Shown here in pieces: positions 1-61,340 of a DNA stretch of 61,340 bases (the stretch's first letter is position 1; each line of letters starts with the position of its first letter). Origin of the DNA: Candidatus Woesebacteria bacterium UBA5941 (GTDB taxonomy: Bacteria; Patescibacteriota; Microgenomatia; UBA8517); contig DJCV01000004.1 in NCBI GenBank assembly GCA_002430735.1, positions 25,747 to 87,086 of the forward strand, given 5' to 3'. Made by a program: the position numbers and the translations under genes. The notes under the pieces are model-generated. The model searched no databases and was not told where the DNA came from. It worked only from the letters and a program-made list of their open reading frames with translations.

Positions 1-12
1 TATAAGAGACAG
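1..12. other. Residual Illumina Nextera transposase mosaic-end adapter (last 12 nt of AGATGTGTATAAGAGACAG); not biological sequence
   Basis: The window begins TATAAGAGACAG. The reverse-complement 19-mer CTGTCTCTTATACACATCT sits at the opposite end (61322-61340). Confidence 0.9.
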
Positions 13-1715
13 ATATTAAAGAGTGAACTTTTAATACCAATGTTACCTGGAGCTCGCAGATTAAATGCTTTCTGGAATTCAGCACCTTCAATGGTCACAC
101 TCCCTTTATTTGTTGAAAACGTTACCGTCTGCGTTGAACCGCTATTACTGTATACAACAGAGACGCTACTTACGCTCGTGTATCCACCAATTCCTTGCAA
201 TTCGGAAACTGAATATGGATTGCCCCCAAAGCAATTATCAGGAGGGGCAACACGTCCAGTATCTCCTCCTCCCTTGGTAATAACGTGCCATCCATTTAAG
301 ATGTCTGCCATTTGTTCACTTGTTAACCATGGGTTGCTCTTTCCACAGGTTGCTCCACTGCGAGACTTAAACCACCCTTTATAAAACCATGGAGACCCTC
401 CAATTTTTTCGTACGCACCACCTGGCCAATCGCCTGAGGTATCTTTGATTCCAGACCACCCCCACTGGCTAATAGTGTAGCCTCCTGTTGATGCGGAGAA
501 AAATGTCTTTGCAGGTTGTCCATCTTTAATCATTACCCAGCCTCTGGTTGCACGAACAGCTTCAGCCCATTTACCACTTTTTAATTGTGGCTTATATACC
601 TGACATGCCTCGGTCGTACAGATGGTTCCTGCTCCGTTGTTTGTCTGAGAGAGTGCATAACTACGTGCGGCTACGGCTTGCGCCTTTAGTGCCTCAAACC
701 CACCATTGTTACCCCAACTTTCGGGCACTTCATAAATACCAAGTAAGTAGTTTTCTTCAAATGGAACACGACCAATTCCGGTTACCCCAATAGTTGCAGG
801 AACAGGAAAGTCCTTTCGAAGACTCGCGCCTTGATAATATGCCTCAAGAATTGTCTCCGCAGATTGGCCAGATTTACTGCGACCAAGTGCCCCGTATTGA
901 CTCATTCCTGTTCGGTGAGGTGCACCGAAGCTAAAGCCTGCGAATGCTGGTCGAAACCCCGGGTCACAGAAACTGGAAGTTCCCGGAGCGCCACTACAGG
1001 GATCCATTGTCGGAGGGGTATCCCCGATCGATGTTGAAAATCCACCAGCTTTTAACGCTAAGAGCTCTTCTTGTCGACCACTTAACTCAGTTAAATACGA
1101 TTCGACTTTTTTTACTTCTCCTTCTAAGAAAGTCGCGCGCTTATCAACGGAGACTTGCACAGCCGCAAGCTCTACTTTACTTTTCTCAAGTTTCTCCTTG
1201 TCAGTTCTTAAATTAGAGAGGTCTTTTCCATAGGTGTCCATGGTTTGTCGATCACCATCAACAGCTCGTTGTCTCAGGGAAATATCTAAGAACACATCTC
1301 GTGCACTATTACTCTCTAAAAAGGCTGAAAGAGGGTCATATAGTCGTATCAATTTATAGTGGTTGTGCGCCTTTTCGTCGAAGATTTTTCGGGCATAAGA
1401 CAAATCTTTATCACGCGCCGCGATTTTCCCTTCCAGTGTTTTTACTTGTTTTGTGACATTTGCGATGCGGGATTTTAAGCTGGTTATTTGTGTCTGGAGG
1501 TTTGAGAGTTCCTTTTTGTTGTTCTCATGTGCGGGAGCTAATGCCTCTGCATCTCTTTTTAGCTTTGCAATACACTCATCGATCTGTCCACCGCTTAACG
1601 CATTACTGTCACAATCTGTTTCAGCCCACGAGGAATGAAATGATGTTGCAAATAAAAGTGAGATAGACACTATAAAAAGGCTAGTCGTGAGTATAAGTCG
1701 AAGGTGTGATCGCAT
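1..1715 (-). CDS. SpoIID/LytB-domain peptidoglycan-remodelling protein with signal peptide and long coiled-coil N-region; C-terminus cut by the contig end
   Basis: Own translation of the minus strand from the ATG at 1713-1715: MRSHLRLILTTSLFIVSISLLFATSFHSSWAE..., then a heptad-rich region, then ...CTTEACQVYKPQLKSGKW...[22 protein letters not shown] (SpoIID-type SASTGG motif). The frame stays open to position 1 with no stop, which is why it is absent from the ORF track. Only short junk ORFs lie on the plus strand here. Confidence 0.7.
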   Translation of the reverse strand, partial: MRSHLRLILTTSLFIVSISLLFATSFHSSWAETDCDSNALSGGQIDECIAKLKRDAEALAPAHENNKKELSNLQTQITSLKSRIANVTKQVKTLEGKIAARDKDLSYARKIFDEKAHNHYKLIRLYDPLSAFLESNSARDVFLDISLRQRAVDGDRQTMDTYGKDLSNLRTDKEKLEKSKVELAAVQVSVDKRATFLEGEVKKVESYLTELSGRQEELLALKAGGFSTSIGDTPPTMDPCSGAPGTSSFCDPGFRPAFAGFSFGAPHRTGMSQYGALGRSKSGQSAETILEAYYQGASLRKDFPVPATIGVTGIGRVPFEENYLLGIYEVPESWGNNGGFEALKAQAVAARSYALSQTNNGAGTICTTEACQVYKPQLKSGKWAEAVRATRGWVMIKDGQPAKTFFSASTGGYTISQWGWSGIKDTSGDWPGGAYEKIGGSPWFYKGWFKSRSGATCGKSNPWLTSEQMADILNGWHVITKGGGDTGRVAPPDNCFGGNPYSVSELQGIGGYTSVSSVSVVYSNSGSTQTVTFSTNKGSVTIEGAEFQKAFNLRAPGNIGIKSSLFNICLL

Positions 1716-1790
1716 CGTTCTTGATTATACCAAGTGGATGCTAGTATCATTTGAGATTTTCTCTTAATAAAAATTTGATACACTTATAGC

Positions 1791-2618
1791 ATGAAAATAA
1801 TTCTAAAAATATTCGTTTCTTTTGCCATTTTAGGGGGCGTCACTCACCTTACAGCAAATAGTGCACTAGCCGCGTGTACCTCCAGAACAGTAGACCCCGC
1901 CTCCGGGCAAGTTGGAACGACATTTACCGTTCGTCTCGAAGGCTGTACGGCTGGTAATTATCAGGTGTCACTTTTTAAAGGAGGTCCATATCAAACATAT
2001 AGTGCTCAAAGTGTGGGTTCAAACGCGTACGTCGCAGTTATTAGTGGTCTTCCGGAAGGTACCTACTCAGCAACATATAACGAAGTTGGCCAAGGCGGTA
2101 CTTCTGTTGGAAATATCACGGTAACTCCTCAAGTAGGAGCGACAACAACGAGATTTGAATGCCAAACAGTGAACAACATGAGCTACTGCTTTAAATGCAC
2201 TTTTAACGGCACAACCAAAATTAGCTGTACTAGTCCAAGCTCTGGTGAAATGGGCAGCTGCCCAGCAGCGTGCAAATTAGTCGTTCCTGGAGGCAGTGTT
2301 GGGGTTGGAATGTCCGCAAATATTCAAGGTAGTTGCCCAGCAGATCAAATTGAAACAGGGATTGGGTGCATCCCTATTGGAAGTCCCACTGGTTTCGCTG
2401 CGTTCTTTTTGCGATGGGGATTAGGAATCGCAGGTGGAGTCGCTATGCTTGTTTTTGCATACGCTTCTTTCATGCTTATGACCTCGGCAGGTGATCCGAA
2501 AAGGCTCCAGACCGGAAAAGAGCTCCTCTTTTCTGTTATCTCAGGAATCATCATGCTTGTGTTCTCGATGTTTATTTTGAATTTACTGGGTGTAAATATC
2601 CTCGGACTTTTTGCATGA
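1791..2618 (+). CDS. Chimeric T4SS pilin-like protein P1: signal peptide, Ig-like module, Cys-rich module, C-terminal two-TM pilin domain
   Basis: Signal peptide MKIILKIFVSFAILGGVTHLTANSALA. The C-terminus reads GIGCIPIG...WGLGIAGGVAMLVFAYASFMLMTSAGDPKRLQTGKELLFSVISGIIMLVF, which is the TM-loop-TM pattern shared by all nine paralogs. Confidence 0.75.
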   Translation: MKIILKIFVSFAILGGVTHLTANSALAACTSRTVDPASGQVGTTFTVRLEGCTAGNYQVSLFKGGPYQTYSAQSVGSNAYVAVISGLPEGTYSATYNEVGQGGTSVGNITVTPQVGATTTRFECQTVNNMSYCFKCTFNGTTKISCTSPSSGEMGSCPAACKLVVPGGSVGVGMSANIQGSCPADQIETGIGCIPIGSPTGFAAFFLRWGLGIAGGVAMLVFAYASFMLMTSAGDPKRLQTGKELLFSVISGIIMLVFSMFILNLLGVNILGLFA

Positions 2619-3796
2619 GAACTACAAAAAAACAAATACTCCTTTCGATCGTATTCAGTGCTGCAGTATTTTTAGGTATTGGGAGTAAGACATTAGCCCA
2701 AGAGCCAAGTTGTGGATCGACGTTAACATTGTCCCCCGCAACAGGTGACGCAACAACTGTCTATACAATGACTGCGTCAAACTGTGTACAAAATATTGGA
2801 TATCGAATCTCAATCTTCAAAGATGGGAGTGGTGTTGAAAGCTTGCTTGCATACTCCTCCGGAGCTGAAGGATCATGGACTATCCAGTTCGGGCCACTTG
2901 CGGCAGGAACGTATGAGATACGATTCTTCAAAGAAGGTACTCCTTTTGAATACACGTCAAAAACAGTGACGGTTTCAAGCACTCCGCTTCCTGTGTCAGC
3001 TATTTGTGGCCAGGTTATTCCGATAGGTGCGAGCGTTACTTGTCCGACTGAGCCCTATTGTCCTCAAATGTCGACCGGAAGCGGACCAACAGGAGGTGCT
3101 GGCCGCTGGTGTGCATGTGGTGAGCTGAATTTTGGGTGCTGTCCAAACGGAAATAGTTTAAATAGAACTGCGTGTCAAAATGGGCTTACCTGCGAAAGCG
3201 GTGTATGCAGACTCGATGACAACAATACAGAAAAAGCAAAATATTATTGCGGTGAAATGGTTCGGCCAGAAGACGCAGGTAACTTTGAATGCATGGGGTG
3301 CCAAGCTGCGGTGCTTGATTCCCCTGGTCCTGACGGAGAGCAATATTGGTGTACCTGTGGAGGCGACTACCAGCTGTGCTGTCCAACCGCAGGAGCACAA
3401 CAGTGCGAAGGTGACTGCAATACGAAACCGGGAATTACCGATTGTAGTGGGAGCGGCCAAGCATGTGTTGGCGGAGTATGTATCATCCCCACACAGCAAA
3501 AAGTATCACTCTGTAGTGATCAAAAGTCAGTTTATACCGCCATTGGTTGTATCCCAATAGACACACTGTCTAATTTCATTTCGTTTGCACTTTCATGGGG
3601 CCTTGCTATTTCAGGCGCAGTTGCAATGCTCTCGCTTGCCGGCGCTGCATTTATGATTATGACTTCAGCAGGTGATGTTGCAAAACTTGAATCAGGGAAA
3701 CAAATGATTGTTGCAGCCGTGAGTGGAATCTTTTTCCTCGTGTTTGCTCTGTTCATATTACGTCTTATTGGAGTCAATATCTTAGGCTTATTTTAA
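2615..3796 (+). CDS. Chimeric T4SS pilin-like protein P2: signal peptide, Ig-like module, duplicated Cys-rich module, C-terminal pilin domain
   Basis: ATGA overlap with P1. The N-module is alignable with P1 (C..S..P..G...T...C...Y..S.FK.G....GTY....TVT/S). Internal repeat WCACG...CCP / WCTCG...CCP. C-terminus AIGCIPID...WGLAISGAVAMLSLAGAAFMIMTSAGDVAKLESGKQMIVAAVSGIFFLVF. Confidence 0.75.
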   Translation: MRTTKKQILLSIVFSAAVFLGIGSKTLAQEPSCGSTLTLSPATGDATTVYTMTASNCVQNIGYRISIFKDGSGVESLLAYSSGAEGSWTIQFGPLAAGTYEIRFFKEGTPFEYTSKTVTVSSTPLPVSAICGQVIPIGASVTCPTEPYCPQMSTGSGPTGGAGRWCACGELNFGCCPNGNSLNRTACQNGLTCESGVCRLDDNNTEKAKYYCGEMVRPEDAGNFECMGCQAAVLDSPGPDGEQYWCTCGGDYQLCCPTAGAQQCEGDCNTKPGITDCSGSGQACVGGVCIIPTQQKVSLCSDQKSVYTAIGCIPIDTLSNFISFALSWGLAISGAVAMLSLAGAAFMIMTSAGDVAKLESGKQMIVAAVSGIFFLVFALFILRLIGVNILGLF

Positions 3797-3808
3797 TGTC
3801 ATCATGCT

Positions 3809-3814
3809 ATACTA
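3809..3814 (+). promoter_or_regulatory. Extended -10 element (TGcTATACT) 7 nt upstream of the P3 start codon; probable leaderless transcript
   Basis: tgcTATACTaaattcacATG. There is no purine-rich SD between the -10 and the ATG at 3822. Confidence 0.4.
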
Positions 3815-3821
3815 AATTCAC

Positions 3822-4199
3822 ATGTTATCTACCATTTTAGCTCAAGGTTGTAGCGGGTTCACATTCTCTCAAGATTGTTTGCAGCAAATCGAAAACCAAG
3901 GAATTAAACCGAATAACCCAGGGTTTATTTCAACAAATGATATTGGGGATTTTTTCAATGGAAGCTATCGAATTACAAATCTCTTCTTTTTCTTTGCGGG
4001 AGGGGTCATCGCTTTTTATATTATCTCGGCTGGAATTGGATTTATGACATCACAAGGAAACCCACAAGCAGTTGCAGCGAGCAAGCAAAAACTTATTAAC
4101 GCATTTGCTGGGTTCTTCCTCCTCTTTTCTGCATACTGGATCGTGCAGTTAGCAGGAGCGATATTAGGCCTCGAAGGAATCACCCAAACATTCCAATAA
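3822..4199 (+). CDS. T4SS pilin-like protein P3 (TrbC/VirB2-like two-TM hairpin)
   Basis: N-terminus MLSTILAQ. Two hydrophobic helices flank the loop GFMTSQGNPQAVAASKQKLINAFAGFFL. Confidence 0.75.
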   Translation: MLSTILAQGCSGFTFSQDCLQQIENQGIKPNNPGFISTNDIGDFFNGSYRITNLFFFFAGGVIAFYIISAGIGFMTSQGNPQAVAASKQKLINAFAGFFLLFSAYWIVQLAGAILGLEGITQTFQ

Positions 4200-4200
4200 T

Positions 4201-4527
4201 ATGTCAGTTATTTACGCACAAGTTAATATCGGAGAGACCTTTGGCAGTCCATGGGGTGCCGAAGGTGGACTCCTCTTTGGAGATCTTTTTTCTTTAATAC
4301 TCTCAGGGGGGATTGTTGTAGGAAGTGTAATTACCGTTATTCTCTTTGTGATGGGAGGGCTCCACATGGTGCACGGAGCTGGAAGTGGTGACCCGAAGGC
4401 ATCTGCTCAAGGGAAAGAGGCTATTACGTGGGCACTGCTTGGGTTTGCAATAACATTCTCAGCATATTGGATCATTCGACTCATGCAGGACTTTTTCGGA
4501 ATACCGCTTCTTATTCAAGTAAACTAA
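4201..4527 (+). CDS. T4SS pilin-like protein P4
   Basis: N-terminus MSVIYAQ. Loop motif LHMVHGAGSGDPKASAQGKEAITWALLGFAI between two TM helices. One-nt gap from P3. Confidence 0.7.
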   Translation: MSVIYAQVNIGETFGSPWGAEGGLLFGDLFSLILSGGIVVGSVITVILFVMGGLHMVHGAGSGDPKASAQGKEAITWALLGFAITFSAYWIIRLMQDFFGIPLLIQVN

Positions 4528-4577
4528 GGCCGGAGTATTCCCTCTTTAAAAAATTCTGTATACTATTTTAGAAACAT

Positions 4578-4928
4578 ATGTATCAATTATTTGGAATTAT
4601 TAGACCCCCTGAGGGCGTTCGTGACTTTGGAACAAGCCCTGCTGAGGGAATTGGTCGTCTGATTCAACTGTTTTTCAACATATTAATCATCGCTGGAGGT
4701 ATTTATGCGGTGTTTAATTTTATTCTTGCAGGATATGCATTTTTATCAGCTGGAGATAATCCAAAAGGGATGGAAACTGCATGGGCTAAGATTTATCAAA
4801 CAATTATTGGACTAGTATTTCTCGTTGGATCATTCCTACTCTCTGCTGTAGTCGGTCTGTTAATTTTCGGCAGAGCAGACGCACTATTGAATCCAACATT
4901 AACAGTTCCTGGCGCTATTCCGTACTAA
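4578..4928 (+). CDS. T4SS pilin-like protein P5
   Basis: TM1 IAGGIYAVFNFILAGYAFLSAGDNPKGMETAWAKIYQTIIGLVFLVG TM2. TGTATACT -10-like element at 4557-4564. Confidence 0.7.
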   Translation: MYQLFGIIRPPEGVRDFGTSPAEGIGRLIQLFFNILIIAGGIYAVFNFILAGYAFLSAGDNPKGMETAWAKIYQTIIGLVFLVGSFLLSAVVGLLIFGRADALLNPTLTVPGAIPY

Positions 4929-4933
4929 ACTAA

Positions 4934-5305
4934 ATGAAAAGACTTGCAGCTGATTTTACATTTGCCCCGCCTGATGGTTTCAGTGGGCCTGGTGGAGGTG
5001 CATTTGAAAACCCTGGAGCAGATCCAGCCGGAAACTTTGAAACCTTAATTACGACTATTATTGGGGTCATGACCGTTGTTGCAGGTATTTGGTTCATCTT
5101 CGTTCTCTTTATTGGAGCAATTGGGTGGATAACGGCTGGTGGCGATAAAGGTGCAGTAGAAACTGCCCGGAAGCGTATTTCAAGCGGAATCACAGGACTT
5201 ACCGTTGTTGTAATCGCGATATTCCTCGCCAGTATGGTAGGACAATTCCTTGGGTTTGATATTCTAAATCTTGCTGAAATGATTAATGGATTAGCACCAC
5301 AATAA
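4934..5305 (+). CDS. T4SS pilin-like protein P6
   Basis: IGAIGWITAGGDKGAVETARKRISSGITGLTVVVIAIF. Close paralog of P7 and P8. Confidence 0.75.
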   Translation: MKRLAADFTFAPPDGFSGPGGGAFENPGADPAGNFETLITTIIGVMTVVAGIWFIFVLFIGAIGWITAGGDKGAVETARKRISSGITGLTVVVIAIFLASMVGQFLGFDILNLAEMINGLAPQ

Positions 5306-5311
5306 ACAGGC

Positions 5312-5653
5312 ATGTATTTCTCAACGGTATTAGCACAAGTCGGGAATCCGGTTATAACCAACGGAGAGAATGTTGATGGTATTGCTTTCTTTACAACATT
5401 TGTCGCCCGACTAATTGGAATTATTTTTGTTGTAGGGGCAATCGCCTTCTTCTTCATGTTTTTACTCGGTGCTGTTCGTTGGATAACTTCAGGTGGTGAC
5501 AAAGGACAAGTCGAATCCGCTCGAGCACAAATCACCCAGGCGCTCACAGGACTCATTGTTATGTTTAGCATTTGGGCAATTGCCACTCTCCTCGAAGAAG
5601 TACTTGGATTTAACATCTTAAGCCTCGATGTGGCCGGACTCCTCCCTCAATAA
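5312..5653 (+). CDS. T4SS pilin-like protein P7
   Basis: N-terminus MYFSTVLAQ. LLGAVRWITSGGDKGQVESARAQITQALTGLIVMFSIW. Confidence 0.75.
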   Translation: MYFSTVLAQVGNPVITNGENVDGIAFFTTFVARLIGIIFVVGAIAFFFMFLLGAVRWITSGGDKGQVESARAQITQALTGLIVMFSIWAIATLLEEVLGFNILSLDVAGLLPQ

Positions 5654-5728
5654 CATTACTTCTACTTGACGTAGTACCCTGGTATGCACCATAAATAGAG
5701 AGGAACTTTTGTATTGATATTAAAAGTT

Positions 5729-5756
5729 TTGACAACAGTGAAAATCGTGTTAAACT
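5729..5756 (+). promoter_or_regulatory. Sigma-70-like internal promoter of the pilin array (TTGACA-N16-TAAACT with TGn extension), followed by SD AAGGAGG at 5781-5787
   Basis: ttTTGACAacagtgaaaatcgTGtTAAACTatac in the only sizeable gap of the array (5654-5799). The 12-mer GTGTTAAACTAT recurs at 15973-15984. Confidence 0.5.
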
Positions 5757-5799
5757 ATACGATTTTTCATTAAATCTTTCAAGGAGGTGACACAATGAT

Positions 5800-6156
5800 A
5801 TGAATTTATTTTCTACGGTATTAGCTCAAACAACTTTTGACGTTAGCCAGGGTGCAACAGTTGGTCAAACTGGATCAGCTTTAAACGAGTTTACAATCCC
5901 AGGACTCATTAGTTTTGCTGTAACCGCGATTATTATCGTAGCAGGACTTATCTTCTTTTTCATGCTTATTATTGGAGGTCTTCGTTGGATCCTTTCAGGT
6001 GGAGACAAAGCACAAACAGAATCAGCACGAAGTCAGATTACTGCTGCGTTAATTGGACTCGTAATTATTTTCTCAGCTTGGGCGATTGTTACCCTCGTCG
6101 AGAACGTATTCGGTTTCAATGTTCTAAACTTAACATTACCAGCCTTAAACAGCTAA
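5800..6156 (+). CDS. T4SS pilin-like protein P8
   Basis: N-terminus [47 protein letters not shown]. Good SD upstream. Confidence 0.8.
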
Positions 6157-6169
6157 TAATGCAAGTTAC

Positions 6170-6199
6170 AAAAAGGTCCAGTTTTGTCTGGGCTTTTTT
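6170..6199 (+). terminator. Probable rho-independent terminator after P8
   Basis: AAAAAGGTCCAG-ttttgt-CTGGGCTTTTTT. The stem is imperfect (about 10 of 12 positions pair) and is followed by a T-run. Confidence 0.5.
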
Positions 6200-6220
6200 G
6201 TTGCCTATAAGTTAAACTTC

Positions 6221-7762
6221 GTGAATATGAAACAGAAGGCAGTGATTATTGGCGCAGGTCCTGCCGGACTTACTGCAGCATACGAATTATCAAAAACCAA
6301 CACCTTCACTCCCCTTATTCTTGAACGATCAAAGCGAGTCGGAGGATTATCCACAACAATTACATACAAAGGAAATAAGATCGACATTGGTGGACATCGT
6401 TTTTTTACAAAGTCGGATACTATCATGCAGTGGTGGCTATCATTTCTCCCAATTGAAAAGGGATACGGCAAATCTGAACTCACATACCATGGAAGGAAAC
6501 AAGCTGTTACTTCCAAGCACCTTTTTCAGAAACGAAATAAAAACGATGTAATGATGATCCGAAACAGACTTTCTCGGATATATTACAAAGGAAAGTTCTT
6601 TGAATACCCACTCGAACTTAATCTCAAAACAATACAGTCGATCGGAGTGCTTGATTCTTTCTGGTTTCTGTTTAGTTATATACAAGCGATTGTTCGCCCT
6701 ATTAAACCTGAAATTACCCTCGAAGATTTCTTTATTAACCGCTTTGGTAAAAAACTGTATGAAACGTTCTTTAAAACGTATACGGAGAAGGTTTGGGGGA
6801 AAAAATGCAGTGAAATACCTGCATTGTGGGGGAAGCAAAGAGTAAAGGGACTTTCCATGAAAAAAGCTGTTGTAAACGGAGTTTTAAAGATGATAAGGCC
6901 TCAGCACTTTAGCCCGAATAAAAAAACTGAAACCAGCCTCATTGAGAAGTTTCTTTATCCCAAGTATGGGCCAGGTCAACTGTGGAATCTCGTTTCAAAA
7001 GTAGCGAAAAAAAATGGTGCTGAGCTCAAATTTGAATCTGAAATTGAGTCGATTCACATACAGAACTCTCGAGTCTCATCCATCACATATAGAGATCGAA
7101 ACCAGAAGAAATATAAAACAGCAGCTTCTGTTGTGATATCCAGTATTTCAATACAAGAACTAGTCCCTTTGATTACCCCTCCTCCACCAAAAAAAATCTT
7201 ACAAATAGCAGCAGGACTCGAGTACCGAGATTTCTTGGTTGTTGGAATTCTTCTCAAAAAAACAACGGTAAAATTACACGACAACTGGTTGTATATTCAC
7301 GACCCAATAGTCAAGGTTGGACGAATTCAAATATTTAATAATTGGAGCCCTAGTATGGTGAAAGATAAAAAGACGGTGTGGATCGGTATGGAATATTTCA
7401 GTAATACCGATGACGATTTCTGGAAGCAAAAAGATATAGAAATTATTACCATTGCAAAAAAGGAAATTGCGGCCCTCGGGCTAGCTTCCGAAGACATGGT
7501 TATTGATGCGACTATATACAGAGCTCCAAAAGCATATCCTGCATACACTGGTAGTTACTCTCAATTCGAAGCACTAAAGAGATATCTCAACCGAATTGAG
7601 AACTTATTTTTGATCGGAAGAAACGGTATGCACAAGTACAATAATCAAGACCATTCAATGCTTACCGCAATTGAAGCGGTGAATATAATTGTTGAAAAGA
7701 GGCGTGATAAGAACTCAATTTGGGATATAAATACCGAAGAAGAATACCATGAGACTAAATAG
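6221..7762 (+). CDS. NAD(P)/FAD-dependent oxidoreductase (amine-oxidase / UDP-galactopyranose-mutase-like fold)
   Basis: N-terminal dinucleotide fold [18 protein letters not shown]...[10 protein letters not shown]. The ATG at 6227 is an alternative start. First gene of the glycosylation cassette. Confidence 0.65.
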
Positions 7763-8891
7763 TTACATTAACACAGTACTCTCCATTGTCAGCACTGTTG
7801 CCGTACTCATTGCAGGAGTACTAATTCTTAATTTATTTTATCAGTCGTATCAGACGATGCTGGTAAAAGGCAGCGTTGATTTGCGAAATCGAATAACAGG
7901 AACTCGTGTTGCGTTAACAGACCAAGATCCGTATACATACACATGGAAAGTGACCGATCCGATTGAGTGGGCAGATCCATACGCAGACCCTGTCGGGACA
8001 ACGAGTAGACTCACAGTCAGCCCAGGGTTATTACTGTTTCACCTTCCTTTATCTTATTTGAGATTTGATCAGACTATTGTGTTGTGGTTCTTTATCGAAT
8101 GGTTGGCGTTATTAATCACTGTGCTCATTTTATTAAAGTATATGCCCTCAAAGAACAAGAAGCTTCTATTTTTTGTTCTTACAACAGCCTTTACACTCAG
8201 CATCTACTGGAGGATACACATTCTCGCAGGTCAGGTATATATATTTTATGCACTCGCGAGCGCTGTGATTATGGTTTTCTTACAACGAAATAACGCGCAA
8301 AAGTTAGCAGGAATAGCGTTTGCAATCTTATGCATTGCAAGACCGCCTTATATGTTTTTGTTGGTCCCTTTTCTTGTTTTGTGGCCTCAATACAAAACAT
8401 TCATCCTGAGCTTTTTCATGTCGCTGATCAGCACTTTCATCCTAACTGGACTAGTGTTTGGATTCCCCATTTGGAGACAGTATGCTCAATCGATGATATT
8501 GCATGACGGAATTTCATCACAGAATTTGATCGAGAGAAATTATTCAACCGATATATATCCACAGTTAATTGAAAATGTTTCCTTTTTACGAGGAGACAGA
8601 CTCCCGTTACTTGAGCAAGAAGACTCGTTTAGGGGATCACTAAACAAACATTTCGGTCTCCATGCAAATGTTACAACGCTGCTATTCTTAATGGGAGCAT
8701 TCACAATACTCGCAGCGGTTTTTATATATGCACAAAAAAATATTCTTTCAATACAACATGTCTTTCTACTAGGAATAACGCTTGTATTAGTAATTGAATA
8801 TCTACTCCCCGCTAAGCATTATATGTATGCAAATATCCAATGGATTATTCCGCTCGCAATAGTAATACAACAATGGAAATCTCGATCATAG
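7749..8891 (+). CDS. Polytopic integral membrane protein, possibly a GT-C-type glycosyltransferase or flippase-like protein
   Basis: 380 aa with about 9-10 hydrophobic segments. Overlaps the upstream oxidoreductase and downstream GT2 genes (operonic). There is no diagnostic motif, so the function is inferred from context only. Confidence 0.35.
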
Positions 8892-9709
8892 TTCCATTTC
8901 TGAATGAGGAGAAATATATAAAGCGATGCGTGAAGTCGCTTCAAAGACAAACACTAAAGCGTCGAACGAAGAGTGAACTGCTCTTCATAGACAACGGGTC
9001 AACAGATAGCTCCACGGAGATTGTTCGATCGCTCGCACCAGTCAAGTTGCTTACAGAAACAAAACCAAATGTATATGCCGCTAGAAACAAAGCACTGTCT
9101 GTTGCAAAAGGAGAGATTATTGCATTTACCGATGCCGACTGCAGTGTTTCTGTAGAGTGGATCTCTACGATCCAAGAATGCTTTTCAGATCAAGCTGTTG
9201 GTATAGTAATTGGAAAAAGAGCGTTTCCAAAAACGCATGACCCGTTTTTAAAATATCTTGAAGATTACGACAATGCAAAAATGAAGTATGTTGTAACGAA
9301 TGGTGATGTGAACACATTGTTTGGGTTCACAAACAATATGGCGGTACGAAAGAGCGCGATTACCAAGGTCCGAGGATTTAAGGAACTGGAAGTAAACGGC
9401 GATACTGATTTAGTACAAAATATTGTAAAAAAAACTAAATACACGGTTATTTATAATGAGAAAATGTTGATTACCCATCTGGAAATAACAAACTGCTATC
9501 AGTGGTACAAGAAAATGTATCTTTACGGCTTTCACAACAAAACACTCTCACGGCAGACGTCATATAAAGCACTCACGATGGCAGACAATATTTCAATTTT
9601 TAAGAGAGCGTCACACAAATACACATTCAGAGAGAAAAGCATTGCACTTCTTGCTCTTGCGATCGGAATACTGTCATACAAAGCCGGCGAAATAAAGGCT
9701 TTCACATGA
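8873..9709 (+). CDS. Glycosyltransferase family 2
   Basis: [27 protein letters not shown]...FIDNGSTDSS...AFTDADC (GT-A fold, DxD). The tracked ORF starts at 8840, but the ATG at 8873 gives the canonical GT2 N-terminus. Confidence 0.75.
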   Translation: MEISIIVPFLNEEKYIKRCVKSLQRQTLKRRTKSELLFIDNGSTDSSTEIVRSLAPVKLLTETKPNVYAARNKALSVAKGEIIAFTDADCSVSVEWISTIQECFSDQAVGIVIGKRAFPKTHDPFLKYLEDYDNAKMKYVVTNGDVNTLFGFTNNMAVRKSAITKVRGFKELEVNGDTDLVQNIVKKTKYTVIYNEKMLITHLEITNCYQWYKKMYLYGFHNKTLSRQTSYKALTMADNISIFKRASHKYTFREKSIALLALAIGILSYKAGEIKAFT

Positions 9710-10707
9710 AGGTTTCAGTTGTCGTTACAATCTATAACAATGAGTCGACAATTTTGAGAGTTGTAAACGCAATTCGCAAATCTTCCTATCAAAACATTGA
9801 AATAATTTTGGTTGATGACGGAAGCACTGACAAAAGCCTAAAACTAATTACTTCAACGGCAAAGAATCAGCATGTTTTCCGACTCACTGAAAATCGTGGT
9901 CGGGTGTACGCTCGAAATTACGGCTTTGAAAAAGCAACTGGAGACATCATCGTGAACGTAGACTCAGATGTAGTTATACAAAAAAACACAATTCAAACTG
10001 TTGTTACTTATTTGACGGAACACTCTGAGGTTTCAGCAGTAACAGGACGGGTACAAAAAACAAGCGAATACGAAAACTTCGCCAGTGTCTACAAAAACCT
10101 CTATATGCATTATTATTTTGGATTGCTCCCCAAAGAGGTTAACTTTTTGTATGGGTCATTTTTTGCTATCAGAAAAACTGCCTATAAAAAAATTCCCCAC
10201 TCATCACAGGTAAAAATCGCTGATGACACATCACTCGGACAGGCTCTGATTTACGAAAATTTTACAATCCACTTAAACAAGAATCTTATGGTAAATCACT
10301 TGAAACGATTTACTCTGTGGTCGCTTATAAAGAACGACTTCACCATTAGTAGTGATTGGGCGTACTTGTTTATCCAGTATTCTGGCTGGACACAGCTTTT
10401 TAAGAAAAACACAGGATATGCGCATGCTTCAAAAGGACAAATTGCAAGCATTACTCTAATAGGAGCTGTCGTCTTTCTTCCTTTACTTTTTGCATATAGC
10501 AAAACTTTGGCGATAGGTGTGTCAATGTTCATTGGTTTACTCCTTGTATGTATAAATCGCACGTTTTTCGCGTATCTATCTTCACAACCTCTCTTGTTTT
10601 TCATCAAAGCGATTTCATGGACTATTCTCGACTATGGCATCATGCTCTGTGGAATCAGTCATGGGATTTTTAAATATATGCTCAATAAAAAGAATACCCT
10701 TGTGTGA
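9706..10707 (+). CDS. Glycosyltransferase family 2 with C-terminal transmembrane segments
   Basis: KVSVVVTIYNNESTILRVVNAIRKSSYQNIEIILVDDGSTDKS...VNVDSDV. The C-terminal ~100 aa are hydrophobic. ATGA overlap with the previous GT2. Confidence 0.75.
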   Translation: MKVSVVVTIYNNESTILRVVNAIRKSSYQNIEIILVDDGSTDKSLKLITSTAKNQHVFRLTENRGRVYARNYGFEKATGDIIVNVDSDVVIQKNTIQTVVTYLTEHSEVSAVTGRVQKTSEYENFASVYKNLYMHYYFGLLPKEVNFLYGSFFAIRKTAYKKIPHSSQVKIADDTSLGQALIYENFTIHLNKNLMVNHLKRFTLWSLIKNDFTISSDWAYLFIQYSGWTQLFKKNTGYAHASKGQIASITLIGAVVFLPLLFAYSKTLAIGVSMFIGLLLVCINRTFFAYLSSQPLLFFIKAISWTILDYGIMLCGISHGIFKYMLNKKNTLV

Positions 10708-10735
10708 GGAGGCACTGAGTCGCTACAATTGACAC

Positions 10736-11086
10736 ATGAACTTATTGGTCGTTTTAGCACAAGGCATTGTAGACAATAGCGCAAACACTCAATGCGACAC
10801 TCCTCCCTGTCCGAACACCCTCCAAGATTTTGAATCTGTCTTTGCTTCAATACTTGCCGCAATCATCCCACTTGCAGGAATCGTACTATTTGTAGTCGTT
10901 ATGCTTGCAGGATTCAACTGGATGACCGCTGGAAGCGATACAAAGAAAGCTGAATCCGCTCGAAACATGGCAACCTATGGCATTATTGGAATTACAACAC
11001 TCGCCTTGTCTTTCCTTATCTTGAGGGTTATTGCCTCATTTACCGGAATCGAAAGCTTACTTAATTTCCAGATATTCCAACCATAA
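10736..11086 (+). CDS. T4SS pilin-like protein P9 (separated from P1-P8 by the glycosylation cassette)
   Basis: N-terminus MNLLVVLAQ. VVMLAGFNWMTAGSDTKKAESARNMATYGIIGITTLALSF. Confidence 0.75.
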   Translation: MNLLVVLAQGIVDNSANTQCDTPPCPNTLQDFESVFASILAAIIPLAGIVLFVVVMLAGFNWMTAGSDTKKAESARNMATYGIIGITTLALSFLILRVIASFTGIESLLNFQIFQP

Positions 11087-11125
11087 ACACGCAATCTACT
11101 TGCGCAATAAGAAAAATATCGTGTA

Positions 11126-11134
11126 TGGTAGAAT
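11126..11134 (+). promoter_or_regulatory. Extended -10 element TGgTAGAAT upstream of the VirB6-like gene
   Basis: gtgtaTGgTAGAATagtagatttcttaaATG. It lies 14 nt before the ATG at 11149. Confidence 0.4.
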
Positions 11135-11148
11135 AGTAGATTTCTTAA

Positions 11149-12813
11149 ATGAAAAAACAATTAATTACCGTACTCACCATGCTCGTTTTAGTCGCAGGAA
11201 TGATTGCGCCATCCTCTGTTTCAGCACAAGCTGTTGGTGACACTTCAAAGTGGTGGAATATTGGGTTTAAAGATTTCTCAAACAAAGTGAACGGTGTAGA
11301 TACAAATGGTGCGGCTATTCCTGACAATGAAATTTTTGGGGAGAGATATACATTCGCTCAGGTAAACTGGATCGTTAACTCCCTTGCAATGCTGCAACTT
11401 GGTGGTGGCATGGCATCTTGTTTTGGTTCAAACCCTCCTGGAGGATCAATGGAAGCTTGTATTGAACAAGTTCAAGCACAATCAATGAGCAGTCCCCTCA
11501 TGTTCTTAGCAACAATGAACGATACAATGCTTTCAGTACGCCCAGCCTCAGGGTTAAACTACGTAGCTCAAAAAATTGACCAAGTATCCCCAATTAAAAC
11601 TGCATACGCACAAACTGGATTCGGATATAGAACTATCGCTCCACTGCAGAGGCTCTGGACGTCATTTAGAAACATTGCCTTTGGAATGACTGCGTTTGCA
11701 ATCATTATCCTAGCATTCATGATCATGTTACGACAAAAAATCTCCCCTCAAGTTGTTATTACTGCACAATCTGCATTACCAAAGCTTGCAATTGCACTCG
11801 TATTCATCACATTCTCCTATGCGATTGCTGGTCTCTTAATAGACTTCGCATACGTCGTCATGGGACTTGGTGCCGCGGTTATCGGTTCAAGTGGATTATT
11901 AAAGAGCGCTCCAAGTATTGTTGAAATCTTTGATAAAGTGAATAACCCGATCTCCGGATTCGCCGGATGGACCTTAATTTTAGGTGCCGTTCTTCTCGCT
12001 GCTCCTATCGCTGGAGCTTTCACTGGAATCATTACTGGAGGTTTGGGCGCTGTAATTGGAGCTGTTTCTGGAATTATTGCCGTTATTCTCCTTGCACTTG
12101 CATTGGTCGCAATCTTTAGAATCTTTATCACCATGCTTCGCTCTTTTGCGACCATCGTCTTCTTAGTTATTGGTGGGCCAATAATTGGGGTTATGAGTGT
12201 GCTCTCAGTCGGACCTGGTATTGGTGGATGGATTAAGCAAATGGTTGCTCAGTTATCAGTATTCGTGACTATTTGTTTAGTAATGCTTCTCTCCCACATG
12301 ATCTTCTGGACAATGTCACCTGAAGTTGACGGATGGCTTGGAGATATCGTTGTTGGTGGAGCAAATTATTATAACTTTGATACAGGTTCAATTGGCGCAG
12401 GCACAATTCAATTCCCCGGTTTCGGTGGATTCCCTGTGCAATTTATTGGCCTCTTTGTAGGGTTCGGTATTCTCTTCTCTGCTCCAAAGCTCGCACAAGG
12501 AGTTCGAGATCAAATCTTAACAGGTCGTGGAAGTTATGGCTTTGATACTTGGGGAACAATGGCAGGCCCAGTTGCCGGTGTTACCGCCGCTTCTTATGCA
12601 GCTGGTCAGAAATATGCAGGGGGATTGGCTACAACTGCATTTAATAACAGTCGTATGGGAGCAAACGTGCGGGCCGCTAGTTCACAAATGGCAAATCGAC
12701 TTACGGATATGTTTAATAGAGGTGGAGGCAGTGGGTCAACAACACAACCTGCACAAAATGCACAAAATTCTGTAAAGGCGAATAGTCGGAGTGGCCCGTA
12801 CGATAAGATTTAA
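11149..12813 (+). CDS. VirB6/TrbL-like polytopic T4SS channel protein
   Basis: Signal peptide ending VSAQ, then 554 aa with a Gly/Ala-rich multi-TM core (6 or more helices) and a hydrophilic C-tail. The size, topology and position inside a VirB4 locus fit VirB6/TrbL. There is no catalytic motif to confirm the call. Confidence 0.5.
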   Translation: MKKQLITVLTMLVLVAGMIAPSSVSAQAVGDTSKWWNIGFKDFSNKVNGVDTNGAAIPDNEIFGERYTFAQVNWIVNSLAMLQLGGGMASCFGSNPPGGSMEACIEQVQAQSMSSPLMFLATMNDTMLSVRPASGLNYVAQKIDQVSPIKTAYAQTGFGYRTIAPLQRLWTSFRNIAFGMTAFAIIILAFMIMLRQKISPQVVITAQSALPKLAIALVFITFSYAIAGLLIDFAYVVMGLGAAVIGSSGLLKSAPSIVEIFDKVNNPISGFAGWTLILGAVLLAAPIAGAFTGIITGGLGAVIGAVSGIIAVILLALALVAIFRIFITMLRSFATIVFLVIGGPIIGVMSVLSVGPGIGGWIKQMVAQLSVFVTICLVMLLSHMIFWTMSPEVDGWLGDIVVGGANYYNFDTGSIGAGTIQFPGFGGFPVQFIGLFVGFGILFSAPKLAQGVRDQILTGRGSYGFDTWGTMAGPVAGVTAASYAAGQKYAGGLATTAFNNSRMGANVRAASSQMANRLTDMFNRGGGSGSTTQPAQNAQNSVKANSRSGPYDKI

Positions 12814-12917
12814 TTAACATTTCTCTTCTTCACACCTCATACTTCGATGTTTTTTCACGCTATGCGCGTTTGTTTCCTGTGCGCAATGTGATAATGAAGA
12901 GTTATCGAAGCGGTTAC

Positions 12918-15158
12918 TTATTTCCCACGAGTGTTGCCTAACCCAACAACGCGCAAAAGGTTAACTTGTTCGGCGAAATCATCAAATGCCGCTTCTCTTG
13001 CAGGAGCTTCAAATCCACTATAGTCTGCAATAAAATCCCACATCGGTTGACCATCATTGGTCTTTTGCTTAAATGGATAAATACGCCCAACTTTGTACTC
13101 GCGACTTCCAGGTACCAGCTTATACGATACTTCTACAAGCCCTGTACCGTCATCTCGTCCTGCTTTTAATCCTTGTGTAATTACTTCGCGCAATTCATCA
13201 TGTAACTGACTTGCATGGCCTCCGTTGAACGCAGCTCCGCGTAATGCGTGTGAATAATAGAAGAAGAATAGCTGCATCGAGTTATTCGGATCAAACTGCT
13301 TGAATTTGTCGTACATTTTAATCAAATCCTGATCGTTCTGGAGACTCTGTAAGTTAAAATCAGTCTTTGTAAGCAAATCTTTAATTTCAAAGACCTTAGG
13401 AATATATGATTCGAGGTAACTCTTATATACGTTTGTTTCGAGCTTACTAAAATCAACTCCATGAAAATCAAGTGCTCGTGGATGATCACCTGCGAGTGTT
13501 TGATTTTCAATCAAGAGCTCCACCTTTTGTCTATTAGGAGTATCAGCATTAACTGCTGCATATTCATCTCCGAAAAACACTCTCTGTCCCCCGTGGTTGT
13601 CTGCATACTTTGATCTTCGTAGGAATGATGTTGCAATCGTTGGAATATGTCCAGCAGAAAGCGCAAATCCTTTTTTATCTCGAATTCGCCATGTTGAGAA
13701 ATACATGGCTTCGGACATATATGCTTGAATCTTTGCTTTACCACCAGTGGTATCCCACAGTGATTTTTCAAACGTGGCTTCAGCTAATCGGTCAGCCAAT
13801 TGAACTGATTTTCGTGCGTCAGCAATGGTCATACCCCGCTGGGCGTGAAGAGCGAGAAGTTGTTGAGCAACATCTTCGTTAATTGACTCAGAATCTGTTC
13901 GCTGATGGGAATATTCACCACGGAGCGCCGCAGCTTGTAAAAGACCCATCGCATCTGCGGTATACAAGCCTGGAATTTCTCCTCCAAACTCTCGCTCTGC
14001 TAAAAAGACGTTTAAAGAATCACCATTCAAGCCATATGCACCAATTTTAATGACAGCATCTGAGAATGCACGCTTAATCCCCTCTGCATCAGCGGTGTTT
14101 ACTTTTTGAAGCGCTGACCAACACACTTGTAAACGCAATCGTGCATCAACCATCCTTCTGTTTTCTGAATCAAGAAGCGGCATCACTGTTTCGAGAGCAT
14201 TTCGATAATTCTTAAAGTTAGAATCATCTGGGGTCATTTCAGGTTTTTCTAATTCATCTAAAATTAAGCCGAGGGCATGTCGTTGATCTTCTGGGTATAA
14301 GTGTTCAATGTTAGAAAGCCGAATCGTTGGATTTTGTGTGCGATCCATGACTTGCTCCATAATCCTACTGGGGCTTCTCTCTGACTCAGCAACTCTCTGA
14401 CCAACCGCAGCAGCCATTGCATCTCGATATTGTTTTACTTTATATTCCGCCATCCCAATGAAGGTCGCGTCATTGTCGCTGTCAACACCTCGCCATTCGC
14501 GCAATCGTCGGAGTAAATCTTGTTGAGCTTCAGGAGACAATTCCCCGCGCGATAATTGTAAAACTTCAGCCTCAAAACCATCTCTACGCGTATTTATACT
14601 GTCAAAAAGTCCATTCTCTTCAGCGAAATTTTCAAGCTGTGAGATTTTAGTATTGACCACATCTAGATTTCGTTGATATGTTGCATCTTGAGGATGGGCT
14701 CTGACCTGGTCCTTCAACTCTTCTCTTACGCGTTGTAATCGATTAAAAGACGCCCCTTCTAATGTTCTCCAATAATCCTTCTCTGCATTTGAAAAATTTA
14801 TGCCTTCTGGTGGTTCTCTTAACTCATTTTCAGCACGCTCTCTTAAATTTAAAACATCACGAGCAGGAACATGCGATTGATCAAGCTGTGCATAGACTTC
14901 TTCAACGGGCAATATAACTTGTTGGTTTTCTATCCATGAAGTCTCTTTTGGGAGTCGAGATTGAGGTTCAGTTGGTTGAGGTTGTGGAGTTTGCTCACGA
15001 GCGACATGAACCGACTCAGGTTCATTCTGTTCAGTTGAAGGATGTACATATGCATCCCAATTTGCGTTTCGAAATGGATCATTTTCTGCGGACATAGATG
15101 TATCTTCTGACATATTCATAGAATAAACGATTTCAGAATCACTTGCCAGAAGTGGCAT
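12918..15158 (-). CDS. Hypothetical 746-aa acidic soluble protein, opposite strand inside the T4SS-like locus
   Basis: Long uninterrupted ORF with no TM segment, no signal peptide and no nucleotide-binding motif that I can see. Acidic, Q/E/P-rich N-terminus. Confidence 0.6.
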   Translation of the reverse strand: MPLLASDSEIVYSMNMSEDTSMSAENDPFRNANWDAYVHPSTEQNEPESVHVAREQTPQPQPTEPQSRLPKETSWIENQQVILPVEEVYAQLDQSHVPARDVLNLRERAENELREPPEGINFSNAEKDYWRTLEGASFNRLQRVREELKDQVRAHPQDATYQRNLDVVNTKISQLENFAEENGLFDSINTRRDGFEAEVLQLSRGELSPEAQQDLLRRLREWRGVDSDNDATFIGMAEYKVKQYRDAMAAAVGQRVAESERSPSRIMEQVMDRTQNPTIRLSNIEHLYPEDQRHALGLILDELEKPEMTPDDSNFKNYRNALETVMPLLDSENRRMVDARLRLQVCWSALQKVNTADAEGIKRAFSDAVIKIGAYGLNGDSLNVFLAEREFGGEIPGLYTADAMGLLQAAALRGEYSHQRTDSESINEDVAQQLLALHAQRGMTIADARKSVQLADRLAEATFEKSLWDTTGGKAKIQAYMSEAMYFSTWRIRDKKGFALSAGHIPTIATSFLRRSKYADNHGGQRVFFGDEYAAVNADTPNRQKVELLIENQTLAGDHPRALDFHGVDFSKLETNVYKSYLESYIPKVFEIKDLLTKTDFNLQSLQNDQDLIKMYDKFKQFDPNNSMQLFFFYYSHALRGAAFNGGHASQLHDELREVITQGLKAGRDDGTGLVEVSYKLVPGSREYKVGRIYPFKQKTNDGQPMWDFIADYSGFEAPAREAAFDDFAEQVNLLRVVGLGNTRGK

Positions 15159-15248
15159 AGCATACCATAATTATGGGCTAGAATCAATCCATTGCGCATG
15201 ATAAAATGCTGCTCATAGTTCACAGAATAGATTGAGAAGGAGTTACTC

Positions 15249-15863
15249 ATGCTCACCGACTTTTATAAAGTCCTCGGTTTCACTGCGATTGTAGATGTGG
15301 CAGAGGTGGAAACACGGTACGCTGAACTAAAAAAAACTAATAGTCCAGCAGCGATTAGCAAAAAAAAATCGCAATATGAAAGGGCATGTCAAAAGAAAGG
15401 GATTGAGCCAGAGACAGCGCAATTGCAGCAATTTGAAGAGGAATTAGCACGCGCACAGCGGGAATTCCCTCGCATTACGGAAGCGTATGAAATGCTGAGC
15501 ACTCCTAAAAGTAAAGATGTGTATGACCAGTACTGGGAAAGTGTCTATGAAGGTTGTGTGAGCGAAACACTTGCACGACACACACTTACAGCAGCAGGAC
15601 TTCCTAATATCAGTGATGAGACGCCAGAACCGAGTACTCGTCAATCCGTTACCGCGACTATCCCAAAGCCAAGTATGAGGGTGTTTCTACGTTTGTTCTT
15701 GGGGATTATATTAATACTTGTTGTGATACAAGTGATTGACGGGAGAGGAATGTGGATTGTATGCACATTCCCTTGTCTCAGCCTTGGACTTACATACATA
15801 ATTCTGCTGTTGCATAGAATTGTGCAGATTATACTCAAATGGCGGTCCATGCCGACAGCATAA
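15249..15863 (+). CDS. J-domain-like membrane-anchored protein lacking the HPD motif
   Basis: DFYKVLGFTAIVDVAEVETRYAELKK ... ITEAYEMLSTPKSKDVYDQYW resembles J-domain helices I and III, but an insertion replaces HPD. C-terminal TM segments VFLRLFLGIILILVVIQVI and PCLSLGLTYIILLL. SD AAGGAG upstream. Confidence 0.5.
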   Translation: MLTDFYKVLGFTAIVDVAEVETRYAELKKTNSPAAISKKKSQYERACQKKGIEPETAQLQQFEEELARAQREFPRITEAYEMLSTPKSKDVYDQYWESVYEGCVSETLARHTLTAAGLPNISDETPEPSTRQSVTATIPKPSMRVFLRLFLGIILILVVIQVIDGRGMWIVCTFPCLSLGLTYIILLLHRIVQIILKWRSMPTA

Positions 15864-15885
15864 CACCAGCAATTACCTGTTTTCG

Positions 15886-15917
15886 GAACTCGGGAGACAT
15901 ACCCCGAGTTCTTTTTT
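15886..15917 (+). terminator. Rho-independent terminator
   Basis: GAACTCGGG-agacata-CCCGAGTTC (perfect 9-bp stem) followed by TTTTTTT. Confidence 0.8.
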
Positions 15918-15952
15918 TGGGCTTGTGAAAACTCCACCCCTTGAAAGCTCAC

Positions 15953-15982
15953 TTCACACAAGAGATGATAAGGTGTTAAACT
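15953..15982 (+). promoter_or_regulatory. Putative promoter of the prgI-virB4 operon (TTCACA-N18-TAAACT with TGn extension)
   Basis: acTTCACAcaagagatgataaggTGtTAAACTat. Shares the 12-mer GTGTTAAACTAT with the pilin-array promoter at 5747-5758. Confidence 0.4.
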
Positions 15983-16005
15983 ATCAGATTTTTTAGTCAC
16001 CTTTT

Positions 16006-17112
16006 ATGTTTGAACAACATCCAGTACCTCAACAAATTAGCTCATACCAATTTCGGTTAGTTGGTGACATGACGTTAAAGCAGTTCTTTCAGCTTGCTGG
16101 CGGGGCTGTGATTGGTCTATTAATATACGCATCCCCTCTTCCTTCAATTTTTAAATGGCCGCTTATTATTTTCTTTGTCATCATGGGTGCAGCTTTTGCG
16201 TTTCTGCCCTTGCAAGAGCGCCCTCTGGAAGAGTGGATCGCAGCTTTTTTCAGAGCGATTTACGGACCGACACAATACAGTTGGGGGAAACTTGGAAAAG
16301 TTCAATACTACGCAACACCAGAGAGTGCTGTTGCAAAAACCCCGGGAGAATCATCCACGGCGCCAAGTGCAACTGTCCCACAGGAAGTATCTGTTGCAAA
16401 ACTCGAAGCGAGTGAGCATAACTTTTTAAGTAACCTCACCAATATGTTCAGCCTTCACCCAAAAACAGCGAGTGCACCACTTACCACACCTGCTGTACAA
16501 CCCACACCATCAGTCCCAGTAACACAACCAGTCACAACAACCATTCAAGCACAAGAACAGGAAATTATGGCCCGTGTTACTAATCCAACCATGCAACCGG
16601 TGCAAACGACAACACCGACCACTCCGCAACCTCTGACACCAAAAGCAGGAACACTCTTTGTGGCCACACCGGCGCAACCGGCTATTAGTATTGAGAAAAA
16701 TGCACCAGTCATTATTCCTCAAGCACCAATTGCAACACCCGTAATGACCACGGCGCCAGTTGCTCAAACACTCGTTGAAAACAAGCCAGATACCACGGTA
16801 CAGGCACAATTCTCTCCTGATGCCGCACCTCCCAGCCCTGCCACGATTCCAAACGTTATCGTTGGGCAAGTCATGACACATGACTCAAAGATTGTAGAAG
16901 GCGCTATTATGGAAATTACTGATTTCCAAGGACGGCCAGTTCGAGCACTAAAAACAAATAAGGCTGGTCATTTCATGATTGTCACTCCTCTTCCTAACGG
17001 ATCATATAAGATAAACATTGAAAAAGACGGACTTATTTTTGAACCGCTACAGTTTGAAGCTCACGGAACAATCGTTCCACCCATTGCCATCAAGGCAAAA
17101 CCTAACCAATAA
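16006..17112 (+). CDS. PrgI-family (VirB3-like) membrane protein fused to a Pro/Thr-rich linker and a C-terminal carboxypeptidase-regulatory-like beta-sandwich
   Basis: N-terminus HPVPQQISSYQFRLVGDMTLKQFFQLAGGAVIGLLIY...WPLIIFFVIMGAAFAFLPLQERPLEEWI is PrgI-like with two TMs. A long P/T/Q/A linker follows. C-terminus GQVMTHDSKIVEGAIMEITDFQGRPVRALKTNKAGHFMIVTPLPNGSYKINIEKDG. Confidence 0.65.
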   Translation: MFEQHPVPQQISSYQFRLVGDMTLKQFFQLAGGAVIGLLIYASPLPSIFKWPLIIFFVIMGAAFAFLPLQERPLEEWIAAFFRAIYGPTQYSWGKLGKVQYYATPESAVAKTPGESSTAPSATVPQEVSVAKLEASEHNFLSNLTNMFSLHPKTASAPLTTPAVQPTPSVPVTQPVTTTIQAQEQEIMARVTNPTMQPVQTTTPTTPQPLTPKAGTLFVATPAQPAISIEKNAPVIIPQAPIATPVMTTAPVAQTLVENKPDTTVQAQFSPDAAPPSPATIPNVIVGQVMTHDSKIVEGAIMEITDFQGRPVRALKTNKAGHFMIVTPLPNGSYKINIEKDGLIFEPLQFEAHGTIVPPIAIKAKPNQ

Positions 17113-17114
17113 CA

Positions 17115-17813
17115 ATGCCGGTAATTGATAAACTATTTGCAAAAATCCCACTCCTCAATACGCCTGATCAGCCAATTATTCGGCCGACTCAAGATGTTGT
17201 TCCAATTGCTGACATCGTAGATGACATTGTTTTGTACAAAGACGGAGGTGCAGCTTTGGTTCTTGAAACGTCTTCGCTCAACTTCGGACTTCTTTCAGAA
17301 CGAGAGCAAGAAGCAGTTATCGCTGCGTTTGCTGCACTTATTAACAGTTTGTCTTTTGCAGTACAAATAACTGTCCGAACACAGCGAAAAAACATTGGGA
17401 GCTACCTTGCATATCTTGATGGAAAGATTGAAGAAATGAAAAATCCAAAACTGAAAACACTCATGATTAACTACAAAACGTTTATTTCAGATACGATTCG
17501 AAAACGAAATGTGTTAGGAAAGAGATTTTTTATGGTCATTCCATTTTCTCCACTAGAACTTGGATTTTCAAAAGGAATGATTCCAGGGGTTAAACAACAG
17601 GTGATCCTCCCTTATACTGAGGACTACATTTTAAAGAAAGTTAAAACGACTCTTTATCCAAAACGAGACCATTTAATTAGACAGTGCGCACGACTCGGAC
17701 TTCGAGCAACACAAATGAGAAGAAATGAACTTATCCATCTGTATTACGATATTTATAATCCAGACGTTGAAGCGGTGAGAGAACAACCTGAAGCAAAAGA
17801 ACCAATAGAATGA
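17115..17813 (+). CDS. Hypothetical protein resembling a stand-alone VirB4 N-terminal domain
   Basis: VVPIADIVDDIVLYKDGGAALVLETSSLNFGLLSEREQEAVIAAFAALINSLSFAVQITVRT... parallels the N-domain of the following VirB4 (VIAPQDIEVNFDHIRVGNVYYRTLFVAGYPRFV...LDISFYLYPV). Overlaps virB4 by 4 nt. Confidence 0.45.
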   Translation: MPVIDKLFAKIPLLNTPDQPIIRPTQDVVPIADIVDDIVLYKDGGAALVLETSSLNFGLLSEREQEAVIAAFAALINSLSFAVQITVRTQRKNIGSYLAYLDGKIEEMKNPKLKTLMINYKTFISDTIRKRNVLGKRFFMVIPFSPLELGFSKGMIPGVKQQVILPYTEDYILKKVKTTLYPKRDHLIRQCARLGLRATQMRRNELIHLYYDIYNPDVEAVREQPEAKEPIE

Positions 17814-19735
17814 ACCCACAACAACCAACACAACCGGTAACAACACCCACACAAGTTCCTGTGCAAACACCACCTACACCAAAAGGTCCGACTGGCATGC
17901 CCAAAACGTCATTTGTTGAAGGCCAAAAACCGTTTATTACCGACCCTGTTGAAGCGTTAAAGCAAGACCCAACACTCACAATTAGTGATGTCATTGCACC
18001 ACAAGACATTGAGGTGAATTTTGATCATATTCGAGTTGGGAACGTATATTATCGAACACTTTTCGTTGCAGGATATCCTCGATTTGTCGTCCCGGGATGG
18101 CTTGAACCAGTGGTAAATTTTGATCACAGTTTAGACATTAGTTTCTACCTCTACCCTGTTGAAGGAAAAACAGTACTTGATGATTTGCGCCGCAAAATTA
18201 CTGAAATGGAAGCTGAAATGTCGACTGATATACAACGTGGAAGAATTGTAAATCCAGGCACAGAGGCAAAACTTGAGGACGCAAAAGTATTACAAGAGCA
18301 ACTCGTAAAAGGAATTGAACGGTTTTACCAATATAGCTTCTACATCACGATCCCTGCAGCGACCGAAGACGAACTGAATAATATTACAAAGCGTATTGAG
18401 TCGACTCTCGCCTCTGTTCTTATCATTGCAAAACACGCGACGCTTGATATGCAAAAAGGCTTCCTCAGCGCAGCTCCATTGGGACGTGACGTTTTAACCA
18501 TTACTCGCAACATGGATACAACCTCCCTTGCGACAACATTTCCGTTCACAACAGCAGAACTAAGCTCAGACACGGGAATTTTGTATGGAATTAACTCTCA
18601 AAATGACTCATTTATTATCTTTGACCGGTTTGGACTCGAAAACAGCAACATGACTGTTTTTGCGACCTCTGGTGCTGGAAAATCCTTCTTCGTGAAGCTT
18701 GAGAGCATTCGATCTCTCATGATGGGAGCAGAAATTATCGTCATTGACCCTGAAAACGAATATCGAACTATTACTGAAGCTGTTGGAGGAGAATACATTA
18801 GTTTTAGCTTTAGCTCTTCAAGCAAAATTAATCCTTTCGATTTGTCGCAAATTTATGAAAAAGGTGAAAACCAGCTTGGATTAAAAATATTGACTCTTCA
18901 CTCCCTCTTTAAAGTCATCATGGGCCAATTAAATGCGAGCCAAGAAGCGCTGCTTGATCGGGCACTCATCAACGCATATAGAGCAAAAGGTATTACCATG
19001 GATCCTGAAACACAGGATAAAGAACCACCACTTATCGAGGACTTATATAAAGCCTTGATTGGAATGGAAACAGCAGAAGCCATTGATCTTGCTTCTCGCA
19101 TCGAGAAGTATGTAAAGGGAAGCTATGTCGGTATTTTTGATCAACAAACAAACATTAATATCGAAAATCCATTTACAGTATTCTCAGTACGAGACATTCA
19201 AGACACTCTCCGTCCAATTGCCATGTTTATCATCCTTGACTATATTTGGACGAAGGTCAGAAAAGATATTAAAAAGAGACTGCTTGTTGTCGACGAGGCA
19301 TGGCACATGATGAGATATCCAGATACTGCTGCATTTTTGTGGTCAATCGTAAAGCGCGCACGTAAATACTACCTTGGGCTCACAACTATTACTCAAGACG
19401 TCGAAGACTTCTTGTCACAAGACATTGGTAAAGCGGTCGTTACCAATTCGGCAATGCGACTACTTCTGAAACAGTCCCCTGCTGCAATTGATCGAATTAC
19501 AGAAACGTTTTACCTCTCCCAAGGAGAAAAACAGTTATTACTCGCCGCAGGTGTCGGAGAAGGAATTTTGTTTGCAGGTCCACACCACGCGCCAATCAAA
19601 ATTGTCGCTTCTCCTGAGGAATACGCCTTTGTGACCACAAAGCCACAAGACTTGATGGACACTGGTAAATCAACAACGCAATTACAATCGGCAAGCCCAG
19701 CCGACGCTGCCGCAATAGCCGGACAAACCGGATAG
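17810..19735 (+). CDS. virB4: VirB4/TrsE-family T4SS ATPase
   Basis: Walker A FATSGAGKSFFVK (18662-18685) and Walker B RLLVVDEAWHMM (~19280). Also TTITQDVEDF, and a VirB4-type N-domain after a Pro/Thr-rich leader. Confidence 0.85.
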   Translation: MNPQQPTQPVTTPTQVPVQTPPTPKGPTGMPKTSFVEGQKPFITDPVEALKQDPTLTISDVIAPQDIEVNFDHIRVGNVYYRTLFVAGYPRFVVPGWLEPVVNFDHSLDISFYLYPVEGKTVLDDLRRKITEMEAEMSTDIQRGRIVNPGTEAKLEDAKVLQEQLVKGIERFYQYSFYITIPAATEDELNNITKRIESTLASVLIIAKHATLDMQKGFLSAAPLGRDVLTITRNMDTTSLATTFPFTTAELSSDTGILYGINSQNDSFIIFDRFGLENSNMTVFATSGAGKSFFVKLESIRSLMMGAEIIVIDPENEYRTITEAVGGEYISFSFSSSSKINPFDLSQIYEKGENQLGLKILTLHSLFKVIMGQLNASQEALLDRALINAYRAKGITMDPETQDKEPPLIEDLYKALIGMETAEAIDLASRIEKYVKGSYVGIFDQQTNINIENPFTVFSVRDIQDTLRPIAMFIILDYIWTKVRKDIKKRLLVVDEAWHMMRYPDTAAFLWSIVKRARKYYLGLTTITQDVEDFLSQDIGKAVVTNSAMRLLLKQSPAAIDRITETFYLSQGEKQLLLAAGVGEGILFAGPHHAPIKIVASPEEYAFVTTKPQDLMDTGKSTTQLQSASPADAAAIAGQTG

Positions 19736-19748
19736 TTTACAATTATTT

Positions 19749-21956
19749 ATGGCAGAGTCACGAGAAAAATATTTAGCAAGACAATTATCAGAAGCTGTTA
19801 AAAAAATAGGGACTGATCGGAGGCTTCATCCTGAAAAAGCAGAGCGAGCACCGGAATATATTGAAAAGGCGTATTCAGATATATATCTTCATTCACAAAA
19901 GTTTCTTTCTGAATCAGATGTTATGGAATTACGAAACCCTGACAGCCCTTACCGCTTCTCAATTGCCATGCGAGCGCTCGAAAAAGCCGCTGCAAAAAAA
20001 CCTGCTGGAACTACAAAGAAGCCCATTTCTCAAGGACAAACTGCACGAAATATCCACAAACTCTTAACAGAGGCAGATGAACGCGGACTCAGTAAAGATG
20101 ACCAGAAGAAAATTATTGAATCGACATTCCTCATTAGCGGAGCATCTGATGCATTAAATCCCGATGAAGTAAATGCCGATGAATTAAGAAACGAAATTCT
20201 AGAGCGAAAGGCGCAAGCAGCACTTATTCAAATTAAAGCAGAGAATAACAATAATGACACCGTCGCCGAACTATTTACAAAACAGCGACAGAAAATACTA
20301 GAAGTTGGGGTTTCTGATCAAGAGCTTGATGATGAATTATTCGAGGTGCAGAAGCAAAAAACAATTGCGCATGTCACTGAGATTGCTAACAACAAAGAAG
20401 TTGCAGGGAGATACTCCAACAGCTTAGGTGAGCTTTACGCTTTGGAGATGGGCATTTCTTCTTTAGCTGCAGGTGGAACCGCGCTTACTGCTGAACAAAA
20501 GGCTCGCATATTAGCAGGGATTGGTGAGAATTCTGCCACAGTAGGTGCATTAATGAAAAATGGTCAGGGCGTACAATTTTTAAGAAACCCTTCTGGATAC
20601 CTCGCCTCACGTGCAGGAAATCAAGTTGCACAAAGAGTGACTGCTCGAATAACTAGTGTTGCCGCTGGCCGCCTCGCTGGTACCGCATTAGGAACAGCAC
20701 TTGGATCAGTCGCCCCTGTCATAGGGAATGTTGTTGGATCATTTGTTGGTAATGTAATGGGAAAGTACATAGGTGGCGCAATTCGTGGCGCAGTGTCTAT
20801 TGGACGAAAAAGTGCAATGGCAGCAGCAGGCGCTTTCGTTGTAATTGGAGGTGCATTTGCACATGGGATGGCGGTAGCGGCAAGTGCAGGAAGCTTGTCT
20901 GCAATTATCCTTGTTCCAATTGTTGCGGTAATTATGCTTATTATTAATTCAGGAGGGTATATTGTTCCCCCATCTGCAAACCTTGATGGTTCAAGTTCTG
21001 ACACTGATATCTTTACTGAAGGAGGAACAACTGAAAACCAATACTTAACTGTTATAAAAAGGGCAAACCCTGCGGGTCCATTCCAAAACAGTGCGCTCCC
21101 AACATCTATTACTTACACGATTGAAGTTAGGGCGAAAAGACCAGGTATTACCAATCTCAACTTTACCTACAGCTGTTCTGCTATTGCCGCAGCTGGAAAC
21201 ATTAACTGTCCGCCAAACCCAACAATCCCCGCAGCACCAGAAACTCTTGAGCAGGGAACTCCTTTTACGTTTGAATATACACAAAACTACTCGACGGCAT
21301 TTAGAGACTCTGTTGTTATGGATAGTTTCACCGTTTCCGGCAGTGCAGGAGGTACTCCAACAGGAGATGCCGTTGGATTTGCTTCAGTTATCTTTGGAAA
21401 ACCACCAACTCGTTGTTTTGTCTTTGGAAGCAGCTTAAACCCAATTACTGAAATTCCTCCACTTATTGCCGCGATTGGTCAAATGAATAGAGAGTCTCGC
21501 TTTATGGATACACTCTGCGCACGCGTTCCAACAATTACGATTGAGCGTGGAACTGAAAACGTATCATACGGAGGTCGCACTGTATTCCCTCGCATTTATC
21601 TATTCACACCAGCTTTCAGTAACGGATTACGCAGCGTGTTTTACACCCTTACGCATGAAACAGGCCACATTTTTGCCAACGCGCAAACTTCCCAGACAGT
21701 GTTTAAAGAATTTATCGAGCTTCCCTTCCCAACATCAAGTAGTGGGTACATTTGTACTTATCCATCAAGCGCCAGAGCATATAACGATGACAATAGAGGA
21801 AAGGAAAACTTTGCTGAAAGTATCGCATTGTACTTTTTGCGCAACAGTTTAAGTAGTAGTGGTGTTAACTTTACCTGTATGGACGCTCTTGGTGGCTCTT
21901 TTGATGTAGCCTATCCGAACTACTATAATTTTATGAGAGATAAGATATTTAATTAA
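19749..21956 (+). CDS. Membrane protein with cytoplasmic coiled N-region, glycine-zipper TM block and extracellular HExxH (zincin-like) domain
   Basis: Gly/Ala-rich hydrophobic block AGRLAGTALGTALGSVAPVIGNVVGSFVGNVMGKYIGGAIRG...ILVPIVAVIMLIINSGG. HETGH at 21654-21668 in the context FYTLTHETGHIF. Confidence 0.55.
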   Translation: MAESREKYLARQLSEAVKKIGTDRRLHPEKAERAPEYIEKAYSDIYLHSQKFLSESDVMELRNPDSPYRFSIAMRALEKAAAKKPAGTTKKPISQGQTARNIHKLLTEADERGLSKDDQKKIIESTFLISGASDALNPDEVNADELRNEILERKAQAALIQIKAENNNNDTVAELFTKQRQKILEVGVSDQELDDELFEVQKQKTIAHVTEIANNKEVAGRYSNSLGELYALEMGISSLAAGGTALTAEQKARILAGIGENSATVGALMKNGQGVQFLRNPSGYLASRAGNQVAQRVTARITSVAAGRLAGTALGTALGSVAPVIGNVVGSFVGNVMGKYIGGAIRGAVSIGRKSAMAAAGAFVVIGGAFAHGMAVAASAGSLSAIILVPIVAVIMLIINSGGYIVPPSANLDGSSSDTDIFTEGGTTENQYLTVIKRANPAGPFQNSALPTSITYTIEVRAKRPGITNLNFTYSCSAIAAAGNINCPPNPTIPAAPETLEQGTPFTFEYTQNYSTAFRDSVVMDSFTVSGSAGGTPTGDAVGFASVIFGKPPTRCFVFGSSLNPITEIPPLIAAIGQMNRESRFMDTLCARVPTITIERGTENVSYGGRTVFPRIYLFTPAFSNGLRSVFYTLTHETGHIFANAQTSQTVFKEFIELPFPTSSSGYICTYPSSARAYNDDNRGKENFAESIALYFLRNSLSSSGVNFTCMDALGGSFDVAYPNYYNFMRDKIFN

Positions 21957-21959
21957 CCA

Positions 21960-22532
21960 ATGCTTGAAACAATTAAAAAATATAAAAAGCCAATTCTGTT
22001 TATTATTCTCACGATGATTATTGTTGCCCTTGGATTACTGACGAGACAAACACGAACAGTGAACGATGCGGCAAACGCAACTCCTGCCCCTACCCCCGTT
22101 GTTGAAGCTCAAGGCGAATGGGGAAGACTTGGTGACATTGTCACAAAACTAGGAGAGCCGCTAAACAGAAAGAGTGATCGGGTTAAAAATGGCGTGTATT
22201 ACTACGAATCAGGGAATGCCAATAAGAAAACACAAGTCGTCTTTAGAGATAATGTTGCAGTTATGATGAAAGAGATCATTTCTTCTAAAGACACAAGAAC
22301 TGCAGTAAGCATTACAAAAACACTGGGTGACGAGGAGCTCATTCTTTATGGAGAACTCTCAGAACTCGGATATCATCTCTATGCCTATCCGAGTAAAGGT
22401 GTTGCGTATGTGGGTGACAAACAAAGCGGAAGCTTGATGGAGATTTGGTACTTCTCTCCAATGTCTAAAGAGGAGTTTGATCAATCTTTGGCGAGTGACT
22501 ATAGCACAGCGCCCGAGCTTGATGGCTATTAA
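21960..22532 (+). CDS. Hypothetical N-terminally anchored membrane protein of the T4SS-like operon
   Basis: Single TM PILFIILTMIIVALGLL, then a ~150-aa soluble domain. Tightly packed between two operon genes. Confidence 0.5.
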   Translation: MLETIKKYKKPILFIILTMIIVALGLLTRQTRTVNDAANATPAPTPVVEAQGEWGRLGDIVTKLGEPLNRKSDRVKNGVYYYESGNANKKTQVVFRDNVAVMMKEIISSKDTRTAVSITKTLGDEELILYGELSELGYHLYAYPSKGVAYVGDKQSGSLMEIWYFSPMSKEEFDQSLASDYSTAPELDGY

Positions 22533-22535
22533 TAT

Positions 22536-25500
22536 ATGAAAAAAGCAATACTGTTCAGTTTCTTTATCTTTTTCTCTTTCTTTGCAGGACAAATCACGAG
22601 TTCTGCTCTCACGATTAAAGCCCAAACACCACCAGAACAATCTGGTGACTTTGCAGCTTGTGTTGGTGCAGCGCTCGCCAAGTACTTTCAAGATGTATTA
22701 GTTGGTACACGCGGCTTGGACAAAATAAAGATTTTATCTCCTGCTTTTAACTTAACCAACCCGATTGAATTCGATATGTTTTATGTCATGAAATCCGGGC
22801 CAAATGGTGAATTTTTCAAACCTCAAAATTACGGGAACTTCTTTGGATTTGCAGGCAACACTTATTCAATTGGTGGTGTCAAAGCATACGATTGGTTCGC
22901 TTCACCTGAAATAACAGGACGCAACTGGAAAGGTGAAACAGTTGGTGCATATGCCGGAACTCAAATGATATTCACCGAGTTTGGGGATTTTGATACATTC
23001 GGCGATGGCGCAGGCCTTGGAGTTCCTGGTTCAGCTCGAGGAACCATTATCGGAAATTTAGCAACTGAATACGGACGGAGTTCAAATGATGGGTCAATTG
23101 CTGCAATTAACTTCTTTGCCGCGATGCAAAGCTACAGCAATCCAGAATTCCGCGGCCACAATTTAACGAATAGTGAAATCGGGCAGGTCGTCGGGGCAGG
23201 GTCAGCAGCCAAAGCAGGTCAAAACCCTGGGTTGTTCGTTGCAGGAGAATCACTTCCACAGGCGGTGCAATCAAATGGATTGCCGAATGGATGGGTGCTA
23301 GATATTGTCGGCGGACCGGGAGACCTCGACTCTGCAACAAGATTTGTAAATACTGCTCACAGCCTCGGATACAACCCAATTCTTCGCACTTGTGTTGGTA
23401 ATAAATGCGGATTTGCAGAACCTTCTATCTACGTTTCATTCCTGCGTTCATTGAATGCGGTAATCACAGGTCCAGTATGGGTTATTGCTGGGCCAAACGA
23501 GCCTGCAACCGAACACTGGGCAGCTCCCGCCTGTGCACCCGAAGGAAAGAAGTTTGAGCTTGATGAGGTTCCTTGTAATGCAACACAGGAGCCTGAGTTT
23601 CACTCGCTTCGTCCATACCCAACGAATCCCTGCAATAAACAAGTTGAGCAAGCTTACTATATGTGTGGACAAGATTTAGTAGTAAAGGACACCTATGAAT
23701 TTCAAGACGGTGGTGGCCAGTGTGAAGACTTACCCGGTGGCGGTCGCCGATGTAGATACACAATCGAAGGGCAAACTTCGCAAGTATCCCTGGGTCTTTT
23801 GAACGCAAATCTTCCAATCCTCGGAAATACTGAAGGTGTACCAAACAGCACAAATAGTGAACTCCCAGAAGAATCTCGTAGCACCATTGATTTCAAGCAA
23901 CGAGTAAACGAATACGTAAGCTGGTACTTAAATGGAATCCCGTACCGCGCAGAAGAAAAAACAGACTCTATTCAAAACCAAGTGATTGGTGAAATGAACA
24001 TCTATGACAAAATTATTAATCTTGCTGGTCCACTAAAGAAACTGCTCCCTCGGCCGATTCAAACTGCGGAGCGCTCTAATGAAAAAGATCGGATTGGAAT
24101 AGAAGGAGAGATCGGAAGGCACAATCAGATTGCAGAATGTGGTACACCAAATGCACCTGAACAATGCTACACAGACTCAAACCAATACCAGAGAATTACA
24201 AACCTCGTACAAGCAGGACCTAACACGCGAGGATTCCCCTATTTACCATTCTCCTCAACAGAAGACCGTTTAGGGCTCGCAACCTCAGGTTTGCGGTTTG
24301 GAGCGCCATCCTGTGCTGATGGAAACCCAAATGCTGACGACATTGAAAGCGGCATTACCTGTATTGATTATGAATCTGAAAACACCAGTAAAGAACTGTA
24401 TTTTGCACACGTTGATGAGAGTAACGAATTGGGCCGCATGCTACAAAACACATATAAACCATTTTCAGTGAACGATGCGGGGACGGCTCCGAAGGAAGGC
24501 CTCGCTGAATTAATTGATACTCCCTATTGCGAACTTATTGAAGCGAGAACCAACCCGGGTGACAAGCTCTATGGAGAACTCGTTCGACCAGGCGACACAG
24601 AAACGAAACCAATTTCAGGCACACTCACCTATTCTGCAAACTTCACGTGTGATTTCCCTTCACCTGACCCAGAGCAAGTGGCGCTTTGTATGACTGGCTG
24701 TGAAGATTTACCAGCAGATGCACAGGCCCAGTGTGAACTTGATTGTAATAACACCAGTAACACCTGTCTTCGAGAAGTGTTCGTTCCGTTTAGTGTTACC
24801 GTAACAAGCCCAGGGTTTGAAAATATTTGGGAACGGTTTGTTGCAGGAAGCATGTCTATCGTAAAACGAATTTTCCCACTCGTTGGTCCGAATGCGCCGA
24901 TTGTGAAATTAGAAGATATTCCTGGCAAATCAGGTGCGACATATCGATCCCAGGTCATTTCTGGTAACCCAGAACTCTTAACCAGTGAGGCTCTTGCCGG
25001 GGATCCTAATAAAAATCGTCCTGGCGTAACTGCTGAAATATATTTCCCTCACTTGGGAAGCGTTTATGATTACTTCTTAAAGGGCATTCAAACAGCACTC
25101 CGACCATATGGAATCAAGGAAGAAGACACAGGACAAGTAATTCCGCCTGCAGTTTGTACTATTGAGAATGCAAATTTCAGGTCCCAAGCACTGCTCAACA
25201 TTATTTCTCAAGCAGCAAAATGGGCTCGTATTCCCGTCGAACTCTTAACCATGGTCGTTGAAAAAGAAGGATGTGGGTATTTCGGTTCACCAAACGGCAT
25301 TTGTGGATTGAGCGATGGTGAAGTTGAACAGTACAGTGCTCCAGGTGCTCAATACCCACGAAACTGTGTGCAAGGTATTAGTCGGGCAAGCGGTCCAATG
25401 CAGATCATTAACGGCATTTTCAACAACTGGAGTACTGCAGTAAATCAAGGTACCGGAGACACGCGAACACCAAATAACTGTAATATCAAAGATTCTATTT

Positions 25501-25811
25501 TTGCAGCCGCGTGGATTTTGTCCGCAGGATATCCACCGAATCTCCTTACCCCACAGCCTGGATATAACGTTGTTAATAGCCCTGAACCTGGATCATGGAC
25601 CATGACAGACATGCAAAGAGCAATTTCAAAGTGGGTAAACGGGTATTTGGATAACACGAGCCAAATTTGTGAGACACGACCAGCACTTCTCCCCGCAGCA
25701 GCTTGCTTTACAGAATCATACTGTGCGCAACTCTTAAGACATAACAACACAATTAAGACTGACTGCAACGCGAAACCAAGTGGAAGTGGTGTCGATATTC
25801 CGTCCTGTTAA
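22536..25811 (+). CDS. Large secreted Cys-rich protein with C-terminal lytic-transglycosylase (SLT/VirB1-like) domain
   Basis: Signal peptide MKKAILFSFFIFFSFFAGQITSSALTIKAQ. The C-terminal region reads AAKWARIPVELLTMVVEKEGCGYF...SRASGPMQIINGIFNNW...IKDSIFAAAWIL. This fits the SLT layout: catalytic Glu (25260-25268), then G.MQI (25392-25406), then a hydrophobic helix. Confidence 0.6.
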   Translation: MKKAILFSFFIFFSFFAGQITSSALTIKAQTPPEQSGDFAACVGAALAKYFQDVLVGTRGLDKIKILSPAFNLTNPIEFDMFYVMKSGPNGEFFKPQNYGNFFGFAGNTYSIGGVKAYDWFASPEITGRNWKGETVGAYAGTQMIFTEFGDFDTFGDGAGLGVPGSARGTIIGNLATEYGRSSNDGSIAAINFFAAMQSYSNPEFRGHNLTNSEIGQVVGAGSAAKAGQNPGLFVAGESLPQAVQSNGLPNGWVLDIVGGPGDLDSATRFVNTAHSLGYNPILRTCVGNKCGFAEPSIYVSFLRSLNAVITGPVWVIAGPNEPATEHWAAPACAPEGKKFELDEVPCNATQEPEFHSLRPYPTNPCNKQVEQAYYMCGQDLVVKDTYEFQDGGGQCEDLPGGGRRCRYTIEGQTSQVSLGLLNANLPILGNTEGVPNSTNSELPEESRSTIDFKQRVNEYVSWYLNGIPYRAEEKTDSIQNQVIGEMNIYDKIINLAGPLKKLLPRPIQTAERSNEKDRIGIEGEIGRHNQIAECGTPNAPEQCYTDSNQYQRITNLVQAGPNTRGFPYLPFSSTEDRLGLATSGLRFGAPSCADGNPNADDIESGITCIDYESENTSKELYFAHVDESNELGRMLQNTYKPFSVNDAGTAPKEGLAELIDTPYCELIEARTNPGDKLYGELVRPGDTETKPISGTLTYSANFTCDFPSPDPEQVALCMTGCEDLPADAQAQCELDCNNTSNTCLREVFVPFSVTVTSPGFENIWERFVAGSMSIVKRIFPLVGPNAPIVKLEDIPGKSGATYRSQVISGNPELLTSEALAGDPNKNRPGVTAEIYFPHLGSVYDYFLKGIQTALRPYGIKEEDTGQVIPPAVCTIENANFRSQALLNIISQAAKWARIPVELLTMVVEKEGCGYFGSPNGICGLSDGEVEQYSAPGAQYPRNCVQGISRASGPMQIINGIFNNWSTAVNQGTGDTRTPNNCNIKDSIFAAAWILSAGYPPNLLTPQPGYNVVNSPEPGSWTMTDMQRAISKWVNGYLDNTSQICETRPALLPAAACFTESYCAQLLRHNNTIKTDCNAKPSGSGVDIPSC

Positions 25812-25825
25812 ATAATACTTCTAGA

Positions 25826-26920
25826 TTAAATGCGCACTGGCATTATTAAGTGAAGAAAACTGGGGTCTTTTGGATCTAAGAATAAACAAGGTGCCGTTGC
25901 ATCAGTTCCTTTTATCTCAACACTCTCCCCAGAAATAACAGTTAAGACTTCTTCTACGAAACGAAAATTAAACGACAGCTCCATTTTTTCTCCCTCTACT
26001 TTTGCAGGGATAGAAAGTGTTTCATTTCCAGAACGATTACTTTCAGCAGAAACCACTAATTCATTCTCCCCGATCGTTAATTTAATAGTGTTTGCATTGT
26101 CTCTCGCAAAGATAGAAGAGAGTTTAACTGCACGCATAAGTTCCTCTTTTGAAACATTGACACTAACCTTAGGAGCTTTCGGAATAATTCTTTCAAAATT
26201 AGGGAACTCCCCTTCTATGACCCGGCTTCCTAAAACCATCTGAGGAAGACCAAATAATACTTGGTTCTCAGTCGGTCGTATATCAAAGGCAATATCGTTG
26301 CCAACAGAAAGACGAGGAAGTTCTGACAACACTCGTTTCGGAATGATCAATCGAGTGTCTTCGTGATTCGTTTCAACTTCACACCGTTTTTGAGAAAGGC
26401 GGAACCCATCGGTCGCAACCAAAATCATTTCGTTCTTTCTTAGTAAAAACAAAACTCCGGTAATTGTTGGTCTCGCTTCGTCTGTTGATGCGGCAAATAA
26501 AACTTTTGTTAGTGCAGGGATAAATACGCGCGTCTGGATTCGCAAAACGTTCTCAGGGAGCTCTGTCGTAACGTTTGGGTAATCGGATGCGTTCATACTA
26601 TTCACCGCACTCCTAAAGCCTTCAGATGAAACCGTAATTACTTCTCCAACCGTTTCCAAATCGACATTCTCCCCTCCTAAGTTTCCAATTAACTCGGTAA
26701 ATGTTTTGGCCGGTACCGCAATAGTTCCATCCTCCGTTACTTTCGCACCGAGTTGAGCAGATAATGACACTTCCAAATCTGTCGCAAGGATTTCAATTTT
26801 TGTTTTATTGGCTTTTAAAACGATATTCCCGAGAATGGGAAGATTTGCGCGGGTTGCAACGAAACGTGAAGAAACAGAAAGTGTTTTTGCAAAGTCGCGA
26901 GTAAGAAGCGTTACCTTCAT
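25826..26920 (-). CDS. dnaN: DNA polymerase III beta sliding clamp
   Basis: 364 aa. MKVTLLTRDFAKTLSVSSRFVATRANLPILGNIVLKA...ILATDLEVSL, three-domain length, located immediately downstream of dnaA. Confidence 0.9.
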   Translation of the reverse strand: MKVTLLTRDFAKTLSVSSRFVATRANLPILGNIVLKANKTKIEILATDLEVSLSAQLGAKVTEDGTIAVPAKTFTELIGNLGGENVDLETVGEVITVSSEGFRSAVNSMNASDYPNVTTELPENVLRIQTRVFIPALTKVLFAASTDEARPTITGVLFLLRKNEMILVATDGFRLSQKRCEVETNHEDTRLIIPKRVLSELPRLSVGNDIAFDIRPTENQVLFGLPQMVLGSRVIEGEFPNFERIIPKAPKVSVNVSKEELMRAVKLSSIFARDNANTIKLTIGENELVVSAESNRSGNETLSIPAKVEGEKMELSFNFRFVEEVLTVISGESVEIKGTDATAPCLFLDPKDPSFLHLIMPVRI

Positions 26921-27263
26921 AGTTCAACCGAGTATAACCTAGGAGTGTTCATTTGAACAGACAAACGATATTGTTTTTCATCTCGTAATGATTAATCACT
27001 ATTAGATTTGAACCAGTGAATTATAAAAATGCATTATCCACTTATCCAGTTTTAACGCCAATTGTGTGTATGTGTGTTTCTTTCATTTAATTAAATAGTA
27101 GAAGTAGTAGTAGTAACGGTGGATATGTGTATATCACTCCCGTAGTTGAGCTAACAGATTGCTGTTGATAACAGCCGTAAACGAGTTGTTGATGGATTTG
27201 TGGATAATGTAGTTTTCACAGTGGATAAGTGGAGAACATAGTTTATCCGTGCGGTTTATCCAC
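26921..27263. promoter_or_regulatory. Chromosomal replication origin (oriC): DnaA-box cluster, DnaA-trio-like run and AT-rich unwinding region
   Basis: DnaA boxes: 27034-27042 TTATCCACT, 27042-27050 TTATCCAGT, 27118-27126 GGTGGATAT, 27163-27171 TGTTGATAA, 27199-27207 TGTGGATAA (perfect), 27220-27228 AGTGGATAA, 27256-27264 TTATCCACT. Trio run TAGTAGAAGTAGTAGTAGTAA at 27096-27116, preceded by tttcatttaattaaa. Confidence 0.8.
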
Positions 27264-28643
27264 TTAGACTAATGACTTTATCCGCTCAATATCCGCTCTC
27301 GTATCCGCATCATTTGAGAGTAAACTCGTAATCTTATCCACACCGTGCATTACGGTTGAATGGTCTCTCCCTCCTAGTATTTGTCCTAACTCTTCATAAG
27401 GAAGTTTCATCTCAACACGTAGTATGTACATAAGTATTTGCCGTGGGAATGCAATCATTTTTGAACGTTCCTTGCCCAGAATTGAACGTTTGCTGACTGA
27501 ATAGTGCTTACAAACGGCATCGATCACTTTATCTGTTGAGAACAATTTCACGACCTCAGTAACATCACTATCCCCTTTCTTTAAAATCTTTTTAAGTAGT
27601 TCTTCATTTACTTCCGCTTTGTTCAGTTTGATTTCAGAAGAAAGTCTTGTGAGAAATCCTTCAATGGCACGTGCTGAATCTATGTTTCCTGCAATAACGT
27701 GCACTAATGACTCGCTCAGGTCAATCCCTTTTTGTTCACTCTTAATTTGAACGATAGCGCACCTGAGTTCAAAATCCGGTGGTGAGATGTCTACAATTAA
27801 TCCTGCCTCAAACCTGCTCCGCAATCGATCTTCAAGTTTTTGTATTTCACTTGGTGGGCGATCACTAGTCATAATAATCTGTCCCCCGGCTGAGGTAACT
27901 GCATTAAACGTGTGGAAAAACTCTTCCTGCGCAGTATCTTTTCCTGCAATAAATTGAATATCGTCAATAAAAAGTGCATCAAGTTTTCGATACTTATCTC
28001 GTACAGATTGTGTGTTCTTATTGCGAATTCCTGAGACGATATCATTGGTAAAGTCTTCCCCAGTACACGCAAGTATTCGCGCATCAAGTTTCTTCTTGAG
28101 GATGTTAATGCCGACAGCATGCATTAGGTGAGTCTTGCCAACCCCTACTCCGCCCCAGATAAAAAGTGGATTATACGCATACCCTGGGGTAATGCTCACT
28201 GCCTCAGCCGCGGCCCAGGCAAGTTGATTACTCCCAGAAACGGCGAAATCTTCGAATGTGAAGTTTGGTCTAATCTGTGCTCTTACTATCTTTGACATAA
28301 CGTCGTCAGTCATAGATCGTTGTTCTTCAAAAAGAGGTGCAGGGGCAGCTTCTGTATTTGTTTTCAACTTCTCTGGATCAGTTTTAATGATGAATGTTAA
28401 ATCGCATGGAGCTCCAATTGTTTTGATAAGTGCATCTTGAATGAGACCGAAATAGCGTTCTTCTATAAACTGTCGCGACATTGCAGTTTCGCATCCGACT
28501 TCCGCGATATACCGCTTTGCATCAACCTTACGGATTGATGCTAAATGGGTTTTCCCAAACCAGGTTGTGAATGTTGCTGCGGTAACGGAGACCTTCAAAC
28601 TTTGAAGAACTTCCTGCCACACTTGTTGTTTATCAATTTTCAT
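27264..28643 (-). CDS. dnaA: Chromosomal replication initiator DnaA
   Basis: 459 aa. Walker A GGVGVGKTHLMHA, FIDDIQF, and a C-terminal DnaA-box-binding helix-turn-helix ...GRDHSTVMHGVDKI. Confidence 0.95.
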   Translation of the reverse strand: MKIDKQQVWQEVLQSLKVSVTAATFTTWFGKTHLASIRKVDAKRYIAEVGCETAMSRQFIEERYFGLIQDALIKTIGAPCDLTFIIKTDPEKLKTNTEAAPAPLFEEQRSMTDDVMSKIVRAQIRPNFTFEDFAVSGSNQLAWAAAEAVSITPGYAYNPLFIWGGVGVGKTHLMHAVGINILKKKLDARILACTGEDFTNDIVSGIRNKNTQSVRDKYRKLDALFIDDIQFIAGKDTAQEEFFHTFNAVTSAGGQIIMTSDRPPSEIQKLEDRLRSRFEAGLIVDISPPDFELRCAIVQIKSEQKGIDLSESLVHVIAGNIDSARAIEGFLTRLSSEIKLNKAEVNEELLKKILKKGDSDVTEVVKLFSTDKVIDAVCKHYSVSKRSILGKERSKMIAFPRQILMYILRVEMKLPYEELGQILGGRDHSTVMHGVDKITSLLSNDADTRADIERIKSLV

Positions 28644-28685
28644 GGAACAAAAAAAAGACTGGGGGCAGTAGTTACTTGTAACAAG

Positions 28686-28694
28686 TTATCCACA
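28686..28694 (+). promoter_or_regulatory. Perfect DnaA box TTATCCACA in the dnaA/rpmH divergent promoter region (likely dnaA autoregulation)
   Basis: acaagTTATCCACAatggg, 43 nt upstream of the dnaA start codon. Confidence 0.6.
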
Positions 28695-28779
28695 ATGGGT
28701 CAACTGCATATTTATGGAGAAAACATATACATAAGGCGAGCAAAAGCAGCCTCCCCTTTGAATATCAGCGGAAATTTTG

Positions 28780-28785
28780 TATAAT
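28780..28785 (+). promoter_or_regulatory. -10 hexamer TATAAT 6 nt upstream of the rpmH ATG (leaderless-type arrangement)
   Basis: ttttgTATAATtcacccATG. Confidence 0.4.
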
Positions 28786-28791
28786 TCACCC

Positions 28792-28932
28792 ATGGCAATG
28801 AAAAGAACCTATCAACCAAGCAAGCGAAAACGCGTACGAGTGCATGGATTTCGAAAGCGAATGGCAACAGCAACTGGTCGACGAGTCATTAAAGAGAGAC
28901 GCGCACGTGGTCGAAAGAAGCTCACAGTCTAA
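28792..28932 (+). CDS. rpmH: 50S ribosomal protein L34
   Basis: Own translation: [46 protein letters not shown] (46 aa, too short for the ORF track). The stop overlaps the rnpA ATG (TAATG). Confidence 0.95.
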
Positions 28933-29276
28933 TGCTTGCTAAAGTATTTCGTTTAACTTCACAAAAGGATTTTTCTCTCGTTAAAGAAAAAGGTCGTATT
29001 ACTCATTCCTCAAATTTTTCTTTGAGTGTATATCCTCGCAATGATAGCGAACCGAGTCGATTTGGCTTTATTATTCCCAACAAAGTTGTTCCATTGGCTC
29101 ACGACAGAAACCGAATTAAACGAGTTTTAAGTGAAGGAACACGCTTTCAACTCACCTTTGTTGCTCCTGGATTTGATTGTGTGTTTTTACCAAAAGCTTC
29201 AATTTTAAGAGCATATACTGCTGACGTTATGAAAGAAGTTGGCGAAGCCTTTCGCAACGCTTCGATTATTAAATAA
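28932..29276 (+). CDS. rnpA: Ribonuclease P protein component
   Basis: 114 aa, basic. ...FGFIIPNKVVPLAHDRNRIKRVL... Canonical rpmH-rnpA-yidD-yidC order. Confidence 0.85.
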   Translation: MLAKVFRLTSQKDFSLVKEKGRITHSSNFSLSVYPRNDSEPSRFGFIIPNKVVPLAHDRNRIKRVLSEGTRFQLTFVAPGFDCVFLPKASILRAYTADVMKEVGEAFRNASIIK

Positions 29277-29286
29277 GTAAAACGCT

Positions 29287-29499
29287 GTGTATACGATACT
29301 GCTACGATTCTACAAAGCAACTTTTTCTTGGTTGCTTGTGTTTTTAACTGGTACTGGATGTCGCTTTACTCCAACGTGTTCTGAATATTGTTCACAAGCT
29401 CTAACCAAGCACGGCTTTCTGAAAGGGACAACACTTTCTATTCGGCGAATTGCACGCTGTCATCCGTGGGGTGGTAGTGGCTATGACCCGGTAAAGTAA
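29287..29499 (+). CDS. yidD: Membrane protein insertion efficiency factor YidD
   Basis: [45 protein letters not shown] is the YidD signature. Confidence 0.9.
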
Positions 29500-29532
29500 A
29501 CACTCCACTCTGCCGATTTTTTAAAAATCCTG

Positions 29533-29538
29533 TACAAT
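29533..29538 (+). promoter_or_regulatory. -10 hexamer TACAAT 8 nt upstream of the yidC ATG
   Basis: cctgTACAATcagaagtcATG. Confidence 0.35.
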
Positions 29539-29546
29539 CAGAAGTC

Positions 29547-30368
29547 ATGGGAGAACTTTTTAGCGCACTACTTACTCAACCGCTCGCAAACGGACTGATC
29601 GTTTTCTATCGTCTTTTAGGGAGCAATATGGGCCTTGCGATCATTGGATTTTCTCTGTTTCTTCGCGTAGTTCTTACTCCCCTTACGAAACCTGCAACCG
29701 ACAACATGAAGAAAATTCGTGAGATTCAACCACAGTTGAAAAAACTCCAAAAGAAATACGGTAGTGATAAACAAGGCTATTTAAAAGCACAAGCTGAGGT
29801 ATATAAACAGAATGGTATTAATCCAACTGCAGGATGTTTGCCTCAAATTCTGCAGCTCCTCGTTTTAATCGCGCTGTATCAGGCGTTTCAATTGCTCCTT
29901 GCAGGTCATGGATCGGTTCCTGATGCCTTTAATAATCTTCTCTATACACCTGTTAAGTTTGCGGAAGGTGCAATGCTTAATACAAGATTTTTGTATCTTG
30001 ATGTTACTGCTCCTGATGTGTTCCGTGTTCCTGGTATCTCATTTGCACTTCCAGGTTTATTAGTCATTCTCTCTGCATTGGTTCAATTCCTTTCAGCCAA
30101 AATTTCTATGCCATACGTCGCGCAAGAAGAACAAGTTGCAAAGAAAACAAAGGGTGAAGCAGATGATATGGCAACCGCAATGCAATCCTCTATGATTTAT
30201 ACCTTTCCGCTTATGACACTTCTTATTGGGGTAAGTTTTCCGTCAGGGCTTGCCCTCTACTGGCTCGTATTCTCACTGTTCCAAGGTTGGCAACAATATC
30301 GATCCTTTGGTTGGGGTGGATTAACTCCATGGGTAGCAAAGGCTAAAGCCCTTCGTGCCAAAGCATAA
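29547..30368 (+). CDS. yidC: Membrane protein insertase YidC/Oxa1 family (short form)
   Basis: 273 aa. ...PTAGCLPQILQLLVLIALYQ...SGLALYWLVFSLFQGWQQY. Follows yidD. Confidence 0.9.
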   Translation: MGELFSALLTQPLANGLIVFYRLLGSNMGLAIIGFSLFLRVVLTPLTKPATDNMKKIREIQPQLKKLQKKYGSDKQGYLKAQAEVYKQNGINPTAGCLPQILQLLVLIALYQAFQLLLAGHGSVPDAFNNLLYTPVKFAEGAMLNTRFLYLDVTAPDVFRVPGISFALPGLLVILSALVQFLSAKISMPYVAQEEQVAKKTKGEADDMATAMQSSMIYTFPLMTLLIGVSFPSGLALYWLVFSLFQGWQQYRSFGWGGLTPWVAKAKALRAKA

Positions 30369-30400
30369 CCTCATTTCTTCTTACAAGTTAATAAAACCTG

Positions 30401-30409
30401 TGATACAAT
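30401..30409 (+). promoter_or_regulatory. Extended -10 element TGaTACAAT 9 nt upstream of the jag ATG
   Basis: cctgTGaTACAATagcctcgctATG. Confidence 0.4.
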
Positions 30410-30418
30410 AGCCTCGCT

Positions 30419-30886
30419 ATGGCAAGTGCTATTGAAAAAACATTAGTCGAATTAACTGACAAACTCATTCAGTTGACCGGAATTCAAGCGGTTGTTACCG
30501 TGACTGAAGAAACTTCAGAAGAAGGTGCAACGTACCACGTCGTCATTGAAAGTGAGAAGGAAGCGGGCCTTCTGATTGGAGCGCATGGTCAAACTCTCGC
30601 TGCTATCCAGTCGTTCCTTGGAATGGCATTAAGAACTCGAACCGGAGAGTGGCATCGCGTGGTACTTGATGTTTCAGGTTGGCGACAAAAACATGAAGAA
30701 TATCTTCTTTCACTCGCGAAGCAAGCAGCTGACCGAGCCAAGCAGACTCATGAAGCCCAATATTTATACAACTTAACACCTGACCAAAGACGCGTTATTC
30801 ACACAGCACTCTCTGAAATGAAGGGTGTTATTAGTGAATCTGAAGGTGAAGGTGCCGATCGATATCTCATTGTTAAGCCAGAGTGA
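30419..30886 (+). CDS. jag: Jag/SpoIIIJ-associated KH + R3H RNA-binding protein
   Basis: KH-like LIGAHGQTLAAIQSFL and R3H-like LTPDQRRVIHTALSEMKGV. Downstream of yidC. Confidence 0.8.
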   Translation: MASAIEKTLVELTDKLIQLTGIQAVVTVTEETSEEGATYHVVIESEKEAGLLIGAHGQTLAAIQSFLGMALRTRTGEWHRVVLDVSGWRQKHEEYLLSLAKQAADRAKQTHEAQYLYNLTPDQRRVIHTALSEMKGVISESEGEGADRYLIVKPE

Positions 30887-32124
30887 GCTTCTTAAAACGA
30901 TTTTTTCTTGTTCTTCTTATCCTATTACTTCCTAGTCAGTTAGGTTTTCATTTTTGGCCTTCATGGTCACTCGTTTCAGGCATTCGAGTGGACTACTTGT
31001 CTCCCACTGTGTATCTCACGGACGTAATAAGTGTGATACTTGTCATGCTCTTTCGAGATGAAGTGCAGTTGATACCTTCAAAACTCTCACTCAACACAAA
31101 AAAGAAATTGATTGTTCTTGGACTTTTTATTGCACTCAATATCGTTTTTTCAACAATTCCTGCGTTATCTCTCTACCGCTGGCTGCGAATATCTTTGTAT
31201 ATTCTCCTTGCATCACTCCTTTTGACAGAGAGAAAAGTAGTAAGAGCGCTGTTTGTAAATTCCATTCCAGTCACCCTCTTCTGGACTTGTGTGCTCGCAT
31301 TATTCCAAATTGCACAACGTGGCTCTTTAAATGGTGTTTTATATTGGCTTGGAGAACGACGGTTTACGGTAGAAACCCCTGGTATTGCGTTGTCAAAACT
31401 CATGCCGTTTGTATCATTGCGCCCGTACGCAACGCTTCCCCATCCGAATGTGCTCGCCGGCGTGATACTTGTGTTATGGCTTATGTGGGTGATCCTTCAT
31501 AAGAATAAAACAGGGCGGTTTTGGTATATAACCTGTTTGGTTGCTGTTGTCATCCTCTTTACTGAGTCCTATTCGGCATGGCTCGCGATCGGATTTTGCG
31601 GATTATTTTTTCTTTTTGCCAAAGTGAAGGTAGGTATGAGCACGTATTTACAAAAAGTACTCCTACTGTGTGTGGTCTTTGTATCCCTTCTCTCACCCAT
31701 TCTCTTTTCTTTCGCGTCCATTGATGTCGGCTCACGCATTGGGAAAAACACAAGAGAGCGAATTGCATTAGCTATTGAGGCCGGGTTTATCGGTTCACAA
31801 TCACCCGTTCTCGGATCTGGATTAGGCACATTTGTAACAAAAATTCCTGGAGCGCTAGAAATAGTCCCTCAAACGTTTATAACAGGAGTAACGTCGCTAT
31901 TGCAGCCTGTTCATAACATTCCACTGCTCGTTTTTGCGGAAATGGGAGGACTGGGGATCTTGTTATGTATATCACTATTCTTCTCTATTCCATTTACTGC
32001 CCCGGTTATTGCAATTCTTGTCATCTCTTTGTTTGATCATTATTGGATGACACTCAATCAACCGCTCCTTGTTCTCCTCTTTCTCTTCGTGCTTCATCCC
32101 TACCTGACGAAGCCTAAACCTTAA
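30883..32124 (+). CDS. O-antigen ligase/polymerase-like (Wzy_C family) polytopic membrane protein
   Basis: 413 aa with about 10 TM segments and a large loop. ...LLQPVHNIPLLVFAEMGGLGILL matches the Wzy_C H-N...E.G motif. Confidence 0.65.
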   Translation: MSFLKRFFLVLLILLLPSQLGFHFWPSWSLVSGIRVDYLSPTVYLTDVISVILVMLFRDEVQLIPSKLSLNTKKKLIVLGLFIALNIVFSTIPALSLYRWLRISLYILLASLLLTERKVVRALFVNSIPVTLFWTCVLALFQIAQRGSLNGVLYWLGERRFTVETPGIALSKLMPFVSLRPYATLPHPNVLAGVILVLWLMWVILHKNKTGRFWYITCLVAVVILFTESYSAWLAIGFCGLFFLFAKVKVGMSTYLQKVLLLCVVFVSLLSPILFSFASIDVGSRIGKNTRERIALAIEAGFIGSQSPVLGSGLGTFVTKIPGALEIVPQTFITGVTSLLQPVHNIPLLVFAEMGGLGILLCISLFFSIPFTAPVIAILVISLFDHYWMTLNQPLLVLLFLFVLHPYLTKPKP

Positions 32125-32196
32125 CAGATTACGTATCTGGTACAATTGCCCAGTTTTTTGTTGGCACCTTATATCTTTAGTGAGAGGACACTTTGT

Positions 32197-32493
32197 ATGG
32201 ACCAGCTTGGGCATTTGCCTATCATAGATCAGTTCCTTGTGAGGCTTATCGTATGGTTTAGCCAATATATCGGATTACCCCATGCGATTCATGTTGTTGG
32301 TCTCTTGTCATACACAGCGGTTCAAGCGTATATGAAAGATACGAAGACACTTGTAGTGAGTGACGCGCTCAGGTCTCTCTTGTCTCTTACTCATACTGCA
32401 GTGACGGACAAAGAGAAACTGGATGCTTTATTAGCGCTTCCTGGTCGTTTTATCTTGCAGGCGTTACTTTCCTTAAAAAGGGCGACTATTTAA
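32197..32493 (+). CDS. Hypothetical protein (the tracked ORF starts at TTG 32146; ATG 32197 is preferred)
   Basis: TGgTACAAT extended -10 at 32138-32146 and a GAGAGGA SD-like element at 32183-32189 precede ATG 32197. May be the 5' half of a split gene with the next ORF. Confidence 0.4.
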   Translation: MDQLGHLPIIDQFLVRLIVWFSQYIGLPHAIHVVGLLSYTAVQAYMKDTKTLVVSDALRSLLSLTHTAVTDKEKLDALLALPGRFILQALLSLKRATI

Positions 32494-32522
32494 ACGCAAC
32501 GAACGCTTTTAATAAGTCGCTA

Positions 32523-33098
32523 TTGTTTTATCCGTCACTCCCTCATTCTCAAAAGAAGTTACAGGAGGCAAAAATCGCTATGTCGCAACAACTAGCTTTG
32601 GGTCATGAGTATTTAGCGCAGGCACGTGCAGCACTTGAAAAAGGAAATTTAAACGAGGCTCGCTCTCTTGCTGCAGTTGCGCTCGGCTTTGCACCTTGTT
32701 TACAAGATGCAAACTTGCTGGGTACGTTTATTACGGCCTTTGAAGTAATTCACACATTGATAGATGAGAAGAAATGGGATCAAGCTCTTACTGTCATTGG
32801 AGCCAACGTCCCGCTGTACAAAGGACCTGAGCAGCAACAGTTGCTCTTTCTGGAGAAAAAAACAACAGCCATGAAATACCTTCACGATAAAGCCGGGTGG
32901 TACCTTGAATTAGCCTATCGATATCAAGCTCGGTACCGAATTGATCGGGCGTATTGGTATGCACTTTTAAGTGGTCTGTATAAAAACACCGCGGAAGCAC
33001 ACCGCATTATAACTAGGCTCGCAGATTACATACCTGAGTCATATCGGGTGGACTGCTGGGAGTCGATTGCGCTCTATATAAAGCGCGAGTTCCCGTAA
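32523..33098 (+). CDS. Hypothetical protein with TPR-like N-terminal repeat
   Basis: The frame is open upstream of the assigned TTG start. Upstream in-frame translation gives ...GVTFLKKGDYLNATNAFNKSLLFYPSLPH, which is TPR-like. Confidence 0.45.
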   Translation: MFYPSLPHSQKKLQEAKIAMSQQLALGHEYLAQARAALEKGNLNEARSLAAVALGFAPCLQDANLLGTFITAFEVIHTLIDEKKWDQALTVIGANVPLYKGPEQQQLLFLEKKTTAMKYLHDKAGWYLELAYRYQARYRIDRAYWYALLSGLYKNTAEAHRIITRLADYIPESYRVDCWESIALYIKREFP

Positions 33099-33109
33099 CA
33101 ACTGGTTTA

Positions 33110-33140
33110 GAGGGGATTATTCGTAGTCCCCTCCTTTTTA
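33110..33140 (+). terminator. Rho-independent terminator
   Basis: GAGGGGA-ttattcgtag-TCCCCTC followed by CTTTTTATT. Confidence 0.6.
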
Positions 33141-33166
33141 TTGCTGACAAAATAGAAGGGCTTGGG

Positions 33167-33172
33167 TACAAT
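33167..33172 (+). promoter_or_regulatory. -10 hexamer TACAAT 10 nt upstream of the RNase H ATG
   Basis: cttgggTACAATtgcctaacttATG. The same GGTACAATTGCC core occurs at 32139-32150. Confidence 0.4.
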
Positions 33173-33182
33173 TGCCTAACTT

Positions 33183-33602
33183 ATGCACATCGTTATTCAC
33201 ACAGATGGTGGTTCACGAGGAAACCCTGGTCCAGCCGCCTCAGCATTCACCGTTCATACCCCGCAGAACGAACTCATTCATGAAGAAAGTCTCTTTCTCG
33301 GAGATACAACTAATAATGTTGCAGAATACACCGCTCTTCGAATGGCATGTGAATGGGCAGTATCCCAGAAAGACCTTGGCATTACGACGTGTGACATCTT
33401 GATGGACTCAGAGCTTGTTGTAAAGCAAATGCGTGGAGAATATAAAATTAAAGACCAAACACTGCTCTCTATCGCAACGGAGATTAAACGCATCTTAAAA
33501 ACAGCGCCTTTTTCTGTTTCGTTTGTTCATGTCAGACGTGCAGAAAATGCTCACGCAGATCAATTGGTGAACGCGGTAATGGACCGAAATATTGGCCACT
33601 AG
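33183..33602 (+). CDS. rnhA: Ribonuclease H (RNase HI-type fold)
   Basis: IHTDGGSRGNPGPAA...NNVAEYTALRMACEWA...DSELVVKQMRGEYKIKD...RRAENAHADQLVN carries the DEDD catalytic pattern. Confidence 0.8.
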   Translation: MHIVIHTDGGSRGNPGPAASAFTVHTPQNELIHEESLFLGDTTNNVAEYTALRMACEWAVSQKDLGITTCDILMDSELVVKQMRGEYKIKDQTLLSIATEIKRILKTAPFSVSFVHVRRAENAHADQLVNAVMDRNIGH

Positions 33603-33741
33603 TCTTCCACGGGAAATTGAGGAATTGTACCCGTGTAACCTCTTTCAAACTTCCCCGCGGGATACAGTAAAATTACGACAATAAGATTCATGTGCTGGCA
33701 ACGTGAGGTTTTCACCGAAAGCTGCATGATAAACTTGATCA

Positions 33742-35955
33742 ATGCCAACGACCTTCTGCATATACGGAAAAAAAGATTCCTTTACAAGCGCACTCCTCTC
33801 TGCATTTTCATTGGTGGGAAATGCCGTCCAAGTATCGACAGTGACTGAGTTGCACGCTCATCCTGCGGCAATTGTAATTACTGTAAGTAATTTTCACGAC
33901 CATATTGCAGTTGTTGGTGGTACCGTTCAACTGCATGTAAAAACATTTGAGACTGTGGATTCATTTCCTTCACATCCATTCACCTATTATGTACACCAGA
34001 ATGCAAAAATCTCCGATGCGGCAAACGCAATCGTAAAGCGTTTCTGCGGATTCAATAGTAAACTCCCCTGCATTATTACGCCGCATCCCGAGTATGTGAA
34101 GAGTACGATTGAAACGATCCGAGTTGATACGCAGCCAGTTGTTATAACATCTACGCCAATAGCTGAAAGCTATCCGGTCACCCCTGTTCCAGCAGTTCCA
34201 CGTCACGAGCCTTCAGTATCAGTGCCGCCCGCTCGGGCTGTTGCACAACCAAAGGCCATACCACCGCGAACACGCATTCGCCGCTTTCCGAAGGTAACAG
34301 CTCGCTCTCGAAAAGTTATTGAAGCTACCATGATTTTTGGCATATGGCTGCTTAGTCTCCCCTACGTCTTGCTCCTTGTGTCAGGCAGTTGTATGGCCCT
34401 GGCAGTAAAAACAATGCCAAGTGTAAGTAGCACACTCACCACTCCACTCCTGCAATGTGCACAAGTAAGTGCGAGTACTGGTACCACAGTGTCTGCAGCA
34501 TTCACGTCAGTACCGCTTATTGGTACTATTGCGAAAACGCCGTTGTCACTCTCAAGTTTTGTATATGAAAGTGCAATTCTTGGTCAGGAAGGACACGCAA
34601 TTATTAAAGAACTGAAGACTCATCCAGAAGTAAACACGTTAGAGGCACTCGCTCCCCGTTTTGAAAAACTGTCTCGTGACATCTCTTTTTTGTCGAGTAA
34701 GTCACAGCAGATTTCAGTTATAAAGCGATTTGCTCCGCAGCTTGAAACAGTATTTGCACATGCATCATATCTCCCCATTCTCGCCGCGGTCTCACATCAA
34801 GCACCTGAACTATTTGGAAACAAAGGACCTGTAACGTATATGGTGTTATTGCAAAACAACATGGAACTTCGACCCACTGGAGGATTTATTGGGTCATTTT
34901 TGCTGGTAGACATTGATAATGGGGAAGTTGCTGCACAGAATATTTATGATGTCTACGATGCTGATGGTCAGCTTGCAGGGTATGTAAAACCACCAACGCC
35001 AATTCGAAACTATCTCGGGGAGGCCAAATGGACGATGAGGGATAGTAACTGGGATCCGGATTTTGCGACGAGCGCAGAACGGGCTGCCTGGTTTTTAGAT
35101 AAAAGTTTGAATAGGGAAGTGCATGGCGTAATTGGCGTAAACCTTGAAGTCTTGAGAACTATTATTGCCACTGTTGGGCCGATTACTGTGCCTGATTATG
35201 GTGGCACGTTAACCGCAGAGACGTTTTATCAAAAAATACAAAGCGAGGTACACAAGGAATTCTTTCCAGGTTCACGAAAAAAGTCTAACTATTTAACTGC
35301 TGTATTTAATGCCGTGCTTCATAAGTTGCAGTCAGAAGGGGAGCACCGTGCGTTATCACTTCTATCAGGATTACTGAGAAATATAGAAGCCCGAGATATT
35401 CAGCTGTACAGCAGAAACACGTCAGTACAGGCAGAACTATTAAAGGCTAACGTAGCTGGAGTTATGCCCGGGAACGCTATTGGGTTTGTCGAGGCAAACG
35501 TTGGCGTGAACAAAGCGAATCAGTTTATTGAACGGGCAGGCGAGCTTTCTATACAGAAAACAGATGAATCAATAACCGCTACCAGTGTCATTAAAATTAC
35601 CAATAAGGCGAGTTCTGTCAGTGATGAAACACGGTATCGTGTATATGCACGGGGAATAGCGCCAAAAGGGAGCACTGTTTCCGCCATGAATGTTTCCTTG
35701 GGAGGAGAAGAAACCGCTGTAATTCCAGAACTTGAAACCGTTGACGATAGGGAAGAGGCGGGAGCACTTGCGACAATCGAAGCTGGACAAACGGGAGTTA
35801 TAACAATTACCTGGGAGATTCCGTCAACTTCTGCCCTCATACTATGGAAGCAAGGTGGGGTAGAGGAATACCCGATTTCGGTGTCAGCCTTGACCAAGAA
35901 CGGGGATAGGCAGTACAATACGTCGTTCGGCAAAGATATTGTAATTCCACTATGA
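33742..35955 (+). CDS. DUF4012-domain membrane-anchored extracellular protein
   Basis: 737 aa with a mid-protein TM IFGIWLLSLPYVLLLVSGSCMALAV, then ...YMVLLQNNMELRPTGGFIGSFLLV..., the DUF4012 signature. Confidence 0.7.
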   Translation: MPTTFCIYGKKDSFTSALLSAFSLVGNAVQVSTVTELHAHPAAIVITVSNFHDHIAVVGGTVQLHVKTFETVDSFPSHPFTYYVHQNAKISDAANAIVKRFCGFNSKLPCIITPHPEYVKSTIETIRVDTQPVVITSTPIAESYPVTPVPAVPRHEPSVSVPPARAVAQPKAIPPRTRIRRFPKVTARSRKVIEATMIFGIWLLSLPYVLLLVSGSCMALAVKTMPSVSSTLTTPLLQCAQVSASTGTTVSAAFTSVPLIGTIAKTPLSLSSFVYESAILGQEGHAIIKELKTHPEVNTLEALAPRFEKLSRDISFLSSKSQQISVIKRFAPQLETVFAHASYLPILAAVSHQAPELFGNKGPVTYMVLLQNNMELRPTGGFIGSFLLVDIDNGEVAAQNIYDVYDADGQLAGYVKPPTPIRNYLGEAKWTMRDSNWDPDFATSAERAAWFLDKSLNREVHGVIGVNLEVLRTIIATVGPITVPDYGGTLTAETFYQKIQSEVHKEFFPGSRKKSNYLTAVFNAVLHKLQSEGEHRALSLLSGLLRNIEARDIQLYSRNTSVQAELLKANVAGVMPGNAIGFVEANVGVNKANQFIERAGELSIQKTDESITATSVIKITNKASSVSDETRYRVYARGIAPKGSTVSAMNVSLGGEETAVIPELETVDDREEAGALATIEAGQTGVITITWEIPSTSALILWKQGGVEEYPISVSALTKNGDRQYNTSFGKDIVIPL

Positions 35956-36620
35956 AAAAACACACTCTCAACGCTCAGCCTCGTACCTTAATTGGACGTA
36001 AAGTTAGACGTCTTCGATCAGAAGGTGTACTTCCTGGCACAATTTATGGTGCAAAGATTGAATCCATCAATGTACAAGTTTCCCGTGATGAGCTCGTTTC
36101 AACATACAAAGCAATCGGGGAGACTGGTTTGCTCGAACTTGTTTTAGATTCTAAGAAGCACCCTGTTCTTATAAGTAATGTTCAGATTCATCCAGTAACT
36201 GGGGAACCGCTTCATATCGATTTCCGTGAAGTTGATCTCACAGAAAAGGTGAAAGCTGCAGTTCCTGTTGAGTTGGTCGGTGAAAGCCCAGCTGAAAAAC
36301 AAGGAATGGGTACCGCTGTATTACTCGTAAATGAACTTGAAGTAGAAGCGCTTCCGGGAGACCTTCCTGAGAAATTTGAAATTGACGCCACCCTTTTGAC
36401 CGAAGTTGACCAGGTGGTAACTGTTGCAGAGCTTTCATACAATCGAGAAGCTGTTGAAATTCAGGCCGAAGCTGATCAAGTGCTTGCAAAAGTAGAACCT
36501 CCTCAGAAGGAAGAAGTTATTGAAGAACCAGTAGCAGCTGAAGGTGAAACAACTGATGCAGCTGCCGCTACAGGAGCTGATTCAGCGAGTGAAGCTTCTG
36601 ATGAAAAGAAAGAAGAATAA
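35952..36620 (+). CDS. rplY: 50S ribosomal protein L25/Ctc form with acidic C-terminal tail
   Basis: LNAQPRTLIGRKVRRLRSEGVLPGTIYG...HPVTGEPLHIDF. C-terminus is E/A/D-rich. Confidence 0.85.
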   Translation: MKKHTLNAQPRTLIGRKVRRLRSEGVLPGTIYGAKIESINVQVSRDELVSTYKAIGETGLLELVLDSKKHPVLISNVQIHPVTGEPLHIDFREVDLTEKVKAAVPVELVGESPAEKQGMGTAVLLVNELEVEALPGDLPEKFEIDATLLTEVDQVVTVAELSYNREAVEIQAEADQVLAKVEPPQKEEVIEEPVAAEGETTDAAAATGADSASEASDEKKEE

Positions 36621-36814
36621 TCGCCGCTCCTCCCTTTCTCCCTCACTTCTTCCTTGAATAGTTCCCCACGCTCAACATACCAGGTATTGAATAGCACTTG
36701 CCTAGGTGACTTAGGCTCGTGGACTCACCGTTGGAAGCATGTTTTTACTCGCAAAGGACGGCAAGAAGCACGAAGACGAGAAAACGCACCAGGATAAGAC
36801 AGTCGAAGTGAGGG

Positions 36815-39013
36815 TTATTTAACTGGCCAAGAAGCCGTGATCAGGAGTGGCGTCTTCTTGTCAGACAGTTGCTGGTATGAAGCTTCTGTCACGTAGGGGG
36901 CAAACGGGTGCAGAAGATTCAAAAACGTGTGGAGTGCTCTGGTAAGAGTCTTAGTCGTAATTTCTCCTTTTTTATGCATTTCAATCACTTGGTCACAATA
37001 CCATCTCCAAAACTCCTGGTACAGGTATTCAGCGGCTAGGCCTAATTTCAGTGAGTCAAGCATTTTAGTTGCAGTATCTACGATTTCGCTAATGTGGGTC
37101 AATACTTCCTCATCCCGAAGCTTACTTGCTAATACTGGTTCCTCTTTTGATCCTTCTACGACATAGCGAGTGGCATTCCAGATCTTGTTGCTAAAATTCC
37201 TCATTCCCCTCACCTTGCTCTCTCCAACATTATTGTCAGTGCCTGGAGTAGTACTCATGACGAGTGCCATACGGAGTGCATCTGAACCATACTTCTCAAC
37301 CAAATCAATTGGATTTATTACATTGCCGACCGATTTACTCATCTTCCGGCCCTGCTCGTCTCTAATCAACCCATGGAAGTACACGTCAGTAAACGGAACT
37401 TCGTTAGTTAAATACAGCCCAAGCATCAGCATTCGCATTACCCAAAATGGAAGAATGTCGTATGCTGTCTCCATCACAGAGGTCGGATAAAAGTACTCAA
37501 AATCCCCTTCTCTTACCTTCAATGTGACAACTGGCCATTGTCCTGATGAGAACCAGGTGTCAAAGGTATCCGTTTCTTGGATATAGCCGTCTCCTGGGTT
37601 GTTTTGTGAGATCACAAAGGTGCTGTCATTCGGAGCGATTAATGATTGTAGGCCTTTTGTAATTTCAGAGAGGGGATAGTGATTGAGTAGTTCTCCGAGT
37701 TCCCCTCGAACCTTTTCGCCACTTTCAGATAAAAATGTCACTGAGATGTTAGGGTTTTTTGCAACCTCATACCAGACGGGGATTCGAATTCCCCACACAA
37801 TTTGACGGCTTACATTCCAGTCACGGAGATTTTTAAGCCAGTTAACCAGTATTTTTTCTCGACCTGTTCCGTGAATCTTTACCTGTTTGTTTTTAATAGC
37901 AAGAAGAGCCGGCTCGGTAAGCGGTTTCACCGAAATGAAGAACTGGGGCAAGGGGAGTGGTTCTATCACGCTGTGACATCGGTAGCATGTTGCAATTCGG
38001 TGCGAATATTTCTCATCCACTTTTTCGATAAAGCCATTAGTAGTCAAAAACGCAACGATTTGCTTGCGCGCTTCAAGCACTCGAAGACCGGCAAATTGGC
38101 CCGCTTTGTCTGTCAGTTTTCCTTGCATTGTAATTGCCACATTTCGAGGGAGATTGTGCTTTTCAGCAACTGCCCAATCATTTGCATCATGTGCTGGAGT
38201 GAGCTTTACGACACCAGTCCCAAACGCCGGATCTACAAATTCGTCTGCAATAATCGGCATTTCAGCGCCGGTCAGGGGATTTAAGACAGTAACACCAACT
38301 AGGTGTTTACGCTTTTTGTCCTTCGGGTTAACGGCGAGGTGAGTATCTGCAAACAGAGGTTCAGGTCTCACTGTCGCAACTGTGACAAATTCAGAAGGGG
38401 AGTCCTTGATTGGATATTTTACGTAGTACAGTGGATCAATTCGCTCTTCATACTCAACTTCGAGTTCAGAGTATCCGGTGCCACACTTTACACAATAGTT
38501 TACAAGCTTTTCTGCTCGGTATACGAGGTTGTCTTTATGGAGTCTTTCAAAGGTGTTGTATACAAACGTCACGACGTTCGGATCAAGTGTAAAGGTAAAC
38601 CGATCCCAGTCAGCAGATGCCCCCAGTCGTTTCATTTGTGCAACAGCAACCCCTGAGTTGTCCTGTACATATTCCCATATCTTCGCAAACAACGTTTCTC
38701 TGTCAAAATCAAATCGGCTCTTCCCATCCTTCGCAAGCTTTTTTTCAAAAACGAATTGGGTCTCAATACCAGCATGGTCTGTTCCAGGAAGCCAGAGAGC
38801 CGCATCACCTTTCATTCGATGGTATCTAATAAGAATATCTTCAACGCTTACAAACATTGCGTGACCCACATGCAAGGGGTCGTTTGCATTTGGGGGAGGC
38901 ATGATAATGGTAAACGGCTTTTTGTTAGGGTCCTTTTCTGGAGTAAATGACTTGCTCTCTTCCCATTTCTGATAGATATCTGTTTCATGAGCCTGGTTGT
39001 ATGCCTTTTCCAT
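36815..39013 (-). CDS. valS: Valine--tRNA ligase (short form, no C-terminal coiled-coil)
   Basis: PPPNANDPLHVGHAMF (HIGH), WLPGTDHAGIETQ, GRKMSKSVGNVI (KMSKS). The ATG at 39013 (MEKAYNQAHETDIYQKWEE) is preferred to the tracked start at 39064. Confidence 0.9.
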   Translation of the reverse strand: MEKAYNQAHETDIYQKWEESKSFTPEKDPNKKPFTIIMPPPNANDPLHVGHAMFVSVEDILIRYHRMKGDAALWLPGTDHAGIETQFVFEKKLAKDGKSRFDFDRETLFAKIWEYVQDNSGVAVAQMKRLGASADWDRFTFTLDPNVVTFVYNTFERLHKDNLVYRAEKLVNYCVKCGTGYSELEVEYEERIDPLYYVKYPIKDSPSEFVTVATVRPEPLFADTHLAVNPKDKKRKHLVGVTVLNPLTGAEMPIIADEFVDPAFGTGVVKLTPAHDANDWAVAEKHNLPRNVAITMQGKLTDKAGQFAGLRVLEARKQIVAFLTTNGFIEKVDEKYSHRIATCYRCHSVIEPLPLPQFFISVKPLTEPALLAIKNKQVKIHGTGREKILVNWLKNLRDWNVSRQIVWGIRIPVWYEVAKNPNISVTFLSESGEKVRGELGELLNHYPLSEITKGLQSLIAPNDSTFVISQNNPGDGYIQETDTFDTWFSSGQWPVVTLKVREGDFEYFYPTSVMETAYDILPFWVMRMLMLGLYLTNEVPFTDVYFHGLIRDEQGRKMSKSVGNVINPIDLVEKYGSDALRMALVMSTTPGTDNNVGESKVRGMRNFSNKIWNATRYVVEGSKEEPVLASKLRDEEVLTHISEIVDTATKMLDSLKLGLAAEYLYQEFWRWYCDQVIEMHKKGEITTKTLTRALHTFLNLLHPFAPYVTEASYQQLSDKKTPLLITASWPVK

Positions 39014-39066
39014 TTGAGCCCAATTATACAAGAAAAAACCAGCACGAGCGACTCGTGCTGGCATGC

Positions 39067-39540
39067 TTAGGTTGTTTTCAAGAGATCTACTTGAGCGTAG
39101 TCTCCGAAATTAAATCGCAATAACCCAACTGTTACTCCAAATAAAACGGTAAGTAACACGATTGGATAGATATCAATTACTGAAACTGACAGTAGTGAAA
39201 TGATTACGAGCGACATAAGATGCCTGTCTGCCAGGACACGTGCGCGAGATTTCGCGTCATTCTCCGATATCCTCATCACATGTAAATCGCTCACAACCAG
39301 ATATGCACTCTGTTGGCTAATAAGCATCACAACAACAAGGCCCATCATTGCAATAAGCGCGACGATCATTGAGTCAGGTTCTTGTCGGACAAAAAAGATA
39401 GTGCTTGGCAGAATGATTGTGATGTTTAAAACCCCGCTTCCTATTGCGCCCCTGTGGGGATTTATTTTCATAAATACTCCAACAACAAAAGCGCAGAGAA
39501 GAAACATGACACTAAGAACCCAATAGTCAGACGTGTACAT
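39067..39540 (-). CDS. Hypothetical integral membrane protein (about 5 TM)
   Basis: 157 aa, hydrophobic throughout. Lies 2 nt upstream of the tracked valS ORF on the same strand. Confidence 0.5.
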   Translation of the reverse strand: MYTSDYWVLSVMFLLCAFVVGVFMKINPHRGAIGSGVLNITIILPSTIFFVRQEPDSMIVALIAMMGLVVVMLISQQSAYLVVSDLHVMRISENDAKSRARVLADRHLMSLVIISLLSVSVIDIYPIVLLTVLFGVTVGLLRFNFGDYAQVDLLKTT

Positions 39541-39599
39541 TTCAAATCTCCTGTATTACGAACAATCTGAAAATTGAGAAGAAGTATAAAGTACTTGTT

Positions 39600-40655
39600 T
39601 TATTCTGCAAAGTGCAATTCAGGGTTTGGTGCGACAGTTTCTATTTGGCTATTTGCTCGATTGAAAAATGCAAAACTGCCAATCATTGCAGCATTATCAG
39701 TTGTATATTTTAAGAGAGGGACGTGAACCGATATATTGTTCGCTTCAAATAATTGAAGTGCTTTTAAGCTCATTTTGAGGCGGGCATTCCCCGAAACCCC
39801 ACCACAAATGACTACACTTTTGGGGTTGTACCTGTCAACTACTTTGACGGTTTTATTAATTAAACTGTCGATAATTGCCTCTTGTAATTCTGCAGCAAGT
39901 TGTTCTTGCGAATACATATTATCGGTTTTATTTTTCTCAACAATTCGATGCACTGCCGTTTTTAATCCTGAGAAACTCACATCAAAAGTATCATCATGAA
40001 TCATTGGCCGGGGAAATAAATTAAGTTTTGCATGAGGATTTTCTTGCAAATAAAGATCTGCAGATTTTGATATTGCCGGCCCACCTGGATATCCAAGTCC
40101 CAGTAGTCGAGCACTCTTATCAAATGCTTCACCCGCTGCATCATCTCTCGTTCCGCCAATCCAATTGTATGTGTTGTGATCTTTCATAAATATGAAATCC
40201 GTATGTCCTCCTGAAACGACTAGTGCAATTAACGGAAATTGCGGATGCGGTTCAGTTAGAAACGTTGCATAGATATGTGCCTTGACGTGGTTTACTGGAA
40301 TAAGCGGTTTCTGATAGAAGGTCGCAAGTGTCTTTGCAGTCTCGACTCCGACGAGCAATGAACCAATAAGTCCCGGGCCTACGGTTACTGCGATCGCATC
40401 AATGTGCTCCATACATTCTTTCATCCACACCTTTGTATTTGCGTCACCTTTTTCTTGTATTACAGAGAGTGCTTTCTCCAAAGTGGGGAGAATATATTCG
40501 ATTTGTTTGCGAGCAGCGTTCTCAGGAATAATACCTCCTGTTGCTGTGTGTATGTCCATAGAACTCGCAGTGATACAGGTTAGAACTTCAGTTCCATCTG
40601 TAACGATTGCAACAGAGGTTTCGTCACAGCTCGTTTCTATTGCGAGAATATTCAT
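39600..40655 (-). CDS. tsaD: tRNA N6-adenosine threonylcarbamoyltransferase TsaD (Kae1/Gcp family)
   Basis: MNILAIETSCDETSVAIV...VGPGLIGSLLVG...HVKAHIY...VVSGGHT...GYPGGP. Confidence 0.9.
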   Translation of the reverse strand: MNILAIETSCDETSVAIVTDGTEVLTCITASSMDIHTATGGIIPENAARKQIEYILPTLEKALSVIQEKGDANTKVWMKECMEHIDAIAVTVGPGLIGSLLVGVETAKTLATFYQKPLIPVNHVKAHIYATFLTEPHPQFPLIALVVSGGHTDFIFMKDHNTYNWIGGTRDDAAGEAFDKSARLLGLGYPGGPAISKSADLYLQENPHAKLNLFPRPMIHDDTFDVSFSGLKTAVHRIVEKNKTDNMYSQEQLAAELQEAIIDSLINKTVKVVDRYNPKSVVICGGVSGNARLKMSLKALQLFEANNISVHVPLLKYTTDNAAMIGSFAFFNRANSQIETVAPNPELHFAE

Positions 40656-40661
40656 AGTGCT

Positions 40662-42434
40662 TTATTGTGCAGGTCCTGTCCCTTTCATGTAGACAGCTCT
40701 CCATGGCTGATACGTACTCACAAAGTTTTTCTGATAAATGACAGCGCCATCGCGCTCGACCGAATAATTGAAACTCACCTTTGCTCCCCATGCTTTATGT
40801 TCCACTTGGGTAACTCGGCCGGTAGGGAGCGTTGGATCATCAACATACAAATCTTCCTCAGGTGCAATTTGATTTGTCACGATAGGTTTTGTGAGCGTTA
40901 CTTTTCTTCCGTCACTGGTCCCGTATAAGCTAAATTCTGCAGTTAAATTTTTGGTATCTACTTTTGTTTGGATGAGAATGTAATTGCCAGTGTCGTTTGT
41001 AAATTTGAAATCAGTTGTGGGGGAATAGATAGTGGCATCAAGACCAGGGTCAAAGCCTTGCTCGTAATATCCAACTCGATACGCATGGGCGCGTCGTTCC
41101 GTAATTGGAAGCCCTGCATTGAGTACCGCTCTAAAGAGAGTTGTTGATACCTGACACACTCCACCTCCGTCTCCTAACACTGTTTTGCCATCTTTGATGA
41201 CATACGCTTCTTTATATCCCGTGTATTTTGAAATATCCCCGAGTGACTCATTAAATGAAAACACTTTTCCAGGTGGGATTAGCACACCATTTATTCGTGA
41301 TGCCGCAAGTGAGACATTATGAATACGAGAAGGGATTGATCCTTTAAAATTAGAAGTTCCTTTTCCAATTAACTCAGTAATACCAAGATTGTTTACATCA
41401 GAGATCTCAGTTTTAGGATCTGCTTTTGAGTGAGGGATTTCGTACGATGTTTGTTCATCATCTTTTTCAAGCAACGACACAGAATAGATAAGTCCTTTGA
41501 AGAGTAATTCCTTATCAATTTTAATGCCTGGGTTTCCCGGCGAAAATTCGACAACTCGATTTCCTTCAAATTTGAAGACTGGCTCTGTAACCTCTTTTTC
41601 ATACTGTTCCGTTAGCCCGTCGGTAAGTAATCGAACCTTCTCTTGGTCATATCCGCCATTCGGCTTGAGTAGTGTCACTAATTTATCTATCTTGAGCGTT
41701 TGTACGACTTTACTTTCTATAGTGAGTTGAATGCTCTTTGGAAGGAGCACTGTCGCTCTTTCAATTGCAGTTTGAATTTCGCTTTCGGTAAGGACAGGAT
41801 TAACGACTTTTGTATTCATTGTGAGTGCGCTGTGTCCTGCTACAAGCGCTTCCATAATCGCGCTTCGTACATACTCAAGTGGAAGTTCATCTCCGGGTTT
41901 CCCATTTTCGATTGTGATTGCACCATTTTTTAAAATGAAGCGCGGATACACCGGTTCTTGGTCGATTATTTCTGGAAGTGTATCGATAAAATGAGTAAGG
42001 AGGGATTCATTGTATGTAACAGGGATAGAAAACTTCGAAGGTTTTTTGACTAATAATGAAACCGTCTCAATATCCTTCAATAAGTTACCTGACCTACCGA
42101 CATCGTAGGCTTTTTGGATACTTTCCTCGTACTGGTATGCGGCTTCAATGTTTTTAGTTTCAAGGAGTGCTGTCTTTGAGCCGGTGCTCGTATTAATAGT
42201 AATGGTAATGCTTGAAGGGAGTGTGTATGTGTTGGTGATAAGTGCCTGCGCTTCAGCTTTATGTTTACCGCCCACAGGTGTATCTTGAATAAAGATCCCC
42301 GGATAAATTCTTAAATAATAGTTTAGAATAATAAGAGCAATAACAAGCGGGGGGATTAATACAAAGAAGAGTAATAAAAAGGCCGCAAAAAAGGTGTTTT
42401 TATGCACCTTGATAAACTTTTTATTTTTCGCCAT
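40662..42434 (-). CDS. VanW-family protein with N-terminal membrane anchor
   Basis: TM FFAAFLLLFFVLIPPLVIALIIL. The C-terminal half reads ...GDGGGVCQVSTTLFRAVLNAGLPITERRAHAYRVGYY, the VanW signature. Confidence 0.8.
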   Translation of the reverse strand: MAKNKKFIKVHKNTFFAAFLLLFFVLIPPLVIALIILNYYLRIYPGIFIQDTPVGGKHKAEAQALITNTYTLPSSITITINTSTGSKTALLETKNIEAAYQYEESIQKAYDVGRSGNLLKDIETVSLLVKKPSKFSIPVTYNESLLTHFIDTLPEIIDQEPVYPRFILKNGAITIENGKPGDELPLEYVRSAIMEALVAGHSALTMNTKVVNPVLTESEIQTAIERATVLLPKSIQLTIESKVVQTLKIDKLVTLLKPNGGYDQEKVRLLTDGLTEQYEKEVTEPVFKFEGNRVVEFSPGNPGIKIDKELLFKGLIYSVSLLEKDDEQTSYEIPHSKADPKTEISDVNNLGITELIGKGTSNFKGSIPSRIHNVSLAASRINGVLIPPGKVFSFNESLGDISKYTGYKEAYVIKDGKTVLGDGGGVCQVSTTLFRAVLNAGLPITERRAHAYRVGYYEQGFDPGLDATIYSPTTDFKFTNDTGNYILIQTKVDTKNLTAEFSLYGTSDGRKVTLTKPIVTNQIAPEEDLYVDDPTLPTGRVTQVEHKAWGAKVSFNYSVERDGAVIYQKNFVSTYQPWRAVYMKGTGPAQ

Positions 42435-42473
42435 ACTGGGCTATAATACCAAATTTTATTGTAATTCTTATTT

Positions 42474-44096
42474 ATGAATTCAAACGACAATTCTTCATCA
42501 CCACAAAGTCCGTTTTCAGCTGGCTATAATAACGCCGGAGTTGATATTCCGCCAGCACCTCAAGCACCTCATCCTGTTGAGCAGCCAGTTGCACCTCAGA
42601 CACCGATAAATGCTCCTGTTGAACCAGTTACCACCGCTCCAGCACCAGAGCCAGTTGCACCTACTACTACTACGCAACCAACAACACCGCCACCTCCGCC
42701 GCCAACGTCTGTTGGAACCACTCCACCATCTGTCGTTGCTCCTCAATCCGGAGGAAAGATCCCAAAAAAGCCAATACTGATTGCGGTCGTACTACTATTC
42801 TTAGCACTTGGTGGATTTTCCTTTATACAGTTTATTCTCCCTCGACTGCAAGGTGGGCTTTCGAATCAGCAAAAAACGATTACATGGTGGGGGTTGTGGG
42901 AGGAGCCAGCTACGGTTCAACCGCTTATTGATGAGTATCAATCAACGCATCCGAACATTGTGGTGAAATATGAAAAAGTGGCCAAAGAACAATATCGAGA
43001 GCGATTGGCAAATGCTGTTGCAGGAGATAATGGTCCAGACATTATGAATATTCATAACAGCTGGATTCCGATGTTTAAGTCTGCTTTATCACCAATGCCA
43101 AGCAGCGTGTTTTCACCGCAAGAATATCAACAGACGTTTTATTCAGTTATGACTGCTGATTTATCCTCTGGTGCAAACATTGTTGCAATTCCTCAAGGTT
43201 TTGATGGATTAGGTCTCTATGTAAACGATGAAATTTTCTCAACATATGGAAAAGAAGTTCCAAAGACCTGGAATGACGTCCGTGACGCTGCCATTGAATT
43301 AACAGTGAGAGACGAAAAGGGGATTGTAAAACAGTCAGGAATTGCAATGGGATCTACGAAGAACGTTGATCACTGGCAAGAAATACTTGCGCTCTTAATT
43401 TTACAAAACGGTGCAAAACTTGAAAATCCGACAGGACCTCTCGCAGAAGGAGCGTTAAGCTTTTTCACAATCTTTTCCAAAACGGATAAAGTGTGGGATG
43501 ATACGCTTCCGAATTCTACAACAATGTTTGCAAATGGCAAGCTTGCGATGATGATTGCTCCATCATGGAGGGCACATGAAATTCTAGAAATAAACCCCAC
43601 ATTGAAGTTCCATGTAATTGCACCACCTCAGCTTCCTAAGAATAGTCCTGAAGAGCCAGATCTGACCTATGCTACCTATTGGGCAAATGCAGTTTCAGCA
43701 AAAAGCGCACATGAATCAGAATCATGGGAGTTTCTAAAATTTATGTCTTCTAAGGAGAGTACTCAAAAGTTATATGACAACGCGACAAAACTGCGTGCAT
43801 TTGGGCAACCATATGCTCGTGTTGATATGAGAGAACAGGTTTCAGGCGATCCAAAAGTTGGTGGATTTTTGTCATTGGCTGGAAATGCAAAAAGTTGGTA
43901 TTTAGCGTCACGAACCTTTGATGGAGAGACAGGAATTAACAGCAGAATTGGGAAATACTTTGAGAACGCAGTTAACCAAGTCAGCGGATCAAGTAACGAT
44001 AATCCAAAGAACGCGTTGGCAACCGTTGCTCAAGGAGTCTTGCAGGTACTCGTTGATTACGGATTGGCAGCAGCCCCACCTCCTGTTAAAAACTAA
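42474..44096 (+). CDS. Extracellular solute-binding protein (ABC family 1 type), membrane-anchored, with Pro-rich N-region; no cognate permease or ATPase genes adjacent
   Basis: Pro/Thr-rich N-terminus, TM ILIAVVLLFLALGGFSFIQFIL, then ITWWGLWEEPATVQPLIDEYQSTHPNIVVKYEKV...LAMMIAPSW. Confidence 0.7.
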   Translation: MNSNDNSSSPQSPFSAGYNNAGVDIPPAPQAPHPVEQPVAPQTPINAPVEPVTTAPAPEPVAPTTTTQPTTPPPPPPTSVGTTPPSVVAPQSGGKIPKKPILIAVVLLFLALGGFSFIQFILPRLQGGLSNQQKTITWWGLWEEPATVQPLIDEYQSTHPNIVVKYEKVAKEQYRERLANAVAGDNGPDIMNIHNSWIPMFKSALSPMPSSVFSPQEYQQTFYSVMTADLSSGANIVAIPQGFDGLGLYVNDEIFSTYGKEVPKTWNDVRDAAIELTVRDEKGIVKQSGIAMGSTKNVDHWQEILALLILQNGAKLENPTGPLAEGALSFFTIFSKTDKVWDDTLPNSTTMFANGKLAMMIAPSWRAHEILEINPTLKFHVIAPPQLPKNSPEEPDLTYATYWANAVSAKSAHESESWEFLKFMSSKESTQKLYDNATKLRAFGQPYARVDMREQVSGDPKVGGFLSLAGNAKSWYLASRTFDGETGINSRIGKYFENAVNQVSGSSNDNPKNALATVAQGVLQVLVDYGLAAAPPPVKN

Positions 44097-44099
44097 CGC

Positions 44100-44891
44100 G
44101 TGACTGACAAAGAAGCTATCTCCGTTATTTATCATTCTCTCTTTAACTATTCATTGACGAATGAAGAGAAGGTCCGTTGGCACCCAGGGAATGCGCTCTC
44201 AATAGCTAAACGCAAAAAGAACGTAGTCGATAGAGAGATTAAACGAGAACCTGCTTTTTTGCAGGAGAAAAAGAAAGCGATCGCAGTGAACGCTGCTCGG
44301 ACCCTTTCCTTTATTCCAAGCATTCTGTTTATTGGGATCACGGGATCCTTAGCAATGAACAATGCGAAGAGAGAAAGCGATATTGATTTACTTATTATCA
44401 CAAGAAGCGGAACATTGTGGCCCACTCGATTCATTTCAGTAGTGCTCTTACTATTATTCGGATTTAAGCTGCGGCGTGCTGGGAATCGTGACGAGGCTGA
44501 TAAGTTGTGTTTAAACATGTGGCTAGATGAAACTCGACTCGATCTTCCACAGATGCCGCGCAATGCGTATACCGCTCACGAAATTGCACAGACGGTGCCA
44601 CTCATTAATAGAGATTATGTGCATGAACGATGGGTGACTCTCAATAAATGGATATTTGATTACTGGCCCAACGCGATACAGAGAGATGCTCACCAAAAGC
44701 CAGAAAGCCCTCAAACAACACTGTTTGATTTTATGCTTAACCTCCTAAACCCAGTCTTTTTTTATATGGAATATTGGTATATGAAACCAAAAGTGACAAG
44801 GGAGACAGTTGCTCTCTCTCTCGCCCTTTTTCATCCATACGATTGGGGGACACACGTAATTTCACTTCTAAAAAAACACGGAATAAAATAG
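44100..44891 (+). CDS. Nucleotidyltransferase-domain protein (pol-beta superfamily)
   Basis: GTG start. FIGITGSLAMNNAKRESDIDLLIITR is the GS...D.D minimal NTase motif. Confidence 0.6.
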   Translation: MTDKEAISVIYHSLFNYSLTNEEKVRWHPGNALSIAKRKKNVVDREIKREPAFLQEKKKAIAVNAARTLSFIPSILFIGITGSLAMNNAKRESDIDLLIITRSGTLWPTRFISVVLLLLFGFKLRRAGNRDEADKLCLNMWLDETRLDLPQMPRNAYTAHEIAQTVPLINRDYVHERWVTLNKWIFDYWPNAIQRDAHQKPESPQTTLFDFMLNLLNPVFFYMEYWYMKPKVTRETVALSLALFHPYDWGTHVISLLKKHGIK

Positions 44892-44900
44892 TCGCTTTTT

Positions 44901-44929
44901 TTTACAAAACACGACTTCAGTGGTATAAT
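44901..44929 (+). promoter_or_regulatory. Sigma-70-like promoter TTTACA-N17-TATAAT with TGn extension
   Basis: TTTACAaaacacgacttcagTGgTATAAT, 47 nt upstream of ATG 44976. SD-like AGAGGAG lies in between. Confidence 0.6.
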
Positions 44930-44975
44930 GTTCGTGAAATATCAAACTAAATAAAGACCTTAGAGGAGCCAAGGA

Positions 44976-45347
44976 ATGCAGACGCAAACAGCTTCACTAC
45001 AGCCAGTTATCATCGAATCCTTAACATCATTTAAAGCGCAGTTGTCTCACCCAGACAATTATTTCATTGTACTCATCAAGCACGATCAATCGAGTGCTGA
45101 AGCACTCTATTTGTGCGAGTGTGCAAGTGAAAAATTTGTCCTGATTCAGCTCGCCTCGAGTGCGGAATTGCCCGCAGTACCTGAGTCAGTCACCACTGAT
45201 TTAAGTCATCTAAAAAACGGGCGGCGCAATCACAGGATCGATGGGTTTGAATGGCTGTGTCTCGATGGTTTAGGCGGCCCCCCGTTAGTCACGTTAGTGC
45301 GATATATCACCCAAGGTGTTCCTATATGGAACAGCTACACCCACTAA
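44976..45347 (+). CDS. Hypothetical protein
   Basis: 123-aa ORF bracketed by a good promoter and a good terminator. No recognisable motif. Confidence 0.5.
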   Translation: MQTQTASLQPVIIESLTSFKAQLSHPDNYFIVLIKHDQSSAEALYLCECASEKFVLIQLASSAELPAVPESVTTDLSHLKNGRRNHRIDGFEWLCLDGLGGPPLVTLVRYITQGVPIWNSYTH

Positions 45348-45359
45348 TTCTTGGTGGAC

Positions 45360-45389
45360 GACGGAGCTTACCGAGCTCCGTCTTTTTTT
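45360..45389 (+). terminator. Rho-independent terminator
   Basis: GACGGAGCT-taccg-AGCTCCGTC followed by TTTTTTT. Confidence 0.8.
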
Positions 45390-45400
45390 GTATCACGATC

Positions 45401-45430
45401 TTGACACTTTTGATTTTCATTTACTAAAAT
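45401..45430 (+). promoter_or_regulatory. groESL promoter TTGACA-N18-TAAAAT
   Basis: cTTGACActtttgattttcatttacTAAAAT, directly upstream of the CIRCE-like element. Confidence 0.6.
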
Positions 45431-45442
45431 AGCAATCGAAAG

Positions 45443-45469
45443 TTAGCAATGCCGCTTGACGAATGCTAA
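45443..45469 (+). promoter_or_regulatory. CIRCE-like inverted repeat (HrcA operator)
   Basis: TTAGCAATG-ccgcttgac-GAATGCTAA compared with the consensus TTAGCACTC-N9-GAGTGCTAA. The 9-9-9 spacing is exact, with arm matches of 7/9 and 8/9. Confidence 0.65.
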
Positions 45470-45495
45470 TTTTTCGCTTATAAATACTAGTGTCT

Positions 45496-47428
<1,933 letters not shown>

Positions 47429-47482
47429 ACTTCAGTTAAACCAAGGGTTGTGTTTCGTATTCTCTTTTATATAAAATGAGTT

Positions 47483-48262
47483 ATGCCTGCCTCTCGAAAA
47501 AGAATCCGCCCTGTTATTGAAGAAATTGTAGAAACTCCAAAACCTGTTGCTCAGACGCCAGAACACCACGAGCATACACACACGCACGACCATTCACATG
47601 GACGTGGTCGTACCGCAGAAGAAGTTGTAGAAGCCCCTACCCCACAGCCAGAGCCGTTTGTTGAAACGGTACATGAGGTTGCAAGGTATGATGAACCGGT
47701 AAGTGAAGCAGATAAGATGAATGCTGAAGCTGCTGCAAAACGGCTTATTGGTCATGAATTTGAACGGGAACATGAGTATCGTGAAACGAAAACCAACTTA
47801 AAGCTTATTTTTCTCGTCACGATAATCACGGCATTAATCGTTGGATTCATTGCAGGTGGTGTGTACGTGTATATGACTGGTGTTTCAAACAATGTAGTGA
47901 CAGAGGAATCTCCAACACCGGCTCCTTCAATGACCGTCGCATCAACTCCAACCCCAACCCCAACCCCGAAGCCTGTTGTTGATTTAGGAACATATTCAGT
48001 AACGGTATTAAACGGGAGTGGTGTTATTGGCGCAGCTGGAAAAGTGAAGACGTCAGTTGAGACTGCTGGCTTTAAGGTTTCAACTACTGGAAATGCGGCC
48101 AACTATAACTTTAATTCGACAGTCATTGAGGTGAAGGAAAGTGTGCCAAGCGAGGTTGTTACAAAGCTGAAAGAGTCATTGAAAGACTATGTTGTTGAAG
48201 AAGGTGAGAATTTGTCAACAAGCAGCAAATTTGACATCGTTATCACTGCAGGGAAAAAGTAA
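47483..48262 (+). CDS. LytR_C-domain membrane protein with His-rich N-terminus
   Basis: HHEHTHTHDHSHGRGR, a TM segment LIFLVTIITALIVGFIAGGVYVYM, a P/T linker, then YSVTVLNGSGVIGAAGKVKTSVETAGFKVSTTGNA (LytR C-terminal domain). Confidence 0.65.
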   Translation: MPASRKRIRPVIEEIVETPKPVAQTPEHHEHTHTHDHSHGRGRTAEEVVEAPTPQPEPFVETVHEVARYDEPVSEADKMNAEAAAKRLIGHEFEREHEYRETKTNLKLIFLVTIITALIVGFIAGGVYVYMTGVSNNVVTEESPTPAPSMTVASTPTPTPTPKPVVDLGTYSVTVLNGSGVIGAAGKVKTSVETAGFKVSTTGNAANYNFNSTVIEVKESVPSEVVTKLKESLKDYVVEEGENLSTSSKFDIVITAGKK

Positions 48263-48970
48263 TTAGAACTTTGGAAGCAAACGCAGTGGATTAATCGGTA
48301 CTCCATTTTCTCGTACTTCAAGATGCAAGTGAGCTCCGGTACTTCGACCAGTTGATCCCACATGTCCAATAACGGTATCCATAGTAACCGCATCTCCTTG
48401 TTTTACGTTAATTTTGCTCAAATGAGCGTACAAAGAAGAGAATCCCTGACCGTGATTGATAAGGACTGCATTTCCGTACCCAACTGGTGAGTATTCAGCA
48501 GCCTCAACGGTTCCAACCATGATTGATTTAACCGGGTCTCCTTTTGTTCCTTTAAAGTCAATTCCAGGATGGTAGGTAAAATACCCTTGATTAATATGCA
48601 TAACAGCAAGTGGAGCTTGAATTCCATGCTCAGTTTTAAGCTGAATAGGGGTAGTTGAGGTATTAATGCTTACATTTCCACTATTAAAGTTACTGGTATA
48701 GGCGGGAAGCACGTTTGGAAGCATAGTACCTGCGATTGCAGCTACAGCCAAGTTTCTTCCCAAGACACGATTTAGGTTGTCATGCTCAAACATGTGTCTA
48801 AAGAATCGAGAAATCTTGTTTCCATTTCGCCAGCTTTTTAAGTCTTTGAGGCGAGGAATGAAGGTTTTTTCTTCCACAGGAGCACTGTCGCGCCGTTTGA
48901 CCATATTAAGGTCGATACGGTACCTCAGGGGCAGATTGAGGGAAAGTTTACTCATAGTTCGCCTCGACAT
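48263..48970 (-). CDS. M23-family peptidoglycan metalloendopeptidase
   Basis: HPGIDFKG...GTVEAAEYSPVGYGNAVLINHGQGFSSLYAHLS...IGHVGSTGRSTGAHLHLEV shows the HxxxD and HxH motifs. Confidence 0.85.
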   Translation of the reverse strand: MSRRTMSKLSLNLPLRYRIDLNMVKRRDSAPVEEKTFIPRLKDLKSWRNGNKISRFFRHMFEHDNLNRVLGRNLAVAAIAGTMLPNVLPAYTSNFNSGNVSINTSTTPIQLKTEHGIQAPLAVMHINQGYFTYHPGIDFKGTKGDPVKSIMVGTVEAAEYSPVGYGNAVLINHGQGFSSLYAHLSKINVKQGDAVTMDTVIGHVGSTGRSTGAHLHLEVRENGVPINPLRLLPKF

Positions 48971-49148
48971 AAGAGGCGTATTATGGGCGTTTGGAGGGCA
49001 AATCCAAGGTCAAAAAGAAGCTCTAATTGAGCTTCACGAAGAGAATTATGCCTTAAATAACACGAAAAGTCAAGTTTGGTAGACTAAAAATGAAGTGTAT
49101 TCACCTACTAATTGATGAGTACTGTATTATACAAAATAAGGAGTTTTA

Positions 49149-50711
49149 ATGAAATTTCAACAACTGGTATTACACTTAAAGAACGGAATATTTAGGCACC
49201 GAGTACCGCTGATCAGCCTTCTGCTAATTGGATTTTTCGGAATGAGGGCACTACTCACCAATGAGCTCTTCACTGCACACGACATTTGGCACCAAGTTGC
49301 ACGCTTGTATTGGTACAACGAATCAGTTTCAAGCGGTGTCTTTCCTCCTAATTGGGTGGCTTCTCTCGCAAATGGATTAGGATATCCACTGTTTGTATTT
49401 AGTTATCACACTCCGTGGATTGTAGGGCTTGTATTTTTAAAACTCGGATTAAGTATCCCAGCAACCATTAATGCGTTGTTTGTTTTTTCATACGTTGTAT
49501 CAGGACTTGGAATGTATTGGGCGAGCGTACTCATTTCTAAAGACAGATATATTGCCTTTATTTCTGCTGTTTTATATTTGCTTGGACCGTGGAGATTTGT
49601 CACGATTCTCGTGTCAGCCGCGATGGGTCGTTCGTTCATACTGTTACTGCTCCCATTTATAGTTGTCAGCATTTATTACATATCTCAAAAGAAATACCAG
49701 TGGGGAGGTGTCTTCTTTTTTGCGCTAATAATGTCTGCAATTATTCTTTCTCACTTAATTTCAGCGATGACTGCGCTGCTTATCATCTTGCCCGCTATTG
49801 TGTACTTTAAGCCGAAACGGAGAATGATCTTTTGGTCTATGATTCTGACTGCACTCCTGACTGCATGGTATGTACTTCCAATTGTCTCCCTGAGTAAGCA
49901 AATACAGGTGTCATCAGAGCCATTCAACATGCTTTATCAAAATCAGTTTATTAGCGTTAAGCAGTTGCTGTATTCCAAGTGGGGATACGGAATAGTAAAC
50001 AACTCGGCCACAGAAGGTGCATTCTCATACCAGTTTGGGTTTGCTCAGTGGGTTGTTGTTGCCCTTACTTTTTTTCTCGCTTTACAACGAAAGTATCGAA
50101 ATTCACCTGAAGGTCGTTTTGCATCGATGCTCTTTTCAGCACTCATATTCTCTCTCTTCTTAACCACTGATCTTTCAAAGCCATTGTGGGATAGCTTACA
50201 CACACTAACAACTTTTGATTATCCAACTATGTTTCTCATGCCGGCATTAGTTCTGTCATCGCTTCTTATTCCTTTTGTCTTGAAAAATGTGAGGGCTTCA
50301 AATCTGGTAGGAATCGCTCTTCTTATTCTTGCAGTATTAAACACCAGAAATTACATGCGCGTTAACCAGTACTTTGAAAGAGATGTGCATGAGATTGTTG
50401 AAAGCGAGACAACAACCAATAGCTTTCATGAATACTTACCTAAAAGTGCAAATGCTACGGTTTTAGGAAAACCACTCTCTGAAGTGGAAGGGGACGGAGT
50501 CCGAGATATCTTTGTAAGAAAGACAGTCCGTTTCGCTGACTATCGCTTTTCTGTGACAGCTCCTGAAACCGTGACTCTCAAGACATTGTACTTCCCGGGC
50601 CTTCGGGTTGTAGTGAACAACAAGATCGTTACTCCGTCTGTTTCAGATGATGGTCGGATTAGTCTGCCACTTACTGAAGGATTTCAACAAATTATGGTAA
50701 CGTATGAATGA
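49149..50711 (+). CDS. Large polytopic membrane protein, possibly a GT-C-like glycosyltransferase, with C-terminal extracytoplasmic beta-rich domain
   Basis: 520 aa with about 11 TM segments, then a soluble ~130-aa C-terminus. SD AAGGAG upstream. No diagnostic motif seen. Confidence 0.4.
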   Translation: MKFQQLVLHLKNGIFRHRVPLISLLLIGFFGMRALLTNELFTAHDIWHQVARLYWYNESVSSGVFPPNWVASLANGLGYPLFVFSYHTPWIVGLVFLKLGLSIPATINALFVFSYVVSGLGMYWASVLISKDRYIAFISAVLYLLGPWRFVTILVSAAMGRSFILLLLPFIVVSIYYISQKKYQWGGVFFFALIMSAIILSHLISAMTALLIILPAIVYFKPKRRMIFWSMILTALLTAWYVLPIVSLSKQIQVSSEPFNMLYQNQFISVKQLLYSKWGYGIVNNSATEGAFSYQFGFAQWVVVALTFFLALQRKYRNSPEGRFASMLFSALIFSLFLTTDLSKPLWDSLHTLTTFDYPTMFLMPALVLSSLLIPFVLKNVRASNLVGIALLILAVLNTRNYMRVNQYFERDVHEIVESETTTNSFHEYLPKSANATVLGKPLSEVEGDGVRDIFVRKTVRFADYRFSVTAPETVTLKTLYFPGLRVVVNNKIVTPSVSDDGRISLPLTEGFQQIMVTYE

Positions 50712-51382
50712 TGATATCCATTCAAGATCTACCAACCACTGAGATATCGATAGGGTCTAAAAAGTATCCAAAGCAGCTCCTTGACCTTGAAGATCCGCCT
50801 GAAATGCTTCACGTTCGTGGTCATTTCAATATAAATATTTTTGAAAACACGCTCGCGATAGTAGGTAGTCGGGATATGACACCATACGGGGCTCGAGTTA
50901 CCGACTGGCTCGTCAAAAGACTTGTTCCTCATGGGATATCTACTATTTCAGGGTTCATGTATGGAGTAGATACGCGTGTTCACACGACAACTCTGGCTGT
51001 AGGTGGAACTACTATTGCAGTTCTTGCTCATGGATTAAACCATCTGTACCCGACAGAAAACAAGAAACTGTATACCGATATTATTCAATCGAAAGGCTGT
51101 CTTATTTCAGAGTACCCAAATGAATTTAAACCTGAAGCCTGGACATTTCCGAAGAGGAATAGAATTGTTGCAGCACTGGCGGGATTGGGAACTGTAATTG
51201 TTGAAGCTCAAGAGCAAAGTGGTAGCTTAATAACTGCTCAATATGCTGATGCACTGAACCGACCATTGTTTGCAATCCCGGGACCAGTCTCATCTATTAC
51301 TTCAAGAGGAACCAATAGACTTATCAAGGATCGTATTGCAGAAATGGTCCTAAGTCCTGAAGAAGTTCTGAGAGTGGGTTAG
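50708..51382 (+). CDS. dprA: DNA processing protein DprA/Smf, Rossmann-core-only short form
   Basis: LAIVGSRDMTPYG...GVDTRVHTTTLAVGGTTIAVLAHGLNHLYPTENKKLY...FPKRNRIVAALAGLGTVIVEAQEQSGSLITAQYADALNRPLFAIPG. Confidence 0.85.
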   Translation: MMISIQDLPTTEISIGSKKYPKQLLDLEDPPEMLHVRGHFNINIFENTLAIVGSRDMTPYGARVTDWLVKRLVPHGISTISGFMYGVDTRVHTTTLAVGGTTIAVLAHGLNHLYPTENKKLYTDIIQSKGCLISEYPNEFKPEAWTFPKRNRIVAALAGLGTVIVEAQEQSGSLITAQYADALNRPLFAIPGPVSSITSRGTNRLIKDRIAEMVLSPEEVLRVG

Positions 51383-51621
51383 TTAGAAGAAGGTTCTTTA
51401 TGAGGAAGATCTAAGTGTGGCGCATGCATTTTTACTTCCTTACTTCCACAAATTCTACATTCAAGGGGATTGGCATCAGTCTCACATCGTTTACAAAGGT
51501 ATACACCATCTATTTCTTTAATTTCGTCATGAGAACAGACATTGCATAAAAAGACGACATCATCTTGAGAAACCTCACCATCATTTGGACAAGTGAATGT
51601 TACTTTTGTATTCTCTTCCAT
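51379..51621 (-). CDS. Small multi-CxxC zinc-ribbon protein
   Basis: 80 aa with C-x14-CNVC-x13-CKRC-x8-CRIC. Its 3' end overlaps the dprA stop by 4 nt (convergent). Confidence 0.45.
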   Translation of the reverse strand: MEENTKVTFTCPNDGEVSQDDVVFLCNVCSHDEIKEIDGVYLCKRCETDANPLECRICGSKEVKMHAPHLDLPHKEPSSN

Positions 51622-51651
51622 GTGCTCATTCTATCATATTGAAACGTGATT

Positions 51652-51726
51652 TGGAGGCCAGAGCGGGAATCGAACCCGCGCATAGCGGTTTTGCAGACCG
51701 CGGCGTTTCCACTTCGCCATCTGGCC
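51652..51726 (-). tRNA. tRNA-Cys (anticodon GCA) with encoded CCA
   Basis: Hand fold of GGCCAGATGGCGAAGTGGAAACGCCGCGGTCTGCAAAACCGCTATGCGCGGGTTCGATTCCCGCTCTGGCCTCCA. It gives a 7-bp acceptor stem, anticodon stem GCGGT/ACCGC with loop CTGCAAA, T-arm GCGGG-TTCGATT-CCCGC, and discriminator U. Confidence 0.9.
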
Positions 51727-51788
51727 AATGACGTTTTCAAAACTGGTGTATTGTATCAAATTTGAGGGAACCACCAAGAGTATCTACT

Positions 51789-52538
51789 CTATCGCATGAA
51801 AAAATTTATTGGTTGATATGCTCGTATTGGTTTACCCAGAAGCAGGCGAACAAGGAGAAATAATACACCAATTGCAACAGTTGCAGTCACAAAACCCCAA
51901 TTAAAAACGCCTACGGATGAATTCCAATACATAAATGTTAAAAAGAAGGGGAGTGAGCAGAGGACTGCGAAAATATATATCAAGTACGTGCCATTTCCAA
52001 TGGTTGCAAAGATAAACGCAGATCCCGCGAGCAAACCGGTGACAAATAAGAGGGGAGACTGATCAAGTGATCCGCTTAACCCGAGCGCCTGTTGCATTAA
52101 GGCTACATTCCAAAACGCTAAAAAGTAACATACTTCAAAAATCGCGTGACTGAGTGGGCCATGGAGAAATCGAATCGTTTTCTTGAAGTATTGCCACTGT
52201 CGGCTTTGCGGGGCTGAAAAATGCTCAATCAAAATGCAAGTGATATACATTCCACCACCATAGAGAGCAATTCCCAGAAGCAGTATTTGGAATAAAAAGT
52301 ATCTGAATGCTGATCCTGTTAATGGGCCTGCAATGTCAACAAATGAAAGCATGATAAGAGAATGGAAGAGAGTGATCGCTGCCATAAGTCCCATATGCAG
52401 TAGAACAACCTTAAAAATATGTCTTCGTGAGTACGAAAAATCCTTTTTTGTCATATGTGCACGAAGAAAGAGGTAGAGGGGGGTAGTTAGAGCACCAAGA
52501 ACTGACAACGTAATTAGCAGAATTTCATACGTGGGCAT
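51789..52538 (-). CDS. Hypothetical integral membrane protein (about 7 TM)
   Basis: 249 aa, hydrophobic throughout. No recognisable motif. Confidence 0.5.
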   Translation of the reverse strand: MPTYEILLITLSVLGALTTPLYLFLRAHMTKKDFSYSRRHIFKVVLLHMGLMAAITLFHSLIMLSFVDIAGPLTGSAFRYFLFQILLLGIALYGGGMYITCILIEHFSAPQSRQWQYFKKTIRFLHGPLSHAIFEVCYFLAFWNVALMQQALGLSGSLDQSPLLFVTGLLAGSAFIFATIGNGTYLIYIFAVLCSLPFFLTFMYWNSSVGVFNWGFVTATVAIGVLFLLVRLLLGKPIRAYQPINFFMR

Positions 52539-52729
52539 ACGTAATTGTATAAAAAATACCGTGTCATTACTTCAGTAAAATTAAAATAGAGAAGCGGAGG
52601 AGGTGATATAGTGTGATATAGTTTTGTGAAATCCTTTTGTGAAAACGTTGTCATTAGGACACAGTCAGTGCTAATGATAGTAAAAACATGCATTTATGTG
52701 ATTTGTGTAGTAAGTAGTGACGATTTACA

Positions 52730-53566
52730 ATGCAGACAGTGTTGAAAAAAAGAAATCGTATCCTACTTCTCTCGGCGAGCGCAGCAGTTATTCTTACGGT
52801 AATACTAGTTATTATTATAGGACAAAATAGAACAAAAGCCGAAGTTAGGATCGAATCAGAACCGGATGCTGACGTATACATAAACGGCAAGCACGTAGGA
52901 GTAACGCCTGTGACATACGAAAGTGAAATACTCAAACCCATACTAAAAGTCGTTCCAAAAGATAAGAGTATTGGGCACCTCCCCTACGAGACCGCACTCT
53001 CCCTCACTCCCCAAACTAAAACTATTGTGCGACGCAAGTTTAATGTAAATGCGGCTCTTTCAACAACTCAAGTATTGGCTCTTAAAAAAAGCCCATTTAA
53101 TGAAGCTTTTATCAATATTGTTACAAACCCTGAATCTGCTGCGATTTTTATCAATAATGAATATGCGGGCAATTCCCCACTCCATATAAGTAAGCCTGCA
53201 CAGACTTACTCGATTCAACTTGTCCATGATGGGTATCAAGCGCTCCATTTGTCGCTCAAAGCAATTACGGGATACGAAGTGACTGCCTACGTTGATTTAG
53301 GAAAAATGGAGCCTAAAGATGTTAAAGCTCCGAATCGAACTCAAGTTGTGACTATCTTGACCACTCCAACAGGATTTTTGAACGTACATGAAGGCCCTCA
53401 AGAGAATTCACCTCAAATTGCTCGAATTGCCCCAGGAAGAGAATATCCATTTGAGGGATATTCTGCGAAAAGCGACTGGTTGCAGATATTGCTAAACGCT
53501 TCACAGTCAGGGTGGGTTTCCAGCCGATATGCGACTGTTAGCGGTTATATTGCTACCCCACCGTAA
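52730..53566 (+). CDS. Membrane-anchored protein with two PEGA domains and a C-terminal bacterial SH3 domain
   Basis: TM ILLLSASAAVILTVILVIII. PEGA-like segments VRIESEPDADVYINGKHVGVTPVTYE and INIVTNPESAAIFINNEYAGNSPL. SH3b-like LNVHEGPQENSPQIARIAPGREYPFEGYSAKSDWLQILL...GWVSSRY. Confidence 0.65.
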   Translation: MQTVLKKRNRILLLSASAAVILTVILVIIIGQNRTKAEVRIESEPDADVYINGKHVGVTPVTYESEILKPILKVVPKDKSIGHLPYETALSLTPQTKTIVRRKFNVNAALSTTQVLALKKSPFNEAFINIVTNPESAAIFINNEYAGNSPLHISKPAQTYSIQLVHDGYQALHLSLKAITGYEVTAYVDLGKMEPKDVKAPNRTQVVTILTTPTGFLNVHEGPQENSPQIARIAPGREYPFEGYSAKSDWLQILLNASQSGWVSSRYATVSGYIATPP

Positions 53567-54486
53567 AAGATAAACATAACGATACCAATCCAGATGACTG
53601 ATGAGGCAATCAGTCCTGGATCTGTAAGGAGTACTTTTTCTGGAGCCTCGGTTTTATCCTGAAAGATGAGCGCTTCATATCTCATAATGCCGAAAATTAC
53701 GACAGGAATTGTTACCATGAGCAGTTTATTGACAGTGGTCGCACGCGATATTTCTGAAAGAAACAACCACAATGGCTGAGCTGCCCGCGGACTCTCAAAA
53801 AAGGTAAATAATGCCCAGCTTAACCAAGCCGAATTTGCAAACATGGACACATATGAATTCAATGTGTCTTTCGTATATTTAGAAAGGCTTTTTCTCGTCT
53901 GACTACTACTCCCCCCGGTTGCTCCAAACTCAGATCTCCGTTTTCCAGATGCGAGAAATAGCGATGTTGCGACAACACATAATAGAAACCAAACCGATAA
54001 GTGTGCATCGATAATATATGCTCCGGCATACACTCGAATCACAAAGCCGCTCGCAATTAATATAATATCCACAACGGCTAAGTGCTTTAAATACAGTGAA
54101 TAAGCGAACTGAATGCTTAAGTACAAAATCAGAAGTAGTGCAAAGAAGTCAGCGATGCTGAGAGCAAGGACGAGTCCAACAATAGCTAAACCAGCACTAT
54201 ATGTAATGGCCAACGTTGGATCAATTCTCCCTGCGGCAATTGGACGATTCTTTTTCGTTGGATGTTGCTTGTCGCGATCTCGATCTAAAATATCATTAAA
54301 GACGTACGAAGCTGATGTTACAAGGTTAAACGCAAGAAACGCTTCAACGACAACGAGAAAAAGTCCTCGTTCAAATAAAAGCCCAGAAAAAATAAGAGCT
54401 GCAAAAACAGCCAAATTCTTCACCCAGTGAACCGGACGGGCTAATTTTATTAAATCAATAATTATTTGAAACGAGTTTTTCCCCAT
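53545..54486 (-). CDS. UbiA-family prenyltransferase, decaprenyl-phosphate phosphoribosyltransferase (DPPR synthase)-like
   Basis: LARPVHWVKNLAVFAALIFSG...YVFNDILDRDRDKQHPTKKNRPIAAG (NDxxDxxxD). 313 aa with about 8 TM segments. Confidence 0.7.
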   Translation of the reverse strand: MGKNSFQIIIDLIKLARPVHWVKNLAVFAALIFSGLLFERGLFLVVVEAFLAFNLVTSASYVFNDILDRDRDKQHPTKKNRPIAAGRIDPTLAITYSAGLAIVGLVLALSIADFFALLLILYLSIQFAYSLYLKHLAVVDIILIASGFVIRVYAGAYIIDAHLSVWFLLCVVATSLFLASGKRRSEFGATGGSSSQTRKSLSKYTKDTLNSYVSMFANSAWLSWALFTFFESPRAAQPLWLFLSEISRATTVNKLLMVTIPVVIFGIMRYEALIFQDKTEAPEKVLLTDPGLIASSVIWIGIVMFIFYGGVAI

Positions 54487-55526
54487 ATAAAAAATCCTCC
54501 CAAAAGTGCTGTAACTCCAAGTATAGTATACAGCTTGTCGACAGCATGAATATTGAGTGCAATTGTTCCCAGAAGTGCTGTAACCAGCCAGTAGAATACA
54601 GCGGTCTTTTCTTGGCTTAAGCCAAGATCAATAAGCTTATGGTGCAAGTGACCTCGATCCCCCCATACTGGAGATTTCTTCTGTGAGATCCGACGGATGA
54701 TTTGATACATGGTATCGATGAGTGGTACACCAAGAACTACGAGTAATGTGCCTACTTTCGTTGTGGTAAGGATTGCAAGAATTGCGAGTAAATACCCTGC
54801 AACAGTAGATCCCCCAAATCCAGGCATTATTCGTTGTGGATGAATGTGCCATGGGAGAAACCCAAGATATGCACCTGCTGTTATGCTTGCGAGAATTATG
54901 ACCGGCCATTCAGCGATGTCAGCCGAAAACTGTAGTGACAAGAGCGCAACTACGACTGCGGCAATGCCTACGACCCCGGACAGCTGGCCTGGAACTCCCT
55001 TTGCACCCATGTTGGTAAAATTCATAAGTGAAACAATCCAAAAGAGCGCAAAAATATCAGAGAGTATCCATATGGTACGTACTTCACCAAGTAGAAAAAA
55101 AGAAAATTGTGGTTGAGAGAGATCAATTATCCCCCCAAGTGGATTTGAAATATATGCAATTCCAATTCCTGATGCAATAGGAAGCGCTGCTGCAATAAAC
55201 TGAAAAAAAAGCCGAATATACGGACTTAAATTGAACCGATCATCGATAAGTCCCATAACTGTAAGTAGTAATACCCCTGCTAATATCGCAGCAATATGGC
55301 TATCTAGTGGTAAAAAGAAGAGTGAGACCAGAAGGAGGGTAATACTGATTCCAAGTACTCCCCCTCGTGGAGTCGCGACTGTGTGGATGACTTTTGGGTG
55401 CTTGTTTGTCTTTGGGTCATCAATTAAATGAAAGCGACGTGCAAAGTATATAGACAGTGGCGCGAGAATAAGTGACAAAACAAAAGCGCTTGTAAACGGA
55501 GCAAGGAATAAATAAGTGAATTGCAT
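54462..55526 (-). CDS. Polyprenyl-phosphate N-acetylhexosamine-1-phosphate transferase (MraY/WecA family, GT4-type)
   Basis: FHLIDDPKTNKHPKVIHTVATPRGGVLGI...GLIDDRFNLSP...NFTNMGAKGVPG... 354 aa with about 10 TM segments. Confidence 0.75.
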   Translation of the reverse strand: MQFTYLFLAPFTSAFVLSLILAPLSIYFARRFHLIDDPKTNKHPKVIHTVATPRGGVLGISITLLLVSLFFLPLDSHIAAILAGVLLLTVMGLIDDRFNLSPYIRLFFQFIAAALPIASGIGIAYISNPLGGIIDLSQPQFSFFLLGEVRTIWILSDIFALFWIVSLMNFTNMGAKGVPGQLSGVVGIAAVVVALLSLQFSADIAEWPVIILASITAGAYLGFLPWHIHPQRIMPGFGGSTVAGYLLAILAILTTTKVGTLLVVLGVPLIDTMYQIIRRISQKKSPVWGDRGHLHHKLIDLGLSQEKTAVFYWLVTALLGTIALNIHAVDKLYTILGVTALLGGFFIWGKTRFK

Positions 55527-55529
55527 CGA

Positions 55530-55874
55530 TTATAAGTTACCTACAAGCATCATTATTTTGAGAACTGTTATTGTTGAGAGAATTGTGAGGATCACACTAC
55601 TCCAGACAAGCAATGAACTGAGAAAATCATCCTTGTAGCTTTTTGTGATAATACTGTTCATTAAAAGAAATACGAGACAAAATCCTGGAGGAATAAAGAG
55701 CCCTGAAACAGGGCCGAGCTGCTCTGCCCCTTCGACATTCCCGTAATAGAGTGGCACTTGTGGAGGGAGCTTCGCGAGGTTAATCCACACAAATACCATA
55801 AGCAAGACATTGACTGCAAAAGTCAGAAATACTGTCTTTTTCCAGGAGAATATACCTTCTTCAAAGAGCTTCAT
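55530..55874 (-). CDS. Small integral membrane protein (4 TM) of the glycan operon
   Basis: 114 aa, hydrophobic. 4-nt overlap with the upstream GT-C gene. Confidence 0.5.
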   Translation of the reverse strand: MKLFEEGIFSWKKTVFLTFAVNVLLMVFVWINLAKLPPQVPLYYGNVEGAEQLGPVSGLFIPPGFCLVFLLMNSIITKSYKDDFLSSLLVWSSVILTILSTITVLKIMMLVGNL

Positions 55875-57346
55875 TGCTTAGTATTGTACCAAACTGCAGC
55901 TCCATTCATGCGATGAATCTCTGTATACATCTCTTCCGTAAAGCTTAAGAGCTCCTCAGGAAGAGCCGCTTCTGAAAGAATAACAACCATGGCGGGTGGT
56001 GCTTTTCGTAATGCCGAGAGTGTCTCCTCCACTGAAGAGAAATCTCGAATATGGTAGTCGGCAACATATTTAATCGGTGGGAGTCTATTGCTCAGCGCAT
56101 ATATCGCAGAACTATCCCCCCACACAAAAACGCGGTCATTAATGCCTGTTCGGGTTTTAATATAATTTGCTACTTCATAGTTTCTATTGGTGTGATCTCC
56201 AAACTCATTTAAATACTCGAGGCTAAATCCGCTATTTACATAGGTTTGGAATCTTCTAACATAATGGCTTGTCGAATAATTCCAAAAGCCAAAATAAACC
56301 GGCACAAAAAACAAGAGTGTGAGCGGGAAAATTACGAGTGCTTGCTCCTTTGTTTCGTCTGTAAAGAGTAATCCTAATAATAATGAGAACGACGGGAGTA
56401 ACTGAACAAAATAGTGAGGGTATGGGCGTTCAGATAGCGTTGCTGCAAATAAGCTGGTTGCGACCCAGAGACATCCCAAAACGAAAACAGTAGAACGTCT
56501 TCGTTTTGTGAAGAAGAGCACAATACCAATTGCTAATACGACAATACCCCTCAGAAGTATTGGACCGTTTTTAACAAGAAATGGGACTTGTGCTGTCGCT
56601 TGTCCTCTCCATGTATTTACATACCCAAAATTTTGTAGAAACGCTGCCGTGAGGTATTCAGAGAACGATCCTTTTAATGCATACCAGACGAAAGTGATCG
56701 TCATAGGGAGTGCAATTCCAAGCCCAAAGCAGATGGACTTTGTAAGAAACAATCGAATGCTCTTTTTATTTGGTTGAAGTGCAAAGATCCATAGCCCTAC
56801 AATTACGCCTGCGTCAAATATTGAAGGGATTTTGAAAAGTGCTGCAATAGCTATCAATACTCCTGCAGCAAAAGCTCTCACGAGGGAATTGTTCTTCCAA
56901 ATTAAGTAAAAAGCTCCAACGGTTGGAGCAATCATAAAGAGTTCTGCATTTGCGATGTGTCCTTCGAAGAATGGCAGTGAAGTAAGCACGGCAAAACAGA
57001 CCGTGCTTGCTATTGCAGATCGATTGCTCTTAAAAAGAGCACGACAAAAATGCCAGAACAAGATGGTTGTTGCCATCATCCAGAGCGCGAGGATAACTCT
57101 AAAAGTAAATACATTACCTGCGATTGCGGCAAGGTAATATAGAAGCGGAGGCTTATTGTCGTGGACATCTTTGTACAAGGTCATTCCTCGCCGCACACCC
57201 TCGCCAAGATCTAGATAGATCATTTCGTCACCGTAGTAAAATGGTTCGACAAATGAAGGAATTCGTACAATAAAAACAAACACAATTACCACAATGAGCC
57301 AATATGGAAGCAAGGTAACTGAAGGTAATCGAAAAATCCTCTTCAC
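55871..57346 (-). CDS. GT-C fold glycosyltransferase (ArnT/PMT, family 39-like)
   Basis: N-terminal loop YYGDEMIYLDLGEGVRRGMTLYKDVHDNKPPLLYYL (DE motif after TM1, typical of GT39/GT83), about 11 TM segments, and a soluble C-domain. Confidence 0.7.
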   Translation of the reverse strand: MKRIFRLPSVTLLPYWLIVVIVFVFIVRIPSFVEPFYYGDEMIYLDLGEGVRRGMTLYKDVHDNKPPLLYYLAAIAGNVFTFRVILALWMMATTILFWHFCRALFKSNRSAIASTVCFAVLTSLPFFEGHIANAELFMIAPTVGAFYLIWKNNSLVRAFAAGVLIAIAALFKIPSIFDAGVIVGLWIFALQPNKKSIRLFLTKSICFGLGIALPMTITFVWYALKGSFSEYLTAAFLQNFGYVNTWRGQATAQVPFLVKNGPILLRGIVVLAIGIVLFFTKRRRSTVFVLGCLWVATSLFAATLSERPYPHYFVQLLPSFSLLLGLLFTDETKEQALVIFPLTLLFFVPVYFGFWNYSTSHYVRRFQTYVNSGFSLEYLNEFGDHTNRNYEVANYIKTRTGINDRVFVWGDSSAIYALSNRLPPIKYVADYHIRDFSSVEETLSALRKAPPAMVVILSEAALPEELLSFTEEMYTEIHRMNGAAVWYNTKQ

Positions 57347-57353
57347 CTTTTCA

Positions 57354-58391
57354 CTATAACACGCCTAATTGTTCTCGACGGGTGGATGTCTTTCCAGACT
57401 TTAAAAAGGCTGGCGTAGAACCATTTAGATTATTCAGAATAAGACGACGTAATATCTCGTCAAAATCTACACCATACAAACTTAAAATTGTTCCTATATC
57501 GCACTCTGATTCAATAGGACCAAGCGCACAATTGGGATTTGCATCAATAAAGTAGAATTCACCAGAGCTTGTCATTCGAATATCAAACTTCGCGTAATCA
57601 TCCATACGAAGAACGGTATATGCTTTCTTAACAAGCTCTTTGAGCTTCTCCGTTGGCTGGAACTTTTTGTAGTGGAATCCTGTAACCGCACCAGTCCAGA
57701 CCGCGTCAAATGTCAATATGTTATATTTGGTCGTTGCCCATTCTCCATCGAGTATTTTCTCTCCGGTATATACCTTCTTCTTGACGCCTTCTAACAGCAC
57801 CGCTGCAATCTCACGCCCCTCAATATATTCCGAGACTAATACTTCGTCGTGGTATGTGTTTATTAAGAACTTTAGTCGCGCTCTTAACTCTTTTTCGTTC
57901 TCTGAAATTGCTGAGGCATTTATCTCTATACTTCCATGAATACTGTTTAACTTTGATATGACCGGATATGAGATGTCAGGGTGAATTGGTTCTTTGTAGG
58001 TGCTAAACAATTGATATTTTGGAACTTTAATTCCTGCATGTTCAAGGAGTGTATTTGTCAAAAACTTATTAGTTGAAAGTGCAAGACCAAGTTCACCAGT
58101 ACCTGTATATGGCACATTTATGATTTCGAGTCCTGCTGCGATCGTACTTGCAAGGTACTCCTCTCCTCGCAGTGAATCAGCAAGATTAAAGACGATGAGA
58201 GGTTTAATGCGTTTTACTACTTCAATAAAATCGCTATCACCTGGTAACACAAAAACAGAGAATCCGAATTTCTGAAGATACTTCTCGATAATGCGAGCCC
58301 TGCCTTCTACTTCTACTTCTGCAATGTATTGTTGCTCTGTTAAAAAGTACTCACGTTTTGCATCTGAGAAAAGGATGACAGCAGAAAACAT
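57354..58391 (-). CDS. ATP-grasp ligase of the D-alanine--D-alanine ligase family
   Basis: 345 aa. The N-domain lacks the canonical Ddl start, but the central and C-terminal regions show an ATP-grasp layout (...KFLTNTLLEHAGIKVPKY...VLVSEYIEGREI...YFIDANPNCALGP). Confidence 0.55.
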   Translation of the reverse strand: MFSAVILFSDAKREYFLTEQQYIAEVEVEGRARIIEKYLQKFGFSVFVLPGDSDFIEVVKRIKPLIVFNLADSLRGEEYLASTIAAGLEIINVPYTGTGELGLALSTNKFLTNTLLEHAGIKVPKYQLFSTYKEPIHPDISYPVISKLNSIHGSIEINASAISENEKELRARLKFLINTYHDEVLVSEYIEGREIAAVLLEGVKKKVYTGEKILDGEWATTKYNILTFDAVWTGAVTGFHYKKFQPTEKLKELVKKAYTVLRMDDYAKFDIRMTSSGEFYFIDANPNCALGPIESECDIGTILSLYGVDFDEILRRLILNNLNGSTPAFLKSGKTSTRREQLGVL

Positions 58392-58457
58392 ATGTGAGTC
58401 ATGTTTAATGAAATTGCGTATAAATGCAAGTACTTAAAAATTGAATGATGAAGAAAA

Positions 58458-59954
58458 TCACACTTTTTCGGTCACTTTATACTCGATGTACTTTCCGAGC
58501 ATTAACCGTGTGTGAGCATCAAGGCCAGGAAGTGCTCCAAAAACAAACCCTGTAAGTGGCATAAGTATAAATTCAAGTGGGGTAAGGAGTGCACGCCAGA
58601 GAGGGAAATGTGCAGGTCTCTTTGGCTTATATATATTGTCTAGGATAATCATTACAACGAGAAATGCTAACCCGATTGTTAGTAAAAATGATGATACTTG
58701 TGGTACGAAATATCCGAGTGTTGTTCGTCCGAATGCTGGGTTTAGCAACGTTGGAAGTGTTAATCCGATTGTTATGATAAACCAATTGACTGGCCACAAA
58801 AAGTGAGACCAAATGAATGTCAAAAATCGCGTCGTCTTGTCAAAAAACGGCGCTGGTGACTTTAAGTATGCAAGTACAATCCACGGATGATCACTCACTC
58901 CCCAAGCCCATCGTTTTAACTGTTCATATTGAACCTTTAACGTTTTAAATGTTGTTGTTGATTGCGCAGCATCGGTGTAGACCGGAAGATATATCGGTTC
59001 AACTTCAACACCACCCCCTACTTTAAAGAATGACTTAAAGAAGATTCCCCAATCTTCTGGGATTTTATCAGGGTCCCAATATCCGGCTTCAACGAGCAAC
59101 TTAAAGGATAACGAATAATTTTGTCCGTTAATTAACCGATCACGACGAGGCAGTTGAGACAGATTCCAAATAGACATAAACGTGTTCGGTACACGGGTTA
59201 ATGCAGGAAGCTCCCAAATATTGTTGTAAAAAAGAACGGCAGGTTGCCAGAATCGGCGATACCTATTTGGGTTATCTAAAAATTTATACGTAAGAGCTGC
59301 AAAATGGTTTTTGTGGTACACGTGGTCTGCGTCACAACTCGTGATCGTCATGTAATTAATATCTTCACCCTGTTTGTCGACGAGTAATTCCTTTAGCTCT
59401 ATTGCTGCATACCGTTCGTTCGAAGACTTCCCTACAATTTCACCTTCAGTTAGTGTATGAACAGTCACCAAAAAATCACGGAATGTTTTTCCAAATTTTG
59501 CTTTTAAGAGTGCGACTTTCTCTTCTCTCTCTTTTTTGTCTTCCTTCGTTTCCATTGCAAGAACAATTGTCATGTTTTTCCCGGGAAGTGTTTGCTGTGC
59601 CAGGGATTCAATCGTTCGCTCAAGTGTTCTAATAGGCTCCTTATAAGTAGGGATAATTACAATATGGTTGACATGTTTCCAATCCGGAAATAAATCGAGA
59701 TCTTTTACCCAATCATATTTCATTGATGCTTGGACCCGTAAATGAGATACGGTCGCGCTTACCGCAATTGTGAATGACTGATAAAACCAATAAATATTAA
59801 AAATAAGGATGAAGTATGCGACTGCGTTAGGAATGATGAAGATCCCCCAGTACGGGAATAAGATTATATTCCATGAAACAAAACCTGGAAGAATTTCCAG
59901 GATACGCAAGACAAATCGCTCGTGGCGTGCAACCCACGATTTTGACGTAAGCAT
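58458..59954 (-). CDS. Processive membrane glycosyltransferase family 2 (cellulose/chitin/hyaluronan-synthase-like)
   Basis: N-terminal TM segments, VIIPTYKEPIRTLERTIESLAQQT, TSCDADH (DxD), YEQLKRWAWG (QxxRW), and C-terminal TM segments. Confidence 0.75.
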   Translation of the reverse strand: MLTSKSWVARHERFVLRILEILPGFVSWNIILFPYWGIFIIPNAVAYFILIFNIYWFYQSFTIAVSATVSHLRVQASMKYDWVKDLDLFPDWKHVNHIVIIPTYKEPIRTLERTIESLAQQTLPGKNMTIVLAMETKEDKKEREEKVALLKAKFGKTFRDFLVTVHTLTEGEIVGKSSNERYAAIELKELLVDKQGEDINYMTITSCDADHVYHKNHFAALTYKFLDNPNRYRRFWQPAVLFYNNIWELPALTRVPNTFMSIWNLSQLPRRDRLINGQNYSLSFKLLVEAGYWDPDKIPEDWGIFFKSFFKVGGGVEVEPIYLPVYTDAAQSTTTFKTLKVQYEQLKRWAWGVSDHPWIVLAYLKSPAPFFDKTTRFLTFIWSHFLWPVNWFIITIGLTLPTLLNPAFGRTTLGYFVPQVSSFLLTIGLAFLVVMIILDNIYKPKRPAHFPLWRALLTPLEFILMPLTGFVFGALPGLDAHTRLMLGKYIEYKVTEKV

Positions 59955-59971
59955 AGCTGTATTTTACCAGA

Positions 59972-60325
59972 CTACTTGCCTACAATGCGCATTATTCGAT
60001 TACTGATGCGTTCTGCCCACTCGTTAGCCTCGAGTATCTTTATGGCAATTTCTATTCCTGGTTGAGTTATTGAATCTTGAACCGATGCTATTGTTGCACT
60101 GCTAACTTTTATTTGGCTTTTTATTTCTTTGTAACTTCGCTTTTTTTTCAACCAATAGATAATCGCAAGTCGTTTTGAAAATACTTCAAACTCTTTTTCG
60201 CTTAAAAAGTCACGCAAGAATATATCCATGTCTTTCTCTTTCTGAATATCTGAAAGCAGTTGAGGAAGCAAATGTTCTATCTCATCCTTTAATTCAGGAT
60301 CGAGTGGTGAATCGGATGTTCTCAT
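59972..60325 (-). CDS. TrpR-like YerC/YecD family DNA-binding protein
   Basis: LSEKEFEVFSKRLAIIYWLKKKRSYKEIKSQIKVSSATIASV is the Trp-repressor-type HTH. Confidence 0.7.
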   Translation of the reverse strand: MRTSDSPLDPELKDEIEHLLPQLLSDIQKEKDMDIFLRDFLSEKEFEVFSKRLAIIYWLKKKRSYKEIKSQIKVSSATIASVQDSITQPGIEIAIKILEANEWAERISNRIMRIVGK

Positions 60326-60358
60326 GGGCAGTTCGAATTATTAAACCACTAGTAGCTC

Positions 60359-60694
60359 TTATTTGTAAAACAGAAGAAAACTTACGGTAATCGCGAGAAG
60401 AAGACCACTGTTTAAGAAACTATTCATATCAACCATTTTTAAAATGAGAAATACGCAAACAGATAATGACAATATTAGGCTCATTGCAACAGTTCGTTTG
60501 AATGTCCTGAGAACTGAAAAAACAAACGCCATGAGAAGTACAAAAAAGAGAAGAACCACAAACGCATTTGAAGGAGGAACTAAAAAAACCACTGCAAGTA
60601 TCACGATAAGCAAAATACATGAAGAAACGAACCAGTAGCTGATTTCAGGAAAAGTAAATGACGATATGTGCTTTCTTTGGATTTTTTTTCGCAT
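60359..60694 (-). CDS. Small integral membrane protein (3 TM)
   Basis: The tracked ORF runs to 60721. The internal ATG at 60694 (MRKKIQRKH...) avoids overlap with the divergent rmuC start. Confidence 0.45.
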   Translation of the reverse strand: MRKKIQRKHISSFTFPEISYWFVSSCILLIVILAVVFLVPPSNAFVVLLFFVLLMAFVFSVLRTFKRTVAMSLILSLSVCVFLILKMVDMNSFLNSGLLLAITVSFLLFYK

Positions 60695-60708
60695 GGTAGT
60701 ATGAGTAG

Positions 60709-61340
60709 ATGGAATTTGCATTACTACTCATCGTTATTATCGCAGGTTTTTTGATTTTAGGGACTATATTTTCACGAAAACAAACAAACACTGATCTCGT
60801 TGAGCTTGTGAAGATTTTGCAACGGGGCTCTCAAGAGGATCGTGAACTATTAATGAAAACACTTTCAAATACTACTCTATCCTTTAATACCCGACTTGAC
60901 GCTACTGCAACATCTCTTTCCCAATTACAAAGACACTTAGGGGAAATGAATGAAATGGGTAAGCAAATAAAAGAAGTGCAAGAATTTCTGCTATCTCCGA
61001 AACTGAGGGGTAACCTTGGGGAACATGTGTTATCGGAGTTATTGTCACAAATGCTCCCAAAAGGCAGTTTTCATCTACAGTACAGCTATCGCTCCGGCGA
61101 GAAAGTTGACGCTGCTATTCAGACGAGTAACGGCATTATTCCGATTGATGCCAAATTTCCGATGGCTAATTTTAGGCGATATATGAAAAGTGATGATAAA
61201 GCAGAAAAAGTCATGTATAAAAGCGGTTTTATAAAAGATATAAAGCTGCACATAGATTCTATTGCCAAGAAGTATATTTTGCCAGAAGAAGGAACTATTG
61301 ATTACGCGCTTATGTATGTGCCTGTCTCTTATACACATCT
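60709..61340 (+). CDS. rmuC: DNA recombination protein RmuC, 3'-truncated by the contig end (last 19 nt are adapter)
   Basis: Own translation from ATG 60709: MEFALLLIVIIAGFLILGTIFS...LRGNLGEHVLSELLSQMLPKGSFHLQYSYRSGEKVDAAIQTSNGIIPIDAKFPMANF...GTIDYALMYVP. There is no stop before the window end, so it is missing from the ORF track. Confidence 0.85.
   Translation, partial: MEFALLLIVIIAGFLILGTIFSRKQTNTDLVELVKILQRGSQEDRELLMKTLSNTTLSFNTRLDATATSLSQLQRHLGEMNEMGKQIKEVQEFLLSPKLRGNLGEHVLSELLSQMLPKGSFHLQYSYRSGEKVDAAIQTSNGIIPIDAKFPMANFRRYMKSDDKAEKVMYKSGFIKDIKLHIDSIAKKYILPEEGTIDYALMYVPVSYTH
61322..61340. other. Illumina Nextera transposase mosaic-end adapter CTGTCTCTTATACACATCT; not biological sequence
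   Basis: Exact 19-mer at the 3' end of the window. Confidence 0.95.

Follow-up and report, generated by a model that had tools for sequence, protein, structure and literature searches.

The 24-kb block at positions 1791-25811 of the window, as we call the whole 61,340-nucleotide stretch of DNA analyzed, was confirmed to encode a real, probably pilus-forming type IV secretion machine (T4SS). It adjoins the replication origin of an ultrasmall Candidatus Woesebacteria genome of ~942 kb (class Microgenomatia; CPR/Patescibacteria). Relaxase-less, origin-proximal T4SSs were already described for Patescibacteria in 2023-2025, and the locus is therefore a typical member of a known group and not a discovery. 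Taken as a whole, it is probably a T4SS that derives from monoderm (MPF-FATA) conjugation machinery, has lost its conjugation functions, and serves as a host-contact machine. The block contains nine VirB2-like pilins, a VirB6-like protein, PrgI/VirB3, a split VirB4, and three proteins, secreted or in the membrane, that bear lytic-type modules. The near-unidirectional layout given in the preliminary description was borne out, the 746-aa ORF at 12918-15158 being the single minus-strand exception, and exactly 14 nt (25812-25825) separate the block from the dnaN stop codon. The features are as follows.

3-1715, minus: SpoIID-domain protein, 571 aa, truncated at the window edge
1791-2618, plus: N-terminally extended pilin, 275 aa (T4SS_pilin 23.4 bits, residues 211-266)
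2615-3796, plus: N-terminally extended pilin, 393 aa (two Cys-rich modules; pilin domain at the C-terminus)
3822-5653, plus: pilA-pilE, five small VirB2-like pilins of 125, 108, 116, 123, and 113 aa (T4SS_pilin 22-33 bits)
5729-5767, plus: promoter-like site TTGACA-16-TG-TAAACT with the shared motif GTGTTAAACTAT..GATTTTT, upstream of pilF (consensus match only)
5800-6156, plus: pilF, 118 aa (T4SS_pilin 40.3 bits), with its own promoter-like site
6221-10707, plus: glycosylation cassette (by Pfam, FAD/amine-oxidase-like protein, 513 aa; GT87 GT-C membrane transferase, 380 aa; two GT2 proteins, 289 and 333 aa)
10736-11086, plus: pilG, 116 aa, final pilin of the array (T4SS_pilin 26.5 bits)
11149-12813, plus: putative VirB6-like polytopic membrane protein, 554 aa (fold match and synteny)
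12918-15158, minus: variable-slot protein, 746 aa, acidic, soluble, no Pfam or NCBIfam match
15249-15863, plus: J-like membrane protein, 204 aa
15885-15993, plus: hairpin resembling a terminator (15885-15912) followed by a promoter-like site that carries the shared motif (15953-15993); both precede the prgI-trsD-virB4 operon
16006-17112, plus: PrgI/VirB3-like protein, 368 aa
17115-17813, plus: TrsD/TraC-like protein, 232 aa, corresponding to a free-standing VirB4 N-terminal domain
17810-19735, plus: VirB4 ATPase, 641 aa, monoderm (MPF-FATA, CD1110) type
19749-21956, plus: membrane protein, 735 aa, with a helical N-terminus, a TM region rich in Gly, a conserved beta-rich domain, and an HExxH module at the C-terminus
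21960-22532, plus: bitopic protein, 190 aa
22536-25811, plus: secreted protein, 1091 aa
25826-28643, minus: dnaN (25826-26920), DnaA-box cluster in the dnaN-dnaA spacer (27034-27342), and dnaA (27264-28643), by Pfam and DnaA boxes

All nine proteins proposed as VirB2/TrbC-like pilins were upheld. Eight match Pfam T4SS_pilin (PF18895) at 22-40 bits, four of them above the 26.6-bit cutoff. The ninth, the 393-aa protein, had no match in the Pfam scan and is assigned through its C-terminal 85 aa, which share 58% identity with the pilin domain found in the 275-aa protein. The latter has a signal peptide, an Ig-like/Cys-containing head, and, at its C-terminus, a VirB2-like domain of two helices, and the arrays of relatives likewise open with a long pilin bearing a variable head. 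The small pilins pilA-pilE share a layout in which a TSGGD-type loop lies between TM1 and TM2. Pilin order is colinear with that of the orthologues in 10 of 10 loci. Judged by sequence, pilF, the top-scoring and best-conserved pilin (median identity 56% in 25 loci), is the candidate, and probably the actual, major pilin; elements resembling its promoter-like site and motif occur in the closest relatives. Orthologues of pilG were found in 28 loci, always immediately before the large secreted protein or VirB6.

The 641-aa protein, described as a VirB4 ATPase with intact Walker motifs, matched P-loop_TraG (105.7 bits) and the NCBIfam model "VirB4-like conjugal transfer ATPase, CD1110 family" (385 bits, cutoff 325), and both Walker A (GAGKS) and Walker B (LLVVDE) are visible in its translation. 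VirB4 is split into this CD1110-type ATPase and a TrsD-like piece, the 232-aa protein, which matched the N-terminal region of NCBIfam VirB4_plasma (E 3.8e-7) and TrsD (E 1.2e-5). The trsD stop codon overlaps the virB4 start, and TrsD orthologues are annotated as Pfam TraC-like (PF26593). The best plasmid VirB4 matches come from Bacillales and Actinobacteria (29-37% identity), and a weak match to CedB was also obtained (48 bits, E 6e-13). The PrgI (VirB3-like) assignment likewise stands (28.1 bits, cutoff 27); the protein has a Pro/Thr/Gln-rich linker and a C-terminal beta-sandwich (CarboxypepD_reg, 19.7 bits) and is full-length in 78 of 80 related loci. For the 554-aa protein, the proposed VirB6/TrbL likeness was recovered, weakly, by predicted fold but not by sequence, as Pfam, NCBIfam, and PDB profiles gave no match. 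In its AlphaFold (AF2) model (pLDDT 73.5), TrwI/VirB6 of R388 accounted for eight of the top nine PDB fold matches, all weak (best E 0.04, probability 0.99, TM 0.43), suggesting a VirB6-like protein recognizable by predicted fold only. The family comprises 4072 representative clusters. No VirB8-like protein was identified in the locus.

Downstream of virB4 lie genes for putative envelope-lytic proteins. The HE[ST]GH motif of the 735-aa protein is retained in 12 of 23 orthologues, ten others have Peptidase_M23 at that position, and a GDSL lipase fills the slot of this gene in one related locus (L167). The gene for the 190-aa bitopic protein stands after the HExxH/M23 gene in 24 loci; searches with the protein gave no family or PDB match and no detectable relative. 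The 1091-aa protein (AF2 model, pLDDT 84.5) consists of a TIM-barrel glycosidase-like domain (~40-320) with GH5-like and generic TIM-barrel fold matches, a conserved Cys-rich middle (~345-857), and an all-alpha lysozyme-like C-terminus (~884-1072). The lytic-transglycosylase layout proposed for this C-terminus is weakly suggested by its orthologues, which carry Pfam SLT_3 at the same position, but the window's own C-terminus did not match the SLT_3 family by hhalign (probability 0.3) and gave only sub-threshold matches to MltC, SLT, SLT_2, and LT_GEWL (lysozyme-like signal at E > 0.3).

The glycosylation cassette and the J-like protein, both previously counted as parts of the system, did not hold up as such. 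The GT87/GT2/FAD cassette is a lineage-specific insertion, missing from 80 of 80 related loci (pilF and pilG are adjacent in L004), with a GC content of 0.38-0.39 versus ~0.42; another relative (L164) carries a different GT-C (PMT_2) cassette in the same slot. The DnaJ match of the 204-aa protein (Pfam, 27.6 bits) covers profile positions 38-63 only, and the protein is degenerate, with a two-TM C-terminus and no HPD motif. L164 has a J-like 314-aa gene at the same place; otherwise the gene is not conserved.

We propose that the split VirB4 (TrsD-like N-domain plus CD1110-type motor) would be docked at the membrane by PrgI/VirB3 and seated on a VirB6-like platform, and that the motor would pull the two-helix VirB2-like pilins from the membrane and polymerize them into a tube or pilus. 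Of the seven small pilins, which occupy fixed and anciently conserved array positions, one (probably pilF) would be the major subunit and several would be minor ones, while the two N-terminally extended pilins would present variable Cys-rich heads, probably as adhesins. The operon's envelope-lytic proteins would open the cell wall, the cell's own and probably the host's as well; these are the HExxH protein, for which M23 or GDSL modules substitute in relatives, and the 1091-aa protein with its TIM-barrel and lysozyme-like parts. Since there is no relaxase and apparently no locus-encoded coupling protein, contact with a host bacterium is indicated rather than conjugation. Pilus assembly, breaching of the host envelope, and the direction of transport are what we infer; our preferred guess, a tentative one, is that host nucleic acid or other macromolecules are imported. 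The suggested roles, either nucleic acid uptake or attachment with effector delivery, coincide with hypotheses already put forward in the literature (PMC12102498, PMC11665869, PMC10633639). In Saccharibacteria, the T4SS is essential for epibiotic growth, as found in Southlakia epibionticum (Wang et al. 2023, Cell, PMC10633639), and essentiality in Woesebacteria is extrapolated from there because no Woesebacteria have been cultured.

It is possible, if unlikely, that the same machine works outward and injects protein effectors into the host bacterium, with the variable-slot acidic protein or the lytic proteins as cargo. The largest ORF between VirB6 and PrgI lies on the minus strand in 62 of 62 loci and encodes a large, soluble protein with no recognized domain at this fixed position, yet its sequences fall into 15 mostly unlinked groups (11 clusters of at least two, 4 singletons). 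These products are acidic with basic C-termini: the net charge of the last 30 aa is at least +2 in 62%, versus 26% of control ORFs (p = 1e-9, in a test drawn from related, non-independent sequences). VirB/D4 substrates have C-terminal signals, which such basic tails resemble. Effector delivery has also been proposed for Saccharibacteria (PMC11665869). However, the window's own 746-aa protein has a net charge of -1 over its C-terminal 30 aa, the locus encodes no coupling protein, and in S. epibionticum a distant T4CP homologue is dispensable whereas the T4SS is essential (PMC12102498).

Less likely still is a pilus for attachment only: VirB4 would build VirB2-type fibers to anchor the epibiont to its host, without translocating any cargo. 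Of the T4SS functions, pilus biogenesis is the one that can do without a coupling protein, as is established for Agrobacterium VirB. Investment in pilins is heavy (9 of 22 locus genes), the extended pilins bear variable extracellular heads, and GT-C glycosylation cassettes entered the array twice. Nevertheless, a conserved VirB6-like channel protein and a set of envelope-lytic enzymes exceed the needs of an adhesin, and CPR bacteria have type IV pili for adhesion and motility (PMC12857230).

The comparison of virB4 neighborhoods supports the preliminary description in reading the locus as a core chromosomal organelle and not as an integrated conjugative element (ICE). VirB4 identity is 66-87% across 80 species-level Woesebacteria/Microgenomatia genomes, in which the locus is syntenic and gene order conserved; at most 10 kb from virB4 are TrsD (80 of 80 loci), PrgI (78 of 80), and the VirB6-like protein (62 of 80). 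A convergent dnaN follows virB4 at 1.5-7.3 kb in all 57 loci with enough flank. This synteny and the position of dnaN therefore argue for a core organelle. The left boundary is the SpoIID gene (clean 571-codon translation; PF08486 in the annotation of the encoding contig), a conserved divergent neighbor that also precedes the pilin array in L165-L167; the other is the replication origin region, whose DnaA-box cluster lies ~1.2 kb from the block end. Composition is uniform and matches the genome. As claimed, no relaxase, T4CP, VirB11, VirB9/10, or integrase was found by Pfam scan of window ORFs of at least ~110 aa, seven of which had no Pfam match at all, nor were flanking direct repeats found around the block; the Pfam annotations of the genes called in the 10 kb upstream of the window contain none of these genes. 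Of the two further genes reported in the window, dprA is present but rmuC was not confirmed. A VirD4-like protein is likely encoded elsewhere in the ~942-kb genome, because a 2025 survey finds such homologues in most CPR genomes (PMC12102498). An ICE or its decayed remnant, with relaxase, coupling protein, and integrase outside the window or recently lost, is close to refuted: VirB4, PrgI, and TrsD are homologous to components of Firmicutes conjugative elements and relaxases do occur in a few CPR genomes (PMC12102498), but the same place between SpoIID and dnaN/dnaA recurs in dozens of species-level genomes, VirB4 is strongly conserved, composition is like that of the genome, and ~71 kb yielded no integrase, att-like repeats, or relaxase.

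Among known systems, the conjugative MPF-FATA T4SSs known from Firmicutes and Actinobacteria (pCF10 Prg/Pcf, pGO1 Trs, CTn2/CD1110) share with the locus the CD1110-family VirB4, PrgI, TrsD, the lack of a VirB7/9/10 outer-membrane core, and multidomain cell-wall hydrolases in the operon; PrgK of pCF10 has LytM, SLT, and CHAP domains. In contrast to them, the locus has no relaxase, coupling protein, or PrgB-type adhesin, possesses VirB2-like pilins, occupies a fixed chromosomal position with vertical inheritance, and encodes a VirB4 just 29-37% identical to the best plasmid VirB4s. The pilus-forming MPF-T systems Agrobacterium VirB and R388 Trw share the VirB2-type two-helix pilins, a VirB6 fold resembling TrwI, and the pairing of VirB3 with VirB4, whereas the locus lacks VirB5, 7, 8, 9, 10, and 11, belongs to a monoderm envelope, and has several pilin paralogues instead of one. 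The T4SS-related DNA importers Helicobacter pylori ComB and crenarchaeal Ced also need no relaxase, and ComB no coupling protein, but ComB is a diderm system with VirB7-10 and Ced uses CedA/CedB, with no CedA-like gene seen in the locus; they are functional analogues at best, not family members. This analogy is already in print (PMC11665869), and in S. epibionticum the competence that depends on ComEC is distinct from the essential function of the T4SS.

The closest match is the Patescibacteria T4SS itself (S. epibionticum SEML1_0006-0019, PMC10633639; survey PMC12102498), which is likewise chromosomal and relaxase-less. It has a monoderm-type VirB4 with adjacent TrsD, PrgI/VirB3, VirB6, a divergent VirB2-like pilin array (2-11 genes, ~25% identity), and peptidase and lysozyme-type genes after virB4, and lies beside dnaA/dnaN/rnpA. 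The implied novelty of a distinct, uncharacterized system thus falls away: this clade has been published (Quinonero-Coronel et al. 2025, Microb Genom, PMC12102498), including its arrays of 2-11 pilin genes, its TrsD, PrgI, and VirB6, the missing relaxases, and the closeness to dnaA/dnaN, as has the ComB analogy. That survey takes in class Microgenomatia, where VirB6 is scarce, and the import hypothesis appears in both Wang et al. 2023 and Quinonero-Coronel et al. 2025. A 2026 preprint reports host RNA uptake and, where parasite and host meet, tubular structures that could be T4SS pili. Leads that may be new are the colinear, ancient pilin paralogs, the GT-C cassette hot spot inside the array, the swappable lytic modules downstream of virB4, and the hypervariable antisense gene with its conserved position and basic C-termini. 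Differences from the described systems are details of this subclade only: a VirB6 invisible to HMMs, a GT87/GT2/FAD cassette inserted in the pilin array, a large secreted hydrolase moved from before virB6 to the operon end, and a post-virB4 protein with an HExxH module in place of M23.

[quoted passage not shown] Its genes and their neighbors are as follows.

Genes of the T4SS block and its flanks
3-1715, minus strand: SpoIID-domain gene, 571 codons, stop codon lost at the window edge
1791-2618, plus strand: long secreted protein, 275 aa, with a C-terminal two-helix pilin domain (T4SS_pilin)
2615-3796, plus strand: long secreted protein, 393 aa, with a two-helix pilin domain at its end (identity to the 275-aa protein)
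3822-6156, plus strand: six small pilins, 108-125 aa (T4SS_pilin)
6221-10707, plus strand: FAD/amine-oxidase-like enzyme, GT87 GT-C membrane transferase and two GT2 enzymes (Pfam)
10736-11086, plus strand: seventh small pilin (T4SS_pilin)
11149-12813, plus strand: polytopic membrane protein, 554 aa (predicted fold only)
12918-15158, minus strand: 746-aa protein without known domain (no family matches)
15249-15863, plus strand: 204-aa protein with a degenerate J-like N terminus (partial DnaJ match) and two C-terminal TM helices
16006-17112, plus strand: PrgI/VirB3-like protein, 368 aa (PrgI, PF12666)
17115-17813, plus strand: TrsD-like protein, 232 aa (NCBIfam)
17810-19735, plus strand: VirB4, 641 aa (P-loop_TraG; CD1110 family)
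19749-21956, plus strand: membrane protein with HExxH, 735 aa (motif conservation)
21960-22532, plus strand: bitopic protein, 190 aa (no family matches)
22536-25811, plus strand: secreted protein, 1091 aa (AF2 model)
25826-26920, minus strand: dnaN, 14 nt past the block end
27264-28643: dnaA, after dnaN

The genes from prgI through that of the 1091-aa protein are spaced by -4 to +13 nt and thus form one operon. At the other end, the SpoIID gene diverges from the pilin array, an arrangement shared by three distant Microgenomatia genomes, which identifies the left boundary of the locus as a conserved one. Region 1-1790 gave no Rfam match at either threshold, and its reading as empty was ruled out, since the minus-strand SpoIID ORF, cut at the window edge, explains the gap. 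The other 35 kb of the window, as judged by Pfam on ORFs of at least about 110 aa, encode housekeeping functions only, including rnpA, yidC, jag, leuS, tsaD, groEL, dprA, L25, ddl-like and wall-enzyme genes; seven of the Pfam-scanned ORFs of the window had no match at all. The preliminary description had listed both dprA and rmuC, of which the former was recovered by Pfam and the latter was not confirmed by the Pfam scans.

The core of the machine was then assigned with graded confidence. The 641-aa protein, previously read as VirB4, matched the CD1110 family of NCBIfam at 385 bits (cutoff 325) and P-loop_TraG at 105.7 bits, the former indicative of monoderm MPF-FATA ancestry. Its best plasmid matches come from Bacillales and Actinobacteria, are annotated as CD1110 family and are at most 37% identical, and its best 80 genome matches, species-level genomes that serve as a proxy for its place among Patescibacteria, all belong to Woesebacteria, Microgenomates or Patescibacteria MAGs (66-87% identity). 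The protein covers only positions 178-735 of the 752-position CD1110 model. The 232-aa ORF that overlaps the virB4 start matches the N-terminal region of the VirB4 model (E 3.8e-7) as well as TrsD (E 1.2e-5), both under the full-length NCBIfam cutoffs, and its orthologues are annotated as TraC-like (PF26593). Taken together, the partial cover and the TrsD-like match mean that the ATPase is split into two polypeptides. A PDB profile search with the TrsD-like family found nothing. The PrgI match of the 368-aa protein scored 28.1 bits against a cutoff of 27, which places the expected PrgI/VirB3 component near virB4. In one relative, a distant Microgenomatia locus (L165:16618-20178), VirB4 is 1186 aa long owing to an intein that contains a LAGLIDADG homing endonuclease; its extein halves are 68% and 78% identical to the VirB4 of the window.

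The 554-aa polytopic protein had been proposed to be VirB6/TrbL-like, which its predicted fold favors weakly and no sequence family supports. The protein has no match in Pfam, NCBIfam or a PDB profile search, Pfam scans of 37 orthologues were equally empty, and searches of 5.8 billion proteins and 1.8 billion representatives returned its own unannotated family only (4072 clusters at 50% identity), with no bridge to TrbL or VirB6. When its AlphaFold model (71 sequences, pLDDT 73.5) was compared with 350,542 PDB chains, TrwI/VirB6 chains of the R388 T4SS made up eight of the nine top matches, all weak (best E 0.04, probability 0.99, TM 0.43). We accept it, by fold and position, as a predicted VirB6-like protein. 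VirB6 was found to be scarce in Microgenomatia, and divergence was suspected (PMC12102498); a fold-level VirB6 candidate for this class is a testable lead. A VirB8-like identity for the 190-aa protein was unsupported, as the PDB profile search of its family was empty.

T4SS_pilin matches of 22-40 bits were obtained for eight of the nine proposed VirB2/TrbC-like two-TM paralogs, and four of these exceed the Pfam cutoff; the 393-aa pilin has no Pfam match and is assigned through its C terminus, which shares 58% identity with the C terminus of the 275-aa protein. Apart from this pair, pairwise identity among the pilins is 17-26%. Across the class, every position of the array has its own orthologues, and their order is colinear in all 10 loci with at least four matches, as well as in the closest relative (L164) and in the distant Microgenomatia loci L165-L167. 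This conservation implies that the array is old and that its members are probably not redundant with one another. The class-wide order of the paralogues also led us to reject recent tandem duplication, as a source of antigenic variation, as the main explanation of the array. Ancient, ordered pilin paralogues may be a novelty, and they argue for distinct structural roles as against the antigenic variation or host-range versatility suggested previously (PMC12102498). The best-conserved pilin is pilF (5800-6156), which has its own promoter-like site.

Arrays start with one or two pilins bearing N-terminal extensions of 182-505 aa, very unlike one another in length and sequence (window 1791-3796; L164-L167), and conservation in these proteins is confined to the C-terminal pilin domain. 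The extensions in the window contain an Ig-like segment and repeated Cys-rich modules. A short stub, M-x-x-S-T-[VI]-L-A-Q, is conserved at the start of several small pilins (3822-6156 and 10736-11086); it is like the signal-peptide end of the 393-aa pilin (…KTLAQ), recurs loosely in relatives and may be a short cleaved leader.

The glycosylation cassette (6221-10707), which sits between the last two pilin genes, pilF and pilG, has a lower GC content and is absent from all 80 related loci. In L164, the same gap (4838-9638) is filled by a different GT-C cassette, in which a PMT_2 transferase and an ICMT-like methyltransferase are accompanied by two unknown genes. That the site has received insertions twice, independently, is a hint of pilin glycosylation, and the pilF-pilG gap may represent a hot spot for such cassettes, which would be a further possible novelty. 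A metagenome scan with the FAD enzyme was uninformative on the origin of the cassette, returning only genes of 43-49% identity on high-GC non-CPR contigs with no pilins nearby. We also observed that the motif GTGTTAAACTAT..GATTTTT lies over an extended -10 promoter-like site twice, before pilF (5747-5767) and before prgI (15973-15993), the latter copy with a strong terminator-like hairpin (15885-15912) just upstream. The closest relatives have comparable elements ahead of both prgI and pilF.

Downstream of virB4, the motif HE[ST]GH of the 735-aa protein is kept in 12 of 23 orthologues, while a Peptidase_M23 domain occupies the same place in 10 (E down to 9e-23), and in one relative a GDSL lipase fills the slot (L167:19362-21524). 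Sequence comparison thus indicates a gene whose membrane and beta-domain scaffold is conserved and whose C-terminal lytic module is exchangeable; such interchangeable modules may track the host envelope. A profile search with the HExxH protein returned three proteins, its candidate list being filled by low-complexity words.

The AF2 model of the 1091-aa protein (pLDDT 84.5) has three parts: an N-terminal TIM barrel, whose best named matches in a fold search are GH5 glycosidases, a conserved Cys-rich beta domain in the middle, and an all-alpha C-terminal region of 200 residues with a hairpin. This C terminus had been described as having a lytic-transglycosylase layout. Orthologues of the protein carry Pfam SLT_3 ("lysozyme like") at the C terminus (27-36 bits), to which the C terminus encoded in the window did not align (hhalign probability 0.3); by profile comparison it is a sequence family other than SLT_3. 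Members of this family share the motifs E...GP[MW]Q[IF]...CN..DS.FAAA, the best PDB profile match is MltC at its catalytic-Glu motif (weak, E 0.38), and SLT and SLT_2 were matched sub-threshold in three to four of 17 members. The model gave weak LT_GEWL and SLT fold matches, and a viral library gave weak lysozyme/lytic-transglycosylase matches only; the whole-model Foldseek search of the PDB was dominated by generic TIM barrels, owing to the N-domain. The Glu, GP[MW]Q[IF] and DS.FAAA motifs together with the MltC, SLT and LT_GEWL signals fit a lytic transglycosylase, none being significant alone, and the proposed layout is only weakly supported. In most relatives, a large secreted hydrolase gene lies between the last pilin and virB6 (L165:7613-9967, L166:7225-9954, L167:5891-9958). 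In the subclade of the window, which includes the related loci L001 and L004, this gene has relocated, now standing last in the virB4 operon, and has acquired the N-terminal TIM barrel (22536-25811).

To place the locus in the genome, we compared virB4 neighborhoods across relatives, a check that the preliminary description had called for. A TrsD-like gene lies within 10 kb of virB4 in 80/80 loci, PrgI in 78/80 and the 554-aa protein in 62/80, and in all 57 loci where 9 kb or more of downstream sequence is available, dnaN follows on the opposite strand, 1.5-7.3 kb away. Three distant Microgenomatia genomes have a common order: divergent SpoIID, long pilin, pilA-pilG, large secreted protein, VirB6-like protein, minus-strand orphan, PrgI, TraC/TrsD-like protein, VirB4 and large hydrolase. 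Pfam scans of the 61-kb window, run on ORFs of about 110 aa or longer, revealed no MOB relaxase or VirD4/TcpA/TraG-type coupling protein, and likewise no VirB11, VirB7/9/10 or integrase; on the 941,859-bp metagenomic contig that holds the window, the Pfam-annotated called genes of the 10 kb upstream (SpoIID, DUF5657, smpB and others) include no mobility genes, and att-like flanking direct repeats are limited to short, imperfect, chance-level matches. The absences from the 61 kb had been noted before, as had the 14-nt distance to dnaN (25811 versus 25826). On gene content and synteny, the locus is core chromosomal, as first proposed, and vertically inherited; its reading as an ICE was rejected because every relative examined has the locus in conserved synteny and because no integrase, relaxase or att repeats were found in the sequence covered. 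The dnaN-dnaA spacer contains a cluster of five to six DnaA boxes (27034-27342), which puts oriC about 1.2 kb from the block end. An origin at this place means that the T4SS block in its entirety is transcribed against the leftward replication fork, a head-on orientation shared by 57/57 relatives that sits oddly with the gene-dosage idea.

Between virB6 and prgI, the largest ORF is on the minus strand in all 62 loci compared and encodes 526-1067 aa (e.g., L023:5894-8143 and L002:3067-5718, in two related loci). These variable-slot sequences fall into 15 groups by BLAST single-linkage (11 clusters of at least two and four singletons), of which hhalign links only one pair of clusters, at 88% probability. 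Ten cluster representatives have no Pfam domain, and the 746-aa protein of the window has no Pfam or NCBIfam match. All are described by solubility and acidity (a median net charge of -10), yet the last 30 residues carry a charge of at least +2 in 62% of them compared with 26% of 549 control ORFs (p = 1e-9, for sequences that are not independent); in the 746-aa protein this charge is -1. Such basic tails resemble T4SS substrate signals. That the variable-slot protein is a substrate translocated by the Patescibacteria T4SS, or a factor in its host specificity, strikes us as a long shot; if true, the system would gain its first candidate cargo. In a related reading, variable pilin heads, swappable lytic modules and recurrent GT-C cassettes would form a host-range toolkit. 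The hypervariable antisense slot may itself be a novelty. In L164, a ThiF (E1-like) and E2-CBASS module with unknown partners lies between the variable-slot and J-like genes, within the T4SS locus (14332-17533, minus strand).

How might such a machine work? VirB4 and TrsD, anchored by PrgI on the VirB6 platform, would polymerize VirB2-type pilins into a tube, on which the long pilins would display variable extracellular heads, while the lytic proteins would breach the cell's own wall and probably the host envelope too. The T4SS activities known to dispense with a coupling protein are the assembly of pili, uptake of the ComB type and effector export of the Ptl or Brucella type. A 2026 preprint described tubes at the parasite-host interface, which may be T4SS pili, and feeding on host RNA. 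Because activities of this kind are known and host-directed tubes have been reported, we favor, tentatively, a conduit for the uptake of host macromolecules, a role we regard as a serious possibility. Effector export through the machine, for which the same list offers precedents, ranks after uptake and appears doubtful. A pure adhesion role comes after export and is unlikely.

Few machines are known to be indispensable to the epibiotic life of this vast and largely uncultured branch of bacteria, and the Patescibacteria T4SS is one of them. In the Saccharibacterium Southlakia epibionticum, the T4SS (SEML1_0006-0019) is essential and was found by Tn-seq, in this species only, to be needed for epibiotic growth (Wang et al. 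2023, PMC10633639); its composition is Gram-positive-like, its pilin series is essential, and neither a relaxase nor a coupling protein is recognizable (PMC10633639). The essentiality of the Saccharibacteria T4SS is independent of ComEC and of a distant T4CP homologue. A survey of 3,035 CPR genomes found VirB4 in 2,417, as a monophyletic clade nested in MPF-FATA, together with TrsD, PrgI/VirB3 and VirB6 homologues and almost no relaxases (Quinonero-Coronel et al. 2025, PMC12102498). The same survey reported 441 VirB2 arrays of 2-11 genes with a mean identity of 25%, especially in Microgenomatia and Saccharimonadia, and loci beside dnaA, dnaN and rnpA, and proposed import of DNA or other macromolecules (PMC12102498). 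The ComB analogy was drawn in a 2024 perspective (PMC11665869), and a 2025 review lists the Patescibacteria systems among the recent additions to the T4SS superfamily (PMC12857230).

The system is therefore already described, and every element of the title and inference of the preliminary description is in print. Its observation was confirmed, its interpretation is supported and its reasoning was sound, and what it rediscovered is a known system; its call for characterization as a distinct one had been anticipated by work published in 2023-2025 (PMC10633639, PMC12102498). The window adds no new system and provides a clean, complete Microgenomatia example. The remaining interest, low to moderate, rests on side observations (the ordered pilins, the cassette hot spot, the antisense slot and the head-on orientation), and the hypervariable gene within the locus, which could be cargo, is a further testable lead, as are the ordered pilins and the interchangeable lytic modules.

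Unlike conjugative T4SSs and ICEs, the locus in the window comes without a detected relaxase, coupling protein, integrase, att repeats or patchy distribution. It also differs from ComB, which has a VirB7-10 core, whereas no window ORF matched a VirB7-10 family; a functional likeness to ComB is possible by analogy. The Patescibacteria T4SS clade (PMC12102498) is its match: like members of that clade, the window locus has no relaxase found with it and combines a monoderm VirB4, an adjacent TrsD, PrgI/VirB3 and a divergent pilin array with proximity to dnaA and dnaN.

Follow-up and report, generated by a model that had tools for sequence, protein, structure and literature searches.

Arrays of VirB2-like pilin genes have been described in Patescibacteria by Wang et al. 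2023 (PMC10633639) and Quinonero-Coronel et al. 2025 (PMC12102498) and are reviewed in PMC12857230. The 441 arrays on record contain 2–11 pilin genes and lie near dnaA, and Microgenomatia is one of the two classes richest in them (PMC12102498). Their published traits are a chromosomal location close to dnaA, a VirB4 of the MPF-FATA type, no relaxase or T4CP, and strong internal divergence, with a mean identity of 25% and a maximum of ~54% (PMC12102498). In Southlakia epibionticum, Tn-seq scored all six array genes (SEML1_0014-0019) as GD/ES/ES, meaning that growth was impaired at the initial time point and that the genes were essential at the two later ones (PMC10633639), with the caveat that Tn-seq essentiality of small operon genes can reflect polar effects.

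The window, by which we mean the whole 61-kb stretch of DNA analysed, comes from a Woesebacteria-like (Microgenomatia) chromosome of ~942 kb. It fits the published type in its pilin family (PF18895), its divergence, its chromosomal setting close to dnaA, its MPF-FATA VirB4, and the lack of a recognised relaxase or T4CP. The nine-gene array in it is the already described VirB2-like pilin array of Patescibacteria, and its kind is already known. What is added here is the normal eight-gene fixed order, the duplicate at position 1, the age of P6–P8, a lineage-specific glycosyltransferase insertion and a predicted promoter of the P8 lineage. The main texts of PMC12102498, PMC10633639 and PMC12857230 make no mention of the fixed eight-position order, an internal promoter or the short LAQ N-terminus. 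The nine open reading frames are confirmed as follows, with array positions counted in related loci that have exactly eight pilin genes.

1791..2618, plus strand: P1, long pilin, 275 aa, array position 1 copy a (PF18895 E = 6.3e-5; position 1 is the best hit in 51/51 eight-gene arrays)
2615..3796, plus strand: P2, long pilin, 393 aa, array position 1 copy b (PF18895 E = 0.01)
3822..4199, plus strand: P3, short pilin, 125 aa, array position 2 (PF18895 33.0 bits; 39/51 best hits at position 2)
4201..4527, plus strand: P4, short pilin, 108 aa, array position 3 (PF18895 29.6 bits; 50/51 best hits at position 3)
4578..4928, plus strand: P5, short pilin, 116 aa, array position 4 (PF18895 22.3 bits; 49/51 best hits at position 4)
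4934..5305, plus strand: P6, short pilin, 123 aa, array position 5 (PF18895 26.5 bits; 43/51 best hits at position 5)
5312..5653, plus strand: P7, short pilin, 113 aa, array position 6 (PF18895 30.5 bits; 38/51 best hits at position 6)
5800..6156, plus strand: P8, short pilin, 118 aa, array position 7, candidate major subunit (PF18895 40.3 bits; 50/51 best hits at position 7)
10736..11086, plus strand: P9, short pilin, 116 aa, array position 8 (PF18895 26.5 bits; 51/51 best hits at position 8)

Eight of the genes are contiguous, and P9 lies 4.5 kb further downstream. Neighbouring genes overlap or lie close together, an arrangement compatible with co-transcription. The initial annotation had described one C-terminal TM-loop-TM cassette common to all nine, and that observation is confirmed, down to the nine quoted loop-to-helix strings, which match the translations exactly. 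Every protein has two hydrophobic helices, called as two TM segments by TM prediction, with a polar loop [ST]-x-G-[DGNS]...[KR] between them. Each loop has 2–4 K/R, and the short tails at the N-terminus have a net acidic charge. Searching all six frames of the window with an HMM derived from the nine C-termini recovers exactly P1–P9 and no tenth copy (next match E = 0.65). Over the C-terminal 95 aa, all pairs considered, the mean identity is ~25%, with most pairs at 17–28% and a maximum of 54% (P1–P2). PF18895 (T4SS_pilin) is the top Pfam family for all nine proteins (E 3e-10 to 0.01) and for 67/67 homologues. Relative to the gathering cut-off of 26.6 bits, four of the nine score above it (40.3, 33.0, 30.5 and 29.6), two stand at 26.5 and three at 16–23 bits.

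The neighbouring genes place the array in a type IV secretion locus.

3..1715, minus strand: SpoIID/LytB-domain protein, 571 aa, N-terminal half coiled-coil (TIGR02669 SpoIID_LytB E = 1.7e-30)
6221..10707, plus strand: glycosylation-type cassette of a FAD amine-oxidase-like protein, a GT87-like membrane protein and two GT2 glycosyltransferases (Pfam)
11149..12813, plus strand: polytopic membrane protein, 554 aa, signal peptide and ~7 TM (TM prediction)
16006..17112, plus strand: PrgI/VirB3-like protein, 368 aa (PF12666 PrgI 28.1 bits, cut-off 27)
17115..17813, plus strand: TrsD-like protein, 232 aa (NF041427 TrsD E = 1.2e-5, sub-threshold)
17810..19735, plus strand: VirB4-like ATPase, CD1110 family, monoderm MPF-FATA type (NF045971 385 bits, cut-off 325; PF19044 TraG P-loop E = 2.9e-30)
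22536..25811, plus strand: secreted 1091-aa protein, function not assigned (N-terminal signal-like TM segment)

The array is upstream of the PrgI/VirB3-like, TrsD-like and CD1110-type VirB4 genes, with virB4 starting 6.7 kb downstream of P9, and is near dnaN and dnaA (25.8–28.6 kb of the window). This cluster, together with PF18895, bears out the T4SS pilin-like identity first proposed from the sequence. The synteny of the array with VirB6-like, PrgI-like and VirB4 genes is kept across 43 genomes, and the PrgI/VirB3-like gene is within the flank of 30/43 relatives. The 554-aa polytopic protein has no Pfam or NCBIfam match, has a homologue downstream of the array in 40/43 relatives, and is a candidate for a divergent VirB6/PrgH analogue. 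The SpoIID/LytB gene is divergently transcribed relative to the array, with a minus-strand homologue upstream of the array in 40/43 related 20-kb loci (likewise called at 571 aa in locus L001), and its product is a candidate cell-wall remodelling partner. A homologue of the 1091-aa protein occurs in 36/43 relatives with a median start just past the last pilin gene; in this window that partner gene has been relocated behind virB4. Positions 7 and 8 (P8 and P9) are separated by the 4.5-kb glycosyltransferase cassette. It is a lineage-specific insertion: in the 43 related full loci none of its genes has a homologue between these positions; for two there is no match at all, and the two GT2 genes have a match in a single locus, at another position. 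Pfam scans of 50 window proteins gave no relaxase or coupling-protein domain, several large proteins still lacking annotation, and Pfam and NCBIfam scans of the cluster proteins found no VirB5.

The arrangement of the pilin genes themselves was compared in 80 related loci found with the P8 family as query, 43 of them full-length. Exactly eight pilin genes are present in 51 of the 80, and 6–11 in 41/43 full-length loci. The best hits of P1 and P2 both fall at position 1, and those of P3 through P9 fall in order at positions 2 to 8. In an all-against-all comparison, 392/408 genes have their best match in another genome at the same array position. Positional orthology this strict shows that the lineages are old and individually maintained rather than turning over; the array is made up of eight distinct subunit lineages of ancient origin and set order, and is no family in recent diversification. 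A framing of the array as unusual and rapidly diversifying is supported neither by this regularity nor by the existence of published arrays. The initial annotation had read P6–P8 as recent tandem duplicates, which was wrong: they are old paralogues, mutually 34–51% identical, and dozens of other genomes have a separate positional orthologue for each of them. No degenerate paralogues were found in the related loci.

Between orthologues, identity is much lower in the N-terminal parts (8–27%) than in the hairpin core (38–67%). The initial statement that these parts are unrelated among the nine paralogues is only partly right. P1 and P2 have a common N-terminal beta-sandwich domain (27% identity over ~100 aa, E = 9e-6), and P3, P4, P7, P8 and P9 have in common a short N-terminal motif, M-x(2-6)-[VI]-[LY]-A-Q. 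None of the seven short proteins has a hydrophobic leader; Sec signal peptides and abundant Cys are confined to the long pilins. P1 consists of a Sec-type signal peptide, a beta-sandwich and Cys-rich ectodomain (10 Cys), a TAIGCIPI-like motif and then the hairpin cassette, with TM segments at 3–21, 204–222 and 245–263. The signal peptide of P2 ends TLA-Q, and its ectodomain has 26 Cys. The AF2 model of P2 shows a signal-peptide helix, a beta-sandwich at 34–120 and a hairpin (H318-349/H355-392), and Foldseek gives weak FN3-like matches. The two genes overlap by 4 nt and are the closest pair of the array, at 54–56% identity in the cassette. P1 and P2 both represent position 1, which encodes the long Cys-rich pilin with the Sec signal and is duplicated here. 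Long homologues in other genomes range from 218 to 508 aa, and changes in copy number between genomes fall mainly on the long pilins at the array's front end.

P8 has the best PF18895 score of the nine, and AF2 predicts a helical hairpin for it (H33-65/H70-104; pLDDT >90 in the core). It has 752 homologues, and those with a source name are from Woesebacteria/Microgenomates; some JGI records call homologues "cbb3-type cytochrome oxidase subunit 3". Upstream of P8 is the one long intergenic gap of the array (146 nt), and in it sits the best-scoring promoter-like site in 1500–13000.

5729..5756, plus strand: predicted sigma70-like promoter, TTGACA-16 nt-TG-TAAACT

The sole canonical Shine-Dalgarno of the array, AAGGAGGTGA, lies downstream of this site and ahead of P8. 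Promoter calls here are consensus matches only; by that measure, a site with at least 10/12 consensus positions precedes the position-7 gene in 47/51 genomes, versus 2–8/51 at other positions. There is codon-level evidence of selection on the position-7 promoter as well, the Asp codon being GAC in 30/32 cases against a background of 33%. The P8 lineage thus has its own predicted, conserved sigma70-like promoter. Since P8 combines the best family match with this promoter and the only Shine-Dalgarno, its lineage may be the main building block, and the remaining short paralogues would serve as minor or accessory subunits. P8's greater conservation carries a bias, its family having served as the query by which the related loci were selected.

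On balance we favor, with modest confidence in the explanation taken as a whole, that the nine genes encode PF18895 pilin-like subunits of the monoderm, MPF-FATA-derived T4SS located near the chromosomal origin that is typical of Patescibacteria. We give the same modest preference to non-redundant subunits that assemble together, one type being the major one and others accessory or adhesive. Each subunit would be a helical hairpin with both termini outside the cell and the basic loop in the cytoplasm, and the fast-evolving N-terminal segments would be exposed surface. The long P1/P2 type may display its beta-sandwich and Cys-rich ectodomain for host-cell contact. That the paralogues are probably non-redundant parts of one structure on the T4SS, rather than interchangeable variants, follows from the retention of every lineage in fixed order and from the scoring of all six S. 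epibionticum genes as essential. Co-assembly is also favored by family members in which 2, 6 or 17 hairpin modules are naturally fused into one polypeptide. Among the interpretations offered initially, which are partly supported overall, a heteropolymeric filament with minor and tip pilins fits best. That PF18895 proteins form an extracellular filament we infer; to our knowledge, none has been seen on any Patescibacterial T4SS.

A membrane ring would suit those same poly-hairpin fusions just as well as a filament would. Multiplied c subunits form rotor rings, and polypeptides with 6 or 17 tandem hairpins recall them. It is possible, but in our estimate doubtful, that the hairpins are not pilins and are instead membrane-embedded ring or channel subunits of a monoderm T4SS (c-ring-like or VirB3/VirB6-associated), with the N-terminal tails and the P1/P2 ectodomains decorating the outer face of the membrane. 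The profile check suggested by the initial annotation came out only on the T4SS_pilin side: PF04956 (TrbC/VirB2) had no match at E ≤ 1 for any of P1–P9, and hhalign of 67 family members with 8 genuine VirB2/TrbC proteins gave a probability of 1.2% over 17 columns. Foldseek of the hairpin model against the PDB returned generic helical hairpins (best E = 3.2), including ATP-synthase c subunits at E = 4.5–9.3, with no pilins among the matches, and a PDB sequence-profile search found no pilin. Direct homology to VirB2/TrbC is not detectable in this analysis by sequence comparison. Monoderm MPF-FATA systems are also not known to make pili (PMC12102498). Against a ring, 9/67 family members do weakly match TrbC/VirB2 (best E = 0.0043) and 3/67 match CagC, and two S. 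epibionticum array members match PF04956 at ~1e-6 in the authors' table (PMC10633639). The top NCBIfam match for 9/9 window proteins is NF045849, the Mycoplasma ICE "pilin-like conjugal transfer protein", albeit sub-threshold (9–24 bits vs. 40). Eight conserved distinct types, one with a large adhesin-like ectodomain, also look less like a uniform ring than like major and minor pilins dividing the labor.

We consider it improbable that the paralogues are alternative, interchangeable pilins, each forming its own homopolymeric filament for antigenic or host-range variation. Such a role has been suggested for Patescibacteria, as proposed for the Bartonella and Anaplasma VirB2 paralogues, and the published discussion favors the array as an adaptation to different host strains (PMC12102498). 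The high divergence of the exposed N-terminal segments among both paralogues and orthologues, and the range of 6 to 11 copies across genomes, would agree. However, the copy-number change is mostly in the long pilins at the array front, the packed genes are consistent with co-transcription, and six of six S. epibionticum array genes scored as essential. Recent duplication or turnover together with between-strain variation, the trait of antigenic-variation-type arrays, was not seen: positional orthology is strict, and six copies of the locus from different samples are at least 99.95% identical with all genes intact. The absence of strain-level variation in these copies argues against antigenic or phase-type variation; of the options first put forward, alternative filaments or antigenic variation is the worst fit. 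Finally, an unrelated small membrane family (holin, bacteriocin-immunity or cytochrome oxidase subunit) adjacent to a T4SS by coincidence is very improbable, for beyond the JGI label and scattered weak matches of individual proteins to unrelated TM families (Pfam), PF18895 leads for 9/9 window proteins and 67/67 homologues, no function-assigned PHROG family, holins included, matched at E ≤ 0.1, neither holins nor other phage families compete, and the synteny is conserved.

Among known systems, the TrbC/VirB2 pilins (PF04956; T-pilus, RP4, F-type) are likewise small two-helix hairpins with a polar loop and adjacent VirB3/VirB4, but the window proteins have no significant sequence or profile similarity to them. 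In genuine VirB2 the leader closes with an invariant A-x-A-Q, and in the window the leaders close with L-A-Q. TrbC/VirB2 pilins have a long Sec-type leader removed at A-x-A|Q and polymerise with phospholipid into an extracellular pilus, some members being cyclised; a long Sec-type leader is missing from the seven short proteins, and P1 and P2 have classical signal peptides. The window also differs from TrbC/VirB2 of diderms in having eight subunit types rather than one, a monoderm host and no VirB5 in the Pfam and NCBIfam scans of the cluster proteins. The Mycoplasma ICE protein (Mbov_0395/MMCAP2_0565, NF045849) matches over the whole hairpin and belongs to a monoderm MPF-FATA system whose VirB4 model also matches the window VirB4 and TrsD-like proteins, but it is described as a single family rather than an array. 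Bartonella, Anaplasma and Rickettsia, like the window, have several divergent tandem pilin genes in a T4SS locus. Theirs are PF04956 proteins of diderm intracellular pathogens, read as antigenic variants with proposed surface variation, whereas the window paralogues are ancient, have positional orthologues across the whole class and are invariant between samples. Type IV pili and type II secretion pseudopili are a functional analogy and not homologues: one abundant and several conserved, non-redundant, low-abundance subunits are encoded together, and a larger subunit bears an adhesive domain, but the fold is unrelated, the class III prepilin signal is cleaved by PilD, and the machinery is different. 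From the published Patescibacterial arrays nothing essential differs. The family and the PrgI/VirB3-like, TrsD-like and VirB4 setting are the same, and nine genes is within the published range; particular to this window are the doubled position 1, the split by the glycosyltransferase block and the 1091-aa gene behind virB4.

The nine genes P1 to P9 encode proteins that all end in two hydrophobic helices with a polar loop between them. The initial annotation had described nine ORFs with a common C-terminal cassette; all nine are present, and the loop-to-helix strings it quoted are exact translations. The top Pfam family of every one is PF18895 (T4SS_pilin), with E values from 3e-10 to 0.01. Relative to the PF18895 gathering score of 26.6 bits, four proteins score higher, two stand at 26.5, and P1, P5 and P2 reach 23.4, 22.3 and 16.3, respectively. 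A Hidden Markov Model (HMM) built from the nine C-termini and run through all six frames of the 61-kb window recovers exactly P1 to P9, and the next match has E = 0.65. The wider family is very large and comprises 78,790 clusters at 50% identity (E <= 1e-3). Identity as a holin, phage or immunity protein was rejected, as PHROGs gave zero matches to function-assigned families; neither the holin-like nor the bacteriocin-immunity assignment, both named earlier as examples of a non-pilin family, fits the cassette better than PF18895. Extension of the short N-termini by an alternative genetic code was set aside: table 11 translates long ORFs, up to 1091 aa, without difficulty, and the short-pilin starts are immediately preceded by in-frame stops.

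Across the C-terminal 95 aa, most pairs share 17–28% identity, and the closest are P1–P2 (54%), P7–P8 (51%) and P6–P7 (43%). To place the paralogs among relatives, one genome per species was taken with the P8 family as the query, giving 80 loci with flanks of up to 10 kb on each side. Exactly eight pilin-domain ORFs occur in 51 of the 80; among the 43 loci whose flanks are complete, 41 have 6–11. Positions were numbered from the upstream end of the array, and the best BLASTP match of each window protein was sought in the 51 eight-gene arrays.

Array genes of the window (all on the + strand) and the position of their best matches in the 51 eight-gene arrays
P1, start 1791, long pilin: position 1 in 51/51 loci
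P2, start 2615, long pilin: position 1 in 51/51 loci
P3, start 3822, short pilin: position 2 in 39/51 loci
P4, start 4201, short pilin: position 3 in 50/51 loci
P5, start 4578, short pilin: position 4 in 49/51 loci
P6, start 4934, short pilin: position 5 in 43/51 loci
P7, start 5312, short pilin: position 6 in 38/51 loci
P8, start 5800, short pilin: position 7 in 50/51 loci
P9, start 10736, short pilin: position 8 in 51/51 loci

In an all-against-all comparison, 392 of 408 proteins find their best match at the same array position in another genome. The paralogs are therefore old lineages, individually maintained in a fixed order. P6 to P8, which had been taken for recent tandem duplicates, each belong to such an old lineage, and the duplication at position 1 that gave P1 and P2 is the only recent event in the array of the window. 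Among the relatives, too, it is mainly the long pilins (>=180 aa, median 12 Cys), at the upstream end of the array, that vary in copy number.

The P8 protein sequence also appears in JGI sample 3300005689, on contigs reaching about 942 kb, and in GCA_002430615.1, among other records. Six fetched loci are 99.955–100% identical to the window, with the nine genes intact in all of them. Since these six copies are at least 99.95% identical and the orthologs are too divergent (40–56% amino-acid identity), dN/dS between strains was replaced by region-wise identity. By that measure, the N-terminal regions are 8–27% identical to their positional orthologs, and the TM1-loop-TM2 cores are 38–67% identical. 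Homologs with a named source are labelled Woesebacteria or Microgenomates. Many related loci (L007, L011, L013, L015, L016 and others) come from MAGs titled 'uncultured Gammaproteobacteria bacterium', with PF18895 arrays and synteny that are those of Patescibacteria; the public records appear to be mislabelled.

The surroundings of the array are those of a T4SS. Downstream on the same strand are a polytopic membrane protein of 554 aa, a PrgI/VirB3-like protein, a TrsD-like protein and a VirB4 ATPase, the last scoring 385 bits against the monoderm CD1110 family model (curated cut-off 325). Further on are dnaN, dnaA, rnpA, yidC and jag, which mark this as the region around a bacterial chromosome's origin. 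Fifty proteins of the window were scanned with Pfam, and no relaxase or coupling protein was recognised among them. At 50708-51382 (+), a gene for DprA (DNA-processing protein A) is consistent with natural competence in the lineage.

Neighbors of the pilin genes
3-1715, - strand: SpoIID/LytB-domain protein with a long coiled-coil N-terminal half, divergent from the array; kept there in 40/43 relatives
6221-10707, + strand: four genes between P8 and P9, for an FAD amine-oxidase-like protein, a GT87-like membrane protein and two GT2 glycosyltransferases
11149-12813, + strand: 554-aa membrane protein with a signal peptide and ~7 TM; kept downstream of the array in 40/43 relatives
12918-15158, - strand: 746-aa protein gene inside the cluster, without a family match; homologs in just 3/43 relatives
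22536-25811, + strand: 1091-aa secreted protein, behind virB4 here; homolog directly after the pilin array in 36/43 relatives

The usual order in relatives is the SpoIID-like gene (divergent and upstream), the array, the homologs of the 1091-aa and 554-aa proteins, and then the PrgI-like, TrsD-like and VirB4 genes. Because the SpoIID-like gene reaches the edge of the window, it was missing from the ORF list; treating 1-1790 as non-coding was rejected. Its product may be the cell-wall-remodelling, VirB1-like partner, a component reported to be mostly missing in the published survey (PMC12102498). The 554-aa protein has zero Pfam or NCBIfam matches and is a candidate for a highly divergent VirB6, a protein reported to be scarce in Microgenomatia (PMC12102498). 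The four-gene block separating P8 and P9 counts, like the 746-aa gene, as lineage-specific: it was not found between the corresponding pilin genes in the 43 related loci; two of its genes have no match in those loci at all, and both GT2 genes match a single locus, elsewhere in it. The block could serve pilin or cell-surface glycosylation, or it could be an unrelated insertion.

A Sec signal peptide is absent from the short pilins (P3 to P9). Their N-terminal tails, 23–53 residues long, are net acidic with 0–3 K/R, their loops carry 2–4 K/R, and their C-terminal tails are nearly uncharged. The positive-inside rule is well established, and with this charge pattern it predicts that both termini are outside and the loop is cytoplasmic. 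For P8, AF2 confidently predicts a hairpin preceded by 32 unstructured residues. A short N-terminus of the form M-x(2-6)-[VI]-[LY]-A-Q, followed by the variable segment, is found at 3822-3845, 4201-4221, 5312-5341, 5800-5829 and 10736-10765. Among 120 P8 homologs (P0001-P0120), [VILFT][LFY]AQ falls in the first 20 residues of 64 and later in the protein in 0, and other array positions repeatedly show variants, MKLAQ and MNKLAD among them. In appearance the motif is a signal-peptidase c-region without the hydrophobic core; the leaders of genuine VirB2 proteins have an invariant A-x-A-Q at their end. The family includes polypeptides with tandem hairpin modules (P0140, 552 aa; P0144, 1775 aa; P0156, 228 aa), and module counts of 2, 6 and 17 occur. 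They look like genuine fusions rather than read-through artifacts because their junctions lack the LAQ start motif.

The long pilins, P1 and P2, have classical signal peptides and a common N-terminal beta-sandwich (E = 9e-6), followed by a Cys-rich region, a conserved TAIGCIPI-type motif and the hairpin. In the AF2 model of P2 (mean pLDDT 59), the beta-sandwich and hairpin are usable and the Cys-rich middle is unmodelled; Foldseek gives the beta-sandwich weak FN3-like matches (E about 0.01). Other genomes encode long homologs of 218–508 aa whose C-terminus is PF18895.

Neighboring array genes overlap by up to 4 nt or lie at most 50 nt apart; the exception is a gap of 146 nt upstream of P8. That gap holds the only canonical Shine-Dalgarno of the array and, at 5729-5756, TTGACA-16-TG-TAAACT, which ranks first among the sigma70-like matches in the 11.5 kb scanned. 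These and the following promoter calls are consensus matches. In 47 of the 51 arrays, the 160 nt preceding the position-7 gene contain a site matching the consensus at >=10/12, versus 2–8 of 51 for other positions. In contrast to the window, where the promoter lies in a spacer with a Shine-Dalgarno, the relatives (L013-L047 and other eight-gene loci) have a near-consensus TTGACA-N18-xATAAT inside the last ~35 nt of the position-6 gene, overlapping its codons for L-D-I-G-P-L-x-I-Q-stop. Codon use there indicates selection at the nucleotide level: Asp is GAC in 30/32 versus 33% in other pilin genes, the stop is TAA in 43/51, and the next base is T in 39/51 versus 33%. The -10 element ends 4–17 nt before the start codon, so the transcript would be nearly leaderless. 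From these elements we infer separate and stronger transcription of the P8 lineage, probably along with P9, which would suit a major subunit. P8 is also the more conserved protein, a measure biased by the choice of loci with P8 as the query. Most array genes have no Shine-Dalgarno and carry TATACT/TATAGC-like hexamers a few bases 5' of the ATG (3800-3821, 4557-4577, 1770-1790); before P3, the sequence is TATACTAAATTCAC-ATG. In this genome, transcripts without a leader, or with a very short one, may be common.

Identity as VirB2 pilins holds by family name and context; direct comparison did not detect homology. The initial annotation had pointed to both the T4SS_pilin and the TrbC models, and the former is the top family of all nine proteins while PF04956 (TrbC/VirB2 pilins) matches 0/9 at E <= 1. 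An hhalign comparison of 67 family members with eight genuine VirB2/TrbC proteins from plasmids gave a probability of 1.2%, and we therefore do not claim direct homology. A sequence-profile search of the PDB found no pilin, and Foldseek matched the P8 hairpin model to generic PDB hairpins (best E = 3.2), with no pilin among them. There are weak bridges from the 67 homologs to TrbC (9/67, best E = 0.0043) and CagC (3/67), and two S. epibionticum array members match PF04956 at about 1e-6 in the authors' table (PMC10633639). The top NCBIfam match of all nine is the Mycoplasma ICE 'Mbov_0395 pilin-like conjugal transfer protein', below cut-off. This link hints that the hairpin may be native to monoderm MPF-FATA systems and not borrowed from diderm ones.

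We lean, by a little, toward non-redundant subunits that co-assemble on the T4SS. P8 would be the main subunit of a T4SS-associated structure, the remaining short paralogs would be accessory subunits, and P1 and P2 would be the subunits touching the host cell. We favor co-assembly because all lineages are retained in a fixed order, the genes are tightly packed as an operon, fusions of 2, 6 and 17 modules exist, and all six S. epibionticum array genes are essential. In that species, the T4SS cluster including the pilin series is essential by Tn-seq (Wang et al. 2023, PMC10633639), with all six of SEML1_0014-0019 scored GD/ES/ES, which denotes a growth defect at the initial time point followed by essentiality at both later ones (PMC10633639). 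The Patescibacterial T4SS is required for epibiotic growth in the one species tested (PMC10633639, PMC11665869). A more specific form of co-assembly is tentative and, on balance, doubtful: the eight PF18895 lineages would build one heteromeric T4SS surface filament of defined composition on a monoderm cell, with a separately promoted major subunit (the P8 lineage) and obligatory minors whose minimal leader is processed at L-A|Q; the host-binding tip would be the long pilin, Cys-rich and exported by Sec.

It is unlikely, though worth keeping in view, that the hairpins instead form a membrane-embedded ring or channel; this would suit the lack of detectable VirB2 homology and the poly-hairpin proteins, which recall multiplied rotor c subunits. 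Interchangeable variants serving antigenic or host-range variation, as initially suggested, are improbable, as both the positional orthology (392/408) and the invariance among samples (six loci 99.955–100% identical) are against them. A function outside the T4SS is scarcely credible given the PF18895 matches, the conserved T4SS synteny and the negative PHROG result. The pilin-array interpretation is partly supported: T4SS pilin-like family and context hold up, and recent duplication and antigenic variation find no support.

Pilin-like arrays are regarded as the most unusual feature of the Patescibacterial T4SS (PMC12857230). A survey of 3,035 Patescibacteria genomes with PF18895 and PF04956 (Quinonero-Coronel et al. 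2025, PMC12102498) placed them within T4SS clusters, often adjoining dnaA and without relaxases, with a mean identity of 25% and a maximum of 54% (PMC12102498). A 2025 review called the array 'remarkable' and speculated on a pilus on a monoderm (PMC12857230). The array of the window is therefore a clear instance of the published kind and no new kind of system; the eight-position orthology, embedded promoter, minimal LAQ N-terminus and poly-hairpin fusions are modest refinements. The eight-position order does sharpen the open question about the array and shows what to aim at in deletion, tagging and structural studies: with a conserved, ordered set of eight non-interchangeable subunits, one of them separately promoted, it is more useful to ask what each position does than why there is so much variation. 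A heteromeric filament, if it exists, would be what Patescibacteria use to tap their hosts. It would have no precedent among known VirB2-type pili, which are homopolymers tipped by VirB5.
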